Virus record (IMG/VR): IMGVR_UViG_3300031994_000051
Coordinates: 64,001 to 91,291 of that record
Strand: one strand, 5' to 3'
Length of the DNA: 27,291 bases
Origin: a virus
Taxonomy: Duplodnaviria > Heunggongvirae > Uroviricota > Caudoviricetes
The notes under the pieces: generated by a model
Seen by the model: only the letters and a program-made list of their open reading frames with translations
Databases searched by the model: none
What the model was told of the DNA's origin: nothing
In this document: piece by piece, positions 1-27,291 of the stretch
Numbering within the stretch: position 1 is the first letter of the stretch
How the letters are laid out: each line of letters opens with the position of its first letter
Program-made: the position numbers and the translations under genes

Positions 1-73
1 CCCAGATTTTATCGCGGAAAATTTCCCAGAATTTTTCCCAGAATTTTTCTCGAAAAATTTTTCTGGAATTTTC

Positions 74-104
74 TTGGATCGTATTGATATTTTTCGTATC
101 TTTG
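74..104 (+). promoter_or_regulatory. Bacteroidota sigma-A-type promoter
   Basis: TTG 74-76, 20-nt spacer, TATCTTTG 97-104 (TAnnTTTG -7 consensus); no ORF before the next promoter. Confidence 0.85.
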
Positions 105-167
105 CACCGTCAAACAACAAACAGAAAGGATATTTGGAAGATACGAAAAAAAAAAACAGAAAAAAGC

Positions 168-198
168 TTGACACGTGTCGATATTTTCCGTATCTTTG
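168..198 (+). promoter_or_regulatory. Bacteroidota sigma-A-type promoter
   Basis: TTG-N20-TATCTTTG upstream of ORF 246. Confidence 0.85.
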
Positions 199-245
199 CA
201 GTGTGATTCAAAAACAAAGTATTAACCTATAAAAAACTTACAACT

Positions 246-515
246 ATGACACGGAGAAAAAACTTACTGTCGACTGAGGACGAGATAATCGTCACGGACA
301 AGATCAACAACGAGATTTACCTTACTGGGAAATTCATGGACGGGGAAGCCGATCTGAAAGACGAGAACGGAAACCCAGTCAAGATGAAATACCCAAAGTA
401 TTCTGAACTTACTGGTGAGCAGATAGAGGAAATCGAGTATTTTTGCGATCGATCGCTCATTGAGTACCAACAGGTTGCAATGGTTTTCGGGGAAGTTTTC
501 CCGACATCTTGTTAA
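246..515 (+). CDS. hypothetical protein (89 aa)
   Basis: ATG after A-rich leader directly downstream of promoter. Confidence 0.85.
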   Translation: MTRRKNLLSTEDEIIVTDKINNEIYLTGKFMDGEADLKDENGNPVKMKYPKYSELTGEQIEEIEYFCDRSLIEYQQVAMVFGEVFPTSC

Positions 516-547
516 GTATAACAATCAAAAAAGGAAAGGACAATACA

Positions 548-1201
548 ATGACACATTTCCGTACATACTGCATAGGAGACTACGACGAGAACGACCTTTG
601 CGAGAAGTTCAGCGAGTTCACGACAGTGCCACCTTATGCCGATGGCAATGTCTGTGGAGAGGACATCATGCAATTTATTGATTTTTACACAAGTGGAAAA
701 AATACAAATTGTATTAATGGAGACATCAATGTTGCACATAAACTTGGGCCAAGATCCCGTAAACTGTTTGCAGAATGGACCGATGCGAAATCCAATGGCG
801 ACACCGATCGAATGAACGCAATCGTCAAGGAATCGATCGACACTGTGTTCAAGGAGCTTTACAAAGCGTTCGGCTATGACTGGAACCATAACAAATGGAA
901 ATTCAACGATCAGGGTGTGCTGGAGAAATGGAGTACACGCAATCCCAACACTGTCTTCGACTACTATCAGGAGATCGATCAGACAACTCTCGGCGATATG
1001 GTGGATCCAGATCTTCGCATAGCCGAATCATGCGGGTTCTTCAACGGCCCAGAGAACACTTACACGAAGTTTGACTGGGTTGGATGGTTCGGAATGTCGG
1101 AAAGGGAAGTTGACAACGAAACGGCGATCGACCTTGTAAGAAAGGCGATCGAGGGACTGCCCCCAGACACACCAGTCTACACATTCGACTGCCACATTTA
1201 A
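548..1201 (+). CDS. hypothetical phage protein (217 aa)
   Basis: Start moved to ATG 548 after A-rich leader; acidic protein; followed by terminator. Confidence 0.85.
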   Translation: MTHFRTYCIGDYDENDLCEKFSEFTTVPPYADGNVCGEDIMQFIDFYTSGKNTNCINGDINVAHKLGPRSRKLFAEWTDAKSNGDTDRMNAIVKESIDTVFKELYKAFGYDWNHNKWKFNDQGVLEKWSTRNPNTVFDYYQEIDQTTLGDMVDPDLRIAESCGFFNGPENTYTKFDWVGWFGMSEREVDNETAIDLVRKAIEGLPPDTPVYTFDCHI

Positions 1202-1240
1202 CACGACTGTTTTCCATAGTCTTTATATTGCTCATTTTTG

Positions 1241-1278
1241 CCCGATCGATCACATCCCGTGACCGATCGGGTTTTTTA
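1241..1278 (+). terminator. intrinsic terminator
   Basis: CCCGATCG...CGATCGGG stem followed by T7. Confidence 0.85.
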
Positions 1279-1331
1279 TGCGACATGCACGGAGATCGTT
1301 CTTCGGGAAGGAAGTCTTCGGCCCCCAGATC

Positions 1332-1346
1332 GATCCCAATGGGATC
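1332..1346. repeat. 15-bp palindrome, variant (GATCCCAATGGGATC)
   Basis: 7-bp arms, central A. Confidence 0.8.
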
Positions 1347-1434
1347 CCTTTGCCGTGGCATCTCCAAGGTCAGGTTATCCTCACCCATTCCCATCCTGAA
1401 GAACGGATGTTAAAGGGGACTCTGTCCTGAAAAG

Positions 1435-1449
1435 GATCCCACTGGGATC
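1435..1449. repeat. 15-bp palindrome GATCCCACTGGGATC
   Basis: Exact copy between terminator and promoter. Confidence 0.95.
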
Positions 1450-1512
1450 GATTCTGTGCGGATGACATCCGACGGGTTTCTGAACCAGAATAAAATTTTT
1501 TTCGGAAAACAC

Positions 1513-1543
1513 TTGACATGTATTGATATTTTCCGTATCTTTG
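1513..1543 (+). promoter_or_regulatory. Bacteroidota sigma-A-type promoter
   Basis: TTG-N20-TATCTTTG. Confidence 0.85.
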
Positions 1544-1588
1544 CACCGTCAATTCAAAAGAAGTACAAACATATAAGACAAAAGAACT

Positions 1589-1945
1589 ATGGAAGACAAT
1601 CTGACTAAAATTGTGCCATACGGTCCGATCGATTTACACGACAATTTCACGATCAACCACATCAAGATCGAAGTGAAATATTGGGATCACAGGATCAAGG
1701 TCGACATCACACCTATCATGATCAACGATATATCATACAGTGTCCATTACGACGGAAAGCAAGAGCATCAGGGGTTCTTCGTGAACGTACTGCAATGTTC
1801 GAGAAAGTCGAACAAAAAGATGGATCTGATCGCACGCGCACTCTGGCCTTACACCGATCGAATCGTCGAGCTTTTCGGACAAGGGAAGTTCGCAGAAATC
1901 ACCAACATTATCACAGCACTCGTTAAAGACTTAAACCTTAAATAA
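1589..1945 (+). CDS. hypothetical protein (118 aa)
   Basis: ORF directly downstream of promoter. Confidence 0.85.
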   Translation: MEDNLTKIVPYGPIDLHDNFTINHIKIEVKYWDHRIKVDITPIMINDISYSVHYDGKQEHQGFFVNVLQCSRKSNKKMDLIARALWPYTDRIVELFGQGKFAEITNIITALVKDLNLK

Positions 1946-1946
1946 A

Positions 1947-2213
1947 ATGTTAGACATAGAAAGAATAATGGAGAAGATTGGCCCGCAATTGACGATCGGA
2001 GACAAGCGTACCGTCATGATCGTCCTTGATGCAGTCAACGATCAGCTTTCGGAAACGCGCACAAATGAGGATATGTTCTGCATCTATAACAAAAGCGGCA
2101 TGAGAATGTTCCAGTACGGAACAGGATCGTGGTGCCACATGAACAGGACACTGAAGAAAGCCGAGTCCGACTATCCAGACGCAGGGTTCTATGTTGGAGA
2201 AATTGACGGCTAA
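1947..2213 (+). CDS. hypothetical protein (88 aa)
   Basis: Starts 1 nt after upstream stop; followed by terminator. Confidence 0.8.
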   Translation: MLDIERIMEKIGPQLTIGDKRTVMIVLDAVNDQLSETRTNEDMFCIYNKSGMRMFQYGTGSWCHMNRTLKKAESDYPDAGFYVGEIDG

Positions 2214-2240
2214 TCCAAGAAATCGGCAGAACTCCATTCA

Positions 2241-2280
2241 GCGATCGATCACGATAATGTGATCGATCGCTTTTCTTTTT
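2241..2280 (+). terminator. intrinsic terminator
   Basis: Perfect 12-bp stem GCGATCGATCAC/GTGATCGATCGC then TTTTCTTTTT. Confidence 0.9.
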
Positions 2281-2323
2281 GTCAAAAACCTGAGAAAACC
2301 AATGGCGTGCTGGCGTTGGTTAG

Positions 2324-2338
2324 GATCCCACTGGGATC
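2324..2338. repeat. 15-bp palindrome GATCCCACTGGGATC
   Basis: Exact copy. Confidence 0.95.
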
Positions 2339-2439
2339 GATCTGGACGGATCCGTCTTCAAAAGTATCCTTCTGATTTTCAGCAAATTAATTTCCAGAAA
2401 TTTTTTTGAAACTTTTTTGAAAAATTTTCGGAAAAAAGC

Positions 2440-2469
2440 TTGCCAGTTCGGGAATTTTTCGTATCTTTG
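2440..2469 (+). promoter_or_regulatory. Bacteroidota sigma-A-type promoter
   Basis: TTG-N19-TATCTTTG. Confidence 0.8.
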
Positions 2470-2515
2470 CATCGTCAAACAAAGAAAAAGACATTAACCA
2501 ATAAAAGAAAACACT

Positions 2516-3346
2516 ATGGAAAATTACAAGAAAGCATTGGAACAGGTAGGGATCGCCTATTTAGGAGGGTTGAAACACTCGGCAAAGATGATGAAGTCGT
2601 TCAAGAAGAAGGTTGCCACGTATTGCATATACCTTGCGCCTGCCGATCTTGCTGGACGGACTGCAAAGGGTACGCGGATCAACGTATGCCCGAAATCGCA
2701 GCACTGTAAAGCGTTGTGCCTGAACTCGTCTGGCCACAACAAGGCCGACATCCTCCACAGGGGGATCAAGCAATCGACCATCAACCAGTGCAGGATCAGG
2801 AAGACCCGCCTGTTCTACAACGATCGTAACCTGTTCATGGAGATCATGATACACGAGATCGAGAGGAGCCGCAAGTATGCGGAGAGTCACGGAATGGAGT
2901 TCTCGATCCGAATCAACGGAACGAGCGATCTGTCCCCAGAGCTGTTCCGCTACAACGGAAAGAACATACTGGATATGTACCCAGACGTTCAGTTCTACGA
3001 TTATACCAAGGTTTTCAGCCGTACAAAGCTGCAAGGTCTTTATCCAAACTATGACATAACATTCAGCTTCGACGGGTACAACTGGGAAGATTGTGAAACC
3101 TACCTGAACCGTGGCGGGAAGGTGGCGATCGTATTCGACTCGGAAACCATGCCCAAGACCTACAAGGGGTTCAAGGTGATCGACGCAAACGGATATGATA
3201 TGCGCTACATGGATCCTAAGGGTTGCATCATGGGTCTGGAGTTCCATCCGATAGCCATAGGCGGGAAGGTCTGTCACGCCAAGGAAATCGACGATCCCTT
3301 CATCGTGAAAACCGAAAACAACCCAGACGTGGATTTCGGCCTGTAA
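2516..3346 (+). CDS. phage Cys-cluster protein, GP88-like / radical-SAM-like (276 aa)
   Basis: Motifs YLAP, CPKSQHCKALCL (CX5CX3C), RINGTSD, FYDYTK resemble a widespread phage family; ORF certain, family tentative. Confidence 0.6.
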   Translation: MENYKKALEQVGIAYLGGLKHSAKMMKSFKKKVATYCIYLAPADLAGRTAKGTRINVCPKSQHCKALCLNSSGHNKADILHRGIKQSTINQCRIRKTRLFYNDRNLFMEIMIHEIERSRKYAESHGMEFSIRINGTSDLSPELFRYNGKNILDMYPDVQFYDYTKVFSRTKLQGLYPNYDITFSFDGYNWEDCETYLNRGGKVAIVFDSETMPKTYKGFKVIDANGYDMRYMDPKGCIMGLEFHPIAIGGKVCHAKEIDDPFIVKTENNPDVDFGL

Positions 3347-3368
3347 CGGGGGATAAAAACGGAAACGC

Positions 3369-3405
3369 GGGCGATCGGTCACATTGTGATCGGTCGCCCT
3401 TTTTG
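3369..3405 (+). terminator. intrinsic terminator
   Basis: 14-bp stem (with G-U pairs) GGGCGATCGGTCAC/GTGATCGGTCGCCC plus T tract. Confidence 0.85.
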
Positions 3406-3465
3406 TTTTTTCATGGAACTGGATCGATCGGACGAAGGAGATAGCGGATAGCGGAAAGCTGTATG

Positions 3466-3480
3466 GATCCCACTGGGATC
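3466..3480. repeat. 15-bp palindrome GATCCCACTGGGATC
   Basis: Exact copy; extends to 17 bp with flanking G/C. Confidence 0.95.
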
Positions 3481-3576
3481 CTGACTGGACGGATGGAACC
3501 TTTCTCTGGGTTTTCTTCCAGATTTTTCCCGAAAAAAGATCGAGAAAAATTCCAGAAAATTTTTTCAAGAATTTTC

Positions 3577-3607
3577 TTGGATCGTATTGATATTTTTCGT
3601 ATCTTTG
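3577..3607 (+). promoter_or_regulatory. Bacteroidota sigma-A-type promoter
   Basis: TTG-N20-TATCTTTG. Confidence 0.85.
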
Positions 3608-3661
3608 CATCGTCAAATAAAAACAGAGATATTAACCAATAAAAAGAAAGGAAAACAAACC

Positions 3662-3949
3662 ATGGGAAAAAAGATTATCAGAGCAAACGACGCCGACAAC
3701 TGCGAATCGATCATGATTACATTAACACGGGAAAAATACCCGATCGCCTTCAAAGCTAAGTTAGAAGAGCTTATGGAAGAAGGCGCGTTTGAAACGGAAG
3801 ACGAAGCGATCGACTGGATCGAGTCCAACCCGATCGAATTGGAAATCTATTATGAAAAGGGGTATGGCCTTTTCGCCGTGGAATCCGAAGCCGTGGAGAG
3901 CAACGGGACATATTCCCCCTACACAAAATCCGAGATTGTTTGCGATTAA
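3662..3949 (+). CDS. hypothetical acidic protein (95 aa)
   Basis: Start moved to ATG 3662 downstream of promoter. Confidence 0.85.
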   Translation: MGKKIIRANDADNCESIMITLTREKYPIAFKAKLEELMEEGAFETEDEAIDWIESNPIELEIYYEKGYGLFAVESEAVESNGTYSPYTKSEIVCD

Positions 3950-3964
3950 GAAAGGAGAAATGTC

Positions 3965-4360
3965 ATGGGTTACAGATTACATGTGGTAAAACGACAGGAA
4001 CGGTTCGGGGACATCGAGGCGTTCAACTGGAAAAACAACGAGTTCGCGGATCTTCTCACAACGATCGGCTGCGACATCTGCGGTGACGAGCCATACGATC
4101 GATTCGAGTGCCTGAAGTCCGAATTCAGGAAAGCGATCGGCATCGTCAAGCTCTATTCAGAGAAAGACAGTCTGACGGAAGAAGACCTTTCCGCGACAGG
4201 GATCGATCCAGGCTGTTTTGACATCGACGACATCAATGAAATTCTATCAAAAACAAAGGACGAACTTGGGTACACCCCGACAGAGCTTGTCAGGGTCATG
4301 GAGCAGTTCCTTTCGGAATCCGATCCAGATGGTGACTATATCATTTTCGTCGCTTGGTAA
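3965..4360 (+). CDS. hypothetical acidic protein (131 aa)
   Basis: Second ORF of the operon. Confidence 0.85.
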   Translation: MGYRLHVVKRQERFGDIEAFNWKNNEFADLLTTIGCDICGDEPYDRFECLKSEFRKAIGIVKLYSEKDSLTEEDLSATGIDPGCFDIDDINEILSKTKDELGYTPTELVRVMEQFLSESDPDGDYIIFVAW

Positions 4361-4392
4361 AAACGGAAAAAATAACTTAAAACAAGACAATC

Positions 4393-4731
4393 ATGGAAAC
4401 GCAAAGACCTTATACACATGAAGAGTACAAAATCGCCCTTAACGCCACGCACGACTTCCACACAAGATGCTACGAGACCGTAAGGGAATATCTCGAAGGC
4501 CATGGGATGATCAAGATCGATCCAGACCAGTACGATGAATGGAGATTCGATTTCCTTGAATACGATGAAACCATGACAGTGCATGAGATTTGTTTAGACG
4601 ATGACATATATTTTGTGTGCTACACATACAACGGAGATCAATATATTGTCGATTGGTGCCAGATCAACCACGACATGGTAATCACGGAGATGATCATGGA
4701 TCTCGTCTATAAACTTTCGGAAGAAGAATAA
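4393..4731 (+). CDS. hypothetical acidic protein (112 aa)
   Basis: Third ORF, followed by terminator. Confidence 0.85.
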   Translation: METQRPYTHEEYKIALNATHDFHTRCYETVREYLEGHGMIKIDPDQYDEWRFDFLEYDETMTVHEICLDDDIYFVCYTYNGDQYIVDWCQINHDMVITEMIMDLVYKLSEEE

Positions 4732-4760
4732 ACACTTTTGACACGCTTACTTTTCGCTTG

Positions 4761-4800
4761 GGGCGATCGATTACAATCTGGATCGATCGCCCTTCTTTTT
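4761..4800 (+). terminator. intrinsic terminator
   Basis: GGGCGATCGAT/ATCGATCGCCC stem plus TTCTTTTT. Confidence 0.85.
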
Positions 4801-4847
4801 TACCTTGATTTTGGAAATGAACTTCAGCGGGTATCCGCATGGCGATC

Positions 4848-4862
4848 GATCCCAGTGGGATC
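4848..4862. repeat. 15-bp palindrome GATCCCAGTGGGATC
   Basis: Exact copy, opposite orientation of the central base. Confidence 0.95.
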
Positions 4863-4929
4863 TTTTCCCAGAGATTATTTCCCAGAATTTTTCTTGGAAT
4901 TTTTCTTGAAATTTTTTTCGGGATTTTTC

Positions 4930-4960
4930 TTGGATCGTATTGATATTTTTCGTATCTTTG
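4930..4960 (+). promoter_or_regulatory. Bacteroidota sigma-A-type promoter
   Basis: TTG-N20-TATCTTTG. Confidence 0.85.
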
Positions 4961-5007
4961 CAGCGTCAAAACAAAACAGGAATATTAACCATTAAAAAGA
5001 AAAGACT

Positions 5008-5775
5008 ATGCCAAACTATGTTAGAGCAAGAATCACGGTCAGTGGTGACCAGAAGATGATCGATCAGCTTGTCGATCACGTCAAAACCACATTCACAGAA
5101 AACGGGAAGGAAACCGTAATCCCGTTCGATTTCAACAAGATTATCCCTATGCCAGAGTCTTTGGACATCATTGACAGCTCAGACGGGCATAACGGGATGA
5201 AATATCTCCTTCTGAACGGCAAGTCGAGCGTCGGGGTCACAGGGGATGATTTCGCGTTCCTTCAGGAAATGGACAAGATCAGGAAAACAGATCCGAAAAG
5301 GTTCGACGATATGATCGATCTTGGTCGAAAGTACCTGCATAATATCGCGGAACACGGATTTCCGACTTGGTACGGATGGAGAGCCAAGAACTGGGGGACA
5401 AAATGGAATGCGTGTGACACCCAGACGGACGGTAACGGTTGTTTCGAGTTCGACACGGCATGGGCTTTCCCTTTCCCAGTGATCGAGAAGCTTGCCGAAA
5501 TGTATCCAGACCTTGACATCGACTTCATATATGCCGACGAGGACTGCGGATGCAATACGGGGGAAGGGACATTCTCTGGTGGCGAGATCGTCGAAGAGGA
5601 ATACCCAGATCCATGCACTGAAAGCGCATACGAAATCTATGACGAGTGCTGGCAGAATGAGTTCTTCTACAAGGATCCAGACGGGGAATGGAGATGGCAC
5701 GACGACATCAAGGAAGACTCAGACGGCATAGAGGAAAGCACAGACCCGATCAGCGGTGTTCTCGAAACCGAATAG
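5008..5775 (+). CDS. YubB-like / DUF1281_C ferredoxin-like domain protein (255 aa)
   Basis: Characteristic motifs MPNYV, FDFNKIIPMP, WRAKNWGTKWNA, FDTAWAFP, IYADED. Confidence 0.8.
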   Translation: MPNYVRARITVSGDQKMIDQLVDHVKTTFTENGKETVIPFDFNKIIPMPESLDIIDSSDGHNGMKYLLLNGKSSVGVTGDDFAFLQEMDKIRKTDPKRFDDMIDLGRKYLHNIAEHGFPTWYGWRAKNWGTKWNACDTQTDGNGCFEFDTAWAFPFPVIEKLAEMYPDLDIDFIYADEDCGCNTGEGTFSGGEIVEEEYPDPCTESAYEIYDECWQNEFFYKDPDGEWRWHDDIKEDSDGIEESTDPISGVLETE

Positions 5776-5804
5776 CTGAACTGGCCTGACTGCCCAGCAA
5801 GGCA

Positions 5805-5850
5805 AAGGCGATCGATCCTTATAATGTGATCGATCGCCTTTTTTCTTTTT
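5805..5850 (+). terminator. intrinsic terminator
   Basis: 13-bp stem AAGGCGATCGATC/GATCGATCGCCTT plus T tract. Confidence 0.9.
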
Positions 5851-5897
5851 TGTTCATAAGACGCTTGCATGATGATATGATGCGGGGGCCTTCGATC

Positions 5898-5912
5898 GAT
5901 CCCACTGGGATC
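5898..5912. repeat. 15-bp palindrome GATCCCACTGGGATC
   Basis: Exact copy. Confidence 0.95.
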
Positions 5913-5990
5913 CTTTCCACTGGAAAACTTTTGGGTTTTATTCTGGAATTTCTTTCAATAAATATCAAAGAAATTTTTATGGATTTTTTC

Positions 5991-6021
5991 TTGGATGTTT
6001 CTCGGAAAATCCGTATCTTTG
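5991..6021 (+). promoter_or_regulatory. Bacteroidota sigma-A-type promoter
   Basis: TTG-N20-TATCTTTG. Confidence 0.8.
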
Positions 6022-6042
6022 CAAAATCAAAAAAGTTACATT

Positions 6043-6429
6043 ATGGGACAGACATATAGCGTGAGCATGAACGTAAGGTTCAGGGACGAGGAAAAGGCTA
6101 AGGAGGCCTTGCAGAGGAAAATAGGAATGGCAAAGGTTGAACACACAAATTACAACCTCGAGCATTTCAAGGAACTTGGAATAGGGACGGACACATTGCC
6201 CGATCTCATGGGGATATTCTTCGGGGGATGGAAAGGTGTCCTTAACTCAACACCAGCTGGATACCTGTATGCCGACTTCGATGCGAGCTATGGTTGGGAA
6301 AGTGTGATGATGGAGGCTTTCGAGGATATATCACCGTTCCTTGAGGATGGATCGTTCATCAAGATCTGGCCAGACTATGGATGCGACTACGGCATTGTCG
6401 AGAACGGCACTTGCGTTTGGAGGGAATGA
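6043..6429 (+). CDS. hypothetical protein (128 aa)
   Basis: Start moved to ATG 6043 downstream of promoter. Confidence 0.85.
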   Translation: MGQTYSVSMNVRFRDEEKAKEALQRKIGMAKVEHTNYNLEHFKELGIGTDTLPDLMGIFFGGWKGVLNSTPAGYLYADFDASYGWESVMMEAFEDISPFLEDGSFIKIWPDYGCDYGIVENGTCVWRE

Positions 6430-6470
6430 ACTTGGAATAACAGTTATTGTTTATTATATTTTTCTTTTTT

Positions 6471-6508
6471 CTGGGCTTCCACTTGTCTTAGGGGGAGTCC
6501 AGTTTTTG
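6471..6508 (+). terminator. probable intrinsic terminator
   Basis: CTGGGCTTCC...GGAGTCCAG stem with G-U pairs, then TTTTT. Confidence 0.65.
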
Positions 6509-6576
6509 TTTGGATCGATCGGAGGTCAGCCATATCGGTTCCCGTTACTGGACAGCGTATGGCTGGGTCCGTCATG

Positions 6577-6591
6577 GATCCCACTTGGATC
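6577..6591. repeat. 15-bp palindrome, variant (GATCCCACTTGGATC)
   Basis: One mismatch; same position upstream of promoter. Confidence 0.8.
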
Positions 6592-6660
6592 GATCGTGCT
6601 GGGCGTCCACACTTAATCATGGGAACTTATCCGACACAGGAAATTTTTCTTTGGTTTTTC

Positions 6661-6691
6661 TTGGATCGTATTGATATTTTTCGTATCTTTG
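6661..6691 (+). promoter_or_regulatory. Bacteroidota sigma-A-type promoter
   Basis: TTG-N20-TATCTTTG. Confidence 0.85.
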
Positions 6692-6744
6692 CACCGTCAA
6701 TTCAAAACAGATACACTAACAACCATTAAAAAAGGGAACAAGAC

Positions 6745-7692
6745 ATGGAAACAACAGAGAAGGTTTCAAGGAGAATCAAACGGATGTACGGTTCCGCTGC
6801 GCTTTATTACGTCAGAATGTACTATGCGGAACGCGAGATCGACATCCTGAAATGCGACAAGGGCAGCGACGAGCTTGCGGCTATAAGGATTGCCGTAAAG
6901 ACAGCCAACAAGATGACATACAAAAAAATACCAACCGATCAGGCTTCTCTGAGGGATTTCTTCGCCGACAGATATAAGGACGAGATGAGAAGGAAGTCGA
7001 TCGAGGATAAGGAGAGAAGGGAGTCCGAAGAGATCCTCAACTCGATCGAAGGTTTTCTTTCCATAGAGGATGGCGCGAACTCCTATGTCCCGAAAGGAAG
7101 ATACGGGAAGGAGAACCGTATCGAGGTCAGCGAGGAAAAGGATTACAACGGGTATTCCAGAAGTTGCAAGTTCACGATGATTCGTAGGCGGGTCATAATC
7201 ACAATCAAGAGGGGGTACACGCTCCACAATGTCGGCGGTCTTATGACATTCGTAAAGGGGGAGAAGATCGATCGTTCTGGAATGGGCTGTGAATGGGCTG
7301 TTCAGGGAAGATCATACTCCGATGTTGTTATGCACAAGGGCTATCTGGTGAAGGGGGAGCATATAGAGGCGAAAAGCCTTGCTGAGGCAAGACGCATCAA
7401 TTCAGAGCATCGGGGAAAGATTCTTGCCAAGTTGCTTGAAGACAAGTCGAAAAGGGAAAAGCTGGAAAGTTCAGCAAAGAAAGTGGCCGTCACCGTTAAT
7501 GACAGTCTGGACAGCGGGAACTGTATGTTCGGGACAATGGATTTCAAGGGCAAGGTAGAAAGGGTTCTCGGACACACGATCGATCATCTCTCTGGGGATC
7601 TTGTCTTGAAGTACGGGAAGGTTTTCCATGTCGAAAGTTACGCGGAAAAAGCCGTGAGGGAGGCCATAAGAAAATCAGGGAAAAATAAATGA
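6745..7692 (+). CDS. hypothetical basic phage protein (315 aa)
   Basis: Long ORF after promoter; C-terminal DSLDSGNCMFGT motif. Confidence 0.88.
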   Translation: METTEKVSRRIKRMYGSAALYYVRMYYAEREIDILKCDKGSDELAAIRIAVKTANKMTYKKIPTDQASLRDFFADRYKDEMRRKSIEDKERRESEEILNSIEGFLSIEDGANSYVPKGRYGKENRIEVSEEKDYNGYSRSCKFTMIRRRVIITIKRGYTLHNVGGLMTFVKGEKIDRSGMGCEWAVQGRSYSDVVMHKGYLVKGEHIEAKSLAEARRINSEHRGKILAKLLEDKSKREKLESSAKKVAVTVNDSLDSGNCMFGTMDFKGKVERVLGHTIDHLSGDLVLKYGKVFHVESYAEKAVREAIRKSGKNK

Positions 7693-7701
7693 AGATTTTT
7701 C

Positions 7702-7732
7702 TTGGATAATATCTGGAAAATTCGTATCTTTG
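7702..7732 (+). promoter_or_regulatory. Bacteroidota sigma-A-type promoter
   Basis: TTG-N20-TATCTTTG just after upstream stop. Confidence 0.8.
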
Positions 7733-7758
7733 CACCGTCAAAACAAACGAGAAAAAAA

Positions 7759-8022
7759 ATGGAAGAGAAAAACAGAATAACAGGAAGGTATTTAGAGACA
7801 GCGAAATGCAGGACAATCATCTCGATAGAGACGAAGGACTGCGTGGAGATCCGTGAGATCAACGACACGATAGATAGATCAGCCGATCAAGGATTGATTT
7901 CCGCTCGGATAACAGTCATTGACACAACAGCAGGACACAGAATCGCATGGTATTTCAAACATTTGGGATATGACGCAAAATACGATGCCGTGACAAAATA
8001 CCTGTCAATATCATGGGAATGA
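7759..8022 (+). CDS. hypothetical protein (87 aa)
   Basis: Start moved from TTG 7702 (the promoter -33 box) to ATG 7759. Confidence 0.8.
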   Translation: MEEKNRITGRYLETAKCRTIISIETKDCVEIREINDTIDRSADQGLISARITVIDTTAGHRIAWYFKHLGYDAKYDAVTKYLSISWE

Positions 8023-8047
8023 ATATAAACAGTAAAACGATAAAATC

Positions 8048-8485
8048 ATGGAAAAGAGAAAAGTTACATTAAAGAGAAAGGGTAAGGAAAACAACAGAAT
8101 CATCAGCACATTAGATGAACTGAAGGACCTTTTCGGAATATTCGTCGGGACAATCGTCTGTGGCAACTCCGACGGGGAACCATGCGGAACAGACGATGGA
8201 AAATCCACACTGCACACGATGGATTTCGACACACCCCAGTGGTACGGATCGATCGAGGTCTGTGGGCTGGAATGTGTCAAGATCGGATCGGAGATCGACA
8301 GTAACGCAAGGGTTTTCGTCAAGCAGAGGGGCAAAGACGGCCTGTGCGGAATCCTGATACCGTTGAAGGATATTCCGATCGAGACGATTTCCGAGCTTGC
8401 CGTCGATCTCTCAGAGACATTCGGATACGGGGACACCATCAACCTTGTGTTCTCCGACTGTGTCAGCGACATCACCCATATTTGA
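8048..8485 (+). CDS. hypothetical protein (145 aa)
   Basis: ORF with A-rich leader. Confidence 0.82.
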   Translation: MEKRKVTLKRKGKENNRIISTLDELKDLFGIFVGTIVCGNSDGEPCGTDDGKSTLHTMDFDTPQWYGSIEVCGLECVKIGSEIDSNARVFVKQRGKDGLCGILIPLKDIPIETISELAVDLSETFGYGDTINLVFSDCVSDITHI

Positions 8486-8512
8486 TAAAATTGTTTCCAT
8501 AGTTTTTGTTTT

Positions 8513-8548
8513 CCAGCCGATCCTGCCATTGGGTCGGCTGGTTTTTTG
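8513..8548 (+). terminator. intrinsic terminator
   Basis: CCAGCCGATCC/GGGTCGGCTGG stem plus T6. Confidence 0.85.
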
Positions 8549-8596
8549 TTTCCAGAAAACAAGTTCTGAACTTCAGCGGGTACCCGCAGGACGATC

Positions 8597-8611
8597 GATC
8601 CCACTGGGATC
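8597..8611. repeat. 15-bp palindrome GATCCCACTGGGATC
   Basis: Exact copy. Confidence 0.95.
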
Positions 8612-8745
8612 CTGTTACAGTGCGAAGATCGATTATTCTTGCCGTGAAATTTATAACAGTTACAAGAATTTTTACAAGAAAAAATATGTAAATTATTGTG
8701 GATTAAATTGTTGAAAATTTCATAGAAAATAAATGAAGATTTTTC

Positions 8746-8776
8746 TTGGATCGTATCGGTATTTTTCGTATCTTTG
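8746..8776 (+). promoter_or_regulatory. Bacteroidota sigma-A-type promoter
   Basis: TTG-N20-TATCTTTG. Confidence 0.85.
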
Positions 8777-8802
8777 CAGCGTAATTCAAAAACAGAACAG
8801 CC

Positions 8803-9084
8803 ATGGAAACGAATGAACGGAAAAAATTGAACAACAAGGTCGAGTTCACAGGATGCGGAAAGTCGATCGTAATGAGGATGTCAGATCCCGAATTGAGAAA
8901 ACTTCGCGTGTATTCGGAAAAGGACAATAGATCTGAAAAGGAAATGATGAATACAGGATACATAAGGAACTTTTCCCTGTACGCGCTTTTCGACTACGCG
9001 ATCAAATCCAGAAGCAAATGCGGACGGATACGCGAGAATTTCCCCTATCACGATTTTGAACTTATATATTGGACACTTCTATAA
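8803..9084 (+). CDS. hypothetical protein (93 aa)
   Basis: ORF directly after promoter. Confidence 0.8.
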   Translation: METNERKKLNNKVEFTGCGKSIVMRMSDPELRKLRVYSEKDNRSEKEMMNTGYIRNFSLYALFDYAIKSRSKCGRIRENFPYHDFELIYWTLL

Positions 9085-9094
9085 AAACAAAGCA

Positions 9095-9475
9095 ATGGAA
9101 ATAAAGAGGACATACTGGCGCAACATCTACAACAACCAGTTCAAGCCAGAACTTGCAAAGAATATCGGAAACTTCATTATCCAAAAAGGGACGAGACAGG
9201 ACGACGGTTCAATATCCTTCGTTCTGAAAGACGGGATCGATTTACCGACTTCTAACGGGACTGTCGTGTCGGTCAAGACGATCAACACAACTGTCAGGAA
9301 CAGGAAGCACAAGGGAATCGAGTCATTGAAGCCAGACAAGGTCGTCATGGTTTACCCAGACGCAAACGTGCCGATCGAGTACCTTACCGTGGATTCGATG
9401 ATGCTTCTGCTGGACGCGATCGATCAGCAGGTGTTCCCTGTTGACTTCCGATCACCAATATTTCCATGCCTGTGA
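9095..9475 (+). CDS. hypothetical protein (126 aa)
   Basis: Start moved to ATG 9095, 10 nt after upstream stop. Confidence 0.8.
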   Translation: MEIKRTYWRNIYNNQFKPELAKNIGNFIIQKGTRQDDGSISFVLKDGIDLPTSNGTVVSVKTINTTVRNRKHKGIESLKPDKVVMVYPDANVPIEYLTVDSMMLLLDAIDQQVFPVDFRSPIFPCL

Positions 9476-9511
9476 AAATGTAATAACTAACCAAAAGAAA
9501 GGGAAAATGAA

Positions 9512-10000
9512 ATGAAAGTATTGAGGAAAATCATAATCACTGATATTAACCATCACGATCTTGTGAATCTGTTCAGTACGGCACTGACAGGAAGCGACAT
9601 GCTTGGGTGCGACTACGACAAGGATTTCTGGAACGGGATTCCAGACAAAAAGAAGAAAGGTCAGTGCTTCGAGGATCACATCGCTGATGTATTGATTAAC
9701 GGAGGCAAGGTGTATGTCTATGATTACTATGCCAATGGTGAGCTGCACAACGAAAAAGGAACGATCCTTGAAGACGACGATAACGGGAATGCAATGTACG
9801 AGCTTACATTGCAGGACATCGTGAACGGACTGCAACGCGCGGCGGAAGGTGATTTCAAGTGGGACGATCCATGGGAACGCGCCGACGCGAGGGAGAAGTT
9901 CGACGACTACATCGACGAGGGGGAGTATGGGAACTTCGATCTGGACGGGGGAGAGGTGCTTATGCAGATCATCTTGTTCAACGAGGTTATCTATACCTGA
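9512..10000 (+). CDS. hypothetical acidic phage protein (162 aa)
   Basis: ORF followed by terminator. Confidence 0.88.
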   Translation: MKVLRKIIITDINHHDLVNLFSTALTGSDMLGCDYDKDFWNGIPDKKKKGQCFEDHIADVLINGGKVYVYDYYANGELHNEKGTILEDDDNGNAMYELTLQDIVNGLQRAAEGDFKWDDPWERADAREKFDDYIDEGEYGNFDLDGGEVLMQIILFNEVIYT

Positions 10001-10042
10001 CAAGGGAATCTTTTGGTTTTTGTGTTTCATGTTTTTTGTTTG

Positions 10043-10082
10043 GAAGCCTGCCTTCGATCATCGGGGGCGGGTTTCTTTTTGT
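10043..10082 (+). terminator. intrinsic terminator
   Basis: GAAGCCTGCC...GGCGGGTTTC stem plus TTTTT. Confidence 0.8.
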
Positions 10083-10134
10083 TGAATCGATCGGTTTCGC
10101 GACACAATGTCGCGGAAGCTGTCGCGGAAAGAAG

Positions 10135-10149
10135 GATCCCACTGGGATC
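10135..10149. repeat. 15-bp palindrome GATCCCACTGGGATC
   Basis: Exact copy. Confidence 0.95.
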
Positions 10150-10236
10150 CGACTTGATCGATCCCATGGACTTCTTCCAGAAAATTTTTTGAGAAAAAGA
10201 ACGAGAAATTTTCCAGAAAAATTTTCAAGAAATTTC

Positions 10237-10267
10237 TTGGATCGTATTGATATTTTTCGTATCTTTG
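10237..10267 (+). promoter_or_regulatory. Bacteroidota sigma-A-type promoter
   Basis: TTG-N20-TATCTTTG. Confidence 0.85.
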
Positions 10268-10295
10268 CACCGTCAAAACAAAAGGAGGACACAAC

Positions 10296-10415
10296 ATGAC
10301 GGACAAAGAAATGGTAGAGGCCATCAGAGCCGCTTTGACGGAAGAATGCGCGGTTGACACATTGGAAAGGTGCATGGAAACCTTGCAAAAGATTGTACGT
10401 ATAGTTTTCCAATAA
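10296..10415 (+). CDS. small hypothetical protein (39 aa, MTDKEMVEAIRAALTEECAVDTLERCMETLQKIVRIVFQ)
   Basis: Translated by hand (below ORF-track cutoff); first ATG after promoter, preceded by AAGGAGG. Confidence 0.7.
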   Translation: MTDKEMVEAIRAALTEECAVDTLERCMETLQKIVRIVFQ

Positions 10416-10432
10416 CACAAATAATATCACGC

Positions 10433-10645
10433 ATGAACGGATTAACTGCAACACTTATCGCAACGACGGCGATCGCCCTTTTCGAGGCGATACGCTTATC
10501 GTCAAAGAACAGACGTCTGAAGGCCGAGAACAGGAACATGAATAGGTTGATCGATCATTACAAGATGATGATCAATTCCTTGTATGGATGCAATGTACCA
10601 GACGAACAGACTGGAGACACAGACGAAAACAGAAAGGGGGAATGA
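10433..10645 (+). CDS. small protein with N-terminal hydrophobic segment (70 aa)
   Basis: Start moved to ATG 10433; LTATLIATTAIALF hydrophobic stretch then coiled-coil-like region. Confidence 0.72.
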   Translation: MNGLTATLIATTAIALFEAIRLSSKNRRLKAENRNMNRLIDHYKMMINSLYGCNVPDEQTGDTDENRKGE

Positions 10646-10648
10646 GCC

Positions 10649-11080
10649 ATGACACAAGAAGAGAAACAACTTTTGCTCCGAGACCTTTGCGGAAGGTTGT
10701 TGTATGGAGTATTTGTTGAGTATGATTATGGTGATGGTGTAAAAAGGGCAACTAAAATTCATGGAAACTATCTCTATCTTATGATGTTAGGTAAACTCCA
10801 ATGGAAGGATTTTAAGCCTTATCTCCGTCCAATGTCTTCTATGACAGAGGCGGAAATAGAGGAATTAAAGGAATTAATGGGAACTGATGAGGTCAAACAA
10901 TATGGATTCAGTTATTCAGGTCTTATTGGTGAATGCTTTGGCATGATGTATGATGATTGTTCAACGATTGTAGATTATCTAAATTCCCACTATTTGGATT
11001 ATCGCGGGTTGATTCCCATGGGATTGGCCTTGGTAGCACCTTATGGTATGTACACTACCGATCAAAACAAAAAACCATGA
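10649..11080 (+). CDS. hypothetical Bacteroidota-phage-type protein (143 aa)
   Basis: Motifs KPYLRPMSSMT and DYRGLIPMGLAL; AT-rich and GATC-poor. Confidence 0.85.
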   Translation: MTQEEKQLLLRDLCGRLLYGVFVEYDYGDGVKRATKIHGNYLYLMMLGKLQWKDFKPYLRPMSSMTEAEIEELKELMGTDEVKQYGFSYSGLIGECFGMMYDDCSTIVDYLNSHYLDYRGLIPMGLALVAPYGMYTTDQNKKP

Positions 11081-11433
11081 CACAAGAAGAATTATTCGAC
11101 AAAGTTTTCAGCTGTATCCACGGGTGTATAGACGGAACATATCTTCATTGCAATATAAAGGATGGAGTATGTAGATGTGATCATTGTGAATACTTTAAGA
11201 CAGAACTAAGGGAAGCATACGATCAGGTTCTGGACGCATCGAACAGACTCAGTGCCGCCCAGCAGAAGCTTGGAAGGATAGCGAGTGATCTGATAGGGGT
11301 TGAAGTCGTGGCCGACATCTGCGGTGGAGACGAGATAGAGTTTCGATCGATCCACGACGATGGGACAGACGATAACGACTGCATAAGAATTGAACAAATA
11401 GAACAACTTGCAAAAGAAAGAGGTACACTATGA
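11077..11433 (+). CDS. hypothetical protein (118 aa, Cys-rich N-half)
   Basis: ATGA overlap with upstream stop; CxxC-like pairs. Confidence 0.78.
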   Translation: MTQEELFDKVFSCIHGCIDGTYLHCNIKDGVCRCDHCEYFKTELREAYDQVLDASNRLSAAQQKLGRIASDLIGVEVVADICGGDEIEFRSIHDDGTDDNDCIRIEQIEQLAKERGTL

Positions 11434-11627
11434 AAGTATTCAACGAAAGGGAGATCAAGCGGATCCTCAAGGACAACGGCTACTCCGTGAAAAGAAGCAA
11501 CGGAACTTCCCATGAGATATGGGAGAACAAGGAGACTGGCGACAAGCTTTCCCTGAACGCCAAGCACATCAATAGGATGGTGTGGCAGCGTCTGGTGAAG
11601 GAACACAACATCAGGTGCCAGTTCTGA
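11430..11627 (+). CDS. hicA: HicA-family toxin-like protein (65 aa)
   Basis: EIKRILKDNGYSVKRSNGTSHEIW matches the HicA pattern (helix, G-x-x-H, W); size fits; no HicB adjacent. Confidence 0.7.
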   Translation: MKVFNEREIKRILKDNGYSVKRSNGTSHEIWENKETGDKLSLNAKHINRMVWQRLVKEHNIRCQF

Positions 11628-11691
11628 ACGATGTATTCTGATGTATAGAAAAACCAGAAAAAAATTTCCAGAAATTTTTTCGAGATTTTTC

Positions 11692-11722
11692 TTGGATCGT
11701 ATTGATATTTTTCGTATCTTTG
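11692..11722 (+). promoter_or_regulatory. Bacteroidota sigma-A-type promoter
   Basis: TTG-N20-TATCTTTG. Confidence 0.85.
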
Positions 11723-11774
11723 CATCGTCAAAACAAAACGGAAAACTAACCTATAAAAAAGAAAAGAAACAATC

Positions 11775-12044
11775 ATGGAAACAAAAGAATCGTTCTACAG
11801 TGAAATCAGATGCGACTACCTGAATCCAGAGGGATATTGGACAGTTGACGCTTGGTCAGACGACAACGAGGTAGGTAAGGTCATAGCAGCGATCGACGCT
11901 GATACAGCAAAGGTCTTTTATGTTGACGGTTGCGCAAAGCATGATTCCTACGCACAGGATGTCATTTCCGAAAAGGTTCGGGAGATCATGGAATCCGAGG
12001 AGGACGATCGTGCCGAGGCTATTGTGAATTCAATTCAAGTGTGA
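11775..12044 (+). CDS. hypothetical acidic protein (89 aa)
   Basis: First ORF after promoter. Confidence 0.85.
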   Translation: METKESFYSEIRCDYLNPEGYWTVDAWSDDNEVGKVIAAIDADTAKVFYVDGCAKHDSYAQDVISEKVREIMESEEDDRAEAIVNSIQV

Positions 12045-12058
12045 TGGAGGGGATCGCC

Positions 12059-12241
12059 ATGGTAAAGTACAGGAAATTCAGGTTGAACGTCAACAGGGAG
12101 TCGATCGATCTTTCCGACTGCAACTACGGCAACGCGATGAAAAGATATGCCGCTGTCCCTAAAGGGAACGACAAGATGCTTGTCGGGATTGATTGGGTCG
12201 GGAAGGAACACCCGATCATCTGGACTGGCAAATGCAGATAA
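12059..12241 (+). CDS. hypothetical protein (~60 aa)
   Basis: ATG 12059 preferred; starts at 12041/12044 also possible. Confidence 0.7.
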   Translation: MVKYRKFRLNVNRESIDLSDCNYGNAMKRYAAVPKGNDKMLVGIDWVGKEHPIIWTGKCR

Positions 12242-12259
12242 CATAAAAAACAAACGACA

Positions 12260-12568
12260 ATGATAGAGCCGATAAGAAAAATCATAGAGAAATACAAGGA
12301 GAAACATGAGTTCAACGCTGTAAACTGCCGACGCAAGCAGAAGCGAATGGAAGATTCCAGATACAGGATGAAGGTGGATGACATAGAGGCGAGGATCAAC
12401 TTCGTCGTGTCCAACTCCAATGACGAGCATACCGTCATATACAGCGTGAATGAACACGACAAGGAAATGTATGGCAGGATCGCCGATCATTTCAGGGAGA
12501 ATGGTTTCAAGACAGCAATCACTGGGATCGACGGGTTTGACGGGACATATATCGTTATAGGATGGTGA
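12260..12568 (+). CDS. hypothetical protein (102 aa)
   Basis: Operon packing, A-rich leader. Confidence 0.8.
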   Translation: MIEPIRKIIEKYKEKHEFNAVNCRRKQKRMEDSRYRMKVDDIEARINFVVSNSNDEHTVIYSVNEHDKEMYGRIADHFRENGFKTAITGIDGFDGTYIVIGW

Positions 12569-12717
12569 ACGTGAGGAAAGGGGAATACTGCCTAATATTG
12601 TGGAAGGGCAAGTCGAGGTCTTGGTACAGGACGATCGATCAAGCTCTGTCCGCATACGGAAAGGCCGATCCGCCCAAGACATTGGTAAAGGGAAGCAAGA
12701 TAGTCAAAACCTCGTAA
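12562..12717 (+). CDS. small hypothetical protein (51 aa, MVNVRKGEYCLILWKG...)
   Basis: Translated by hand; fills the gap between neighbours, 7-nt overlap upstream. Confidence 0.65.
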   Translation: MVNVRKGEYCLILWKGKSRSWYRTIDQALSAYGKADPPKTLVKGSKIVKTS

Positions 12718-12727
12718 GATATTCAAA

Positions 12728-12922
12728 ATGGGAAAATATTCTGAGTTCAAGGTGACATCGTCTGGGATCGATTTCAACGAGAAATATCCAGATTTCAGAT
12801 CCGCGAAACATGATTATTTCAGGCTACCTTTGCCAAGAGCCATGATTGGACTCAACAAGCATGGGATATGGGAAACAATAAATGAGAAATTAAAATCAAA
12901 ACATCATAATGTATATGGATAA
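12728..12922 (+). CDS. hypothetical protein (64 aa)
   Basis: Operon packing. Confidence 0.72.
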   Translation: MGKYSEFKVTSSGIDFNEKYPDFRSAKHDYFRLPLPRAMIGLNKHGIWETINEKLKSKHHNVYG

Positions 12923-13112
12923 CAATTCAACAAAGAAATCGCTTATCGGCAAAAGCGGGATAGAGCAAAAGCTTATCATTTCGGAATGGTTGCGATCGAT
13001 CATGGAAGCCGAGACATTCGAGAAAGCCATGTCCATAGTCGAGAGTATTTACCAGTCTGGCCATTCGGATGGTTATAACTTTGGGACTGGGGACAATTCT
13101 TGGGACAAATGA
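12909..13112 (+). CDS. hypothetical protein (65-67 aa)
   Basis: Overlaps upstream stop; start at 12909 or 12915. Confidence 0.7.
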   Translation: MYMDNNSTKKSLIGKSGIEQKLIISEWLRSIMEAETFEKAMSIVESIYQSGHSDGYNFGTGDNSWDK

Positions 13113-13124
13113 ATTTTCTTAACA

Positions 13125-13319
13125 ATGGAACGCAAGACATATAAAGTTGGGGATACTTTCACCCCTAAAAGAAGCAAGGTGGAATATACTGTTGTCGCCG
13201 TATTCCAAGACGACGGGACGGATTTCATAGTAGCAAAGAAGCCGTCTGGTTATGGGAGCTTTTATTACAGGAATATTTTTTCCTATGATGACGACGGGAA
13301 CCTTTTCAGCAGAAGTTGA
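13125..13319 (+). CDS. hypothetical protein (64 aa)
   Basis: Last gene of the + arm, followed by terminator. Confidence 0.78.
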   Translation: MERKTYKVGDTFTPKRSKVEYTVVAVFQDDGTDFIVAKKPSGYGSFYYRNIFSYDDDGNLFSRS

Positions 13320-13337
13320 TTTATTGCACTGTAATTT

Positions 13338-13387
13338 GGAATCCCAGATCGATCCTTTTTTCGGATTGGTCTGGGATTCCTATTTTT
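13338..13387 (+). terminator. intrinsic terminator closing the + arm
   Basis: Perfect 11-bp stem GGAATCCCAGA/TCTGGGATTCC then TATTTTT. Confidence 0.75.
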
Positions 13388-13431
13388 GTGTCATTTGTGT
13401 TCGGCGGATGGCGTCTGTCGCCACAGTATAG

Positions 13432-13446
13432 GATCCCAGTGGGATC
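13432..13446. repeat. 15-bp palindrome GATCCCAGTGGGATC
   Basis: Exact copy 13 nt past the stop of the 346-aa gene. Confidence 0.95.
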
Positions 13447-13459
13447 CATATTCTCGTGT

Positions 13460-14500
13460 TCACTTGTGTTCGATGCAGATCGGGTTGTCGATCGGCCTCC
13501 CTTTCCTGTCGAGATCGATCATGTCTGGACTTATTCTTGAGAACCAGTATCTTCTCGGCTTGTAGTCCATGAGGTTCTTACCCCTTTCCTTGAGGCTGTT
13601 GTAGCTTTTCTCCCCGTTCCTTGACATCGATCGTATCAGGAACCTGTTCACCCCGTCCCTGTGGTATCCTTCGATAACTATGCCTCCATAGGCCATGTAA
13701 GCCCTGAAGTCGTCCATTCCCCTTATGCACTTGATGAACGCCTTCTTTATCGCGCTGTTCCTGTACCCCTTGAACCCTGACGGGAACGTGATCATGTCCT
13801 CTCCCTCGAAGAACATTGGCTTTATGGGTTTCCTTCCGTCCCAGAACTCGATCGATCCAGTCATGAAGCAAGGCCGTATGTCCTTGCAGAACGTGAGCCT
13901 GTCGAAGAACCCGTCTATAGCCTGCGCCCTGTGCGTGTTTATCCACAGTATCCATGACTCGGATTTCTTGCTCTCTGGCTTCTGGTGCTGCCTCATGCGC
14001 TCTATGCTGTACTGCTTGAACGTGAAGCCACAATCCGATCGGGTGTCTATCAGTGGAGTGTATGACAGTTTGGGGACGATCACCTTCTGCTTCGGGCTGT
14101 ACTGCGCACCGCAGACGAGAAGATGCTTGTCGTTGAGAAGCCTGTTGAAGTCTGGTATGTCTGGCTTCTTCCTCCTGTCGCGTTTCTTGTACTTGCGCTT
14201 CGCTTGTTTTTCGGCAAGTTTTTCCGCGAGTTTCTTCAGCCGTAGCCTTTCCTTGCGTTTGGCCTCGTATTCCGCACCCCTGCGTCTCCTGCGCTTCGGG
14301 CCTGGCCTGTGTTTCCTTTTGACCTTCCTGCGATCGATCTTGTGGCCGTGCCTGTCGTATGTTATGCCAAGCCCTTCCTTAGGCTCGTCAGCCTTATGTT
14401 CGACGCGCATCCACTTTGTCGGCCTGTTCTCCTTGGATGCGTTTTTGTTGCCCTTCTGTGATGTCTGGGTCTTTTTCTTCGTTTTCTTGCTTTCTTCCAT
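13460..14500 (-). CDS. very basic hypothetical protein (346 aa), K/R-rich N-terminus, possibly nucleic-acid binding
   Basis: Start moved to MEESKK (14500); RRKVKRKHRPGPKRRRRR tract then a ~220-aa globular-looking region; no family recognised. Confidence 0.8.
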   Translation of the reverse strand: MEESKKTKKKTQTSQKGNKNASKENRPTKWMRVEHKADEPKEGLGITYDRHGHKIDRRKVKRKHRPGPKRRRRRGAEYEAKRKERLRLKKLAEKLAEKQAKRKYKKRDRRKKPDIPDFNRLLNDKHLLVCGAQYSPKQKVIVPKLSYTPLIDTRSDCGFTFKQYSIERMRQHQKPESKKSESWILWINTHRAQAIDGFFDRLTFCKDIRPCFMTGSIEFWDGRKPIKPMFFEGEDMITFPSGFKGYRNSAIKKAFIKCIRGMDDFRAYMAYGGIVIEGYHRDGVNRFLIRSMSRNGEKSYNSLKERGKNLMDYKPRRYWFSRISPDMIDLDRKGRPIDNPICIEHK

Positions 14501-14582
14501 ACTGTATCTATCTATGTTTCCAAAAGGATCGATCCTTGTGAACACAGGATATATAAATCGAAAAACATAACCAAACAAAGAA

Positions 14583-14726
14583 ATGAAGATCAATGACATA
14601 AAAGTCATACCGCACTATGACGGGAATTATAATGTCAGTGGTATAACGATTTTTCCTCCGAAAGGGTTTAAGGCTAAAGGGAATGTGCCGACGATAATAG
14701 AATTTGAGCCGATCGAACCTAAATAG
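14583..14726 (+). CDS. small hypothetical protein (47 aa, MKINDIKVIPHYDGNY...)
   Basis: Translated by hand; typical A-rich leader; divergent from the 346-aa gene. Confidence 0.55.
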   Translation: MKINDIKVIPHYDGNYNVSGITIFPPKGFKAKGNVPTIIEFEPIEPK

Positions 14727-14801
14727 ATATTCCTTTATTGGATTGATCCAGTCTGGTTGGTGTTCTGTTGTTTTTGACTCGGTCTTATTGTGTACATTCT
14801 G

Positions 14802-14816
14802 GATCCCACTGGGATC
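14802..14816. repeat. 15-bp palindrome GATCCCACTGGGATC
   Basis: Exact copy; first of a tandem pair 48 bp apart. Confidence 0.95.
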
Positions 14817-14849
14817 CGTTTTATGTGTACGGATGTCACTGCGAAAACG

Positions 14850-14864
14850 GATCCCACTGGGATC
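14850..14864. repeat. 15-bp palindrome GATCCCACTGGGATC
   Basis: Exact copy; second of the tandem pair. Confidence 0.95.
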
Positions 14865-14925
14865 GATCGTTTTGCGCGGAATGACAGAATGTCATGTCAG
14901 GTACTAACAAAATGTCAGTTTTGTC

Positions 14926-14956
14926 TTGGATCGTGTCGGATTTTTTCGTATCTTTG
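14926..14956 (+). promoter_or_regulatory. Bacteroidota sigma-A-type promoter with no convincing ORF downstream
   Basis: TTG-N20-TATCTTTG. Confidence 0.8.
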
Positions 14957-14959
14957 CAG

Positions 14960-15270
14960 CACGAAACATGACAAAAAGGCAGATCCGATCTTTCCCCTTT
15001 CCTGACAGGATGTCAGTGAAGGTTCTTGATCGGATCTGTCGAAAAATGAATCGTGACTGTTTGTGTGTTTAATTGAAACACCATGTGGTTCCCGTCTCGG
15101 TTTATCCACAACATCAAGAATGCATGTTTTGTGTCCCCAAATTCGTAAAAATTGCGAATACCAGAGAAAATTTTTAACAAATAATGAAAGATCTCTGGTG
15201 ACAATCATATGCAATTAATCTCATCGCATATGATTTGGATCGATCGGAATTATGGTGATCGATCCTGTTT
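14960..15270 (+). ncRNA. candidate hairpin-rich non-coding transcript (or cruciform-rich DNA element)
   Basis: Own promoter; stems CAGATCCGATC/GATCGGATCTG, ACCAGAGA/TCTCTGGT, AATCATATGC/GCATATGATT, GGATCGATC/GATCGATCC. Confidence 0.45.
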
Positions 15271-15309
15271 GTGATCATGCTTGTTATCCTGATTGATGGT
15301 TTTATTGGT

Positions 15310-15731
15310 AAAAGGGAAGCGGATCGATCGCGGCTGTGTACTTGGGATGGGGACCCTCCAGCCCAACTGTTGTTAACATGCGCAAGCCCGTCGGCGTTCT
15401 GGTATAATTGGGCGGCGCAATGGCGTAGCGGCGTTTCCGCTTCCGCTTCCCTTGATAGGTCTGGGTTGTTGGCTTGACAGGTGGCTTATTGGCGGGGGCG
15501 AATAGGTGTTGATCGTCCAATCTCGCGGCCATCCGTTCTTGGTTTCTGGGCCTGAAGTAATGGCATCTTTGCACCAGCAGGTCTCTAGATTAACCAGACC
15601 TTGTTTCCCGCTATTAGTTTATAGCATATAGGCCGATCGGCGGGTAATCAGCTTGCCGTTTATACCCTGCAGGGTTATCGTGAAGGGAACGGCCTGTTCT
15701 CCATCTGTGTGGGGCGGTTCCCTTTTCACAA
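15310..15731 (-). ncRNA. candidate ~420-nt multi-domain structured ncRNA, family unknown
   Basis: GC-rich island behind its own promoter; tiled by long-range stems (12 bp 15312-15323/15442-15453; 8 bp 15457-15464/15594-15601; 5' hairpin ~15680-15730); GCG-GAAA-CGC tetraloop on - strand. Confidence 0.6.
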
Positions 15732-15733
15732 TG

Positions 15734-15764
15734 CAAATATACGGAAATATTTTTTATCTGGAAA
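15734..15764 (-). promoter_or_regulatory. variant promoter (TTTCCAG-N10-TTTCCGTATATTTG)
   Basis: TATATTTG -7 box at 15734-15741; no TTG box; same architecture as the promoter at 21528. Confidence 0.75.
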
Positions 15765-15893
15765 ACATTTTCTGGAAAATTTTTCAATATTTTTCTTGGA
15801 ATTTTTACAGGATTTTTATCTGTTTTATTTTCAAGTATTTACAAAAATTTCCTTAGAATATTTTCTTGGATTTTCTTTGTAATTTTTCCAGAA

Positions 15894-16184
15894 TCATTTC
15901 CTGTTGATATTCCATCCGAGTTTCAGGATCAGTTTCAGCGTCTCCATGGCGGTGGATCGATCGTATTCCTTTTCGGTTTCTGGGAGATCCTGATACGGTA
16001 CGAGACAAGGATGTTTCTTGAGGGAGTCGTCTCTTGATGGTCCGTATGTCCATCCTTGATCGATCCTTTGTTTTGCCCAGATGTCGTGGACGTTTTCTGC
16101 GATTCTTTCTCTGAGTTCTTCCAGTTCTTCAGGAAGGTTGATGTCCGACGTGTTGATCGGATTCGGTTTGTAGGTGTTTTTCAT
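15894..16184 (-). CDS. stand-alone RyR (ryanodine receptor repeat) domain protein (96 aa)
   Basis: AENVHDIWAKQRIDQGWTYGPSRDDSLKKHPCLVPYQDLPETEKEYDR is the classic RyR-domain signature. Confidence 0.92.
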   Translation of the reverse strand: MKNTYKPNPINTSDINLPEELEELRERIAENVHDIWAKQRIDQGWTYGPSRDDSLKKHPCLVPYQDLPETEKEYDRSTAMETLKLILKLGWNINRK

Positions 16185-16240
16185 TTTCTCTTTTTTATTT
16201 GTGTATAAACACATTGTTGTTATGTATTTGAATTACGGTG

Positions 16241-16271
16241 CAAAGATACGAATAAAAAACTTTTGATTTAT
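16241..16271 (-). promoter_or_regulatory. probable sigma-A-type promoter (-7 box only)
   Basis: CGTATCTTTGCACCG on - strand (box 16241-16248); no clear TTG at 19-21 nt. Confidence 0.65.
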
Positions 16272-16272
16272 T

Positions 16273-16650
16273 TTAAATCAAGTTTTTTAAAACATACAAA
16301 ATCGCTGCGTCAACGGCTTGTTCTGGTTTATCAAAACTAAGTTTTTCTAATTCTTCAAAGGATTGCATATCCCAAGATTCTTCCGTCATTGTGTATATTG
16401 CAGGATAGAAACAATGTTTATCGTTTATATCAGGTTCAGATGTGATATAAATACTATACAATTCCTTCAGCCATTTGATAGCGATATGTTGTGTTGGGCA
16501 ATCAAGCAGTTTACCATCACAAAAGCCATACATGGTGTAGTCAACAAGCGAACCATTAAAGTATGCTTGTCTGCAAGGTATATCAAACCCTTTCTCTTGC
16601 AAGAGTTGGGCAATTTCAGAATTTACATAGTCCTCGGTAATTTGTTTCAT
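16273..16650 (-). CDS. hypothetical Bacteroidota-phage-type protein (125 aa)
   Basis: Start moved to MKQITEDYV downstream of promoter; motifs EIAQLLQEKGF and PTQHIAIKWL. Confidence 0.85.
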   Translation of the reverse strand: MKQITEDYVNSEIAQLLQEKGFDIPCRQAYFNGSLVDYTMYGFCDGKLLDCPTQHIAIKWLKELYSIYITSEPDINDKHCFYPAIYTMTEESWDMQSFEELEKLSFDKPEQAVDAAILYVLKNLI

Positions 16651-16693
16651 AATTTCTCCTCCATTTTTATTGGTCTGCCTTTTAATTACTGTG

Positions 16694-16724
16694 CAAAGAT
16701 ACGAAAAATATCGATACGTGTCAA
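16694..16724 (-). promoter_or_regulatory. Bacteroidota sigma-A-type promoter
   Basis: TTG-N20-TATCTTTG on - strand. Confidence 0.85.
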
Positions 16725-17401
16725 GTGTTTTTTGAAGATAATGTCGCCAGACCAAGATCGATAGATTCCTCTGCATATTTTTCAAATTCCTTTGTAAGCC
16801 TAAGTTCTGCACAAGTGTCTGAGAACGATCTAAGTATGTATGGCTTGAACATTTCCAAGAAGAACCCTTGTTTGTCTTCGCATGTCGGTGAAACGACAAA
16901 AAATTTCCTTAAACCGCTTAGTCTATTGCCGTATTCTTGTCCTTCAACTTCTATGACAAAATCCCATGGGTTTATATTGTCTTGTAATTTTGCCTTGGCG
17001 CAGTCACCGAAAAGAAGTCTTGCGTTGCTTCTATCGAAGCATATGTCTATTCCGTTCTGGCTGCATGGATCGTACATTATATGATACTTGGACCAATTTT
17101 CATACCAGTCGTCTTCGTCTTTTCTCAAGCTTTCCCGTTTCTTGTATTTCTCCATATCCACGAAAACTGGGATCTCTCCAGAATCTGGTTTAGGTCTGTA
17201 CTCCGATCGAATAACTTCAAGTTTATCATTGGTGACGAGTTCGATTATCTTGGAATATTCCTCATTCAGTAGTTTTCTGCTATCGGAATAAACCTGAGAT
17301 ATTTCCTTCAGTTGTTCTTTTGTTGCCCTTGACTCAAGATTTTTGAATATTGTGTCGGACAACATGTCTTTGAAGTCTAAATACAAATCTGTTAGAATCA
17401 T
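16721..17401 (-). CDS. hypothetical protein (226 aa)
   Basis: Start moved to ATG 17401 (ATGA overlap with upstream gene). Confidence 0.82.
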   Translation of the reverse strand: MILTDLYLDFKDMLSDTIFKNLESRATKEQLKEISQVYSDSRKLLNEEYSKIIELVTNDKLEVIRSEYRPKPDSGEIPVFVDMEKYKKRESLRKDEDDWYENWSKYHIMYDPCSQNGIDICFDRSNARLLFGDCAKAKLQDNINPWDFVIEVEGQEYGNRLSGLRKFFVVSPTCEDKQGFFLEMFKPYILRSFSDTCAELRLTKEFEKYAEESIDLGLATLSSKNT

Positions 17402-17736
17402 GAGTTTGTCAGTTGTGGGATAGGCATCCAATGTGTAACTTCGGCATTGAATCCAACACCATCCACAAACCATTCATCATTTTCTTTTTCGTAGCTTCCA
17501 GTTGAATACAACACCATATCCATTTCTTTAAAAGCAACAAGACAATTAGGTATGTCTTCTATCAACGCTTCCTTATCCTTAACGGAAATCCATTGGTTTC
17601 GCAAGATAAAGTCTGCTACTTTCATTGCAGCATAATATGCTGCATTACTTTCTTTAATTTCGAATACGTCATATTTAGAACTTTCTCTATAAGCCGCTTC
17701 TTCGATCCTTTTCTTGTATATTTGTTGTGCGTTCAT
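17398..17736 (-). CDS. DUF551-domain phage protein (112 aa)
   Basis: C-terminal WISVKD...VTHWMPIP signature. Confidence 0.8.
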   Translation of the reverse strand: MNAQQIYKKRIEEAAYRESSKYDVFEIKESNAAYYAAMKVADFILRNQWISVKDKEALIEDIPNCLVAFKEMDMVLYSTGSYEKENDEWFVDGVGFNAEVTHWMPIPQLTNS

Positions 17737-17749
17737 ATTGTTGCAATTT

Positions 17750-18133
17750 TCAAATCTGTTCGATCGAAACAATGATTTTCGCTGATGGCAAATCATAACT
17801 TGAGTAATCAACCATTGACATGGATCCATCTTTTTTGATCTTTGCTAGTTTCGGGTAAACGTCCTTGTAGTAGTGGTCATTGAAGAATTGAAACCCTTTG
17901 AAGTATCCGTCGATCGATCTTGTCTTGTTGCACTCAATCCACGAAATTCTAACTTTCTTTCCTATTAGCGAAGAGTACTTCTCCATGCTGGAATATTGAT
18001 AGGCGATTTCATCGTATAGAGACTTGATTTCCGATTGTTTGATCGAGACAAGTCTGGTCAGATTGTCGAGTTCTTGTTTCTTTTGATTGATAGATTCCTC
18101 GATCTCCTTGATTCTGGTTTCTTCTTTTTTCAT
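17750..18133 (-). CDS. hypothetical protein with N-terminal coiled coil (127 aa)
   Basis: ORF after promoter; heptad-like N-terminus. Confidence 0.82.
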   Translation of the reverse strand: MKKEETRIKEIEESINQKKQELDNLTRLVSIKQSEIKSLYDEIAYQYSSMEKYSSLIGKKVRISWIECNKTRSIDGYFKGFQFFNDHYYKDVYPKLAKIKKDGSMSMVDYSSYDLPSAKIIVSIEQI

Positions 18134-18181
18134 GATTTTCCTTTCGTTTTATAGCTTAGTTTTCCTTTTTGTTTTACGCTG

Positions 18182-18212
18182 CAAAGATACGAAAAAATAT
18201 GATACGTGTCAA
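18182..18212 (-). promoter_or_regulatory. Bacteroidota sigma-A-type promoter
   Basis: TTG-N20-TATCTTTG on - strand. Confidence 0.85.
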
Positions 18213-18269
18213 GTATTTTGTATATGATTTTTGAATAATACCTTGTGCAGATTTTTTCCTTGACAAGTA

Positions 18270-18617
18270 TTACCCTACTAAATTTGTTTTGAAAATCAAG
18301 TTATATACATGATTGATCAAATCAAAATCATAACTGTGACGATTCAAATAATCGTTTATTGCGCGGCACATTTTCTTTGCTTCTATCGTTTTTAGAAGAT
18401 ATGCTTCACACTCTTCTTTGGTTCCCTTGAACAAGGCATAGCCTCCCCAATCAGAGCATAAGCTATCGGAATCAAACTTGTTGTGTCTGTCGTATTCTGT
18501 CGTGATGTGCTTGCTCCCAGCACTTACTACTGTTGTCTCGACGATTGTGATTTCTTTTATTGACTTATGCCTGTCGTAGATGCAAACGACATCTCCCTTT
18601 TTGATTTTCTCTTCCAT
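18270..18617 (-). CDS. hypothetical protein (115 aa)
   Basis: ORF after promoter. Confidence 0.82.
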   Translation of the reverse strand: MEEKIKKGDVVCIYDRHKSIKEITIVETTVVSAGSKHITTEYDRHNKFDSDSLCSDWGGYALFKGTKEECEAYLLKTIEAKKMCRAINDYLNRHSYDFDLINHVYNLIFKTNLVG

Positions 18618-18641
18618 GATTCAAATATTTTAATTACGTTG

Positions 18642-18672
18642 CAAATATACGGAAAATATCAAAACGTGTCAA
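18642..18672 (-). promoter_or_regulatory. Bacteroidota sigma-A-type promoter
   Basis: TTG-N20-TATATTTG on - strand. Confidence 0.8.
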
Positions 18673-18763
18673 TTATGGTATAATGACATACGATTCAACT
18701 CTAATAATCTCATTGTATTGATTTCATACAGTTTCATCTAATTGATAAACTATATAAAATCAT

Positions 18764-20008
18764 TCAAAGGTTCAGTTTGAACACTTTTGGTGATACAACG
18801 TCACCTCTATCCCGTAAGCACATTAGCTGTGCATCCGAGATTACATTCCCTTTTCTCATCATTCCTATGGAACCGTTTATGTCGGCGTTAAGAATCTTTC
18901 CTGTGGATGAAACGAACAATCCTCTCTTTGTCCTCTTTCCCATGTACTTTTCATGGTGTTTCATATCTTCCAGAACTATATGGTCAACCTTGCTTGTGTA
19001 TGATTCCTCGACCGTTTCAACAACCAAGTCCGTGTATTTCAGAGCCTTGTACTTGATCTGCTCAATCAACGTGTTGAAAGGGATCTGCACGAAGTTCTGG
19101 TTGTTCCTTCTTCCGATGTTCACTTCCTGTTTCCATCCTTTGTTATGGCCTATAATGATCTTCTCCACACCGTTCCTGACACAGAAATCAACCAGTTGTT
19201 TTGACGCACAATGCAGGTAATGGTTTACCTTTGCGTTTCTTTTCTTCGTCAATCTCTGAATCCTCTTGCTTGTGTGTTTGTTGTTGCATTTTTCGAGTTC
19301 AGACTTGTACTCCACGAGTCTCTTGTTATAGAACTGGTTCATGGACTTCAGTGGTCTACCGTTAACGACGTATGAAAAGGGTTTGTCGTTTGAAGTTATA
19401 GCACACAAGTTATTTACACCTAAATCAATTCCTATGCAAGAATTTGAGTCATAGTTGTTCCTTATTACTTCCCTGTCTTCATATATGATGTTTATCTTTA
19501 TTTTGTCATAGTATTTCTGTATTGTGACTTGTCTAACATCTTTCAACTTTATCTGTCTTGGTACGAATATCTTGTAGCCAGAACAAGGTATTGTGAAAGA
19601 GTTTGTTTCTGGATCCTTCTTTCTGAACCTGCTTGAATCGATGTATATGATGTTATATTCCTTTGTCTTGTAAAGATAGTTCGGCATCTTCGGCCTGCCA
19701 TTGAACTTGGAAGGATTTTGTTTATATGATTGTGTCGCCTTGATCCATGACAGCCAGTTCTTTGCAACCTGTCTTACGACATATTGCTTGATGTTTATGT
19801 CAAGCTTTGATTCGGCAACCTTGCTTTCTGTCTTGACCTTCTCCCAGAGCTGGTTGTATGAATAAGTCTTTATCTTCCCTTGTTCCTTTGTCTCGAAATA
19901 CGCCTGCCTCTGGAAGTACAGGGCCTGATCATATATGGAAAGCGAATCAGACATCATACCAAGAAGCCTGATGTCGTTCCTTACCACTATGTTCCAAGAC
20001 CTGAGCAT
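18764..20008 (-). CDS. tnpB: RNA-guided endonuclease TnpB (IS200/IS605/IS607 family), no TnpA in window (414 aa)
   Basis: RuvC-I GIDLGVNNL; IIIGHNKGWKQ at the RuvC-II position; VEESYTSK; RuvC-III NADINGS. Confidence 0.93.
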   Translation of the reverse strand: MLRSWNIVVRNDIRLLGMMSDSLSIYDQALYFQRQAYFETKEQGKIKTYSYNQLWEKVKTESKVAESKLDINIKQYVVRQVAKNWLSWIKATQSYKQNPSKFNGRPKMPNYLYKTKEYNIIYIDSSRFRKKDPETNSFTIPCSGYKIFVPRQIKLKDVRQVTIQKYYDKIKINIIYEDREVIRNNYDSNSCIGIDLGVNNLCAITSNDKPFSYVVNGRPLKSMNQFYNKRLVEYKSELEKCNNKHTSKRIQRLTKKRNAKVNHYLHCASKQLVDFCVRNGVEKIIIGHNKGWKQEVNIGRRNNQNFVQIPFNTLIEQIKYKALKYTDLVVETVEESYTSKVDHIVLEDMKHHEKYMGKRTKRGLFVSSTGKILNADINGSIGMMRKGNVISDAQLMCLRDRGDVVSPKVFKLNL

Positions 20009-20045
20009 ACCGAATAATTATTCTTACAATGTATTTATCTACGGA

Positions 20046-20345
20046 TTATTTATCTGTTAGTTTAGAGAGAATTTTTATATGGTTTATTATGTTACTTACA
20101 TTCTCACCAACACCGAACACCTTAGCAATATAGTCACTTAGTTCTGAGAAGAATCTTTCTTTGCGGTTTTCGATTGCCATCCTGTTTTCTTCTATACTTT
20201 TACCTTCTTTATAAGACTGTTCATATGGCAGTCTTATGTCAGAAAGTTTCTCAAGTTTACTCAATTTTGTCTGGAATGTAAATTTATTGAATGTAGTAAA
20301 TCTATCAATAAATCTATATTGTTTTCCGTATATTCTAATATTCAT
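20046..20345 (-). CDS. hypothetical protein (99 aa)
   Basis: AT-rich, GATC-free ORF in operon context. Confidence 0.75.
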   Translation of the reverse strand: MNIRIYGKQYRFIDRFTTFNKFTFQTKLSKLEKLSDIRLPYEQSYKEGKSIEENRMAIENRKERFFSELSDYIAKVFGVGENVSNIINHIKILSKLTDK

Positions 20346-20368
20346 GTTGTATAAGTTTTAGTTGATTT

Positions 20369-20848
20369 TTAAAACGTGTCAAGGTATTTCTGTAGCAATT
20401 TCCTTCTTTTCTCTGTCTTCGACTCTGGGGTTTCTGGAACGATATACATCATCCTTGCGGCGATCTCCCCTTTCCCGTCCTCGTAGTATCTGATCCCTTC
20501 AGGTATGATACACATGACCACCCTAGCATATGCTGGGCCGATCGATTTTTTCACTGATTGGTCTCTCGCGATTTCGTTCCATACTCGCATTGTGTCTTCG
20601 GAAGGCTTTTCCGTGAAAGCATGGATGAACCCCCTTCCTACATATAGAGTTCCGTGCCTGAAAGAAAGTTCCGTTTCCCCAAGTCCGATCAGTGGAACAT
20701 CCCCGCTAAGTTGGATTGGCCTGACACGATCTTTTATCACTGGTGTGTAGTGGAACCCAGCACTGTTCACGAACAGAATTTTCCACACTATTCTTTCACC
20801 CTTTGTGTATCTCGGCTCGGTAAAGCTACCTGTTGCGTATAAGCACAT
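20369..20848 (-). CDS. hypothetical phage protein (159 aa)
   Basis: Start moved to MCLYATG; GFIHAF and CIIPEGIRYY motifs. Confidence 0.82.
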   Translation of the reverse strand: MCLYATGSFTEPRYTKGERIVWKILFVNSAGFHYTPVIKDRVRPIQLSGDVPLIGLGETELSFRHGTLYVGRGFIHAFTEKPSEDTMRVWNEIARDQSVKKSIGPAYARVVMCIIPEGIRYYEDGKGEIAARMMYIVPETPESKTEKRRKLLQKYLDTF

Positions 20849-20883
20849 TTTATTTCTTGTTTTTGTTGTTCGATTTAATCCTT

Positions 20884-21183
20884 CTAACAAATATACTCTC
20901 CAGCATGGTTTCCTGACTTGAACACATGTGTCTGTGAAAGTTCCCTTGCAATTCCCTGTGCAACCCTATAGTCAACGATCGAGGGACAAAGCATGATATT
21001 GCTATGTTCTTTTATATACGTTTCGGCATCATTGTATGTGTCAAAACATAAGGCACGATCGATGTCATAAGTGAACTTCCTGTCTTGATAATCTGATCTG
21101 AAACAGACACTGCCACTTGGACAATGACAATCTATAATGAGATATTTCTTGTAAACTCTTTCTTGATCAAAAAAATTCTTCAT
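20884..21183 (-). CDS. hypothetical protein (99 aa)
   Basis: Start moved to ATG 21183 downstream of promoter. Confidence 0.8.
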   Translation of the reverse strand: MKNFFDQERVYKKYLIIDCHCPSGSVCFRSDYQDRKFTYDIDRALCFDTYNDAETYIKEHSNIMLCPSIVDYRVAQGIARELSQTHVFKSGNHAGEYIC

Positions 21184-21208
21184 TTCTATTTGTTTTTGAA
21201 ATTCGCTG

Positions 21209-21239
21209 CAAAGATACGGAAAATTTCTGGAATGTGCAA
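21209..21239 (-). promoter_or_regulatory. Bacteroidota sigma-A-type promoter
   Basis: TTG-N20-TATCTTTG on - strand. Confidence 0.85.
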
Positions 21240-21274
21240 GAAAAATCCGAATTATTTTTCTTTGTCTGGATAAA

Positions 21275-21314
21275 CAAAAAAACCGATCGATCCTTTTGTG
21301 AACGGATCGATCGG
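21275..21314 (-). terminator. intrinsic terminator of the tRNA transcript
   Basis: 11-bp stem CCGATCGATCC/GGATCGATCGG then T7 on - strand. Confidence 0.85.
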
Positions 21315-21354
21315 AAAACAAAACTAACCTATGGAATAAAACCCCTTGATTATG

Positions 21355-21425
21355 AGCGACTTATGAGACTCGAACTCACCTTTTCAGAGTGGAAATCTGA
21401 TGTCCTGCCACTGGACGAAAGTCGC
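21355..21425 (-). tRNA. tRNA-Gly (anticodon TCC), CCA not encoded
   Basis: Full cloverleaf: acceptor GCGACTT/AAGTCGC, D GTCC/GGAC, anticodon TCAGA-TTTCCAC-TCTGA, T arm GTGAG-TTCGAGT-CTCAT; Gly identity G1-C2-G3 and U73. Confidence 0.93.
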
Positions 21426-21429
21426 GTCT

Positions 21430-21525
21430 TTGTCAAACCAGCGGATCCGCTGCGGCGTGCCAGCCGTGGAAGGAGGTGTGCGGAACGGCTGGCGGGCCGA
21501 TTGCGTCTTCACCGCTGCTTGACAA
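21430..21525 (-). ncRNA. candidate ~96-nt hairpin RNA co-transcribed upstream of tRNA-Gly
   Basis: Ends pair (TTGTCAA/TTGACAA plus CAGCGG/CCGCTG); perfect inner 9-bp stem GCCAGCCGT/ACGGCTGGC with a 17-nt C-rich loop. Confidence 0.6.
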
Positions 21526-21527
21526 TG

Positions 21528-21558
21528 CAAATATACGGAAACTATCCGAAACTGGAAA
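21528..21558 (-). promoter_or_regulatory. variant promoter (TTTCCAG-N10-TTTCCGTATATTTG) driving hairpin RNA and tRNA
   Basis: TATATTTG at 21528-21535; same layout as 15734-15764. Confidence 0.78.
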
Positions 21559-21608
21559 GAGTTTTTGGAAAAATTTTTCTTGATGATGATAATTGTTTTG
21601 TGTTAGAA

Positions 21609-21623
21609 GATCCCAGTGGGATC
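21609..21623. repeat. 15-bp palindrome GATCCCAGTGGGATC
   Basis: Exact copy ~50 nt upstream of the - strand tRNA promoter. Confidence 0.95.
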
Positions 21624-21671
21624 TTTTTGTCACGCCACGCTATGAATATATTTTGTTTTGTGTTGGCTGAA

Positions 21672-21705
21672 ATAGAAAAGGGATCGATCAAAAATGATCG
21701 ATCCC
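21672..21705 (-). terminator. intrinsic terminator
   Basis: GGGATCGATCA/TGATCGATCCC stem, TTTTCT on - strand. Confidence 0.8.
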
Positions 21706-21728
21706 CCATTGTTTGTTAATTATGAATT

Positions 21729-21968
21729 TTATTCTTTGGATGTTTTTGAACTTGACTTAAACAGACATGTTCCTATGATATCCAGAACAAACATTATTCC
21801 TAATGCCTTCCATGTTGTTAGGACAGGTGCAGATGACCAGAAGATCGGTGCGATCCAGTTCCAGAGAAGAGATGCAACCCATCCTTCCAGTATTAGTAGT
21901 CCAGCGATAAGAGCGATTACAACGATGCATCCGATTGCAGACCAGTCGCGTCTAAATAATTCATTCAT
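21729..21968 (-). CDS. small membrane protein (79 aa)
   Basis: Two hydrophobic segments. Confidence 0.8.
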   Translation of the reverse strand: MNELFRRDWSAIGCIVVIALIAGLLILEGWVASLLWNWIAPIFWSSAPVLTTWKALGIMFVLDIIGTCLFKSSSKTSKE

Positions 21969-22201
21969 TTTTGTTTATTTTTATTGTTTATGATTAGGTT
22001 TATTCCATATGTTATAAAACCGATTGCCAACAGATATGGCAAAGGTTTCAATGGATCGATCTGTTTTATGTCTTGGCTAAACAAATATAATGTTGTTTGT
22101 AATAACACGATACATCCATTAGTTATCAGACATACCATGATTACAGCGAACAGATCTAGCGCATATTCTATCCATGATTTCTTAGTTTCTTTTCCACCCA
22201 T
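21965..22201 (-). CDS. small membrane protein (78 aa)
   Basis: Two hydrophobic segments; ATGA overlap. Confidence 0.75.
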   Translation of the reverse strand: MGGKETKKSWIEYALDLFAVIMVCLITNGCIVLLQTTLYLFSQDIKQIDPLKPLPYLLAIGFITYGINLIINNKNKQK

Positions 22202-22640
22202 CTCTCTGTTCCTCCTGTTTTGGCTGTTGAATTGATTTGATATTCTTGAAATGTTCTGCGTTAATCTGATTGATCTTAATCTTCAGGAACTCATCCCATG
22301 CCGTTTCTGGTTGTGGATCGATCGAAAGCAGTCTGCCTCTCCCAGTCTTCACGAGCCAGACAATCATCTCAACAAGGTTCTGCATAGGATCTGGTCCGTT
22401 GAATATAGGGCTGACGCCTTTGTACCATATCCTGTCGCCAGCGAATTGGGATGGCCTGTTGAAGTTGTCTGGTATTGAGTCTGGAAGCATTTTGGATAAC
22501 GCGAGTCCAGACCATGCTATACCGAATGAGTTCTCCGTGTCCGCAGATGAAGCTGGTATGTTCCATTCCTGCAGCATGCGTGCCTGTCTAGGTGTCGTGC
22601 GCATAGCTTTCAGCTTGTTTTCTGTCGTTTGGTCTGCCAT
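22182..22640 (-). CDS. hypothetical protein (152 aa)
   Basis: First ORF after promoter. Confidence 0.8.
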   Translation of the reverse strand: MADQTTENKLKAMRTTPRQARMLQEWNIPASSADTENSFGIAWSGLALSKMLPDSIPDNFNRPSQFAGDRIWYKGVSPIFNGPDPMQNLVEMIVWLVKTGRGRLLSIDPQPETAWDEFLKIKINQINAEHFKNIKSIQQPKQEEQRDGWKRN

Positions 22641-22665
22641 TTTATGTTGTTTTTGAATTTCGCGG

Positions 22666-22696
22666 CAAAGATACGTAAACTTTTTGGATTATGCAA
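22666..22696 (-). promoter_or_regulatory. Bacteroidota sigma-A-type promoter
   Basis: TTG-N20-TATCTTTG on - strand. Confidence 0.82.
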
Positions 22697-22945
22697 GTAA
22701 AATCAGAAAAATGTTTCCATAGTGATTTATCTGTGGATTATTTTCTGAAAGAAGCCGAAAACGTGGCCGTACAGACGTTTTTATGTTCTGGACGATTAAT
22801 GTATCTGGTTTTTTACGGAAAACATCTCTATGGTCACGTTTTGTGTTTTGATGGATTGAATACTCCTGAAATTTTTCGGGGGACGATCCTCACCAGCTTC
22901 CTTGGATTGTCGGATCGCCCCCTTCCGTCTGCACAACGGTATGGC

Positions 22946-23089
22946 TTATCGTTTGTATCGATCGATCCTGTGGAGTTTCCTTCTGATTTTGATGTCTTCG
23001 TTTCTGCGAGACAGTGCATTCATCCTTTCCTTAGTTGCTGTGAACATCATCGGATAAAGTGAGCAGTAGTCATTATTAATTTCATTCAT
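22946..23089 (-). CDS. small basic hypothetical protein (47 aa, MNEINNDYCSLYPMMF...)
   Basis: Translated by hand; starts 17 nt after upstream stop. Confidence 0.45.
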   Translation of the reverse strand: MNEINNDYCSLYPMMFTATKERMNALSRRNEDIKIRRKLHRIDRYKR

Positions 23090-23106
23090 GTCTTGATGTT
23101 TTATTG

Positions 23107-23496
23107 TTAAACATAGCATTCGATCATCTTGTTTAGTTCGTCTGACATGCCAAGGATTCTTTCCAAGTGTGTCTTGATCATGTTTGATCGTTCCAATCTT
23201 TTATTTTCTGGATCGACGGACAAAATGTATGAATCAGAATCATTCCATTCTATTCTGTCAATCAGATCATCGAAATCTTTTCTTCTTTCTGATGGGAACA
23301 TCACTCCATATGTGATTATTTTATCTAGGGTGATTTCAGTATCAGGTTTTGCCCTACAGTAAGAGAGTAAGACGTCTTTGTCTTGTGCCATTTCTAGGAC
23401 GGCTTTAACCGTGTTAACGAAATATGGTTGGAACCAGTAGACGTCGTATTGGCCTTTGTCGAACGGCTCTGGAATGATATTGTTATCTTCGTTCAT
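23107..23496 (-). CDS. hypothetical protein (129 aa)
   Basis: Operon packing. Confidence 0.82.
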   Translation of the reverse strand: MNEDNNIIPEPFDKGQYDVYWFQPYFVNTVKAVLEMAQDKDVLLSYCRAKPDTEITLDKIITYGVMFPSERRKDFDDLIDRIEWNDSDSYILSVDPENKRLERSNMIKTHLERILGMSDELNKMIECYV

Positions 23497-23513
23497 TTAA
23501 TGTTCATTTAATT

Positions 23514-23768
23514 TTATTTTTCCACGAATTTGTCTATGTTGTCTAGAGTAAGTTCCTTGTTGTCGTTGATGAAATATTCGACAGCATCTCTTGAAATCTT
23601 TTGAAACTGTTCCCAGTTAAGCCATTCAAGTTTGAATGTTGGCCACCCTTGTTGTTCATATCTCATCAAACCAATGTCATCGATAGGTTTCCACGTAGTC
23701 TCGTTAAGGTAGGCGAGACAAAGATACCAAAGGTGATCTGAAACAATTTTGTCGTTAATAGCTTTCAT
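23514..23768 (-). CDS. hypothetical protein (84 aa)
   Basis: Start moved to ATG 23768. Confidence 0.8.
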   Translation of the reverse strand: MKAINDKIVSDHLWYLCLAYLNETTWKPIDDIGLMRYEQQGWPTFKLEWLNWEQFQKISRDAVEYFINDNKELTLDNIDKFVEK

Positions 23769-23770
23769 TT

Positions 23771-23911
23771 TTACCAACCTTGATTAATTTGTGATATTGA
23801 TTCTAATCTATCTTTTATTCGTTTGATCATGTCGATCATTTCCTATTCTGTGTGAACCGACTCAAGGAAAACATTGAGTTCATCGACGATCCATTTTATT
23901 CTTGTTTGCAT
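23771..23911 (-). pseudogene. 46-codon ORF interrupted by an in-frame TAG at codon 23 (pseudogene or readthrough)
   Basis: MQTRIKWIVDELNVFLESVHTE*EMIDMIKRIKDRLESISQINQGW; fills the gap between neighbours. Confidence 0.45.
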
Positions 23912-24075
23912 CTTTTCTTATCCAAGTTTATGTTCCAGTAAAGGTCTGCCTGCAAAAGCTTTTGCCCTATTCTCAATAGAACGTCTGCTGCATTTTTCTG
24001 TGGTACTCCGTTTTCTATCAGGATTTTCTCTGCTTCGATAACGGACTCATCTTTAATGTTTGCGAAAATAGCCAT
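23896..24075 (-). CDS. hypothetical protein (59 aa)
   Basis: Start moved to ATG 24075 downstream of promoter. Confidence 0.75.
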   Translation of the reverse strand: MAIFANIKDESVIEAEKILIENGVPQKNAADVLLRIGQKLLQADLYWNINLDKKRCKQE

Positions 24076-24099
24076 ATATGATAGTTTGTTTTTTCGATG

Positions 24100-24130
24100 C
24101 AAAGATACGGAAAAGTTTTTGATTGTACAA
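24100..24130 (-). promoter_or_regulatory. Bacteroidota sigma-A-type promoter
   Basis: TTG-N20-TATCTTTG on - strand. Confidence 0.85.
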
Positions 24131-24139
24131 GAAAAATCT

Positions 24140-24199
24140 TTATTTTTTCGTTTCTGCTGCCATAGTCTCTACGATTCTGTATTTCTTTGATAAGTCCAT
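24140..24199 (-). CDS. micro-ORF (19 aa, MDLSKKYRIVETMAAETKK)
   Basis: Small ORF with a typical leader between two promoters. Confidence 0.45.
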   Translation of the reverse strand: MDLSKKYRIVETMAAETKK

Positions 24200-24227
24200 A
24201 GTTTATATGTTTTGATGTTTAACGCTG

Positions 24228-24257
24228 CAAAGATACGAAAAAATCTGGAATCGGCAA
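24228..24257 (-). promoter_or_regulatory. Bacteroidota sigma-A-type promoter
   Basis: TTG-N19-TATCTTTG on - strand. Confidence 0.8.
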
Positions 24258-24311
24258 GTATTTTTTCCAGATTTTTTCAAAAATATAATAACATATTGAA
24301 ATACAATAAGT

Positions 24312-24917
24312 TCAAAAGTTCAGATCAAATCGTTCATTCACTTTTTCTATCATTTCTTCTGTCAATGTTATTCCTTTTAATTTCACTCTGCAAGGTGGAA
24401 GTCTAGCGAACATAGGATCGTCGGTGAAAATGTGCTTTATATTTCTGGCTCCATATTTTCGAAGAACGGCCTCTACTGTTTTCTCGCCTCCCCTGTCTGC
24501 GGCTACTGCCATAACCTTTCCTATAACAAGAAAAATATAGATTGATCTCTTTTTTGTAGTTCCCTCGTTTACGGAAAACGACGAAGAGTCAGACACTGGG
24601 GTTATATCCCATCCAAGAGCGTTCAACCTAGCAGCCTCCTTCATGAAAACCTTACCGTGTTCGGAGTTGTCCTTGAGTCTGAACTGATCTATCTTCTGAT
24701 GTATCATCTCATGAAGCATTGTCTGGCGATACGATCGATCGTCCCTGTCATAGACATCGGTTATTCGTATCTCGTTTCCGTCTATATTTCTGAAATACAG
24801 CCCCAAAGCGTCCATTGTGTGGACTACTTTGAATTTTGGTGTGTCCAGTTGTCCGTCGAAATATTGTTCGTTCAGTTCCCTGAACATTTCAGACATTTGT
24901 GATTCAGTTATTTTCAT
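24312..24917 (-). CDS. SprT-like zinc metalloprotease (201 aa)
   Basis: FRELNEQYFDGQL...TMLHEMIHQ...HGKVFMKEAARLN: HExxH plus downstream H, typical SprT layout. Confidence 0.88.
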   Translation of the reverse strand: MKITESQMSEMFRELNEQYFDGQLDTPKFKVVHTMDALGLYFRNIDGNEIRITDVYDRDDRSYRQTMLHEMIHQKIDQFRLKDNSEHGKVFMKEAARLNALGWDITPVSDSSSFSVNEGTTKKRSIYIFLVIGKVMAVAADRGGEKTVEAVLRKYGARNIKHIFTDDPMFARLPPCRVKLKGITLTEEMIEKVNERFDLNF

Positions 24918-24921
24918 GATG

Positions 24922-24953
24922 CAAATATACGGAATATTTTTGTAAATCGACAA
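24922..24953 (-). promoter_or_regulatory. sigma-A-type promoter 4 nt from the SprT start codon
   Basis: TTG-N21-TATATTTG-CATC-ATG. Confidence 0.72.
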
Positions 24954-24982
24954 AAGTTTGCATTTTGTTCTATATTAGGTTG

Positions 24983-24997
24983 GATCTCACTGGGATC
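24983..24997. repeat. 15-bp palindrome, variant (GATCTCACTGGGATC)
   Basis: One mismatch; between terminator and promoter on the - arm. Confidence 0.8.
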
Positions 24998-25040
24998 GAT
25001 CTAGGTGATAACATCAGAGCAAGATCAGCATATGTCTGGA

Positions 25041-25080
25041 CAAAAAGAAAAAGCGATCGGTCAATGTTGATCGATCGCTT
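25041..25080 (-). terminator. intrinsic terminator
   Basis: AAGCGATCG...CGATCGCTT stem, TTTCTTTTT on - strand. Confidence 0.85.
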
Positions 25081-25105
25081 CATCGAAAGTAAGCATGTCA
25101 AAAGT

Positions 25106-25696
25106 TTATTTTATTCGTATCGCATGGAACGCATAGATAAATCCTTGGAACTCTGGCGGAAATTCACAGTTGTCGAAATATTCGTGCGTATCGATGATTT
25201 CCTTCCACTTTCCGATGTATTTTCCGTTTTTATATGGCCTGAAACCTCCTGTTTTCCCAGCGTTCTCTGGATGATGCTCTATAGGATACATCCAGATGAT
25301 GTAAGTCCTTGTTGGATGATCCACGAAACCTTTCAGATATTCGATCGCTTGATTTGGATCGTCGCATAATCCATATGGGTTTCCGATATAATTCAGGTTC
25401 CTGTTAGGAAATCCGTTTTTATCGTGCCCACCGTCATCTGAATAATAAGTACATTCGTCAACGCACCACCAGAAATGTTGTTTCAGATCCTTTGTCTGAT
25501 CGTATGCCCAAGGCTGGAAATTGTTCCATCCTATATAGACACCTGGTTTTGGATTATGTTTCAAAGGATCTTTCAACCATGGAATGTACGCATCTTCGAT
25601 GCTGAAGTTTTCCAATTCTTGATCTATGATAATTTCATCCCAGACGGATTCGATTTCCTTATAGAGTTCTGGGGATATTGTAAGTGTTCCTAACAT
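25106..25696 (-). CDS. hypothetical aromatic-rich phage protein (196 aa)
   Basis: Long ORF followed by terminator. Confidence 0.85.
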   Translation of the reverse strand: MLGTLTISPELYKEIESVWDEIIIDQELENFSIEDAYIPWLKDPLKHNPKPGVYIGWNNFQPWAYDQTKDLKQHFWWCVDECTYYSDDGGHDKNGFPNRNLNYIGNPYGLCDDPNQAIEYLKGFVDHPTRTYIIWMYPIEHHPENAGKTGGFRPYKNGKYIGKWKEIIDTHEYFDNCEFPPEFQGFIYAFHAIRIK

Positions 25697-25725
25697 TGTA
25701 TTACTTATTTTATGGATTAAACTTA

Positions 25726-26571
25726 TTATTTCACAACTCCAAGATAGATTTCGGACAGTCCATAAAGTTCTGCTTGTGTGATTGGCTCTGTTCTGTTTAT
25801 ATCAAATCCGTGCCATTGTGCTTTAGTGAGCCAATGGGGATCGGTATCAGGATAAATCACCCAATCTTCCTCACTATAGTCGAATGCCCATTTGGTTCCA
25901 TATTTTTGGATCATTCTTTTCCTTGCATCCGATTCGGTCTTGGCGACGATCCTGACATAGTTCTTTTTGTTCTTTTCGTCTCCGCAGCCGAAAGTGAAGT
26001 ACCAGTTCTTATACTCTTTTTCCTTCAAAGAAGATATTATTTGTTGAACACCATCTAAAACCTTTTCTTGGTTTTTCTTTGATTGTTTCCCGAAGAATTT
26101 TTCAGCGTGTTTTCTCATGAAAGTATATGTGATTGATCTCCAATCCAATGTAGAGAATTTTCCTCCAGTATATCTTGGAAGACCTTTTCCATATCGTGGC
26201 ATATTAAGTTCGATCTCATCATTCGAAAGCATCATCATCACGTTGAGAACACTAAAGACGATCGCTTCGTCTCTTGTATATTCGCATAGTCTTATATAAC
26301 GATTAACATCCTCTTCGAATCGAAGAGGTGAGCAAAGCCAACGACCGCATTTTCTGTCTTCCTCGTCAAGGTGTTGATGAATTTTATCAAGAGCGATCAA
26401 CATGTAATGGGAAATCTCGGAATCGCTTGGATGCTCAGAGATATAGTATTGGTCATCTAGTCTAATCAATCTGGCTACAAGATCCATGAAGTTTTTCTCT
26501 GTTGTAAGACCATACCATCCTTTAGACATAAGTACTACAGAGTTGAAAGGGAAATTCTTTATCTTTTTCAT
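25726..26571 (-). CDS. hypothetical protein (281 aa), probably two domains
   Basis: C-terminal WYFTFG...YVRIVA...ARKRMIQKYGTKWAFDY looks like a small phage domain. Confidence 0.85.
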   Translation of the reverse strand: MKKIKNFPFNSVVLMSKGWYGLTTEKNFMDLVARLIRLDDQYYISEHPSDSEISHYMLIALDKIHQHLDEEDRKCGRWLCSPLRFEEDVNRYIRLCEYTRDEAIVFSVLNVMMMLSNDEIELNMPRYGKGLPRYTGGKFSTLDWRSITYTFMRKHAEKFFGKQSKKNQEKVLDGVQQIISSLKEKEYKNWYFTFGCGDEKNKKNYVRIVAKTESDARKRMIQKYGTKWAFDYSEEDWVIYPDTDPHWLTKAQWHGFDINRTEPITQAELYGLSEIYLGVVK

Positions 26572-26601
26572 ATCAGGTTAGTTTATGTTTGTTTGATGGC
26601 G

Positions 26602-26631
26602 CAAAGATACGAAAAATATTTGAATTGACAA
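26602..26631 (-). promoter_or_regulatory. Bacteroidota sigma-A-type promoter
   Basis: TTG-N19-TATCTTTG on - strand. Confidence 0.82.
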
Positions 26632-26665
26632 GTGTTTTGCGAAAATTTTTCCTTATATACAAAAC

Positions 26666-26872
26666 TTATTCCATGGGATCCACAACCACAACGACTTTGT
26701 CAGGATTCGTTCCATCGATAACCCTGTTATGTACTTCATAAGAGACTTTTATTTCATTTTTGTCACCATAATGTAAAATTACACAGTCCCCCTTTTGTGG
26801 GATCAAACGCTTGTTCCAATTGGGCCATTGCTTTATGTAATTTCCATCTAAATCTATGAATTCGATTGTCAT
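26666..26872 (-). CDS. hypothetical protein (68 aa)
   Basis: ATGA overlap with nicotinamidase stop. Confidence 0.78.
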   Translation of the reverse strand: MTIEFIDLDGNYIKQWPNWNKRLIPQKGDCVILHYGDKNEIKVSYEVHNRVIDGTNPDKVVVVVDPME

Positions 26873-27291
26873 ATCAATTGTACATTTTTGATTGTTTCAC
26901 AATAATCAAAAAGTTTCTTATCGCTTTCATCTACAGCGGCACAGAAATCTGTTAATACGGATATTCTTACGTTTGGAAAAGTTTCATGTAAATCCTTTAC
27001 CGTTTCATAAACGCAATAGTCTGTTGCAATACCACATACATCTATCATTTCTATGTTGTTATCAACTATGAAACATTTTAATATTTTTCCAGCGATTTCG
27101 TTTTGAAACACGCTGAACTCTTCCTTGTCTGGTTCATTTCCCTTACATAATGCAAGTAAAGACATTCCACCAGAACGTAATGATATCAATAGAGATTCCA
27201 GATCTGGATAGACTTTACATCCTTGAGTTCCTTTCACGCAATGAGGTTCAAAAGGACCTCCAAATTCTTTGAATGAGCAATGTTTTTTTGG
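26869..27291 (-). CDS. pncA: nicotinamidase/pyrazinamidase (isochorismatase family), 5'-truncated by window edge
   Basis: Frame stays open to the window end: PKKHCSFKEFGGPFEPHCVKGTQG...KG..EEFSVF...VCGIATDYCV; catalytic Lys and Cys motifs and the metal-binding His region visible. Confidence 0.88.
   Translation of the reverse strand, partial: PKKHCSFKEFGGPFEPHCVKGTQGCKVYPDLESLLISLRSGGMSLLALCKGNEPDKEEFSVFQNEIAGKILKCFIVDNNIEMIDVCGIATDYCVYETVKDLHETFPNVRISVLTDFCAAVDESDKKLFDYCETIKNVQLI

Follow-up and report, generated by a model that had tools for sequence, protein, structure and literature searches.

The 27,291-nucleotide stretch analysed here (the window) is probably part of an accessory-gene array in which recombination among repeated regulatory cassettes shuffles genes. 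It is the final 27.3 kb of a 91-kb phage record (G000) that is 57% complete, and the carrier is a very large (jumbo-lineage) rumen phage whose host is a Bacteroidota bacterium. The array forms one contiguous block with opposed + and − arms, is at least ~47 kb long (contig positions 45-91 kb) and holds ~42 promoters. Promoters of the array type, with CTTG at −33 and TATCTTTGCA, were found only beyond ~36 kb of the contig; a different promoter class occupies 1-36 kb.

Promoters and layout of the cassettes

Promoters were counted where TAnnTTTGC was accompanied by TTG ~20 nt upstream. The window contains 25 of them, 13 on the + strand (73..14958) and 12 on the − strand (15732..26633), with the common motif TTTxCGTATCTTTGCA. 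Their layout is CTTG-N20-TAtcTTTGCA, preceded by T-runs phased at ~12 nt, and CTTG is present at −33 in most of the 25. The 18-nt −7 module was matched 23 times at up to 3 mismatches, against 0.05 expected, and the 12-nt module CGTATCTTTGCA is present in 25/25 promoters at up to 2 mismatches. A motif search confirmed an earlier note's claim that the 34-nt core CTTGGATCGTATTGATATTTTTCGTATCTTTGCA is exact at six sites, all on the + strand: 73-106 (an 'empty slot', with no ORF before the next promoter), 3576-3609, 4929-4962, 6660-6693 (the promoter of gene g17), 10236-10269 and 11691-11724. Shuffled sequences gave 0 matches, and the copy at 8745 has 2 mismatches. The same note had described 25 near-identical promoters; the count is exactly 25, but the likeness over the full 34 nt was overstated, since mismatches to the core number at most 2 in only 7 promoters, 3-6 in 4, 7-10 in 4 and more than 10 in 10.

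The other + strand promoters include two of a CTTGACA subtype (167-200, predicted to drive g01 and g02, and 1512-1545), that of the GP88-like gene (2438-2471) and one facing an ORF-poor stretch (14925-14958). On the − strand they are located at 15732-15765 (a TATATTTG −7 box without CTTG, followed by GC-rich non-coding sequence), 16239-16272 (ahead of a RyR-domain gene), 16692-16725 (CTTGACA subtype), 18180-18213, 18640-18673, 21207-21240, 21526-21559 (TATATTTG, upstream of a tRNA-Gly(TCC) at 21354-21425, −), 22664-22697, 24098-24131, 24226-24259 (separated from the next promoter by no more than a 19-codon ORF), 24920-24953 (the promoter of a SprT-like gene at 24312-24917, −) and 26600-26633. 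A Pfam scan of 40 window proteins assigned a family at or above the cutoff to 7, and most products have none. Among the genes with a family are the GP88-like gene (PF17338; 2516-3346, +), which served as the anchor for finding relatives, a DUF1281_C (Api92-like) gene (5008-5775, +) and a TnpB gene (OrfB_IS605 plus Cas12f-like TNB; 18764-20008, −) within the − arm.

Eleven hairpins with a T tail were found, 10 of them at dG −17 to −26. The intrinsic terminators on the + strand are at 2240-2271 (a GATCGATC-rich 14-pair stem), 3369-3399, 4760-4793, 5807-5838 (overlapping a 40-nt repeat, 5808-5847, that is 85% like 2241-2280), 8513-8541, 10042-10076 and 13338-13380 (18 pairs, closing the + arm), together with a weaker terminator-like hairpin at 6471-6502 (dG −17.7). 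Those of the − arm are at 21283-21314 (with no palindrome after it), 21680-21707 and 25052-25079, all on the − strand. Ten gaps share a fixed order of terminator, 15-bp palindrome, phased T-runs and promoter, with the terminator at −160 to −270, the palindrome at about −54 to −172 and the T-runs at −120 to −30 from the promoter. They precede the promoters at 97 (where the terminator is just outside the window start), 2462, 3600, 4953, 6014, 6684, 8769 and 10260 on the + arm and 21535 and 24929 on the − arm. This result bears out the claim that at least nine gaps follow such a grammar and that it is mirrored on the − arm, where both cases were found at the places given for them. The full terminator-palindrome order thus lies upstream of 10/25 promoters; terminators and palindromes are mostly missing from the − arm.

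The array −7 box equals TAnnTTTG, the Bacteroidetes-specific −7 box (PMC10309648), and the array promoters are predicted to be host-type in layout. It is nonetheless conceivable, if unlikely, that a phage sigma factor and not the host sigma-A reads them, and that the promoter sequences of each clade track that factor. This proposal contests only the reading of early promoters by the host, not the recombination step. A 286-287-aa sigma-70-family gene is present within the arrays of the relatives L098, L103-L105 and G001, the last with a second one, and therefore the host sigma is not the sole candidate reader; the two clades of relatives also have distinct promoter consensus sequences. However, the L103 sigma gene is itself behind an array-type promoter, so that reading of this promoter, at least, must fall to the host enzyme. 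In addition, both clade versions fit the host-type TTTG/TAnnTTTG layout, and no sigma gene was found in the 91 kb of the G000 record, which is 57% complete.

Junctions between related arrays

The close relative L094, a single metagenome contig from one assembly, is collinear with G000 at a mean 84% nucleotide identity, and cassette indels differ between them. The comparison gave 15 junctions (30 alignment ends). Half of the ends (15/30) are in a promoter zone or palindrome, which make up 13.7% of all positions (P = 2e-6). With the background restricted to non-coding positions, significance is lost (9/18 versus 37%, P = 0.18), and therefore the argument is carried by chimeric promoters. These were identified in three-way alignments at four junctions (A2, A3, A4 and E/F). 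Each junction promoter is a chimera of both promoters that flank the extra segment, and the switch from the left to the right parent occurs within the shared core. In one such case, L094 is missing the cassettes of g15 and g17 (5995-7692, +), the limits of the deletion being the promoters at 5990-6023 and 7701-7734 (+), which are the left and right partners of the chimeric junction. Conversely, L094 has a gene that is missing in G000, and the G000 promoter at 8745-8778 (+) is a chimera of the two L094 promoters on either side of that gene. The gene g01 (246-515, +; 89 aa, no family) is missing in L094 along with the promoter at 167-200.

Shorter repeats were found at other junctions. One 919-bp indel is joined exactly at two palindrome copies, and two single-gene indels are at repeated ribosome-binding sites, GAAAGGA(..ATGGG); g10 (3662-3949, +; 95 aa, no family), missing in L094, has its junction in the repeated GAAAGGA..ATGGG. 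About half of the indels are within operons, at ribosome-binding-site microhomology or at promoterless gene boundaries. The aligned blocks overlap by 12-89 nt at 11/18 simple indels. The G000/L094 breakpoints do fall at repeats; the earlier note had named breakpoints away from the repeats as an outcome that would count against shuffling. Its proposal that ~35 bp of promoter identity is the recombination substrate held in that chimeras are located at promoters, but the usable homology is 40-113 nt and not only ~35.

In the second clade, where the promoter consensus is distinct, chimeric promoters were found at A5 and A7, and both arrangements at A7 are confirmed in independent assemblies (L098=L099, L103=L105). 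The full set of repeat-bounded indels with a chimeric repeat consists of A2, A3, A4, A5, A7 and junctions C/D and E/F. The order of the shared gene families around the GP88-like gene is permuted among G000, L095, L098/L103 and G001; a fixed order in relatives, the other outcome named against shuffling, was not what these genomes have. G000 and G001 have ~20 array genes in common, and outside the array they share almost nothing beyond the large terminase.

A reading in which the repeats are regulatory only, alike by selection for a consensus, while illegitimate or other indels survive between genes, is rather unlikely. Since a promoter is present in most gaps, indels would then seem to be bounded by promoters, and the lack of significance among non-coding positions, the many indels at promoterless gene boundaries and the fit of the −7 and −33 boxes to a functional consensus are all compatible with it. 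The clean parental switches in the junction promoters and the block overlaps described above argue against it. Furthermore, the spacer and flanks of the array promoters are conserved past the sigma-factor contact positions, and repeat modules reach 113 nt at 82-83% identity, with whole 75-113-nt modules, terminators and palindrome flanks recurring.

Palindromes and assembly as possible sources of the junctions

The 15-bp palindrome GATCCCASTGGGATC was matched 14 times in the window at up to 2 mismatches, against 0.05 expected. The copies are at 1332-1346 (1 mismatch), 1435-1449, 2324-2338, 3466-3480, 4848-4862 and 8597-8611 (each within a 54-nt repeated module), 5898-5912, 6577-6591 (1 mismatch), 10135-10149, 13432-13446 (at the end of the + arm), 14802-14816 and 14850-14864, and, on the − arm, 21609-21623 and 24983-24997 (1 mismatch). 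Of the form GATCC-N5-GGATC the array has 67 copies and the 44-kb core 1, and almost all + arm gaps contain it. Within the array GATC is enriched 4-5-fold and GATCGATC roughly 100-fold. One long-shot explanation is that the palindrome and this enrichment constitute a dedicated protein-docking or methylation-read system that controls or catalyses cassette exchange or array-wide transcription. If true, the phage would carry a cassette platform with its own sites, beyond passive homology.

A dedicated site-specific system, integron-like or hr-like, might use the palindrome to move cassettes or to dock a phage protein, with only a secondary role for homology between promoters; this is very unlikely. 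The distribution of the palindrome and the 919-bp indel speak for such a system. However, most junctions are in promoters, and the palindrome is located anywhere from ~54 to 172 nt from the promoter. The palindrome is absent from L100, L098, L103 and G001, yet their arrays shuffle, and profile searches of the 91-kb record (57% complete) with PF00589 and PF00239 found no tyrosine or serine recombinase. It is highly improbable that metagenome assembly created the indels, through de Bruijn paths skipping or swapping segments at repeated k-mers. Junctions do coincide with 30-90-nt repeats and L094 has no second assembly, so that a mis-join is possible for the G000/L094 pair. However, a 173-kb ENA contig, which is independent, has the G000 layout too, and each of the clade II arrangements at the GP88 junction occurs in two or three independent assemblies. 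Nor can skips account for the replacement of genes by unrelated ones or for a permuted order at 70-80% protein identity.

Proposed mechanism and known systems

Recombination among the repeated cassettes probably proceeds as follows. Each cassette consists of phased T-runs, a predicted strong promoter whose start region is conserved, a short leader rich in A and 1-6 small genes; those of the + arm end in an intrinsic terminator followed by the palindrome. As judged from sequence, the primary role of the repeats is probably regulatory, so that each unit would be transcribed strongly and insulated from the others, most likely by the host RNA polymerase soon after infection. Since these regulatory sequences are present as repeats of 40-113 nt, they would allow homologous recombination to delete, insert, replace and reorder whole cassettes while leaving genes intact. 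The exchange may take place within one genome or between co-infecting relatives, and shorter repeats (the palindrome, the ribosome-binding site) probably act alike on a smaller scale. We infer the activity and timing of the promoters, the recombination machinery and the circular intermediates.

The early genes of T4-type phages are shuffled through promoter-early stem-loop (PeSL) cassettes (Arbiol et al. 2010, PMC2839356; Comeau et al. 2014, PMC4122927), a precedent that the earlier note had stated correctly. The chimeric junctions and permuted order support its view of an analogous accessory-gene array in a Bacteroidota phage, that is, PeSL-like regulatory cassettes in a Bacteroidota jumbo-phage lineage. 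Both systems have dozens of repeated strong host-type promoters (here predicted), A/T-rich upstream DNA and terminator stem-loops, with repeats concentrated in variable regions ahead of genes annotated without a function. Differential genes are contiguous with a repeat in 8/12 units here and 10/14 in phi1/RB49, and a deletion leaves a single chimeric repeat. There are also differences. The array has a Bacteroidota-type promoter (−33 CTTG/TTTG, −7 TAnnTTTG) whereas that of PeSLs is sigma-70 −35/−10; the array terminator is separate, 160-270 nt upstream, and not interleaved with the promoter; and the array has the additional palindrome, the extreme GATC/GATCGATC enrichment and a single contiguous block of at least 47 kb with opposed arms. 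PeSL carriers are T4-type, and here the T4 capsid protein Gp23 (PF07068) was unmatched in G000 and G001, both ~60% complete; a control search likewise gave no match anywhere.

The host-takeover module of Bacillus phage SPO1 likewise groups small early genes, together with numerous terminators and strong promoters of host type. Its phylum and promoter type differ from those of the array, and we know of no description of repeat-mediated shuffling in it. In integrons, too, small accessory genes next to promoters form an array, and a palindromic element recurs between the cassettes. This candidate was rejected: no IntI-type tyrosine recombinase was found in the 91 kb (57% complete), every array cassette has its own promoter while those of an integron share a single Pc promoter, the palindrome, at 15 bp, is not an attC site, and the array junctions are mostly in promoters. 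The homologous regions (hrs) of baculoviruses are likewise palindrome repeats scattered through a large viral genome, but the palindromes of the window occur once per gap, are specific to the lineage and vary in their distance from the promoter.

If the proposed mechanism is correct, chimeric promoters and minicircles are predicted in rumen viromes. The array also provides natural parts for Bacteroidota (promoters, leaders and terminators) that are compact and predicted to be strong. Promoter/terminator-mediated modular shuffling, described in T4-type phages that infect Proteobacteria and cyanobacteria, is extended by these results to an unrelated Bacteroidota jumbo-phage lineage, and they suggest a general route by which large phages may turn over accessory genes, probably for host takeover or anti-defence.

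Promoter cassettes in the window

The repeated promoters of the window were counted with a fixed criterion, TAnnTTTGC with TTG about 20 nt upstream, which returned exactly the 25 claimed in the earlier note, 13 on the + strand up to position 14958 and 12 on the - strand from 15732. The 34-nt core was confirmed as exact at 73, 3576, 4929, 6660, 10236 and 11691, the six positions for which this had been claimed, and occurs with 2 mismatches at 8745; shuffled sequences gave 0 matches. The 18-nt -7 module, with up to 3 mismatches allowed, had 23 matches in the window versus 0.05 expected. The description of the promoters as near-identical holds for this module and for the subfamily of the + arm, and does not hold for all 25, of which 7 have no more than 2 mismatches to the 34-nt core and 10 have more than 10.

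An ordered arrangement had been proposed for at least nine gaps, and ten were found, including both examples named on the - arm (21.5-21.7 kb and 24.9-25.1 kb). The order in these gaps is fixed: a strong hairpin with a T tail (-160 to -270), a palindrome (about -54 to -172), T-runs and the promoter. The T-runs recur with a phase of about 12 nt (their spacing peaks at 12, 24-25, 37 and 49). Repeat modules reach 113 nt with 82-83% identity, and the terminators and palindrome flanks likewise form repeat families. The palindrome, GATCCCASTGGGATC, has 14 matches in the window versus 0.05 expected. Within positions 1-16000, the terminator stems are composed of CGATCG units, and GATC is also part of the -33 box, CTTGGATCG. 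Terminators and palindromes occur almost exclusively in the + arm and are mostly missing from the - arm; therefore, the full arrangement describes the + arm. The G+C content is 0.35-0.40 in the - arm (16000-27291) versus 0.43-0.47 in the + arm (1-13400), and the contrast in both properties suggests that the two arms have different histories. Two slots are empty: the full promoter at 73-106 is followed by no ORF before the next promoter (window 73-200), and the promoter at 24226-24259 has only a 19-codon ORF ahead of the next one (window 24098-24259). They resemble scars left where a cassette was lost or gained.

The window genes were called as simple ORF picks. Seven of the 40 proteins scanned reached the cutoff of a Pfam family, the matches being GP88 (PF17338), DUF1281_C, SprT-like, a RyR domain, both domains of one TnpB and an isochorismatase-like fragment; a HicA-like match fell under its cutoff. 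The RyR protein (15894-16214, - strand, 106 aa) is one RyR domain over nearly its whole length (E 3e-40). The TnpB gene (18764-20008, - strand, 414 aa, OrfB_IS605 and Cas12f-like TNB domain) lies within the - arm and has no TnpA in its vicinity, and its 3' end adjoins the promoter at 18640-18673, the expected place of an omega RNA. The sole tRNA in the window, tRNA-Gly(TCC), occupies 21354-21559 (- strand) including its TATATTTG-type promoter and has a leader of about 100 nt. Convergent promoters at 14925-14958 (+) and 15732-15765 (-) enclose about 0.8 kb of GC-rich DNA with tiny ORFs only, and an Rfam search of this stretch (14925-15765) gave no match.

The genome and its relatives

The window is the final 27.3 kb of a 91,291-bp IMG/VR virus record (G000), judged 57% complete, which begins within the large terminase gene and also codes for an exonuclease, an ATPase and DnaK. 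The latter is the 635-aa protein that was tried for placing the phage and proved uninformative. In an independent ENA contig (173,474 bp), an identical GP88-like protein is encoded within the same gene layout, indicating that the phage genome is at least 173 kb and that the arrangement in G000 is not an assembly accident. Scanning of the whole G000 contig showed that the array extends from about position 45 kb to the contig end and has 42 promoters. A different class of promoter (TTTG, about 19 nt, TTCCGTATATTTGCA), the spacer of which is not conserved, is used in the first 36 kb, where the large genes scanned include those for packaging and the chaperone. Both classes are compatible with the TAnnTTTG -7 box described as Bacteroidetes-specific (PMC10309648).

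A megablast search of INPHARED phages with the window and a search for the exact 34-nt core in IMG/VR gave no match. A degenerate promoter pattern recovered 57 singletons in unrelated IMG/VR contigs, which are ordinary Bacteroidota promoters and not arrays, and a pattern of palindrome plus GATC recovered 3 singletons. A more distant relative, the 220-kb record G001, was reached through its terminase (70% identity); its array, at 163-216 kb, comprises about 44 promoters that follow another consensus (TTAACAnnnTTTAAC, TTTGG, TAaCTTTGCA). Homologues of the GP88-like protein number in the thousands, and several further loci were drawn from their contigs. Identity to this protein is 97% in the closest relative (L094), 81% in L095-L097, 78% in L100-L102, and 75-76% in L098/L099 and L103-L105. 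Neither the window gene g17 nor an alignment of two GP88 sequences led to new loci in homologous-locus searches. The relatives derive from metagenomes of rumen and gut, and two versions of the promoter divide them into two clades. Samples containing these phages are JGI 3300041886, ENA ERZ27256871, ERZ12302822, ERZ943880 and ERZ27250008, and Logan SRR9006654.

The gene g17 (6745-7692, + strand, 315 aa, no family) is missing from the closest relative. Its homologues, at 38-49% identity, were found solely in unrelated elements, adjoining an integrase and in a phage genome, about 93 kb long, that also encodes Bro-N/ANT, RadC and amidoligase. The leaders of 7 G000 cassettes (e.g., 220-235, 3628-3645 and 4981-4998) share the motif TAAC(C/T)WDYAAAA, located 32-33 nt past the -7 box and 16-29 nt upstream of the ATG. 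The geometry of the motif is equal in 8 G001 cassettes, though promoter sequences differ between the two clades.

Gene order and junctions between relatives

G000 and G001 share about 20 homologous array genes in fully scrambled order and orientation, and little besides the terminase matches in the rest of the two genomes. The strings of gene families around the GP88 gene contain the same families in permuted order among relatives, showing that gene order is not fixed. L094 is collinear with G000 over contig positions 54.1-77.9 kb at a mean identity of 84%, with 15 junctions. Segments found only in G000 are, in window coordinates (negative values lying upstream), -7291 to -6815, -4472 to -3553, -1848 to -907, 123 to 528 (gene g01 and its promoter), 3666 to 3948 (g10) and 6032 to 7680 (g15 and g17), while those found only in L094 include a 142-aa gene flanked by two promoters. 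In 6 of the 9 simple indels, neighboring alignment blocks share an overlap of 12-89 nt, i.e., a direct repeat stands at both ends of the indel.

Three-way alignments located several switches inside the promoters. The L094 promoter at 2524 corresponds to the left G000 promoter in its upstream half and to the right G000 promoter in its downstream half and leader, and that at 13219 is likewise a chimera. The reverse was also found, the G000 promoter at 8769 being a chimera of both promoters that flank an L094-only gene. At other junctions the switch lies inside the leader (E/F) or the join falls exactly at two palindrome copies (C/D), and the g01 and g10 indels are flanked by repeated GAAAGGA and GAAAGGA..ATGGG, respectively. 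Chimeric promoters also occur in clade II, in L103 relative to L098, where both arrangements at the GP88 junction are present in independent assemblies (L098 = L099 and L103 = L105); a 1977-bp indel in this clade is not clearly chimeric. A second assembly of L094 was searched for and only the same single contig was found. Breakpoints between close relatives often fall at the repeats, as the earlier note had predicted.

Indels tolerated only between genes could also account for the positions of the breakpoints. Alignment ends between G000 and L094 fell in the promoter zone (-60 to +55) or within 5 nt of a palindrome in 15 of 30 cases versus 13.7% of all positions (P=2e-6). When non-coding positions only were considered, the values were 9 of 18 versus 37% (P=0.18), and position alone therefore cannot separate this explanation from recombination in the repeats. 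The chimeric junctions do separate them, in favor of recombination. When orthologous and paralogous promoters were compared without gaps, the picture was not uniform, with some orthologues matching best. Two L094 promoters are 91% alike, yet 72-74% like their positional orthologues, which hints at promoter homogenization without proving it.

The palindrome, transcription and likeness to PeSLs

The GATCC-N5-GGATC palindrome has 67 copies in the G000 array and 1 in the 44-kb core of this contig, 22 in L094, 6 in L095 and none in L100, L098, L103 or G001. It is therefore array-specific, lineage-specific and unnecessary for shuffling. Its distance to the promoter is variable. Considered as an RNA hairpin, it shows little compensatory variation (GATTC twice and TAATA once in 35 non-perfect centres), and 32 of the 67 copies, roughly half, are perfectly palindromic whatever the central base. 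The favored reading is a putative protein site or simply one more recombination repeat. No integrase or resolvase was found in the 91 kb of G000, a 57% complete record. Across contig positions 40-80 kb, GATC is 4-5-fold and GATCGATC about 100-fold above expectation, and G001 has a Dam-like D12 methyltransferase gene at 110230-111045.

A sigma-70-family gene of 286-287 aa lies inside the clade II array (L098:353-1213 and L103:2728-3588), and G001 has genes of this family at 165304 and 100694, the second one of 251 aa; none was found in the 91 kb of the 57% complete G000 record. The L103 gene stands behind an array-type promoter, so the host polymerase must read at least that promoter. Early transcription of the array by the host polymerase is probably the correct reading.

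The cassette feature itself is real. In PeSLs, the promoter-early stem-loop cassettes of T4-type phages, a repeated sigma-70-like early promoter (about 50 copies per genome) is combined with A/T-rich DNA upstream and with stem-loop terminators. PeSLs are located in hyperplastic regions ahead of ORFans and give rise by deletion to chimeric PeSLs, with minicircles detected by PCR (Arbiol et al. 2010, PMC2839356; Comeau et al. 2014, PMC4122927). The array described here shows every testable sequence-level property of PeSLs. Of the 12 differential units, 8 directly adjoin a promoter repeat by our own count, a share similar to the 10 of 14 in the PeSL phages phi1/RB49 (PMC2839356, PMC4122927). The array differs in promoter type, host phylum and scale, in a terminator separate from the promoter, and in its additional palindrome and GATC enrichment. 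A non-exhaustive literature search surfaced no report of such arrays in Bacteroidota phages. The permuted gene order and chimeric junctions support the earlier reading of this region as an accessory-gene shuffling array analogous to PeSLs.

Follow-up and report, generated by a model that had tools for sequence, protein, structure and literature searches.

A lineage-specific excess of GATC between G/C flanks in a giant phage of gut/rumen Bacteroidota, densest in an array of small-gene cassettes

Why should a phage genome be crowded with a short palindrome of the kind that phages ordinarily deplete? The question is raised by a 27,291-bp stretch of DNA (the window) from a 91,291-bp contig, for which an earlier note had reported about 60 CGATCG in the first 16 kb, in coding and intergenic DNA, against a few expected, and had likened them to the cyanobacterial repeat HIP1. 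The count was accurate: bases 1 to 16000 hold 60 of the window's 76 copies, genes and spacers both carry sites, and base composition predicts about 4.4 for the whole window (and about 101 GATC, against the 344 found). The window also contains 52 copies of the octamer GATCGATC and no CCGG. In 100 dinucleotide-preserving shuffles of the window, CGATCG numbered 8.61 ± 2.84 (maximum, 15), and none of the shuffles reached 76. Over the whole contig, observed/expected ratios (O/E) were 2.86 for GATC (936 copies), 12.6 for CGATCG (166 copies; 1818 per Mb), 7.7 for GGATCC (101 copies) and ~102 for GATCGATC (120 copies; 1314 per Mb). Markov-corrected ranking, which the note had proposed as a check, placed CGATCG first among hexamers at orders 1 to 3, and GATCGATC was the top octamer. 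The excess was uneven, with 15 GATC per kb in a cassette array (O/E, 3.97), 8.7 in the last 11 kb (O/E, 2.6) and 6.6 in the conventional part (O/E, 1.96), where plain GATC had an O/E of only 1.15 in the order-1 Markov model. Placement was clustered (CV, 1.3 to 1.5), and GATC-free gaps exceeded the length given by random placement. Most short palindromes tested showed the ordinary phage depletion, and the GATC family was the exception: CCGG, CTTAAG and ACGCGT were absent from the contig, and CCWGG, CTAG, AGGCCT, TTCGAA, GATATC and TTTAAA were depleted.

The over-represented word is GATC between G/C flanks (S-GATC-S), of which CGATCG, GGATCC, the mixed forms GGATCG/CGATCC and the tandem GATCGATC are all cases. 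Across the contig, S-GATC-S had an O/E of 8.5, GATC with a single S flank 2.3 and W-GATC-W 1.1 (order-1 Markov values, 4.7, 1.33 and 0.68 for two, one and no S flanks), and S-GATC-S reached 11.7 in the array and 7.6 in the minus-strand tail block. The 182 mixed copies are enriched along with CGATCG and GGATCC, a pattern that fits one GATC reader with a flank preference and not two six-base enzymes. Pairs of GATC were found at exactly 11 bp in 76 cases and at 4 bp in 120; triple repeats numbered at most 3, which excludes replication slippage. By our own arithmetic on the counts, GATCGATC was about sixfold commoner than the single-flank rule predicts. In this tandem, each GATC copy provides the flank for the other. 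The outer flanks favoured around CGATCG were T..A, and the HIP1 octamer, GCGATCGC, occurred once in the contig versus ~6.6 expected from 166 CGATCG. The one-step neighbours GATA, GACC and GATT were depleted.

The GATC excess is real and acts at the DNA level. Enrichment was 1.5- to 2.1-fold in each of the three reading frames and greater in non-coding than in coding DNA; spacers outside repeated modules held ~9 GATC per kb versus 3.8 expected. The earlier note had foreseen that the signal might disappear after codon- and amino-acid-aware correction. Under synonymous permutation, which preserves amino acids and codon usage gene by gene, S-GATC-S remained 2.3- to 2.9-fold in excess (z, 9.5 to 14), conserved genes included, compared to 1.2 to 1.4 for GATC with one S flank and 0.86 to 0.94 with none, and conventional genes held 31 CGATCG against 6.8 in the shuffles. 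The excess thus outlasts the correction, in all three frames, and this first objection falls. GC3 was 0.56 in the array versus 0.37, and ATC made up 56% of array Ile codons.

The excess is densest where small genes are organized as cassettes with their own promoters, at 43 to 79.8 kb of the contig (37 kb); the right-hand part of this array occupies 1..15800 of the window (plus strand), with 11 to 23 GATC per kb and 60 of the 76 CGATCG. Each small gene there has a CGTATCTTTGCA-box promoter, of the Bacteroidota TAnnTTTG type, and a terminator. The array has 19 copies of the promoter box, the tail has 6 and the conventional 43 kb has none, which parallels the GATC O/E of the three regions and suggests a link between the word and the promoter cassettes. 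In the promoter module at 74..106 (plus strand), a GGATCG box (TTGGATCGT) precedes the −7 box CGTATCTTTGCA by 21 nt; TTGGATCGT recurs at 3577, 4930, 6661, 8746, 10237, 11692 and 14926 (8 module copies) and, with no −7 box after it, at 25354. The array terminators form a single diverged family. On the plus strand, a hairpin with a CGATCGATC-family stem followed by a T run was read from the sequence at 1241..1271; the hairpin at 2240..2271 has 14 pairs and GATCGATC in both arms, and the same family includes those at 3369..3399 (CGATCGGTCAC arms), 4760..4793 and 5808..5837 (family D8; 85% identity to the copy at 2241). A terminator-like hairpin of 18 pairs, its stem carrying GATCGATC, lies at 13338..13380 (plus strand). 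Almost all cassettes have a 15-bp palindrome, GATCC-N5-GGATC, in the interval from terminator to promoter; its two GATC are spaced by 11 bp. The copy at 1435..1449 has a promoter downstream; the others of the 14 in the window start at 1332, 2324, 3466, 4848, 5898, 6577, 8597, 10135, 13432, 14802, 14850, 21609 and 24983. Of the 552 array GATC, the palindrome accounts for 135, hairpins for 39 and the promoter box for 10; these recurring modules together take up about one-third, and the remaining two-thirds are scattered. Genes carry many sites as well: a GP88-family gene (2516..3346, plus strand; Pfam E value, 1e-30) has 14 GATC (O/E, 4.5), against 4 in the same aligned codons of the orthologue (71% identity) from the sister phage, G001, and a 382-aa gene (13460..14608, minus strand) has 15 (O/E, 3.7) and 5 CGATCG. 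From 15801 to 27291 runs a minus-strand block of cassettes, again with the promoter box (6 copies) and with a GATC O/E of 2.6. The TnpB/IS605-type gene at 18764..20008 (minus strand), GATC poor (O/E, 1.4), contains the window's longest GATC-free gap, and L014, a relative with 92% identity, has the element elsewhere.

Relatives place the trait within one lineage. In G001 (220 kb; TerL 70% identical to that of this contig), GATC O/E was 1.18 and GGATCC O/E 1.5, and CGATCG was depleted; in the relatives L015, L016 and L056, GATC O/E was 0.12 to 0.55 (0.12 in L015). Orthologous codons contained 85 GATC and 18 CGATCG in our contig versus 35 and 0 in G001, which iterates different words in the equivalent role, e.g., GCAGGGTCAGC, 33 times. 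The S-GATC-S excess is a lineage-specific amplification of a weak feature in the sister phage's accessory region. CCGG was absent from all three related contigs. Over 8.25 kb of 92% identity, our contig and L014 each had 66 GATC, 50 of them shared; site conservation was 0.61 versus a median of 0.58 over all 4-mers. Within conserved genes, the number of sites stays level while individual ones are gained and lost at the usual pace. The carrier is a giant phage of gut/rumen Bacteroidota, and the note had also reckoned with an enrichment no greater than the host's. In 19 genomes of the candidate host family, however, median GATC O/E was 0.47 (range, 0.13 to 0.89); 201 genomes from the family to which a Prevotellaceae MAG belongs had 0 to 46 GATCGATC each, and no genome among 401 Bacteroidales had more than 10 CGATCGATCG. 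Since candidate-host genomes are far lower in GATC, the second objection fails too, as far as the sampled candidates can stand in for the host.

The methylation link suggested in the earlier note is plausible, as G001 encodes a Dam-family methyltransferase (TIGR00571, 237 bits versus a cutoff of 115). Our contig, a fragment, carries no methyltransferase, Vsr or MutH. Vsr and MutH were also lacking from three other related or Dam-sharing contigs, and cytosine methyltransferases from all four fragments (G000, the present contig; G001; G002; and G607); G001 has no C5 or N4/N6 (PF01555) methyltransferase. The DPPY and SAM motifs of the G001 Dam are invariant across 25 homologues; homologues with 54 to 81% identity occur on contigs of 93 to 315 kb, and the closest cellular ones are from Prevotellaceae/Bacteroidales. 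In G001, the dam gene precedes TerL by ~27 kb, and on our contig no gene precedes TerL; a Dam in this lineage is thus extrapolated, since the contig itself has no methyltransferase. Moreover, 80 Dam-encoding phage loci had a median GATC O/E of 0.87 (0.55 in L056, with a Dam 56% identical), so Dam alone gives no GATC excess. The ratio of S- to W-flank enrichment is 7 to 8 here, compared to a median of 1.0 and a maximum of 3.2 in 44 Dam-encoding loci, and the flank effect is absent from Dam-bearing G001; the flank rule is no general Dam signature. Flanks do matter elsewhere: C/G-flanked GATC are remethylated faster in Klebsiella pneumoniae in vivo (PMC9684165), and GATC with A-tract flanks is a poor substrate for Escherichia coli Dam, as PMC4417163 relates from Coffin and Reich (2008). 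A faint DpnI match proved to be a zinc-ribbon coincidence.

Known systems resemble this one in part. HIP1 is the highly iterated cyanobacterial palindrome GCGATCGC (300 to 2700 per Mb; O/E, 55 to 228) (Elhai 2015, PMC4390886). Like it, a GATC-centred short palindrome reaches HIP-like density here in genes and spacers, is specific to a lineage whose close relatives lack it and is suspected of a link to GATC/CGATCG methylation; TCGATCGA-type derivatives in some cyanobacteria correspond to the extension favoured here. However, the word is carried here by a phage whose promoters are of the Bacteroidota type, the excess centres on a single region, GCGATCGC is rare and the unit is S-GATC-S plus tandem GATCGATC, so the likeness drawn in the earlier note is superficial. 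As to methyltransferases, the sister phage has Dam and this fragment none and, unlike in the HIP1 setting, we know of no CGATCG methyltransferase here. Subcluster B3 mycobacteriophages have GATC in ~4-fold and GGATCC in >4-fold excess, sister lineages do not, and the authors give no explanation (PMC4841201). Both are lineage-limited GATC/GGATCC excesses contrary to usual palindrome avoidance (GATC, 2.86 in our contig and 3.97 in the array, and GGATCC, 7.7, versus 1.18 and 1.5 in G001). B3 hosts lack Dam, however, and the B3 excess is even along the genome (PMC4841201), whereas ours is regional, rises to twelve-fold where GATC is S-flanked, extends to CGATCG and GATCGATC and belongs to a phage family that encodes Dam. 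Uptake sequences of Neisseria and Haemophilus (DUS/USS) are likewise over-represented within genes in all frames and maintained by drive rather than by per-copy position, and their inverted-repeat pairs often serve as transcription terminators, but they are non-palindromic, have 9 to 12 bases and spread via transformation bias, a route that, to our knowledge, no lytic phage has. GATC clusters whose Dam methylation state is read include E. coli oriC (with SeqA), the pap and agn43 switches and phage P1 pac. They share with our array dense GATC, pairing at roughly a helical turn, a location in regulatory DNA that precedes promoters and a (here proposed) function resting on density and methylation state, not on one exact position; unlike our 37 kb, which includes coding DNA, they span a few hundred bases, and SeqA and MutH are Gammaproteobacteria proteins, of which MutH was searched for here and not found.

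The best reading, which we put forward tentatively, is a methylation-linked positive pressure on S-GATC-S density. The family's own Dam-type N6-adenine methyltransferase, its gene probably outside this 91-kb fragment as the sister phage's copy upstream of the terminase gene suggests, would maintain GATC methylation and make GATC a short palindrome that is safe within a GATC-avoiding host group. In this lineage, methylated S-GATC-S would also be positively favoured, with density and not exact positions counting, and may form a dense self-mark across the host-transcribed cassette array, whose operator-like 15-bp palindromes, terminator stems and promoter box appear to be built from the word. Its likeliest use would be as a methylation-state signal (fully methylated versus newly replicated) for a putative reader protein, as protection of the array, or both. 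The clustered placement of sites and the long gaps between them count against this reading, as do the contig's lack of a methyltransferase and the finding that Dam in general brings neither an excess nor the flank rule. That it amounts to a phage-borne HIP counterpart, a self-propagating or selected S-GATC-S mark whose density, sensed via its methylation state by a putative phage protein, switches or shields the 37-kb array of host-transcribed accessory cassettes, we consider doubtful; if true, the long-unexplained excess of methylation-site palindromes would become experimentally tractable in a small genome.

Formally, a non-adaptive drive could also build up the word, if mismatch repair or gene conversion, biased by methylation or by palindromes, turned near-cognate words into S-GATC-S; we regard this as possible but rather unlikely. 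Elhai proposed such a biased repair or conversion route for HIP1 (PMC4390886), where the mechanism is hypothetical as well. Its effect would be greatest in the recombining cassette array, where heteroduplex DNA would be most frequent, and the array is the densest region and has raised GC3. A constant GATC count with ordinary turnover, effects in every frame and more so in non-coding DNA, and GATCGATC density and O/E within the HIP1 range also fit. The neighbour depletion fits too but is also expected from selection and from Markov-model closure; MutH, Vsr and cytosine methyltransferase are missing from the four fragments, and sites recur at fixed spots within functional modules, namely the operator-like palindrome, the terminator stems and the promoter box, which argues for use and not only drift. 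Use of another kind, by a lineage-specific protein that binds S-GATC-S independently of methylation, would explain the 4- and 11-bp pairs that slippage cannot, the surplus of GATCGATC and the palindromes between terminator and promoter. Such a protein, a regulator, an insulator or a nucleoid-type coat of the array, would recognize single sites, tandems (GATCGATC) or helical-turn pairs (GATCC-N5-GGATC), with genic copies as low-affinity extensions. Among Dam phages the flank rule stands out, and G001, where other iterated words play the same role, lacks it; this fits a factor peculiar to the lineage. We nevertheless think it unlikely: no DNA-binding or reader candidate was found among array genes, which have almost no family matches, the coding sites of conserved genes do not keep their positions, and the choice of a word avoided by hosts and relatives is left unexplained.

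It is very improbable that no force acts on the word and that the excess is a passive by-product of release from avoidance, duplicated GATC-bearing intergenic modules and GC3-rich array codons. The third of array GATC within modules, the one terminator family, the ATC-rich Ile codons and the order-1 Markov O/E of 1.15 in the conventional part are consistent with it, but the permutation results for S-GATC-S and CGATCG largely refute it for coding DNA, spacers outside modules are enriched, and simple release would not leave W-flanked GATC unraised. Imitation of the host's oligonucleotide signature and assembly artefact are scarcely credible. Phages often drift toward host k-mer usage, but the Bacteroidales genomes sampled have few GATCGATC and CGATCGATCG and a low GATC O/E. 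An artefact has one point in its favour: DpnII/MboI Hi-C libraries have GATCGATC at their junctions, where a GATC cut is filled in and religated. However, collapsing GATCGATC to GATC made open frames no longer, 29 of the 45 genic GATCGATC copies are bordered on each side by 30 or more open codons, seven copies lie in codons aligned to G001 orthologues, and L014, which comes from another sample, carries the same GATC trait.

The excess of GATC in this phage is real, acts at the level of the DNA, is specific to the lineage, and depends on the bases that flank the site. The window holds 344 copies of GATC, 52 of GATCGATC, and 76 of CGATCG; the last number compares with 8.6 ± 2.8 in dinucleotide-preserving shuffles, and our count for the first 16 kb (60 CGATCG) agreed with the one made by eye in the earlier note. 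The window is positions 64001 to 91291 of an IMG/VR virus contig of 91,291 bp (G000). Over that whole contig, the observed/expected ratio (O/E) relative to base composition was about 102 for GATCGATC, compared with 12.6 for CGATCG, 7.7 for GGATCC, and 2.86 for GATC. When Markov models of orders 1 to 3 were applied, as had been proposed, CGATCG ranked first among over-represented hexamers, and GATCGATC was the top octamer.

The abundant word is not the HIP1 octamer to which the excess had been likened: GCGATCGC, which is abundant in cyanobacteria, was found only once in the contig. Instead, enrichment follows a flank rule. GATC with G or C on both sides (S-GATC-S) had an O/E relative to base composition of 8.5 in the contig and 11.7 in the cassette array described below, sites with one such flank had values of 2.3 and 2.9, and sites flanked by A or T on both sides (W-GATC-W) had values of 1.1 and 0.9; with an order-1 Markov expectation, the corresponding values for the contig were 4.7, 1.33, and 0.68. 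The nonpalindromic forms GGATCG/CGATCC (182 copies) were enriched together with CGATCG (166) and GGATCC (101), and a single GATC-reading agent that prefers G/C flanks therefore fits better than a combination of PvuI-like and BamHI-like specificities. In GATCGATC, two GATC copies each serve as the G/C flank of the partner, and its count exceeds the prediction of the flank rule by a further factor of about six. Replication slippage of (GATC)n was excluded as its source, since triple repeats were nearly absent (at most 3, versus 120 doubles). Another 76 pairs of GATC are spaced at exactly 11 bp, within the 15-bp palindrome GATCC-N5-GGATC.

Synonymous codons were permuted inside each gene, preserving both the protein and its codon usage, and the excess persisted under this codon- and amino-acid-aware correction rather than vanishing. 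Array genes contained 250 GATC versus 147 expected (z = 11.7) and 59 CGATCG versus 14 expected (z = 14.6), and genes of the conventional part of the contig contained 252 GATC versus 194 (z = 6.3) and 31 CGATCG versus 6.8 (z = 10.2). GATC was raised 1.5- to 2.1-fold in all three reading frames, and under the same permutation only S-flanked sites were in excess within genes (2.3- to 2.9-fold, versus 0.86 to 0.94 for W-flanked sites). The pressure is on the DNA itself and not on proteins or codons. It extends to nearly all genes of at least 150 aa (GATC O/E, 1.5 to 5), the exceptions being a Band_7 gene, genes at contig 40.9 to 43 kb, and a TnpB gene. Three GATC-poor islands (O/E, 0 to 0.6), at contig positions 29165-31249, 40885-42970, and 6200-6730 (L005 to L007), may be recent acquisitions; among them are the gene of a Band_7/SPFH protein of 694 aa and those immediately preceding the array.

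The contig is 57% complete according to CheckV, and its genes were predicted with a simple purpose-made caller. It begins with a gene for a T4-type large terminase and also carries ClpX-like, DnaK, and DnaJ genes. The first 43 kb are conventional and densely coding. From there to contig 79.8 kb (about 15.8 kb into the window), small genes form an array in which every one comes with its own Bacteroidota-type promoter (CGTATCTTTGCA), a terminator hairpin, and a spacer that contains a palindrome; the last 11 kb carries similar cassettes on the opposite strand. Of the promoter box, 19 copies lie in the array and 6 in the last 11 kb, and the conventional part has none. The noncoding gaps of the array are these promoter/terminator spacers, and an alternative genetic code was rejected as the reason for its low coding density (reading through TAG/TAA did not help, and TGA opens several frames simultaneously). 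GC3 was 0.56 in array genes versus 0.37 in conventional genes, and orthologues of array genes in the 220-kb sister phage (G001) had a GC3 of 0.44 versus an average of 0.34 for that phage, so cassette genes are under a separate codon regime in both phages.

As the earlier note had described, the excess occupies coding as well as spacer DNA: 237 of the 552 array GATC sites are scattered in genes, and the remainder lie in the 15-bp palindrome (135), hairpins (39), the promoter box TTGGATCG (10), and other spacer DNA (131, still about 9 per kb versus 3.8 expected). By this tally, repeated modules account for about a third of array GATC and for almost none elsewhere. The six strongest terminator-like hairpins of window 1-16000 all have GATC in the stem, mostly as GCGATCGATCAC-loop-GTGATCGATCGC. 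The excess is concentrated in the host-promoter cassettes and forms part of their regulatory modules. Even coverage, such as a repair-signal model might call for, was rejected: GATC spacing is clustered (coefficient of variation, 1.3 to 1.5), with GATC-free gaps exceeding those of random placement.

Among relatives, GATC O/E was 2.2 in L014 (92% nucleotide identity to the contig; 5 CGATCG in 8.5 kb), 1.8 in the 32-kb contig G002 (TerL 73% identical), 1.6 to 2.6 in the short contigs L009, L010, and L013, 0.12 in L015 (TerL 62%), and 0.35 in L016 (TerL 35%). In the sister phage (TerL 70%), GATC O/E was 1.18, the flank effect was absent, and CGATCG (0.24) and GGCC (0.09) were avoided. Across the aligned codons of 17 orthologue pairs, our contig had 85 GATC and 18 CGATCG versus 35 and 0 in the sister phage, and the sites arose at synonymous and conservative replacement positions alike. 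Where the contig and L014 align, each has 66 GATC sites, 50 common to both and 16 of its own; this conservation (0.61) is ordinary beside the 4-mer median of 0.58. Density is kept while positions are not, single sites turning over as the number holds. A weak form of the trait is present in an accessory region of the sister phage (185 to 199 kb), which has 7 to 9 GATC per kb and 10 of that genome's 14 copies of GATCGATC, several as GGATCGATCC; what floods our contig is therefore an older feature, amplified in this lineage specifically and kept in check in the sister phage where CGATCG is avoided. The sister phage also has iterated words of its own, a GCAGGGTCAGC-type word, present 33 times where about 0.1 would be expected, and GTAATGTC, which totals 112 copies over the two strands. 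Further relatives were also sought by array features (the words of the promoter and of the palindrome, plus one array protein), which yielded only unrelated contigs or none at all.

A phage genome would be expected to shed its restriction-site palindromes; our contig has thoroughly purged most of the other short palindromes tested. CCGG is absent from 343 kb of the contig, the sister phage, and G002 (about 430 expected), that is, from 91 kb (about 147 expected), 220 kb (about 249), and 32 kb, respectively. CCGG is mostly near or above expectation in the genomes sampled from the candidate host family, and its loss from the phages points either to a CCGG-cutting enzyme universal among the hosts or to one that the phages carry. 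The contig also avoids CCWGG, CTTAAG (0), ACGCGT (0), TTCGAA, GATATC, and TTTAAA, the last three having no copy in the array. The profile of the sister phage is unlike this one, and the difference is probably the fingerprint of different host restriction sets. Shielding of TCGA/ATCGAT sites by Dam overlap was rejected; 312 of 594 TCGA sites have no GATC overlapping them, and their frequency is close to expectation. With most other palindromes tested purged and one family multiplied up to 12-fold, something acts in favor of that word, rather than a counterforce merely being absent.

The excess does not reflect the level seen in candidate hosts: the phage is far from every such genome sampled. 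GATC O/E was 0.13 to 0.89 (median, 0.47) in 19 genomes of the family of a Prevotellaceae MAG (20 kb sampled from each), GATCGATC numbered 0 to 46 per genome in 201 genomes of that family versus 1.3 per kb in the phage, and CGATCGATCG occurred at most 10 times per genome in 401 Bacteroidales genomes. None of the genomes in these three sets had similar word usage, and imitation of the host was rejected on these three counts. That the family avoids GATC suggests frequent GATC-cutting restriction within it. DpnII/MboI Hi-C libraries also generate GATCGATC, as their junction word. A junction artefact was rejected: replacing GATCGATC by GATC made open frames no longer, 29 of the 45 copies within genes are flanked on both sides by 30 or more open codons, seven lie in codons aligned to sister-phage orthologues, and the trait recurs in L014, which comes from a separate sample.

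The methyltransferase and Vsr/repair genes that the earlier note had proposed seeking were not found on the 91-kb contig, which is a fragment: six-frame searches for MutH, Vsr, and methyltransferases of the D12, N4/N6, and C5 types were all negative, and a Pfam scan of 89 of the called genes of at least 100 aa detected no methyltransferase, restriction nuclease, or repair nuclease. In the sister phage, a gene for a Dam-family enzyme (TIGR00571, 237 bits) lies upstream of the terminase gene at a distance of about 27 kb, on the side missing from our contig. Homologues with 54 to 81% identity occur on contigs of 93 to 315 kb, with invariant SAM-binding and DPPY motifs. In the search for a Dam of our contig's own lineage, a single-protein scan of viral contigs returned the sister phage only, and among the matches listed when viral and metagenome contigs were scanned with an alignment, one was 56% identical and the others at most 44%. 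In L056, whose Dam is 56% identical to that of the sister phage, GATC O/E was 0.55. Dam is known to respond to flanking bases: C/G-flanked GATC is remethylated faster in Klebsiella pneumoniae in vivo (PMC9684165), and A-tract flanks make poor substrates for Escherichia coli Dam (PMC4417163, citing Coffin and Reich 2008). However, the median GATC O/E over 80 Dam-encoding phage loci was 0.87, high values belonged to phages of 57 to 63% G+C (1.2 to 1.9 after dinucleotide correction), and the S-flank/W-flank ratio in 44 Dam-encoding loci was about 1.0, with a maximum of 3.2, versus 7 to 8 in our contig. These values count against a simple Dam story.

Why some genomes accumulate methylation-site palindromes is an old open question, on which these results bear. 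Precedents are HIP1 of cyanobacteria (PMC4390886) and subcluster B3 mycobacteriophages, whose excess of GATC/GGATCC is unexplained (PMC4841201), and no explanation for such an excess was found in the literature searched. We tentatively favor selection for a methylation-linked mark or switch, to which we would give somewhat less than an even chance. For a Dam-bearing phage family, methylated GATC would be a safe palindrome, and in the lineage of our contig G/C-flanked GATC may have been positively favored for density. Methylation-biased repair, the HIP model, seems unlikely, and we are just as doubtful that a protein binding S-GATC-S independently of methylation is responsible. Passive causes, namely, relaxed avoidance plus repeated modules, would make the finding an ordinary one, but the coding-sequence tests argue against them, and we consider them very improbable. 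Concrete handles on the question are provided by the sharp flank rule, by the enrichment of sites in the promoter-cassette array, and by the contrast with the sister phage as well as with relatives and candidate hosts that avoid GATC.

The gene at contig 61939-62934 (L008:1939-2934) has the most GATC of any gene (19; O/E, 5.2). Its open frame as called runs through the upstream promoter, and translation probably begins at Met 70 of that frame, which would make the product a zinc-ribbon protein of about 262 aa; a faint DpnI-family match was dismissed as a zinc-ribbon coincidence. Family matches were scarce among cassette genes, being limited to GP88 (window 2516-3346; E = 1e-30), DUF1281_C, an Api92-like ferredoxin-like domain (5008-5775; E = 3e-16), SprT-like (24312-24953; E = 2e-9), and an isochorismatase-domain fragment (26869-27237; E = 5e-7). 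The TnpB/IS605-type gene (window 18764-20008, minus strand; OrfB_IS605, E = 7e-21, with a Cas12f-like TNB domain) offered no route to the host, as there was no close cellular copy and the best genome matches were at most 47% identical. Its counterpart in L014 is 92% identical and is flanked by other genes, indicating that the element has moved within this phage lineage. The minus strand of the window also encodes a 106-aa protein consisting of an RyR domain alone (15894-16214; Pfam E = 3e-40) and a tRNA-Gly (TCC) (21354-21425).

Follow-up and report, generated by a model that had tools for sequence, protein, structure and literature searches.

The window, meaning here the whole stretch of 27,291 nucleotides that was analyzed, belongs to a 91-kb fragment (G0) of the incomplete genome of a large uncultured phage with a Bacteroidota-type host, and this fragment sets the scope of our searches. 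Its small ORFan genes are organized in self-contained cassettes, each with its own promoter, in which repeated promoter and terminator modules surround genes that have almost no Pfam or PHROG matches. A TnpB (IS605 OrfB) gene also lies inside the window. A 15-bp palindrome, GATCCCASTGGGATC, separates stop signal from start signal at nearly every small accessory gene. The window holds 11 exact copies and 3 copies with one mismatch, for 0.00 exact and 0.05 near matches in the shuffled window, and all 14 fall between called ORFs. A first, sequence-only reading had reported these same copies and their intergenic location, and we recovered all of them at the same positions, where 0 are expected. 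They are given below (palindromes without strand), together with the gene of a very basic protein.

1332-1346, palindrome with center A; first of a 103-bp pair; second-row copy, -7 box at 197 bp
1435-1449, exact palindrome; -7 box 94 bp downstream of its center
2324-2338, exact palindrome; 111 nt past the upstream stop codon, -7 box at +131
3466-3480, exact palindrome; -7 box at +127
4848-4862, exact palindrome with center G; terminator hairpin center 78.5 bp upstream, -7 box at +98
5898-5912, exact palindrome; terminator center 82.5 bp upstream, -7 box at +109
6577-6591, variant palindrome, T for G10 in the inner part, outer arms GATCC/GGATC kept; -7 box at +100
8597-8611, exact palindrome; terminator center 77 bp upstream, -7 box at +165
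10135-10149, exact palindrome; -7 box at +118
13432-13446, exact palindrome at a convergent junction; 113 nt after a plus-strand gene and 14 nt after the basic-protein stop, promoter absent
13460-14545, minus strand, gene of a 361-aa protein whose N-terminal tail is very basic; palindromes on both sides
14802-14816, exact palindrome, second-row; 48 bp from 14850, in the divergent region that precedes both the basic-protein gene and the plus-strand promoter 14949; -7 box at 140 bp
14850-14864, exact palindrome; -7 box at +92
21609-21623, exact palindrome of the minus-strand arm, 81 bp from a minus-strand -7 box and ahead of a hairpin RNA and tRNA-Gly unit
24983-24997, variant palindrome, C5 to T; 61 bp from a minus-strand -7 box and ahead of a SprT-like gene

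Anatomy and conservation of the palindrome

The anatomy, the statistics and the conservation of the site are what the sequences show. Its constant part is the outer pair of 5-bp arms, GATCC and GGATC, whose centers lie 10 bp apart, that is one helical turn. These arms are invariant within a genome; the inner CA.TG is favored without being obligatory, the three center bases vary, and the inner positions change without compensation. The two-fold symmetry reaches +/-10 bp, and past this limit no conserved motif was found in flanks or spacers, GGAC at +12-16 occurring in a few copies only. As single-stranded DNA the palindrome folds weakly (-4.6 kcal/mol, z about -1 relative to shuffles), and a T run is usually absent; one follows 2 of the 3 G-centered window copies.

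In the 91-kb fragment, the pattern GATCC-N5-GGATC occurs 67 times for 0 expected, with 66 of the copies at 44-91 kb, and nearly all of them are non-coding though about 60% of that region is coding. Most copies create a GGATCC, a word observed 101 times for 13 expected. The center base had been described as usually C on the transcribed strand, which holds within the window; genome-wide there is no consistent strand bias, since the center is A or T at 35 of the 41 sites located at 44-55.7 kb and C prevails, with 14 of 22, at 55.75-77.4 kb. The pattern is thus a regional one and no strand rule emerges.

The scan of the fragment and its relatives that had been proposed returned clustered, nearly always intergenic copies, in a layout that is kept in G002, a related 164-kb phage. 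Relatives that are about 90% identical carry the exact motif at the same places, and it is kept in contigs where a neighboring protein is only 58-60% identical. In the syntenic place, and with a like layout and spacing, G002 has 26 copies of AATTCCAWTGGAATT, which shares 11 of the 15 positions with the G0 motif; the only differences are found at positions 1 and 4 and at their mirrors 12 and 15. AATT replaces GATC in this site, and the arm changes preserve complementarity. As GATC is not conserved there, the methylation gating suggested earlier is probably not essential; the fragment yielded neither a Dam nor an N6 methyltransferase. In L220, about 90% identical, two palindromes 94 bp apart stand where G0 has one. 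This clean one-unit indel, bounded by the repeat, does show that the repeats are rearrangement-prone.

No over-represented palindrome was found in G001, G003, G004 (364 kb, 94% complete) or G005, and none of 50,697 GenBank phages matched the window by megablast. Exact-motif scans of IMG/VR returned chance single matches only, with no further multi-copy contig, and the scan of GTDB genomes a single chance match, in a Pirellula MAG. Matches to a loose double pattern in metagenomes were mostly due to chance, the true relatives among the matches listed being L220 and L304 only. A 315-aa protein of the window had homologues in temperate phages that are unrelated and lack the motif, and these were set aside.

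Cassette geometry and helical spacing

The sites fall outside the predicted transcripts, past a strong intrinsic terminator and ahead of a promoter. The first site follows the terminator center by 74-88 bp in G0 and by 76-85.5 bp in G002, and from the last site to the host-type -7 box there are mostly 83-135 bp, a distance similar to that between sites. The copies had been placed mostly upstream of promoters: this is correct for 10 of the 14 window copies, which have a TAnnTTTG -7 box in the correct orientation 61-165 bp downstream, and fails at 13432, where there is none. A palindrome at most 260 bp upstream accompanies 28 of the 32 promoters at 44-79 kb, none of the 10 at 79-91 kb and none of the 3 at 0-44 kb, and thus marks one subset of otherwise similar promoters. 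Promoterless sites also exist, at the convergent junctions at 13432 and at genome positions 50830/50939, so promoter control alone is an insufficient explanation.

Each boundary holds 1-8 sites, in rows broken by genes and with spacers of 78 or 88 bp; in most window cassettes the site is single and the next one is about 1 kb off. Among the 37 center-to-center spacings between neighboring sites, nine are exactly 103 bp and seven exactly 93 bp, in both phages, an excess obtained in 0 of 100,000 simulations. A Rayleigh test for the helical period was dropped in favor of this test of exact values, because the narrow range of spacings makes it uninformative. The spacer sequences are unrelated (28% identity vs. 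25% in the control), they are G+C-richer than the region (49.5% and 54% vs. 44%), and no A/T periodicity of about 10 bp was found in them. In G0 as in G002, the array starts at a block of short direct repeats sharing the word ACTTCCGAATA. Homology between cassettes resides mostly in the promoter modules and not at the palindrome, with several homology blocks starting at it; in addition, the two-site unit 51716-51840 recurs inverted at 49829-49706 with 77% identity.

A proposed docking site for a dimeric protein, and rival explanations

We give about an even chance (0.5) to the reading in which the palindrome would form the center of an operator of 19-21 bp with two-fold symmetry, bound by a dimeric sequence-specific DNA-binding protein, which would probably be encoded by the phage. 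Indeed, inner variation without compensation next to invariant arms fits base-specific contacts rather than pairing, and the weak hairpin, the constant arms and the place outside the predicted transcripts together fit a cooperatively bound, two-fold symmetric docking site. The 1-8 sites at each cassette boundary of the 44-79-kb accessory region would occupy probably untranscribed DNA between a terminator and a host-type promoter. Multiple sites would be kept at distances of 93, 103 or about 112 bp, integral numbers of helical turns, and bound dimers would therefore face the same side. From this one face of the helix, they could touch one another, whether through cooperative binding, small loops or wrapping. 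As a probable result, the cassette set would be jointly controlled or insulated, for instance by timed shut-off, activation or the blocking of read-through.

A dimeric-protein site for an early-gene regulator had already been put forward, and it is the best fit to the invariant half-sites, the phasing and the mirrored changes. No clear binder emerged from the fragment, so we infer both the binding and what it does. Among about 70 ORFs scanned with Pfam and PHROG, no clear regulator came up, whether HTH, ParB or other, which counts against an operator, as does the position of the sites: roughly 95-145 bp ahead of the transcription start is a long way off for a simple repressor. A weak MerR-like match was rejected: it is below cut-off, and the gene also occurs in a relative without palindromes. 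The basic protein (361 aa as called, 346 aa from the second ATG) has no family match, and the ESM Atlas gave nothing informative. Its full-length AF2 model is poor (pLDDT 48) and that of its C-terminal domain good (pLDDT 91.5), and this domain had no match in the PDB (best Foldseek E 0.04, best VIA Z 4.4). We keep it as a weak candidate binding protein only because palindromes bracket its gene in all four genomes examined (G0 and three relatives).

The same rows of sites could instead be the anchors of a complex with a structural role, or one in replication or partition. It would be a regular nucleoprotein array whose unit measures about 10 helical turns, centromere-like or origin- or enhancer-like, and comparable to baculovirus hrs. 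This possible, if unlikely, explanation draws on the presence of sites at every boundary type, convergent promoterless ends included, on the exact 93/103-bp spacing despite unrelated spacers, on the G+C-rich spacers, on the repeats with which both arrays start, and on the likeness of the site-to-(-7 box) and site-to-site distances. Wrapped DNA, however, often has an A/T periodicity of about 10 bp, which the spacers lack; no ParB-family gene (ParB_N, PF02195) was found in the 91-kb fragment of this incomplete genome, and in most window cassettes the site is single, about 1 kb from the next. Unlikely as well is a broader version, a phage "chromatin" lattice whose anchors would tile every accessory intergenic region and set the terminators (about 80 bp before the first anchor) and the promoters (about 100 bp after the last). 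If it were true, the whole 35-kb cassette region could be switched, insulated or compacted as a unit; in the literature that we searched, no sequence-anchored, helically quantized array is described for a bacteriophage. Recombination, through which a dedicated enzyme or the homologous recombination of the phage would gain, lose or invert cassettes and spacer units at these sites or hot spots, is suggested by the L220 indel, by the inverted two-site unit and by the homology blocks that start at the palindrome. We consider it improbable: neither a tyrosine recombinase (Phage_integrase domain), a serine recombinase nor a Y1 (RAYT) transposase (PF01797) was found in the 91 kb of the incomplete genome, which goes against the site-specific recombination core evoked in the sequence-only reading. 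Moreover, the bulk of the homology lies in promoter modules, helical phasing and gene-free arrays of up to 8 sites are left unexplained, and any 15-25-bp repeat gives such indels as a side effect, whatever its function.

Two further explanations carry less weight still. The palindrome could act as a nucleic-acid hairpin. It would then serve a phage RNA polymerase as a single-strand promoter of the N4 type, or be a back-up terminator or a place where RNA is processed. Its sequence could close into a stem of 6 bp around a loop of 3 nt, the shape of the hairpins in the early promoters of phage N4; the arm changes of G002 retain complementarity, and the T run follows two of the three G-centered window copies. 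The mirrored arm changes are indeed predicted by this model as well. We nevertheless find a hairpin highly improbable, as its stability is no better than that of shuffles, the inner stem is uncompensated and the outer arms lack compensated variety within a genome. There is no start-site motif either, because nothing is conserved past +/-10 bp, the sites already follow a strong intrinsic terminator and precede a promoter, and gene-free rows of up to 8 sites would be senseless as promoters. The faintest chance goes to a selfish REP- or MITE-like repeat, or a decoy for a host protein or nuclease, with no organized role for the phage. Short intergenic palindromes just downstream of genes do resemble bacterial REP elements, and the TnpB gene and the excess of GGATCC (101 vs. 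13) go in the same direction. On the other side, no Y1/RAYT transposase was found in the fragment, positions are conserved among relatives, exact phasing and fixed terminator distances indicate selection on placement, and TnpB is 78.5% identical in G002 despite the different palindrome.

To return to the operator reading, a conserved docking word at the boundaries, with base-exact spacing in two diverged phages although all the sequence in between has changed, points to what may be a dedicated protein-DNA system. Large phages carry long arrays of small unknown genes switched on by the host polymerase, and the control of such blocks is largely obscure, especially in Bacteroidota. The natural variant pair GATCCCANTGGGATC / AATTCCAWTGGAATT makes a ready specificity test. 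Should the protein be found, early-gene control in jumbo phages of the rumen and gut would become accessible, and Bacteroidota genetics would gain a portable operator-regulator pair.

Comparison with known systems

Some resemblances can be dismissed. Integron attC sites and cassette arrays do not correspond, as the cassettes here carry their own promoters and no Phage_integrase domain was found in the fragment (genome incomplete). For an N4-type promoter, the center bases should not vary and a conserved start region should lie about 11 nt downstream, which is not the case. A CRISPR array is excluded by a conserved part of 15-21 bp rather than 23-47, by rows that genes interrupt and by spacers of 78 or 88 bp.

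Baculovirus hrs are rows of 2-8 regularly spaced palindromes between genes, bound by IE-1 dimers, which act as enhancers and possibly as origins. The likeness lies in regular palindrome rows dispersed between the genes of a large DNA virus; however, the whole repeat unit is conserved in hrs and only the palindrome here, and hrs belong to an insect virus. LacI/GalR looping operators, with spacings of about 92 and 113 bp, are also two-fold symmetric and about 9-11 helical turns apart, and their function depends on helical phase. They form single regulons of 2-3 operators that overlap or flank one promoter, whereas the phage has about 67 sites over 45 kb, none overlapping a core promoter.

The stoperators of cluster A mycobacteriophages occur in many phage-specific copies genome-wide and are bound by the L5-type immunity repressor, a single phage protein through which transcription is controlled over the whole genome; they are asymmetric, monomer-bound, and stop elongation (PMC9283540). 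Our phage shares with them the many copies of one phage-specific site across the genome, but its palindrome is two-fold symmetric, comes after terminators and in phased rows, and no repressor gene was found in the fragment. The OB operators of KorB in the IncP plasmid RK2 are scattered copies of a short perfect palindrome with an unpaired center base, at varying distances upstream of many promoters, through which KorB, one global regulator, acts cooperatively and at a distance (PMC11790492). A short perfect palindrome is likewise dispersed at many promoters here (67 copies; 28 of 32 promoters at 44-79 kb), with the difference that the phage has 93/103-bp rows and that no ParB N-terminal domain was found in the 91-kb fragment of its incomplete genome. 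In RK2 the OB sites number about 12, have another sequence, of 13 bp, and form no such rows; KorB is a ParB-family CTPase clamp.

Finally, the PeSL (promoter-early stem-loop) cassettes of T4-type phages contain small ORFan genes, each served by a strong host-type promoter of its own with an A/T-rich tract upstream, and by a terminator, which is the stem-loop itself; their repeated junctions favor shuffling (PMC2839356). The accessory region of our phage shares this build, A/T-rich tracts and shuffling-prone junctions included, and promoter and terminator modules flank small ORFans in both cases. In our phage, however, termination falls to a separate GATCGATC-rich hairpin, and the palindrome, in 1-8 copies with exact phasing, comes as a third element that folds weakly and lies 74-88 bp further on.

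Copies and extent of the palindrome

The window holds 11 exact copies of the 15-bp word GATCCCASTGGGATC, where 0.00 are expected, and three copies with one mismatch, where 0.05 are expected; these are the same 11 and 3 copies, far above chance, that the sequence-only reading had reported. The window forms the final 27 kb of an IMG/VR virus record of 91,291 bp, and a 173-kb ENA contig in ERZ27256871 also covers this region. When the centre base is left free and one arm mismatch is allowed, the record contains 61 copies, 60 of them at 44.4-89 kb, and the invariant core, GATCC-N5-GGATC, is found 67 times, 66 of these beyond 44 kb. In the N5 part, CA.TG is favoured yet can be replaced, and no such replacement has a compensating change on the opposite arm. 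Beyond the 15-mer, the information content reaches +/-10 bp at most, roughly as atgGATCC...GGATCcat, and since conservation ends there, the functional unit is predicted to be a palindrome of about 21 bp. The central C, which had been taken to follow the sense strand, turned out to be a regional bias: A or T occupies the centre at 44-55.7 kb and C does so at 55.75-77.4 kb, a switch that suggests local copying and not polarity.

The sole copy outside the array (genome 12893; L005:12893-12907 in the corresponding stretch) falls within the first ~30 called codons of an Amidase_3 (endolysin-like) gene. As the N-terminal stretch of this ORF is unaligned in the homologue carried by G002, a 164-kb relative, the site may truly lie just upstream of the gene.

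The composition of the record (G000) is unusual in other respects. CCGG is wholly missing (0 vs 147 expected), as it is from the related record G001, and CTAG stands at 0.12 of expectation. GATC is over-represented 2.86-fold and GATCGATC about 100-fold, the latter mostly in terminator stems at 44-80 kb; the GATC excess is lineage-specific, because neither G001 nor G002 shares it. A second palindrome type, TGACA-N3-TGTCA, lies at window 14882-14894 and 15003-15015, 121 bp apart, bracketing a plus-strand promoter at 14949, and has two further copies at genome 46119 and 48587.

Place of the sites among the cassettes

With ORFs called by a codon-usage score trained on the long ORFs of the record, coding sequence makes up about 60% of the 44-80-kb region. 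All 14 copies of the window lie outside the called ORFs, which bears out the earlier claim that they are intergenic, and nearly all copies of the genome also lie between genes. The cassettes of this region, small accessory genes with their own promoter and terminator, follow one plan.

Elements of the cassette plan, in order
Stop codon
Strong intrinsic terminator, about 40 nt past the stop codon, its stem rich in GATCGATC
Palindrome, one to several copies
A/T-rich tract of ttttccagaaaattt-like repeats
Bacteroidota-type promoter: TTG, about 20 nt, TAnnTTTG
ATG, about 45 nt past the promoter

The promoter matches the Bacteroidota consensus (TTG, ~20 nt, TAnnTTTG, the last being the -7 box). The first palindrome lies 106-148 nt after the stop codon and, in 18 of 21 cases, 74-88 bp from the centre of the terminator hairpin, and the -7 box mostly follows the last palindrome by 83-135 bp, most often by about 91-105 bp. 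Promoterless sites occur between convergent gene ends (window 13432; genome 50830 and 50939), and one site lies between divergent promoters (genome 55807). A palindrome is present at most 260 bp upstream of 28 of the 32 -7 boxes at 44-79 kb, of none of the 10 at 79-91 kb and of none of the 3 at 0-44 kb. Since promoters of the same type thus exist without it, the palindrome does not belong to the promoter but singles out one set of cassettes.

Few cassette genes have family matches, and the remaining cassette ORFs tested are all orphans.

Genes of the window named in the text
15894-16214, minus strand: RyR domain (E 3e-40)
24312-24917, minus strand: SprT-like
2516-3346, plus strand: GP88
5008-5775, plus strand: DUF1281_C
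11430-11627, plus strand: weak HicA-like match
21354-21425, minus strand: tRNA-Gly (TCC), downstream of a minus-strand promoter whose -7 box lies 81 bp past a palindrome
18764-20008, minus strand: TnpB / IS605 OrfB gene (Pfam E 7e-21)
13460-14545, minus strand: basic protein of 361 aa

The TnpB gene has probably been exchanged or recently mobile, because its 78.5% identity to the G002 copy, which sits at a different location, exceeds that of the best structural protein (73%).

Conservation and phasing of the arrays

Other IMG/VR contigs contain at most one or two chance copies each of the exact motif, and GATCC-N5-GGATC is found in none of five related phage records, which were gathered via a conserved 635-aa structural protein. 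One of these, G002, whose version of that protein is 73% identical, bears a palindrome of its own, AATTCCAWTGGAATT. The 26 copies all fall within the final 6.5 kb, and the remaining 157 kb of the contig are free of them. This word agrees with that of our record, GATCCCANTGGGATC, at 11 of 15 positions, and the differences all fall in two mirror-image pairs of positions, 1/15 and 4/12. G002 has AATT where our record has GATC, and therefore the methylation gating envisaged earlier is not a conserved requirement. The palindrome regions of both phages are syntenic: in each, a homologous 141-aa gene lies a few kb upstream of the rows, and the rows open immediately at a short direct-repeat block that contains the common word ACTTCCGAATA. 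The cassette plan of G002 is also the same (terminator, sites, A/T tract, promoter), with 76-85.5 bp from terminator to site and spacings again of 93/103 bp.

The exact word is retained in the Logan contigs L189-L191, in which the neighbouring protein is merely 58-60% identical, and at the same places in the JGI contigs L220 and L304, which are ~82-90% identical to our record. The more distant G004 (364 kb, 94% complete) has no such palindrome, so the system is restricted to one sub-lineage. The whole-genome and relatives scan proposed in the sequence-only reading thus returns a non-random distribution and a motif conserved in near relatives; the feature is real and conserved.

At genome 44.29-44.56 kb (L007:4290-4560 in that stretch), the array's first palindrome lies between two short direct-repeat blocks, one with cacttccgaata repeated about 4 times and the other with a 12-bp ttccgtttaca unit repeated about 9 times, and a similar block with ACTTCCGAATA lies at the syntenic place in G002 (157.5-157.74 kb). 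Two unrelated Bacteroidota-type phage contigs from IMG/VR (L087, L107) with the promoter word TTCGTATCTTTGCA have dispersed palindromes of their own. One is the 15-bp word CTTATAC-N-GTATAAG, with 4 copies, two of which lie 102 bp from each other; the other, of 17 bp, is CAGCGAT-N3-ATCGCTG, with 5 copies. Phage-specific palindromes at cassette boundaries may thus be common.

Many spacers contain 2-4 palindromes, and up to 8 in G002. Our record and G002 together give 37 distances of 80-130 bp between neighbouring sites. Of these, nine are exactly 103 bp, seven exactly 93 bp and three 112 bp, with the 93 and 103 bp modes present in each phage, and the 93/103-bp excess was unmatched in 100,000 trials under a uniform or normal null. 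The spacer sequences are unrelated (ungapped identity 28% vs 25% in a shifted control), save for one pair that is an inverted duplicate; their G+C is 49.5% in our record and 54% in G002 vs 44% for the region, and neither A/T periodicity nor a second motif was found in them. A constraint that would hold bound proteins on the same DNA face best accounts for this phasing, because spacer length is exact to the base pair, in helical-turn steps, without sequence conservation.

A putative operator array

We give a probability of about one half to the palindrome being a putative operator that would control or insulate the 44-79-kb cassette set. A dimeric DNA-binding protein would dock at the palindromes, the bound dimers would bind cooperatively on one helical face, and the bound array would exert the control or insulation. 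Of the two roles put forward in the sequence-only reading, the putative dimeric-protein site is thus the best one, and the recombination core is left without a tyrosine or serine recombinase in the fragment. A recombination hot spot is accordingly a doubtful reading, even though L220 exceeds our record, which has a single site there, by a 94-bp unit of one spacer and one palindrome, an indel bounded by the palindrome. A structural, partition or origin array, for which the direct-repeat blocks at the array start are a possible origin or partition site, is somewhat less doubtful but still unlikely. Tyrosine/serine recombinases, Y1 transposases, ParB, Dam and N6/N4 methyltransferases all gave no match in the 91-kb fragment, which is weak evidence as the genome is incomplete. 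A hairpin function is very improbable: the ssDNA fold reaches just -4.6 kcal/mol, not better than shuffles, a hairpin promoter is at odds with three variable centre bases and no conservation downstream, and the Rfam match in the window is the tRNA-Gly only. Least probable is a selfish repeat or decoy, against which the exact spacing argues.

As to the protein that would bind the putative operator, no regulator emerged when ~70 ORFs were scanned against Pfam and PHROG. The 361-aa basic protein already singled out from the sequence, which has an extremely basic, lysine/arginine-rich tail, is a weak candidate. Its gene is flanked on both sides by palindromes in our record and in all three relatives carrying it, and in these three the sites lie 28-55 nt ahead of the start codon, with no canonical promoter visible. 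The C-terminal ~180 aa belong to a widespread family of ~170-aa stand-alone proteins of unassigned function (142 cluster representatives, no Pfam model), and this domain is modelled with an AF2 pLDDT of 91.5 and has no PDB match.

The putative system may be likened to the scattered operators through which global regulators act on other mobile elements, and it belongs to none of the following. Its putative operators are dispersed like those of KorB-OB on RK2 (PMC11790492), but the sequence of the palindrome differs, and no ParB-like gene is seen in the fragment. They are likewise dispersed like the L5-type stoperators (PMC9283540), which, unlike our site, are not symmetric. Rows of palindromes are also found in the baculovirus hrs. 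Finally, the cassette plan resembles that of the T4-type PeSLs (PMC2839356), but here the palindrome is separate from the terminator hairpin.

Follow-up and report, generated by a model that had tools for sequence, protein, structure and literature searches.

We report a GC-rich island of about 420 nt (positions 15310 to 15731 of the window, the 27,291-nt stretch of DNA from a large Bacteroidota-type phage analyzed here) that has roughly even odds, a probability of about 0.5, of being a lineage-restricted gene for a structured noncoding RNA (ncRNA), transcribed from its own predicted promoter on the minus strand. The island does not code for protein. Its promoter and first hairpin are conserved, its copies share a fold that rises above background, and the paired bases of its last domain are under constraint. 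It belongs to no described RNA family.

The island is known from four variants of one phage lineage

The IMG/VR virus record whose final 27 kb form the window is 91 kb long and has an estimated completeness of 57%; a 173-kb ENA contig carries the same genes as this record. Genes in the window run rightward up to about 13.3 kb and leftward from about 15.9 kb, and the island sits in the hub between the two arms. This hub is where genes change orientation and where cumulative GC skew switches, the latter because of the former. As the initial annotation had pointed out, the island is GC rich, with 0.55 to 0.60 at 15301-15500 compared with a mean of 0.40 for the 91-kb record; it is one of five stretches of at least 200 nt in the record with a GC content of at least 0.56. 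An AT-rich stretch follows it. The annotation had also called the island poor in GATC, and this description fails: its 422 nt hold 4 GATC sites, and the very high density of the window would predict about 5.3. GATC occurs across the whole window at about twice expectation (344 matches versus 177.5 ± 12 in shuffles), often as GATCGATC doublets and within perfect palindromes. Alternative genetic codes (TAG read as Q, and table 4) were considered and rejected, as they left the short open reading frames (ORFs) of the window unexplained.

The route to relatives of the island was a neighboring basic protein of 346 to 382 amino acids (aa), whose 90%-identity cluster has 13 members. The contigs of these members yielded three more copies of the island, in L008, L010, and L011, and a scan of JGI metagenomes with a conserved 24-mer returned one contig, L014, whose copy differs from that of L010 at one position. 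This makes four distinct variants, all from one phage lineage, whose islands are about 79 to 84% identical to that of the window. The relatives are 450 to 470 nt long, compared with about 420 nt in the window. We found no second copy in the 91-kb record, either by DNA search or with a covariance model of the last domain (P5).

Wider searches placed the island nowhere else. INPHARED phage records had no DNA match for the island or for the 12-kb stretch around it, a 24-mer scan of GTDB genomes gave no match, and exact-pattern scans of IMG/VR with five conserved or stem segments returned nothing or chance matches only. When 120 IMG/VR loci sharing a 15-mer were rechecked by nhmmer, one marginal match was left (E = 0.044). 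A further candidate, L013, was rejected as an 18-mer coincidence within a coding region. The genes next to the island were followed as well. An RyR-domain protein is encoded at 15894-16214 (minus strand; Pfam E value, 3e-40), adjacent to a gene for a 125-aa protein at 16273-16650 (minus strand); the IMG/VR relatives of the RyR protein (L002 to L004) are without the island, and the 250-aa and 382-aa neighbor proteins have no relatives in IMG/VR. Distant homologues of the basic protein (L005 to L007, about 59% amino acid identity) come from phages of about 55% GC that have small genes upstream of it, and blastn, tblastx, and the P5 covariance model detected no island in them. In L008, both the RyR gene and the 125-aa gene are absent and the island promoter directly follows a 226-aa gene, which points to gain or loss of cassettes between promoter copies.

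Overlapping reading frames are not conserved

Two ORFs overlap the island, one of up to 90 codons at 15302-15574 on the minus strand (76 to 90 codons) and one of 68 codons at 15271-15477 on the plus strand. That either is a small protein gene is highly improbable. Every copy does have open frames, and one gene caller annotated the plus-strand ORF as a 52-aa gene in L010; the other callers left the region empty. However, the copies differ by indels of 1, 4, 6, 14, and about 25 nt, and the 1-, 4-, 6-, and 14-nt events shift or interrupt the frames. No frame stays open across L008, L010/L014, L011, and the window on either strand. Peptide fragments of the 90-codon ORF switch frame from copy to copy. 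The 68-codon ORF has a start codon that is not conserved, and its frame is shifted by four indels in the window copy and by one in that of L011. Long open frames are in any case expected on the sense strand because it is poor in T (C, 0.30; G, 0.24; T, 0.18), and the island ORFs matched no Pfam or PHROG family. Read from these alignments, the overlapping ORFs are not genes. The claim of the initial annotation that the island is noncoding is thus borne out, and the small-gene reading is already contradicted by the frameshifts. A conserved ORF at 15302-15574 was one of the findings by which that annotation would have given up an RNA, and the homologues do not show it.

A predicted promoter leads into an invariant 5′ hairpin

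A promoter scan marked a site at 15764-15736 on the minus strand, and we delimit the predicted promoter as 15734-15764. Its −7 box, TATATTTG, lies at 15741-15734 below upstream A/T-rich elements and is of the Bacteroidota type; the prediction rests on motif and conservation only. The position of the box would set the start of transcription at the foot of the first hairpin. The site is invariant in all relatives, in agreement with the dedicated promoter that had been proposed for the island from the window alone.

The promoter core, TTTCCGTATATTTGCATTGT, matches that of the tRNA-Gly locus (21541-21522) at 20 of 20 nt, and the identity takes in the first transcribed bases, CAUUGU. At that locus (21426-21541, minus strand), a long end-paired leader hairpin precedes the tRNA. 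A core, TTTCCGTATATTTGCA, is common to many promoters in the window, and many mRNA promoters of the phage share 15 to 18 nt of the island promoter core, so the promoter is not diagnostic of a stable-RNA class.

The 5′ hairpin, P1 (15680-15729), pairs GUGAA..GGGAAC with GUUCCCUUCAC and contains an inner CCA/UGG stem. Together, the promoter and P1 form a run of 94 nt without a single change in all five sequences, compared with variation at 36% of the fourfold degenerate sites in the neighboring basic-protein gene. A mini-ORF at 15669-15698 (minus strand) has its AUG in the loop region of this hairpin. It spans 15 codons in three relatives and 9 in the window, where a C/T difference makes an earlier stop, and it is probably not meaningful.

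Five domains make up the island

After P1, the minus strand continues with P2 (15648-15679), a hypervariable module. In the relatives it is a hairpin unit of about 25 nt (GCAGU..ACUGC) present in one or two tandem copies: the unit, CCUCGCAGUGGGUAUAAAACUGCAA, occurs once in L011 and as a tandem pair in L008 (2990-3045) and L010 (1755-1805), and the window has a divergent single version of it. The stem ACCCUGCAGGGU listed by the initial annotation is present in the window copy at about 15664-15675. P3 (15605-15647) is a CCCGCCG/CGGCGGG hairpin with its CCCGC/GCGGG stem at 15607-15644; its 3′ arm carries G-U-compatible changes in the relatives and one C-A mismatch in the window.

Two larger domains complete the island. 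P4 (15457-15601) is closed by an 8-bp helix, AGGUCUGG/CCAGACCU, which pairs 15594-15601 with 15457-15464 and encloses 129 nt. The enclosed multibranch region contains a GGCG/CGCC hairpin and an ACGG.UGG/CCACCCGU helix, and the longest invariant block of the island, 26 nt, falls within this domain. In L011 the closing helix is retained despite about 40% divergence of the block around it. P5 (15308-15456) is closed by a helix of 11 to 12 bp, AAGGGAAGCGG/CCGCUUCCCUU, around a junction with two hairpins. In the window the helix reaches 12 bp (AAGGGAAGCGGA/UCCGCUUCCCUU), pairing 15442-15453 with 15312-15323 and enclosing 118 nt, and the last P5 hairpin is shorter by 14 nt. P5 is the best-supported part of the island.

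Nested stems had been the core of the initial annotation, and all of the long ones are found at the places it gave. Inverted repeats exceed shuffle expectation: only 6 of 1,000 dinucleotide shuffles of the island contained a perfect inverted repeat of at least 11 bp within 200 nt, and the island has nine perfect 8-mer inverted-repeat windows where 0.9 is expected. Two of the shorter elements on its list turned out to be private to the window copy: the ACCC-UGCA-GGGU stem and the hairpin with the tetraloop GCG-GAAA-CGC.

The variants share a fold

Folded alone, the window copy is only slightly more stable than shuffled sequence (z = −1.94 in the minus sense, with 4 of 100 shuffles equally good, and z = −1.50 in the plus sense). 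The three relatives give z values of −4.40, −4.33, and −3.79, and none of 100 shuffles did as well. Their minimum-energy folds have the same five domains, P1 to P5, and this architecture is common to all four variants. RNAalifold assigned the aligned island a consensus energy of −114 to −115 kcal/mol. Shuffles within the same gap and conservation class reached about −77 (z = −7.7), and dinucleotide-preserving column shuffles reached about −74 (z = −7.1), while two coding controls of equal length gave z values of −0.5 to +1.2. Since the first kind of shuffle keeps the conservation, the conserved blocks must be complementary to one another well beyond chance. In 200-nt windows, the island gave z values of −1.6 to −5.8 on the sense strand, compared with −2.4 to +1.9, mostly near 0, for the coding flanks on either strand.

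The antisense consensus is nearly as strong, with z values of −6.1 to −6.4, so thermodynamics alone cannot tell an RNA from inverted repeats that act at the level of DNA. We therefore weighed the reading that the island is a DNA element, its repeats serving as sites for protein binding or recombination or as part of a transcript-primed replication origin. The long helices of P4 and P5 pair perfectly by Watson-Crick rules and have arms that never change, as in such an element, and the place of the island at the switch of gene orientation and GC skew, with the AT-rich stretch behind it, would suit an origin. Against this, several helices pair only through G-U in the minus sense, where DNA or the other strand would have C-A mismatches. 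Helices shared by the folds of both strands contain 5 G-U cells versus 1 A-C cell, and reading the alignment by hand gives about 7 changes that keep pairing through G-U versus 1 of the A-C type. There are no iterons, the tandem repeats are confined to the variable P2, the skew switch is accounted for by gene orientation, and the C-rich composition of the predicted RNA is unfavorable for a stable R-loop. We regard a DNA-level element as quite improbable. The promoter favors a minus-sense RNA, and so does the wobble pattern, which is suggestive only.

Paired bases of P5 change less than unpaired ones

We compared the island with the fourfold degenerate sites of the basic-protein gene, which differ between the window and L008, L010, and L011 at 0.216, 0.157, and 0.245 per site, respectively. 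For the island body the corresponding values are 0.146, 0.146, and 0.237 substitutions per site, plus 41 to 49 gap columns; the promoter and 5′ hairpin differ at 0 to 0.04. By these rates, the body as a whole is on average close to neutral. Change is unevenly spread within it. Blocks near P2, and the 5′ half of P4 in L011, are only 48 to 64% identical, and the island also holds invariant runs of 26, 18, 15, and 13 nt, much longer than permutation would give (P = 0.0004). Of ungapped island columns, 0.246 are variable, compared with 0.358 of fourfold sites.

Does the conservation follow the pairing? To keep the comparison from being circular, pairing was taken from folds of one sequence at a time. 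In P5, 9 to 13% of paired positions vary versus 31 to 39% of unpaired positions (odds ratio, 0.18 to 0.24; P = 5e-5 to 1e-3), and 39 of its 42 pairs never vary; the other three are each departed from by the window copy alone, with an unpaired cell. P4 shows a trend in the same direction that is not significant, and by the same single-sequence folds P2 and P3 show no extra conservation of paired positions. Counted in this way over the whole island, 49 to 60 changed paired cells are broken versus 13 to 21 kept. Covariation, which the initial annotation had put forward as a check, is not significant among the four variants: 6 helices have double changes versus 3.1 ± 2.0 in shuffles (P = 0.11), a comparison that has low power with four sequences, and none of the 42 pairs of P5 covaries.

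These numbers bear on the reading that the island is a nonfunctional relic. In such a case, only the promoter cassette and its hairpin would be functional, and the GC-rich body would be foreign or decayed DNA drifting behind them, for example, the remnant of small genes from a relative of higher GC, with the fold being incidental. The near-neutral rate of the body, its many indels, and the covariation result are what drift would produce. The basic-protein gene is GC elevated, like the island, the relatives of about 55% GC have small genes at the island position, and the lineage gains and loses cassettes between promoter copies, as with the RyR and 125-aa genes. The window copy is itself degraded. 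It carries most of the helix-breaking changes and scores 148 bits with a P5 covariance model (R1) that gives the relatives 194 to 206 bits; with its 14-nt loss and the most mismatches, it looks like the most eroded of the variants, and the helix-breaking changes together with its z value of −1.9 indicate that it may be decaying. However, a drifting body does not account well for invariant blocks that exceed permutation expectation, for their mutual complementarity at z = −7.7, for three relatives with z values near −4, or for conservation specific to the paired bases of P5. Neither tblastx nor nhmmer detected similarity between the island and the small genes of the distant relatives. We consider a relic rather unlikely, and a structured ncRNA gene is still our preferred reading.

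The region between the island and the basic-protein gene

No intrinsic terminator was called after P5. Farther along, 14737-15130 is a string of GATC-rich perfect palindromic hairpins; with z values of −6.6 to −9.3 on both strands, it is the strongest structure signal of the region, and it is more conserved than fourfold sites. Within the string, at 14800-14864, are twin GGATCCCAGTGGGATCC palindromes, which look like a back-to-back (bidirectional) pair of terminators. From these features, the 3′ end of an island transcript could lie between about 15308 and about 14845. A plus-strand motif, TTTTCGTATCTTTGCAG, at about 14934-14950 resembles the early promoter core of the phage, faces the island, and is conserved in the relatives; an antisense transcript from this motif is possible.

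The basic-protein gene (13460-14608, minus strand) is on the same strand as the island, and all close relatives with a sufficiently long contig have the two together. The protein has a Lys/Arg-rich N-terminal half and a conserved C-terminal domain of about 190 aa. This domain belongs to an unnamed family that also occurs as stand-alone proteins of about 170 aa, with 125 clusters at an E value of ≤1e-3. The model of the full-length protein is poor (pLDDT of 51), and an AlphaFold model of the C-terminal domain has a pLDDT of 91. No solved structure resembles the domain convincingly (Foldseek E ≥ 0.04; VIA Z ≤ 4.5), and its matches among AlphaFold clusters are all uncharacterized, so the protein offers no functional lead.

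The same-strand linkage and the missing terminator raise the question of whether the island is a transcribed element acting in cis, either as the leader of the basic-protein unit (14500-13460) or as an insulator or processing region between convergent arms. The hairpins at 14737-15130, with the strongest structure signal of the region and more conservation than neutral sequence, would fit this, as would an antisense transcript overlapping the island. But about 1.2 kb separates the island from the start codon of the basic protein, and this interval contains a 47-aa ORF on the opposite strand and the terminator-like palindromes. The distant homologues of the basic protein do without an island. 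In a further contig, L016, only 30 nt separate the basic-protein gene from a TnpB gene (2-991) upstream of it; the basic-protein gene can thus function without an adjacent island, and the linkage is not obligatory. A cis-acting role is unlikely in our view. TnpB genes are found at differing places in close relatives (18764-20008, minus strand, in the window; 2-991 in L016; 7626-8858 in L008), and these elements appear to have moved within the lineage.

Discussion

We favor the view that the island is a structured ncRNA gene of this lineage. If so, transcription would begin near 15730, where P1 has its foot, from a host-type promoter of the early class, and P1 would shield the 5′ end of the transcript against end-dependent decay. 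At the other end, P5 would be a compact junction domain; purifying selection on its paired bases suggests that it is probably a stable core or a 3′ anchor. The fast-changing stretch from P2 to P4, including the hairpin copy number, probably carries any specificity for a partner, whether protein or RNA.

A more specific version of this view is that the island represents a class of ornate RNA not described before, about 450 nt long and made early in infection by a single lineage of large Bacteroidota phages, with an invariant, caplike 5′ hairpin, a conserved 3′ junction domain, and a fast-evolving middle that sets the partner. In an arms race between phage and host, such an RNA might, for example, serve as a scaffold or a decoy, perhaps together with the linked basic protein, whose C-terminal domain has no known fold. 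We put this forward tentatively, as a possibility well short of even odds. The initial annotation had likewise suggested a class of large RNA that is either undescribed or known but diverged. That proposal is supported by the noncoding status, the conserved promoter, the shared fold, and the absence of an Rfam match; it is not supported by covariation or by adjacency to tRNA genes.

To our knowledge, few large structured RNAs are known from Bacteroidota phages. If the island is a real RNA, it would add an unrelated example with an unusual evolution, frozen at the ends and fluid in the middle, a pattern that hints at involvement in conflict between phage and host. For now, its value is reduced by the four variants of one uncultured lineage and by covariation that is not significant. 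What has been gained in concrete terms is negative: the overlapping ORFs have been discarded as genes, and no cataloged RNA family fits.

The comparison with known families was made at several levels. Searched at the gathering threshold, Rfam 15 had a single match across the window, tRNA-Gly, and for the island no family qualified, among them GOLLD, ROOL, OLE, HEARO/omega-RNA, raiA, tmRNA, RNase P, 6S, introns, and riboswitches. With E values as the cutoff, the island gave chance matches only (15.7 to 18.8 bits, far below threshold), and the L008 and L011 copies likewise gave only subthreshold matches. The absence of tmRNA and RNase P signatures, noted when the island was first described, agrees with the lack of any Rfam match. 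We found no literature on RNAs of this phage group.

A minus-strand TnpB gene (OrfB_IS605 plus Cas12f-like TNB) occupies 18764-20008 of the window; the omega-RNA (reRNA) of TnpB in IS200/IS605 elements overlaps the 3′ end of tnpB, next to the right end of the element. The island resembles an omega-RNA in being a candidate structured ncRNA within a genome that carries TnpB. This identity was rejected: the island lies 3 kb downstream of tnpB with several genes between, L008 has the island with its TnpB gene beyond the basic-protein gene, and neither HEARO nor another guide-RNA family matched.

ColE1 RNA II and the transcripts of T4 oriF and oriG are promoter-driven origin transcripts, those of T4 belonging to R-loop origins. 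The island shares with them a promoter followed by a structured noncoding region. Unlike them, its predicted transcript is C rich rather than G rich, and no unwinding element lies directly downstream of its promoter.

Closer in kind are the small stable RNAs C and D of phage T4 (species 1 and 2), which are about 120 to 140 nt long and encoded inside a tRNA cluster. The island is likewise a phage-encoded candidate RNA, with the 20-nt promoter core that it shares with the tRNA-Gly locus, but it is three times longer. The initial annotation had drawn attention to RNAs encoded near tRNA genes, and proximity of this kind does not extend to the island: 5.6 kb and several protein genes separate it from tRNA-Gly (21354-21425), the only tRNA in the window.

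Few classes of RNA are as poorly understood as the large structured RNAs of phages, GOLLD and ROOL among them, and RNAs of this type often adjoin tRNA genes in phage or prophage DNA. GOLLD and ROOL, both Rfam families, are large ornate RNAs of phages and prophages, and cryo-electron microscopy has revealed them to be nanocages (Kretsch et al. 2025, PMC12286853). The island differs from them in having no covariance-model match even at an E value of ≤10, in being shorter (420 to 470 nt), in lacking adjoining tRNA genes, and in being known from four close variants without covariation support. It is tied to GOLLD and ROOL by general category alone: like them, it is borne by a phage, several hundred nucleotides long, and predicted to be driven by a promoter and to fold into multiple domains.

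Follow-up and report, generated by a model that had tools for sequence, protein, structure and literature searches.

A structured phage leader RNA upstream of tRNA-Gly with a conserved C-rich loop, a candidate antisense RNA against Shine-Dalgarno sites

In this study, we describe a structured non-coding RNA encoded immediately upstream of a tRNA-Gly(UCC) gene in a 27,291-nucleotide stretch of phage DNA (the window), which corresponds to bases 64001-91291 of a linear 91-kb virus record estimated to be 57% complete. The RNA is new, lineage-restricted and of a known functional kind, a phage-encoded tRNA leader where host ribosomes mostly ignore Shine-Dalgarno (SD) sequences. It probably acts on translation, because distant relatives keep its loop and rebuild the rest of the molecule. 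We tentatively favor a mode of action in which the C-rich seed in the loop pairs with SD sites and blocks initiation, as in RsaE/RoxS and the cuckoo RNAs, since both are likewise built as a variable scaffold with an open C-rich seed.

The record encodes DnaK, DnaJ-like and ClpX proteins as well as a clamp loader, and its close relatives sit on contigs of 308-310 kb; the source is probably a jumbo phage of rumen Bacteroidales. The window also encodes a 414-aa IS605 OrfB/TnpB-like protein at 18764-20008 on the minus strand (PF01385, PF07282 weak), which has a homologue with 78% identity in the related phage record G003. In that record, the region C1:89626-113133 (L212-L213) contains 38 tRNA calls, one of them with a CUA anticodon, and a tmRNA. 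An ORF near 110450-111450 of G003 may encode a Ro60/TROVE protein and lies beside a tRNA-like element at 110101-110162.

The leader RNA gene and its flanking signals

The first-pass annotation had placed an end-paired RNA 4 nt before the tRNA, and this was confirmed. The flagged stretch (21430-21525, minus strand) forms an end-paired hairpin of -45.9 kcal/mol (z -4.69), with 0 of 200 shuffles as stable, and the tRNA-Gly(UCC) at 21425-21354, the sole tRNA of the 91-kb record, begins 4 nt past its end. The features of the region are as follows.

21426-21523, minus strand: non-coding leader RNA of type A, an end-paired hairpin of 98 nt with its start placed from the promoter
21468-21484 (read 21484-21468), minus strand: apical loop of 17 nt, unpaired and pyrimidine-rich, UCCGCACACCUCCUUCC, with the conserved core CAYCUCC inside
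21479-21470, minus strand: 10-nt match to the 16S tail, ACACCTCCTT, in the apical loop
21432-21438, minus strand: 3' strand of the terminal stem, paired with 21523-21517, with covariation between types
21526-21558, minus strand: putative sigma-ABfr-type Bacteroidota promoter, with the -7 element TATATTTG at 21535-21528 and a TTTCCAGTTTCGG box upstream
21354-21425, minus strand: tRNA-Gly(UCC) without an encoded CCA (ARAGORN and Rfam RF00005)
21276-21314, minus strand: terminator-like hairpin and U-run, read from the sequence, which would close the leader-tRNA transcript
21678-21707, minus strand: terminator-like hairpin that would insulate the RNA gene from the upstream ORFs
21729-22640, minus strand: three small upstream ORFs (152, 78 and 79 aa), synteny markers outside the RNA

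The Bacteroidota promoter consensus is TAnnTTTG (PMC7366714). Dozens of such promoters are present in the 91-kb record, and the same promoter lies immediately 5' of the RNA in all nine loci compared. The first-pass annotation had not noted this promoter. Given the position of the -7 element, the RNA most likely starts at 21523, which sets the length of the leader. The product of the 79-aa upstream ORF is a membrane protein (phrog_2169). As in a pre-tRNA leader, unpaired spacers of 5-6 nt (13 nt in L352) precede an intact acceptor stem, and the leader and the tRNA are computed to fold independently of each other; we infer that RNase P would cleave between them. Base pairing between the loop and the adjacent tRNA was considered and rejected, as cognate pairs were not the best. 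A second GC-rich non-coding candidate is located at 15310-15741 on the minus strand, preceded by the same promoter subtype (CCGTATATTTGCATTG), and its sense strand lacks CCUCC. Pairing of the loop with this 420-nt candidate (15310-15731) is not specific, because the energy is the same on both strands.

No known family was found for the RNA when the Rfam membership proposed as a check was examined: Rfam 15 at E<=1 returned only tRNA matches for the window and, for types B and C (described below), only tRNA and chance matches far under the gathering score. BLAST against annotated phages returned tRNA fragments and short chance matches only, and IMG/VR pattern scans with the loop, the stem, or the promoter plus 5' end gave nothing or chance matches. 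A loop-plus-tRNA pattern gave 69 matches in IMG/VR, one of which was beside a real tRNA-Gly, that one a decayed tRNA. Twelve related phage records, mostly partial, yielded no homologue when scanned by a sequence-only model. Homologues beyond this phage lineage were thus not found in IMG/VR or the related phage records, and our literature search found no paper describing this RNA.

Four scaffold types and their shared loop

A metagenome scan gave 49 matches with one true homologue, L160, which has ~88% DNA identity around the RNA site; distant homologues were traced through the upstream 152-aa and 79-aa genes. In every intact, contig-covered locus, a GC-rich structured RNA begins behind the shared promoter, and the RNAs were assigned to four types: A (98 nt; relatives L160 and L360), B (~310 nt; L342 and L352), C (~185 nt; L346 and L358) and D (~130 nt; L362 and L434). 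The RNAs of types B, C and D all beat shuffles in folding (z -1.8 to -3.9). Types B and D have a tRNA-Gly(UCC) downstream, and type C has no tRNA and its own terminator. The persistence of type C without a tRNA, ending in its own terminator, indicates that the RNA is more than a spacer.

The type A relatives L160 and L360 have 0 and 2 substitutions in 92 RNA nucleotides, versus 12-14% divergence in the flanks (binomial P 1e-5 and 1e-4, respectively), and their tRNA differs at 4-6 of 72 positions. Both L360 substitutions fall in the terminal stem and preserve pairing. This low divergence points to purifying selection, and recent exchange may account for part of it, because the promoter region is well conserved too. 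The covariation and loop conservation that the first-pass annotation had proposed to look for among homologues are present in part. The terminal-stem strands are GUCAAGC/GUUUGAC, GUCAAAU/GUUUGAC, GUCAAC/GUUGAC and GUCGGA/UCCGAC, with both sides changing between types A, B and D, and in these three types the hairpin loop nearest the 3' end holds the core CAYCUCC unpaired (unpaired probability 0.86-1.0), but the pyrimidine loop of type C lacks CCUCC, and the RNA of type C has no advantage over shuffles in pairing with a canonical SD (P 0.98 and 0.50). Type D, the most distant (52% amino acid identity), keeps 11 of the 12 nucleotides of CACCUCCUUCCA (CAYCUCCUUCCA; P 0.03), and type B matches type A over the same loop at 20 of 28 nucleotides without a gap (P 0.03). 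Between the two type D loci, L362 and L434, the half of the loop with the motif stays the same, and the other half and the stem differ. Taken one type at a time, B and D reach modest P values (0.02-0.1), since C and A dominate the unpaired parts; the case for conservation is based on four independent scaffolds. From this distribution, the loop motif looks ancestral, having been kept in the three tRNA-linked types and lost in the tRNA-less type C.

Several features of individual loci were also observed. The type B RNA (L342:6115-6420 and L352:5972-6278) is multi-branched with G-poor single strands and appears to combine type C-like and type A-like modules, and one stem segment in L342 is inverted relative to L352. 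In type A, the first internal loop (21433-21513, minus strand) has a GAA bulge and then GA opposite GA, a kink-turn-like arrangement adjoining a U-U pair; the feature is missing from types B and D, and no kink-turn is claimed. In L343 (6060 onward), an IS200/IS605-type element with a Y1 transposase lies just upstream of the promoter position, and the site is interrupted. The RNA site is also interrupted in L359 (3978-4478), where an antisense ORF was called across it. The anticodon loop of tRNA-Gly(UCC) is UUUCCAC in the window, CUUCCAA in L160 and CCUCCAA, with C33, in L342, and L352 and L362 carry different tRNA-Gly(UCC) sequences at the same position. Evasion of anticodon nucleases may underlie this variation. 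Among the Gly codons of the phage ORFs, GGA is used most often.

The 16S rRNA tail, Shine-Dalgarno sites and candidate functions

The piece of 16S rRNA tail that had been noted in the 17-nt loop is indeed there and unpaired: the 10-nt match has a mean unpaired probability of 0.98 and a shuffle P of 7e-4 within the RNA, and ACACCTCCTT occurs once in the 91-kb record versus 0.22 expected genome-wide. The Bacteroidota 16S end given in the annotation was confirmed as GGCTGGAACACCTCCTTTCT in 120 genome loci, Segatella, Hallella and Prevotella among them. Only type A has the exact 10-nt match. Two further likenesses did not stand in the same way. CGGCUGG, proposed as a second 16S piece, is present in the stem (CGGCTGG at 21466-21460), but it is paired there (shuffle P 0.05) and missing from relatives, and the match to 16S helix 45 was rejected. 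The ACACC variant, regarded as specific to Bacteroidota, amounts to one base beyond the universal CACCUCCUU, and that base is G in types B and D. Neither is conserved, and both are probably chance.

An unpaired seed complementary to SD sites is present in types A, B and D, and we propose the following antisense mechanism. Transcription would begin at the RNA's own promoter, which is of host type, and RNase P would then cut the leader free of tRNA-Gly. The GC-rich scaffold with paired ends would keep the pyrimidine-rich loop open, and the seed in the loop is predicted to pair with SD sites of the GGAGG type, blocking translation initiation. Few Bacteroidales genes carry SDs, with rpsR, rplI, rplE and rplF prominent among them, and host ribosome synthesis would likely be damped. 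In the class Bacteroidia, strong SDs are found in 83% of rplI, 66% of rpsR, 54% of rplF and 48% of rplE genes, compared with 1.7% of all genes (PMC7797042). SDs were confirmed at these four genes in five Bacteroidales genomes, where the type A loop has computed pairing energies of -8 to -16 kcal/mol with their start regions, similar to the 16S tail, and pairs weakly with the SD-less rpsF and rpsH; this pairing indicates a possibility only, because any anti-SD sequence pairs with SDs. A perfect complement of 12 nt of the loop gave 8 matches in the five host-like genomes versus 7 for the control, with 0 at an obvious start codon, so that no extended, specific host target was found above chance level in these genomes. 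The annotation had offered a decoy for anti-SD-binding proteins and an antisense repressor, and the latter is the better of the two, probably aimed at ribosomal-protein mRNAs of the host and not at the phage ORF 10296 (39 aa), which does have AAGGAGG upstream as claimed.

The motif could instead imitate the 16S tail and occupy bS21, the bS21/bS18/bS6 pocket or another tail-binding factor, thereby freeing the ribosomal anti-SD or titrating bS21. We consider this unlikely, and weaker than the SD-site antisense explanation. Types A, B and D retain the bases equivalent to C1533 and A1534, which are mostly dispensable for pairing with the host SDs examined, and the variation in type D falls at position 1535, which faces the solvent, whereas A1534 stacks on Tyr54 of bS21 (PMC7797042). 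The anti-SD becomes free when pocket contacts are lost (PMC13000457), which also favors a mimic, and OLE RNA provides a precedent for bS21 bound through an anti-SD mimic (PMC12054373), although the site in OLE is an SD:anti-SD duplex and not an open loop. The pocket, however, also contacts U1541, C1543 and U1544. U1541 is matched in types A and D only, U1542 and U1544 are matched in none, and type B also differs at 1540-1541; of a ligand comprising A1534, U1541-U1544 and a terminal 3' end, the loops of types A, B and D thus keep A1534, and no loop has a free 3' end. The pocket is located on the assembled 30S subunit, where the tethered tail competes in cis. SD use by the phage is low (8 of 124 ORFs versus 1 mock), and rpsU, the presence of which had been suggested as a check, was not found within the incomplete 91-kb record. 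These points weaken the bS21/bS18/bS6 decoy.

A role unrelated to SD sites or the 16S tail is possible, if doubtful: the RNA may be a structured tRNA leader or scaffold, the C-rich loop of which serves stability or binds Rho, bS1 or a phage protein, its likeness to 16S rRNA coming from composition and shared ancestry. In all types, the unpaired regions are poor in G and rich in C and A, the lack of CCUCC in type C and the confinement of the exact match to type A fit such a role, and the conserved CCA after CUCCUU in types A and D departs from the 16S tail. Against it, CAYCUCC is unpaired and in the same register in three scaffolds that otherwise align poorly, and the type A match has the low shuffle P given above. 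It is improbable that the RNA is a decoy for a host defence ribonuclease cutting the tRNA-Gly(UCC) anticodon loop or another UCC-containing RNA. CYUCCA, the anticodon-loop sequence of tRNA-Gly, occurs in the loops of all three tRNA-linked types, type C lost motif and tRNA together, and relatives differ in the anticodon loop, variation of a kind that has been associated with anticodon nucleases (PMC10264068). Yet the loops, at 13-28 nt, are unlike an anticodon loop, which has 7 nt and a stem of 5 bp; such a decoy leaves the 5' CAY bases unexplained, and the co-loss is a single event. Least probable by far is a non-functional GC-rich sequence or a protein-coding antisense ORF. The 161-aa ORF on the plus strand (21234-21719) was annotated by a gene caller on a near-identical contig, but the tRNA overlaps it, L360 has no ATG for it upstream of the loop, type B does not contain it, and the antisense ORF of type D is unrelated to it. 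No ORF is conserved across the loci compared, which largely refutes the coding explanation, and an RNA is favored by the covariation in the stem and by the excess of conservation.

If SD-site antisense is the function, its setting would matter. In Bacteroidota, the ribosome keeps its anti-SD hidden and reserves SD pairing for a few ribosomal genes, and an anti-SD RNA, blunt elsewhere, would be selective for ribosome biogenesis in such a host. It is conceivable, at a rather low probability, that the phage RNA silences the few SD-dependent ribosomal-protein genes, including that of bS18, itself a component of the pocket hiding the anti-SD, or binds the pocket proteins, and in this way alters the choice of mRNA by host ribosomes. 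Such activity would represent an RNA route to translational takeover by a phage and would offer a ready reagent for probing the SDs of rpsR, rplI, rplE and rplF in gut Bacteroidales. The four natural scaffolds, one without the motif, form a built-in test series.

Comparison with known RNAs

GOLLD and ROOL are structured RNAs of unknown function found beside phage tRNA genes, a setting like that of this RNA, and they are far longer than the phage leader RNA. The P6 element of OLE RNA is similar in that a non-coding RNA carries a copy of the host 16S anti-SD (PMC12054373). The anti-SD of OLE forms a duplex with an SD-like strand within a large RNA, whereas in the phage RNA, which has 98-310 nt, all types with the motif keep it single-stranded, and bS21 binding by the phage RNA is hypothetical. 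RsaE and RoxS of Firmicutes have C-rich regions that block SD sites (PMC4409812), and the phage RNA shares with them a C-rich seed that can base-pair with G-rich SD sites; it differs in having a single seed, predicted targets only, and no sequence or Rfam match to them. The cuckoo (RSs0680) sRNAs of Alphaproteobacteria are alike in having variable stems and an open anti-SD-like loop as the main conserved sequence (PMC4615179). Their loop motif, CCUCCUCCC, is similar but not identical to CCUCCUUCC in type A, UCUCCUUCC in type D and CCUCCAACC in type B. The cuckoo RNAs (RSs0680/ar14) consist of two to four adjacent hairpins with the motif in each, whereas the phage RNA presents one motif loop on an end-paired scaffold. 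Unlike cuckoo, it is encoded by a phage, as the leader of a tRNA, and would act in a host with ribosomes that mostly ignore SDs.
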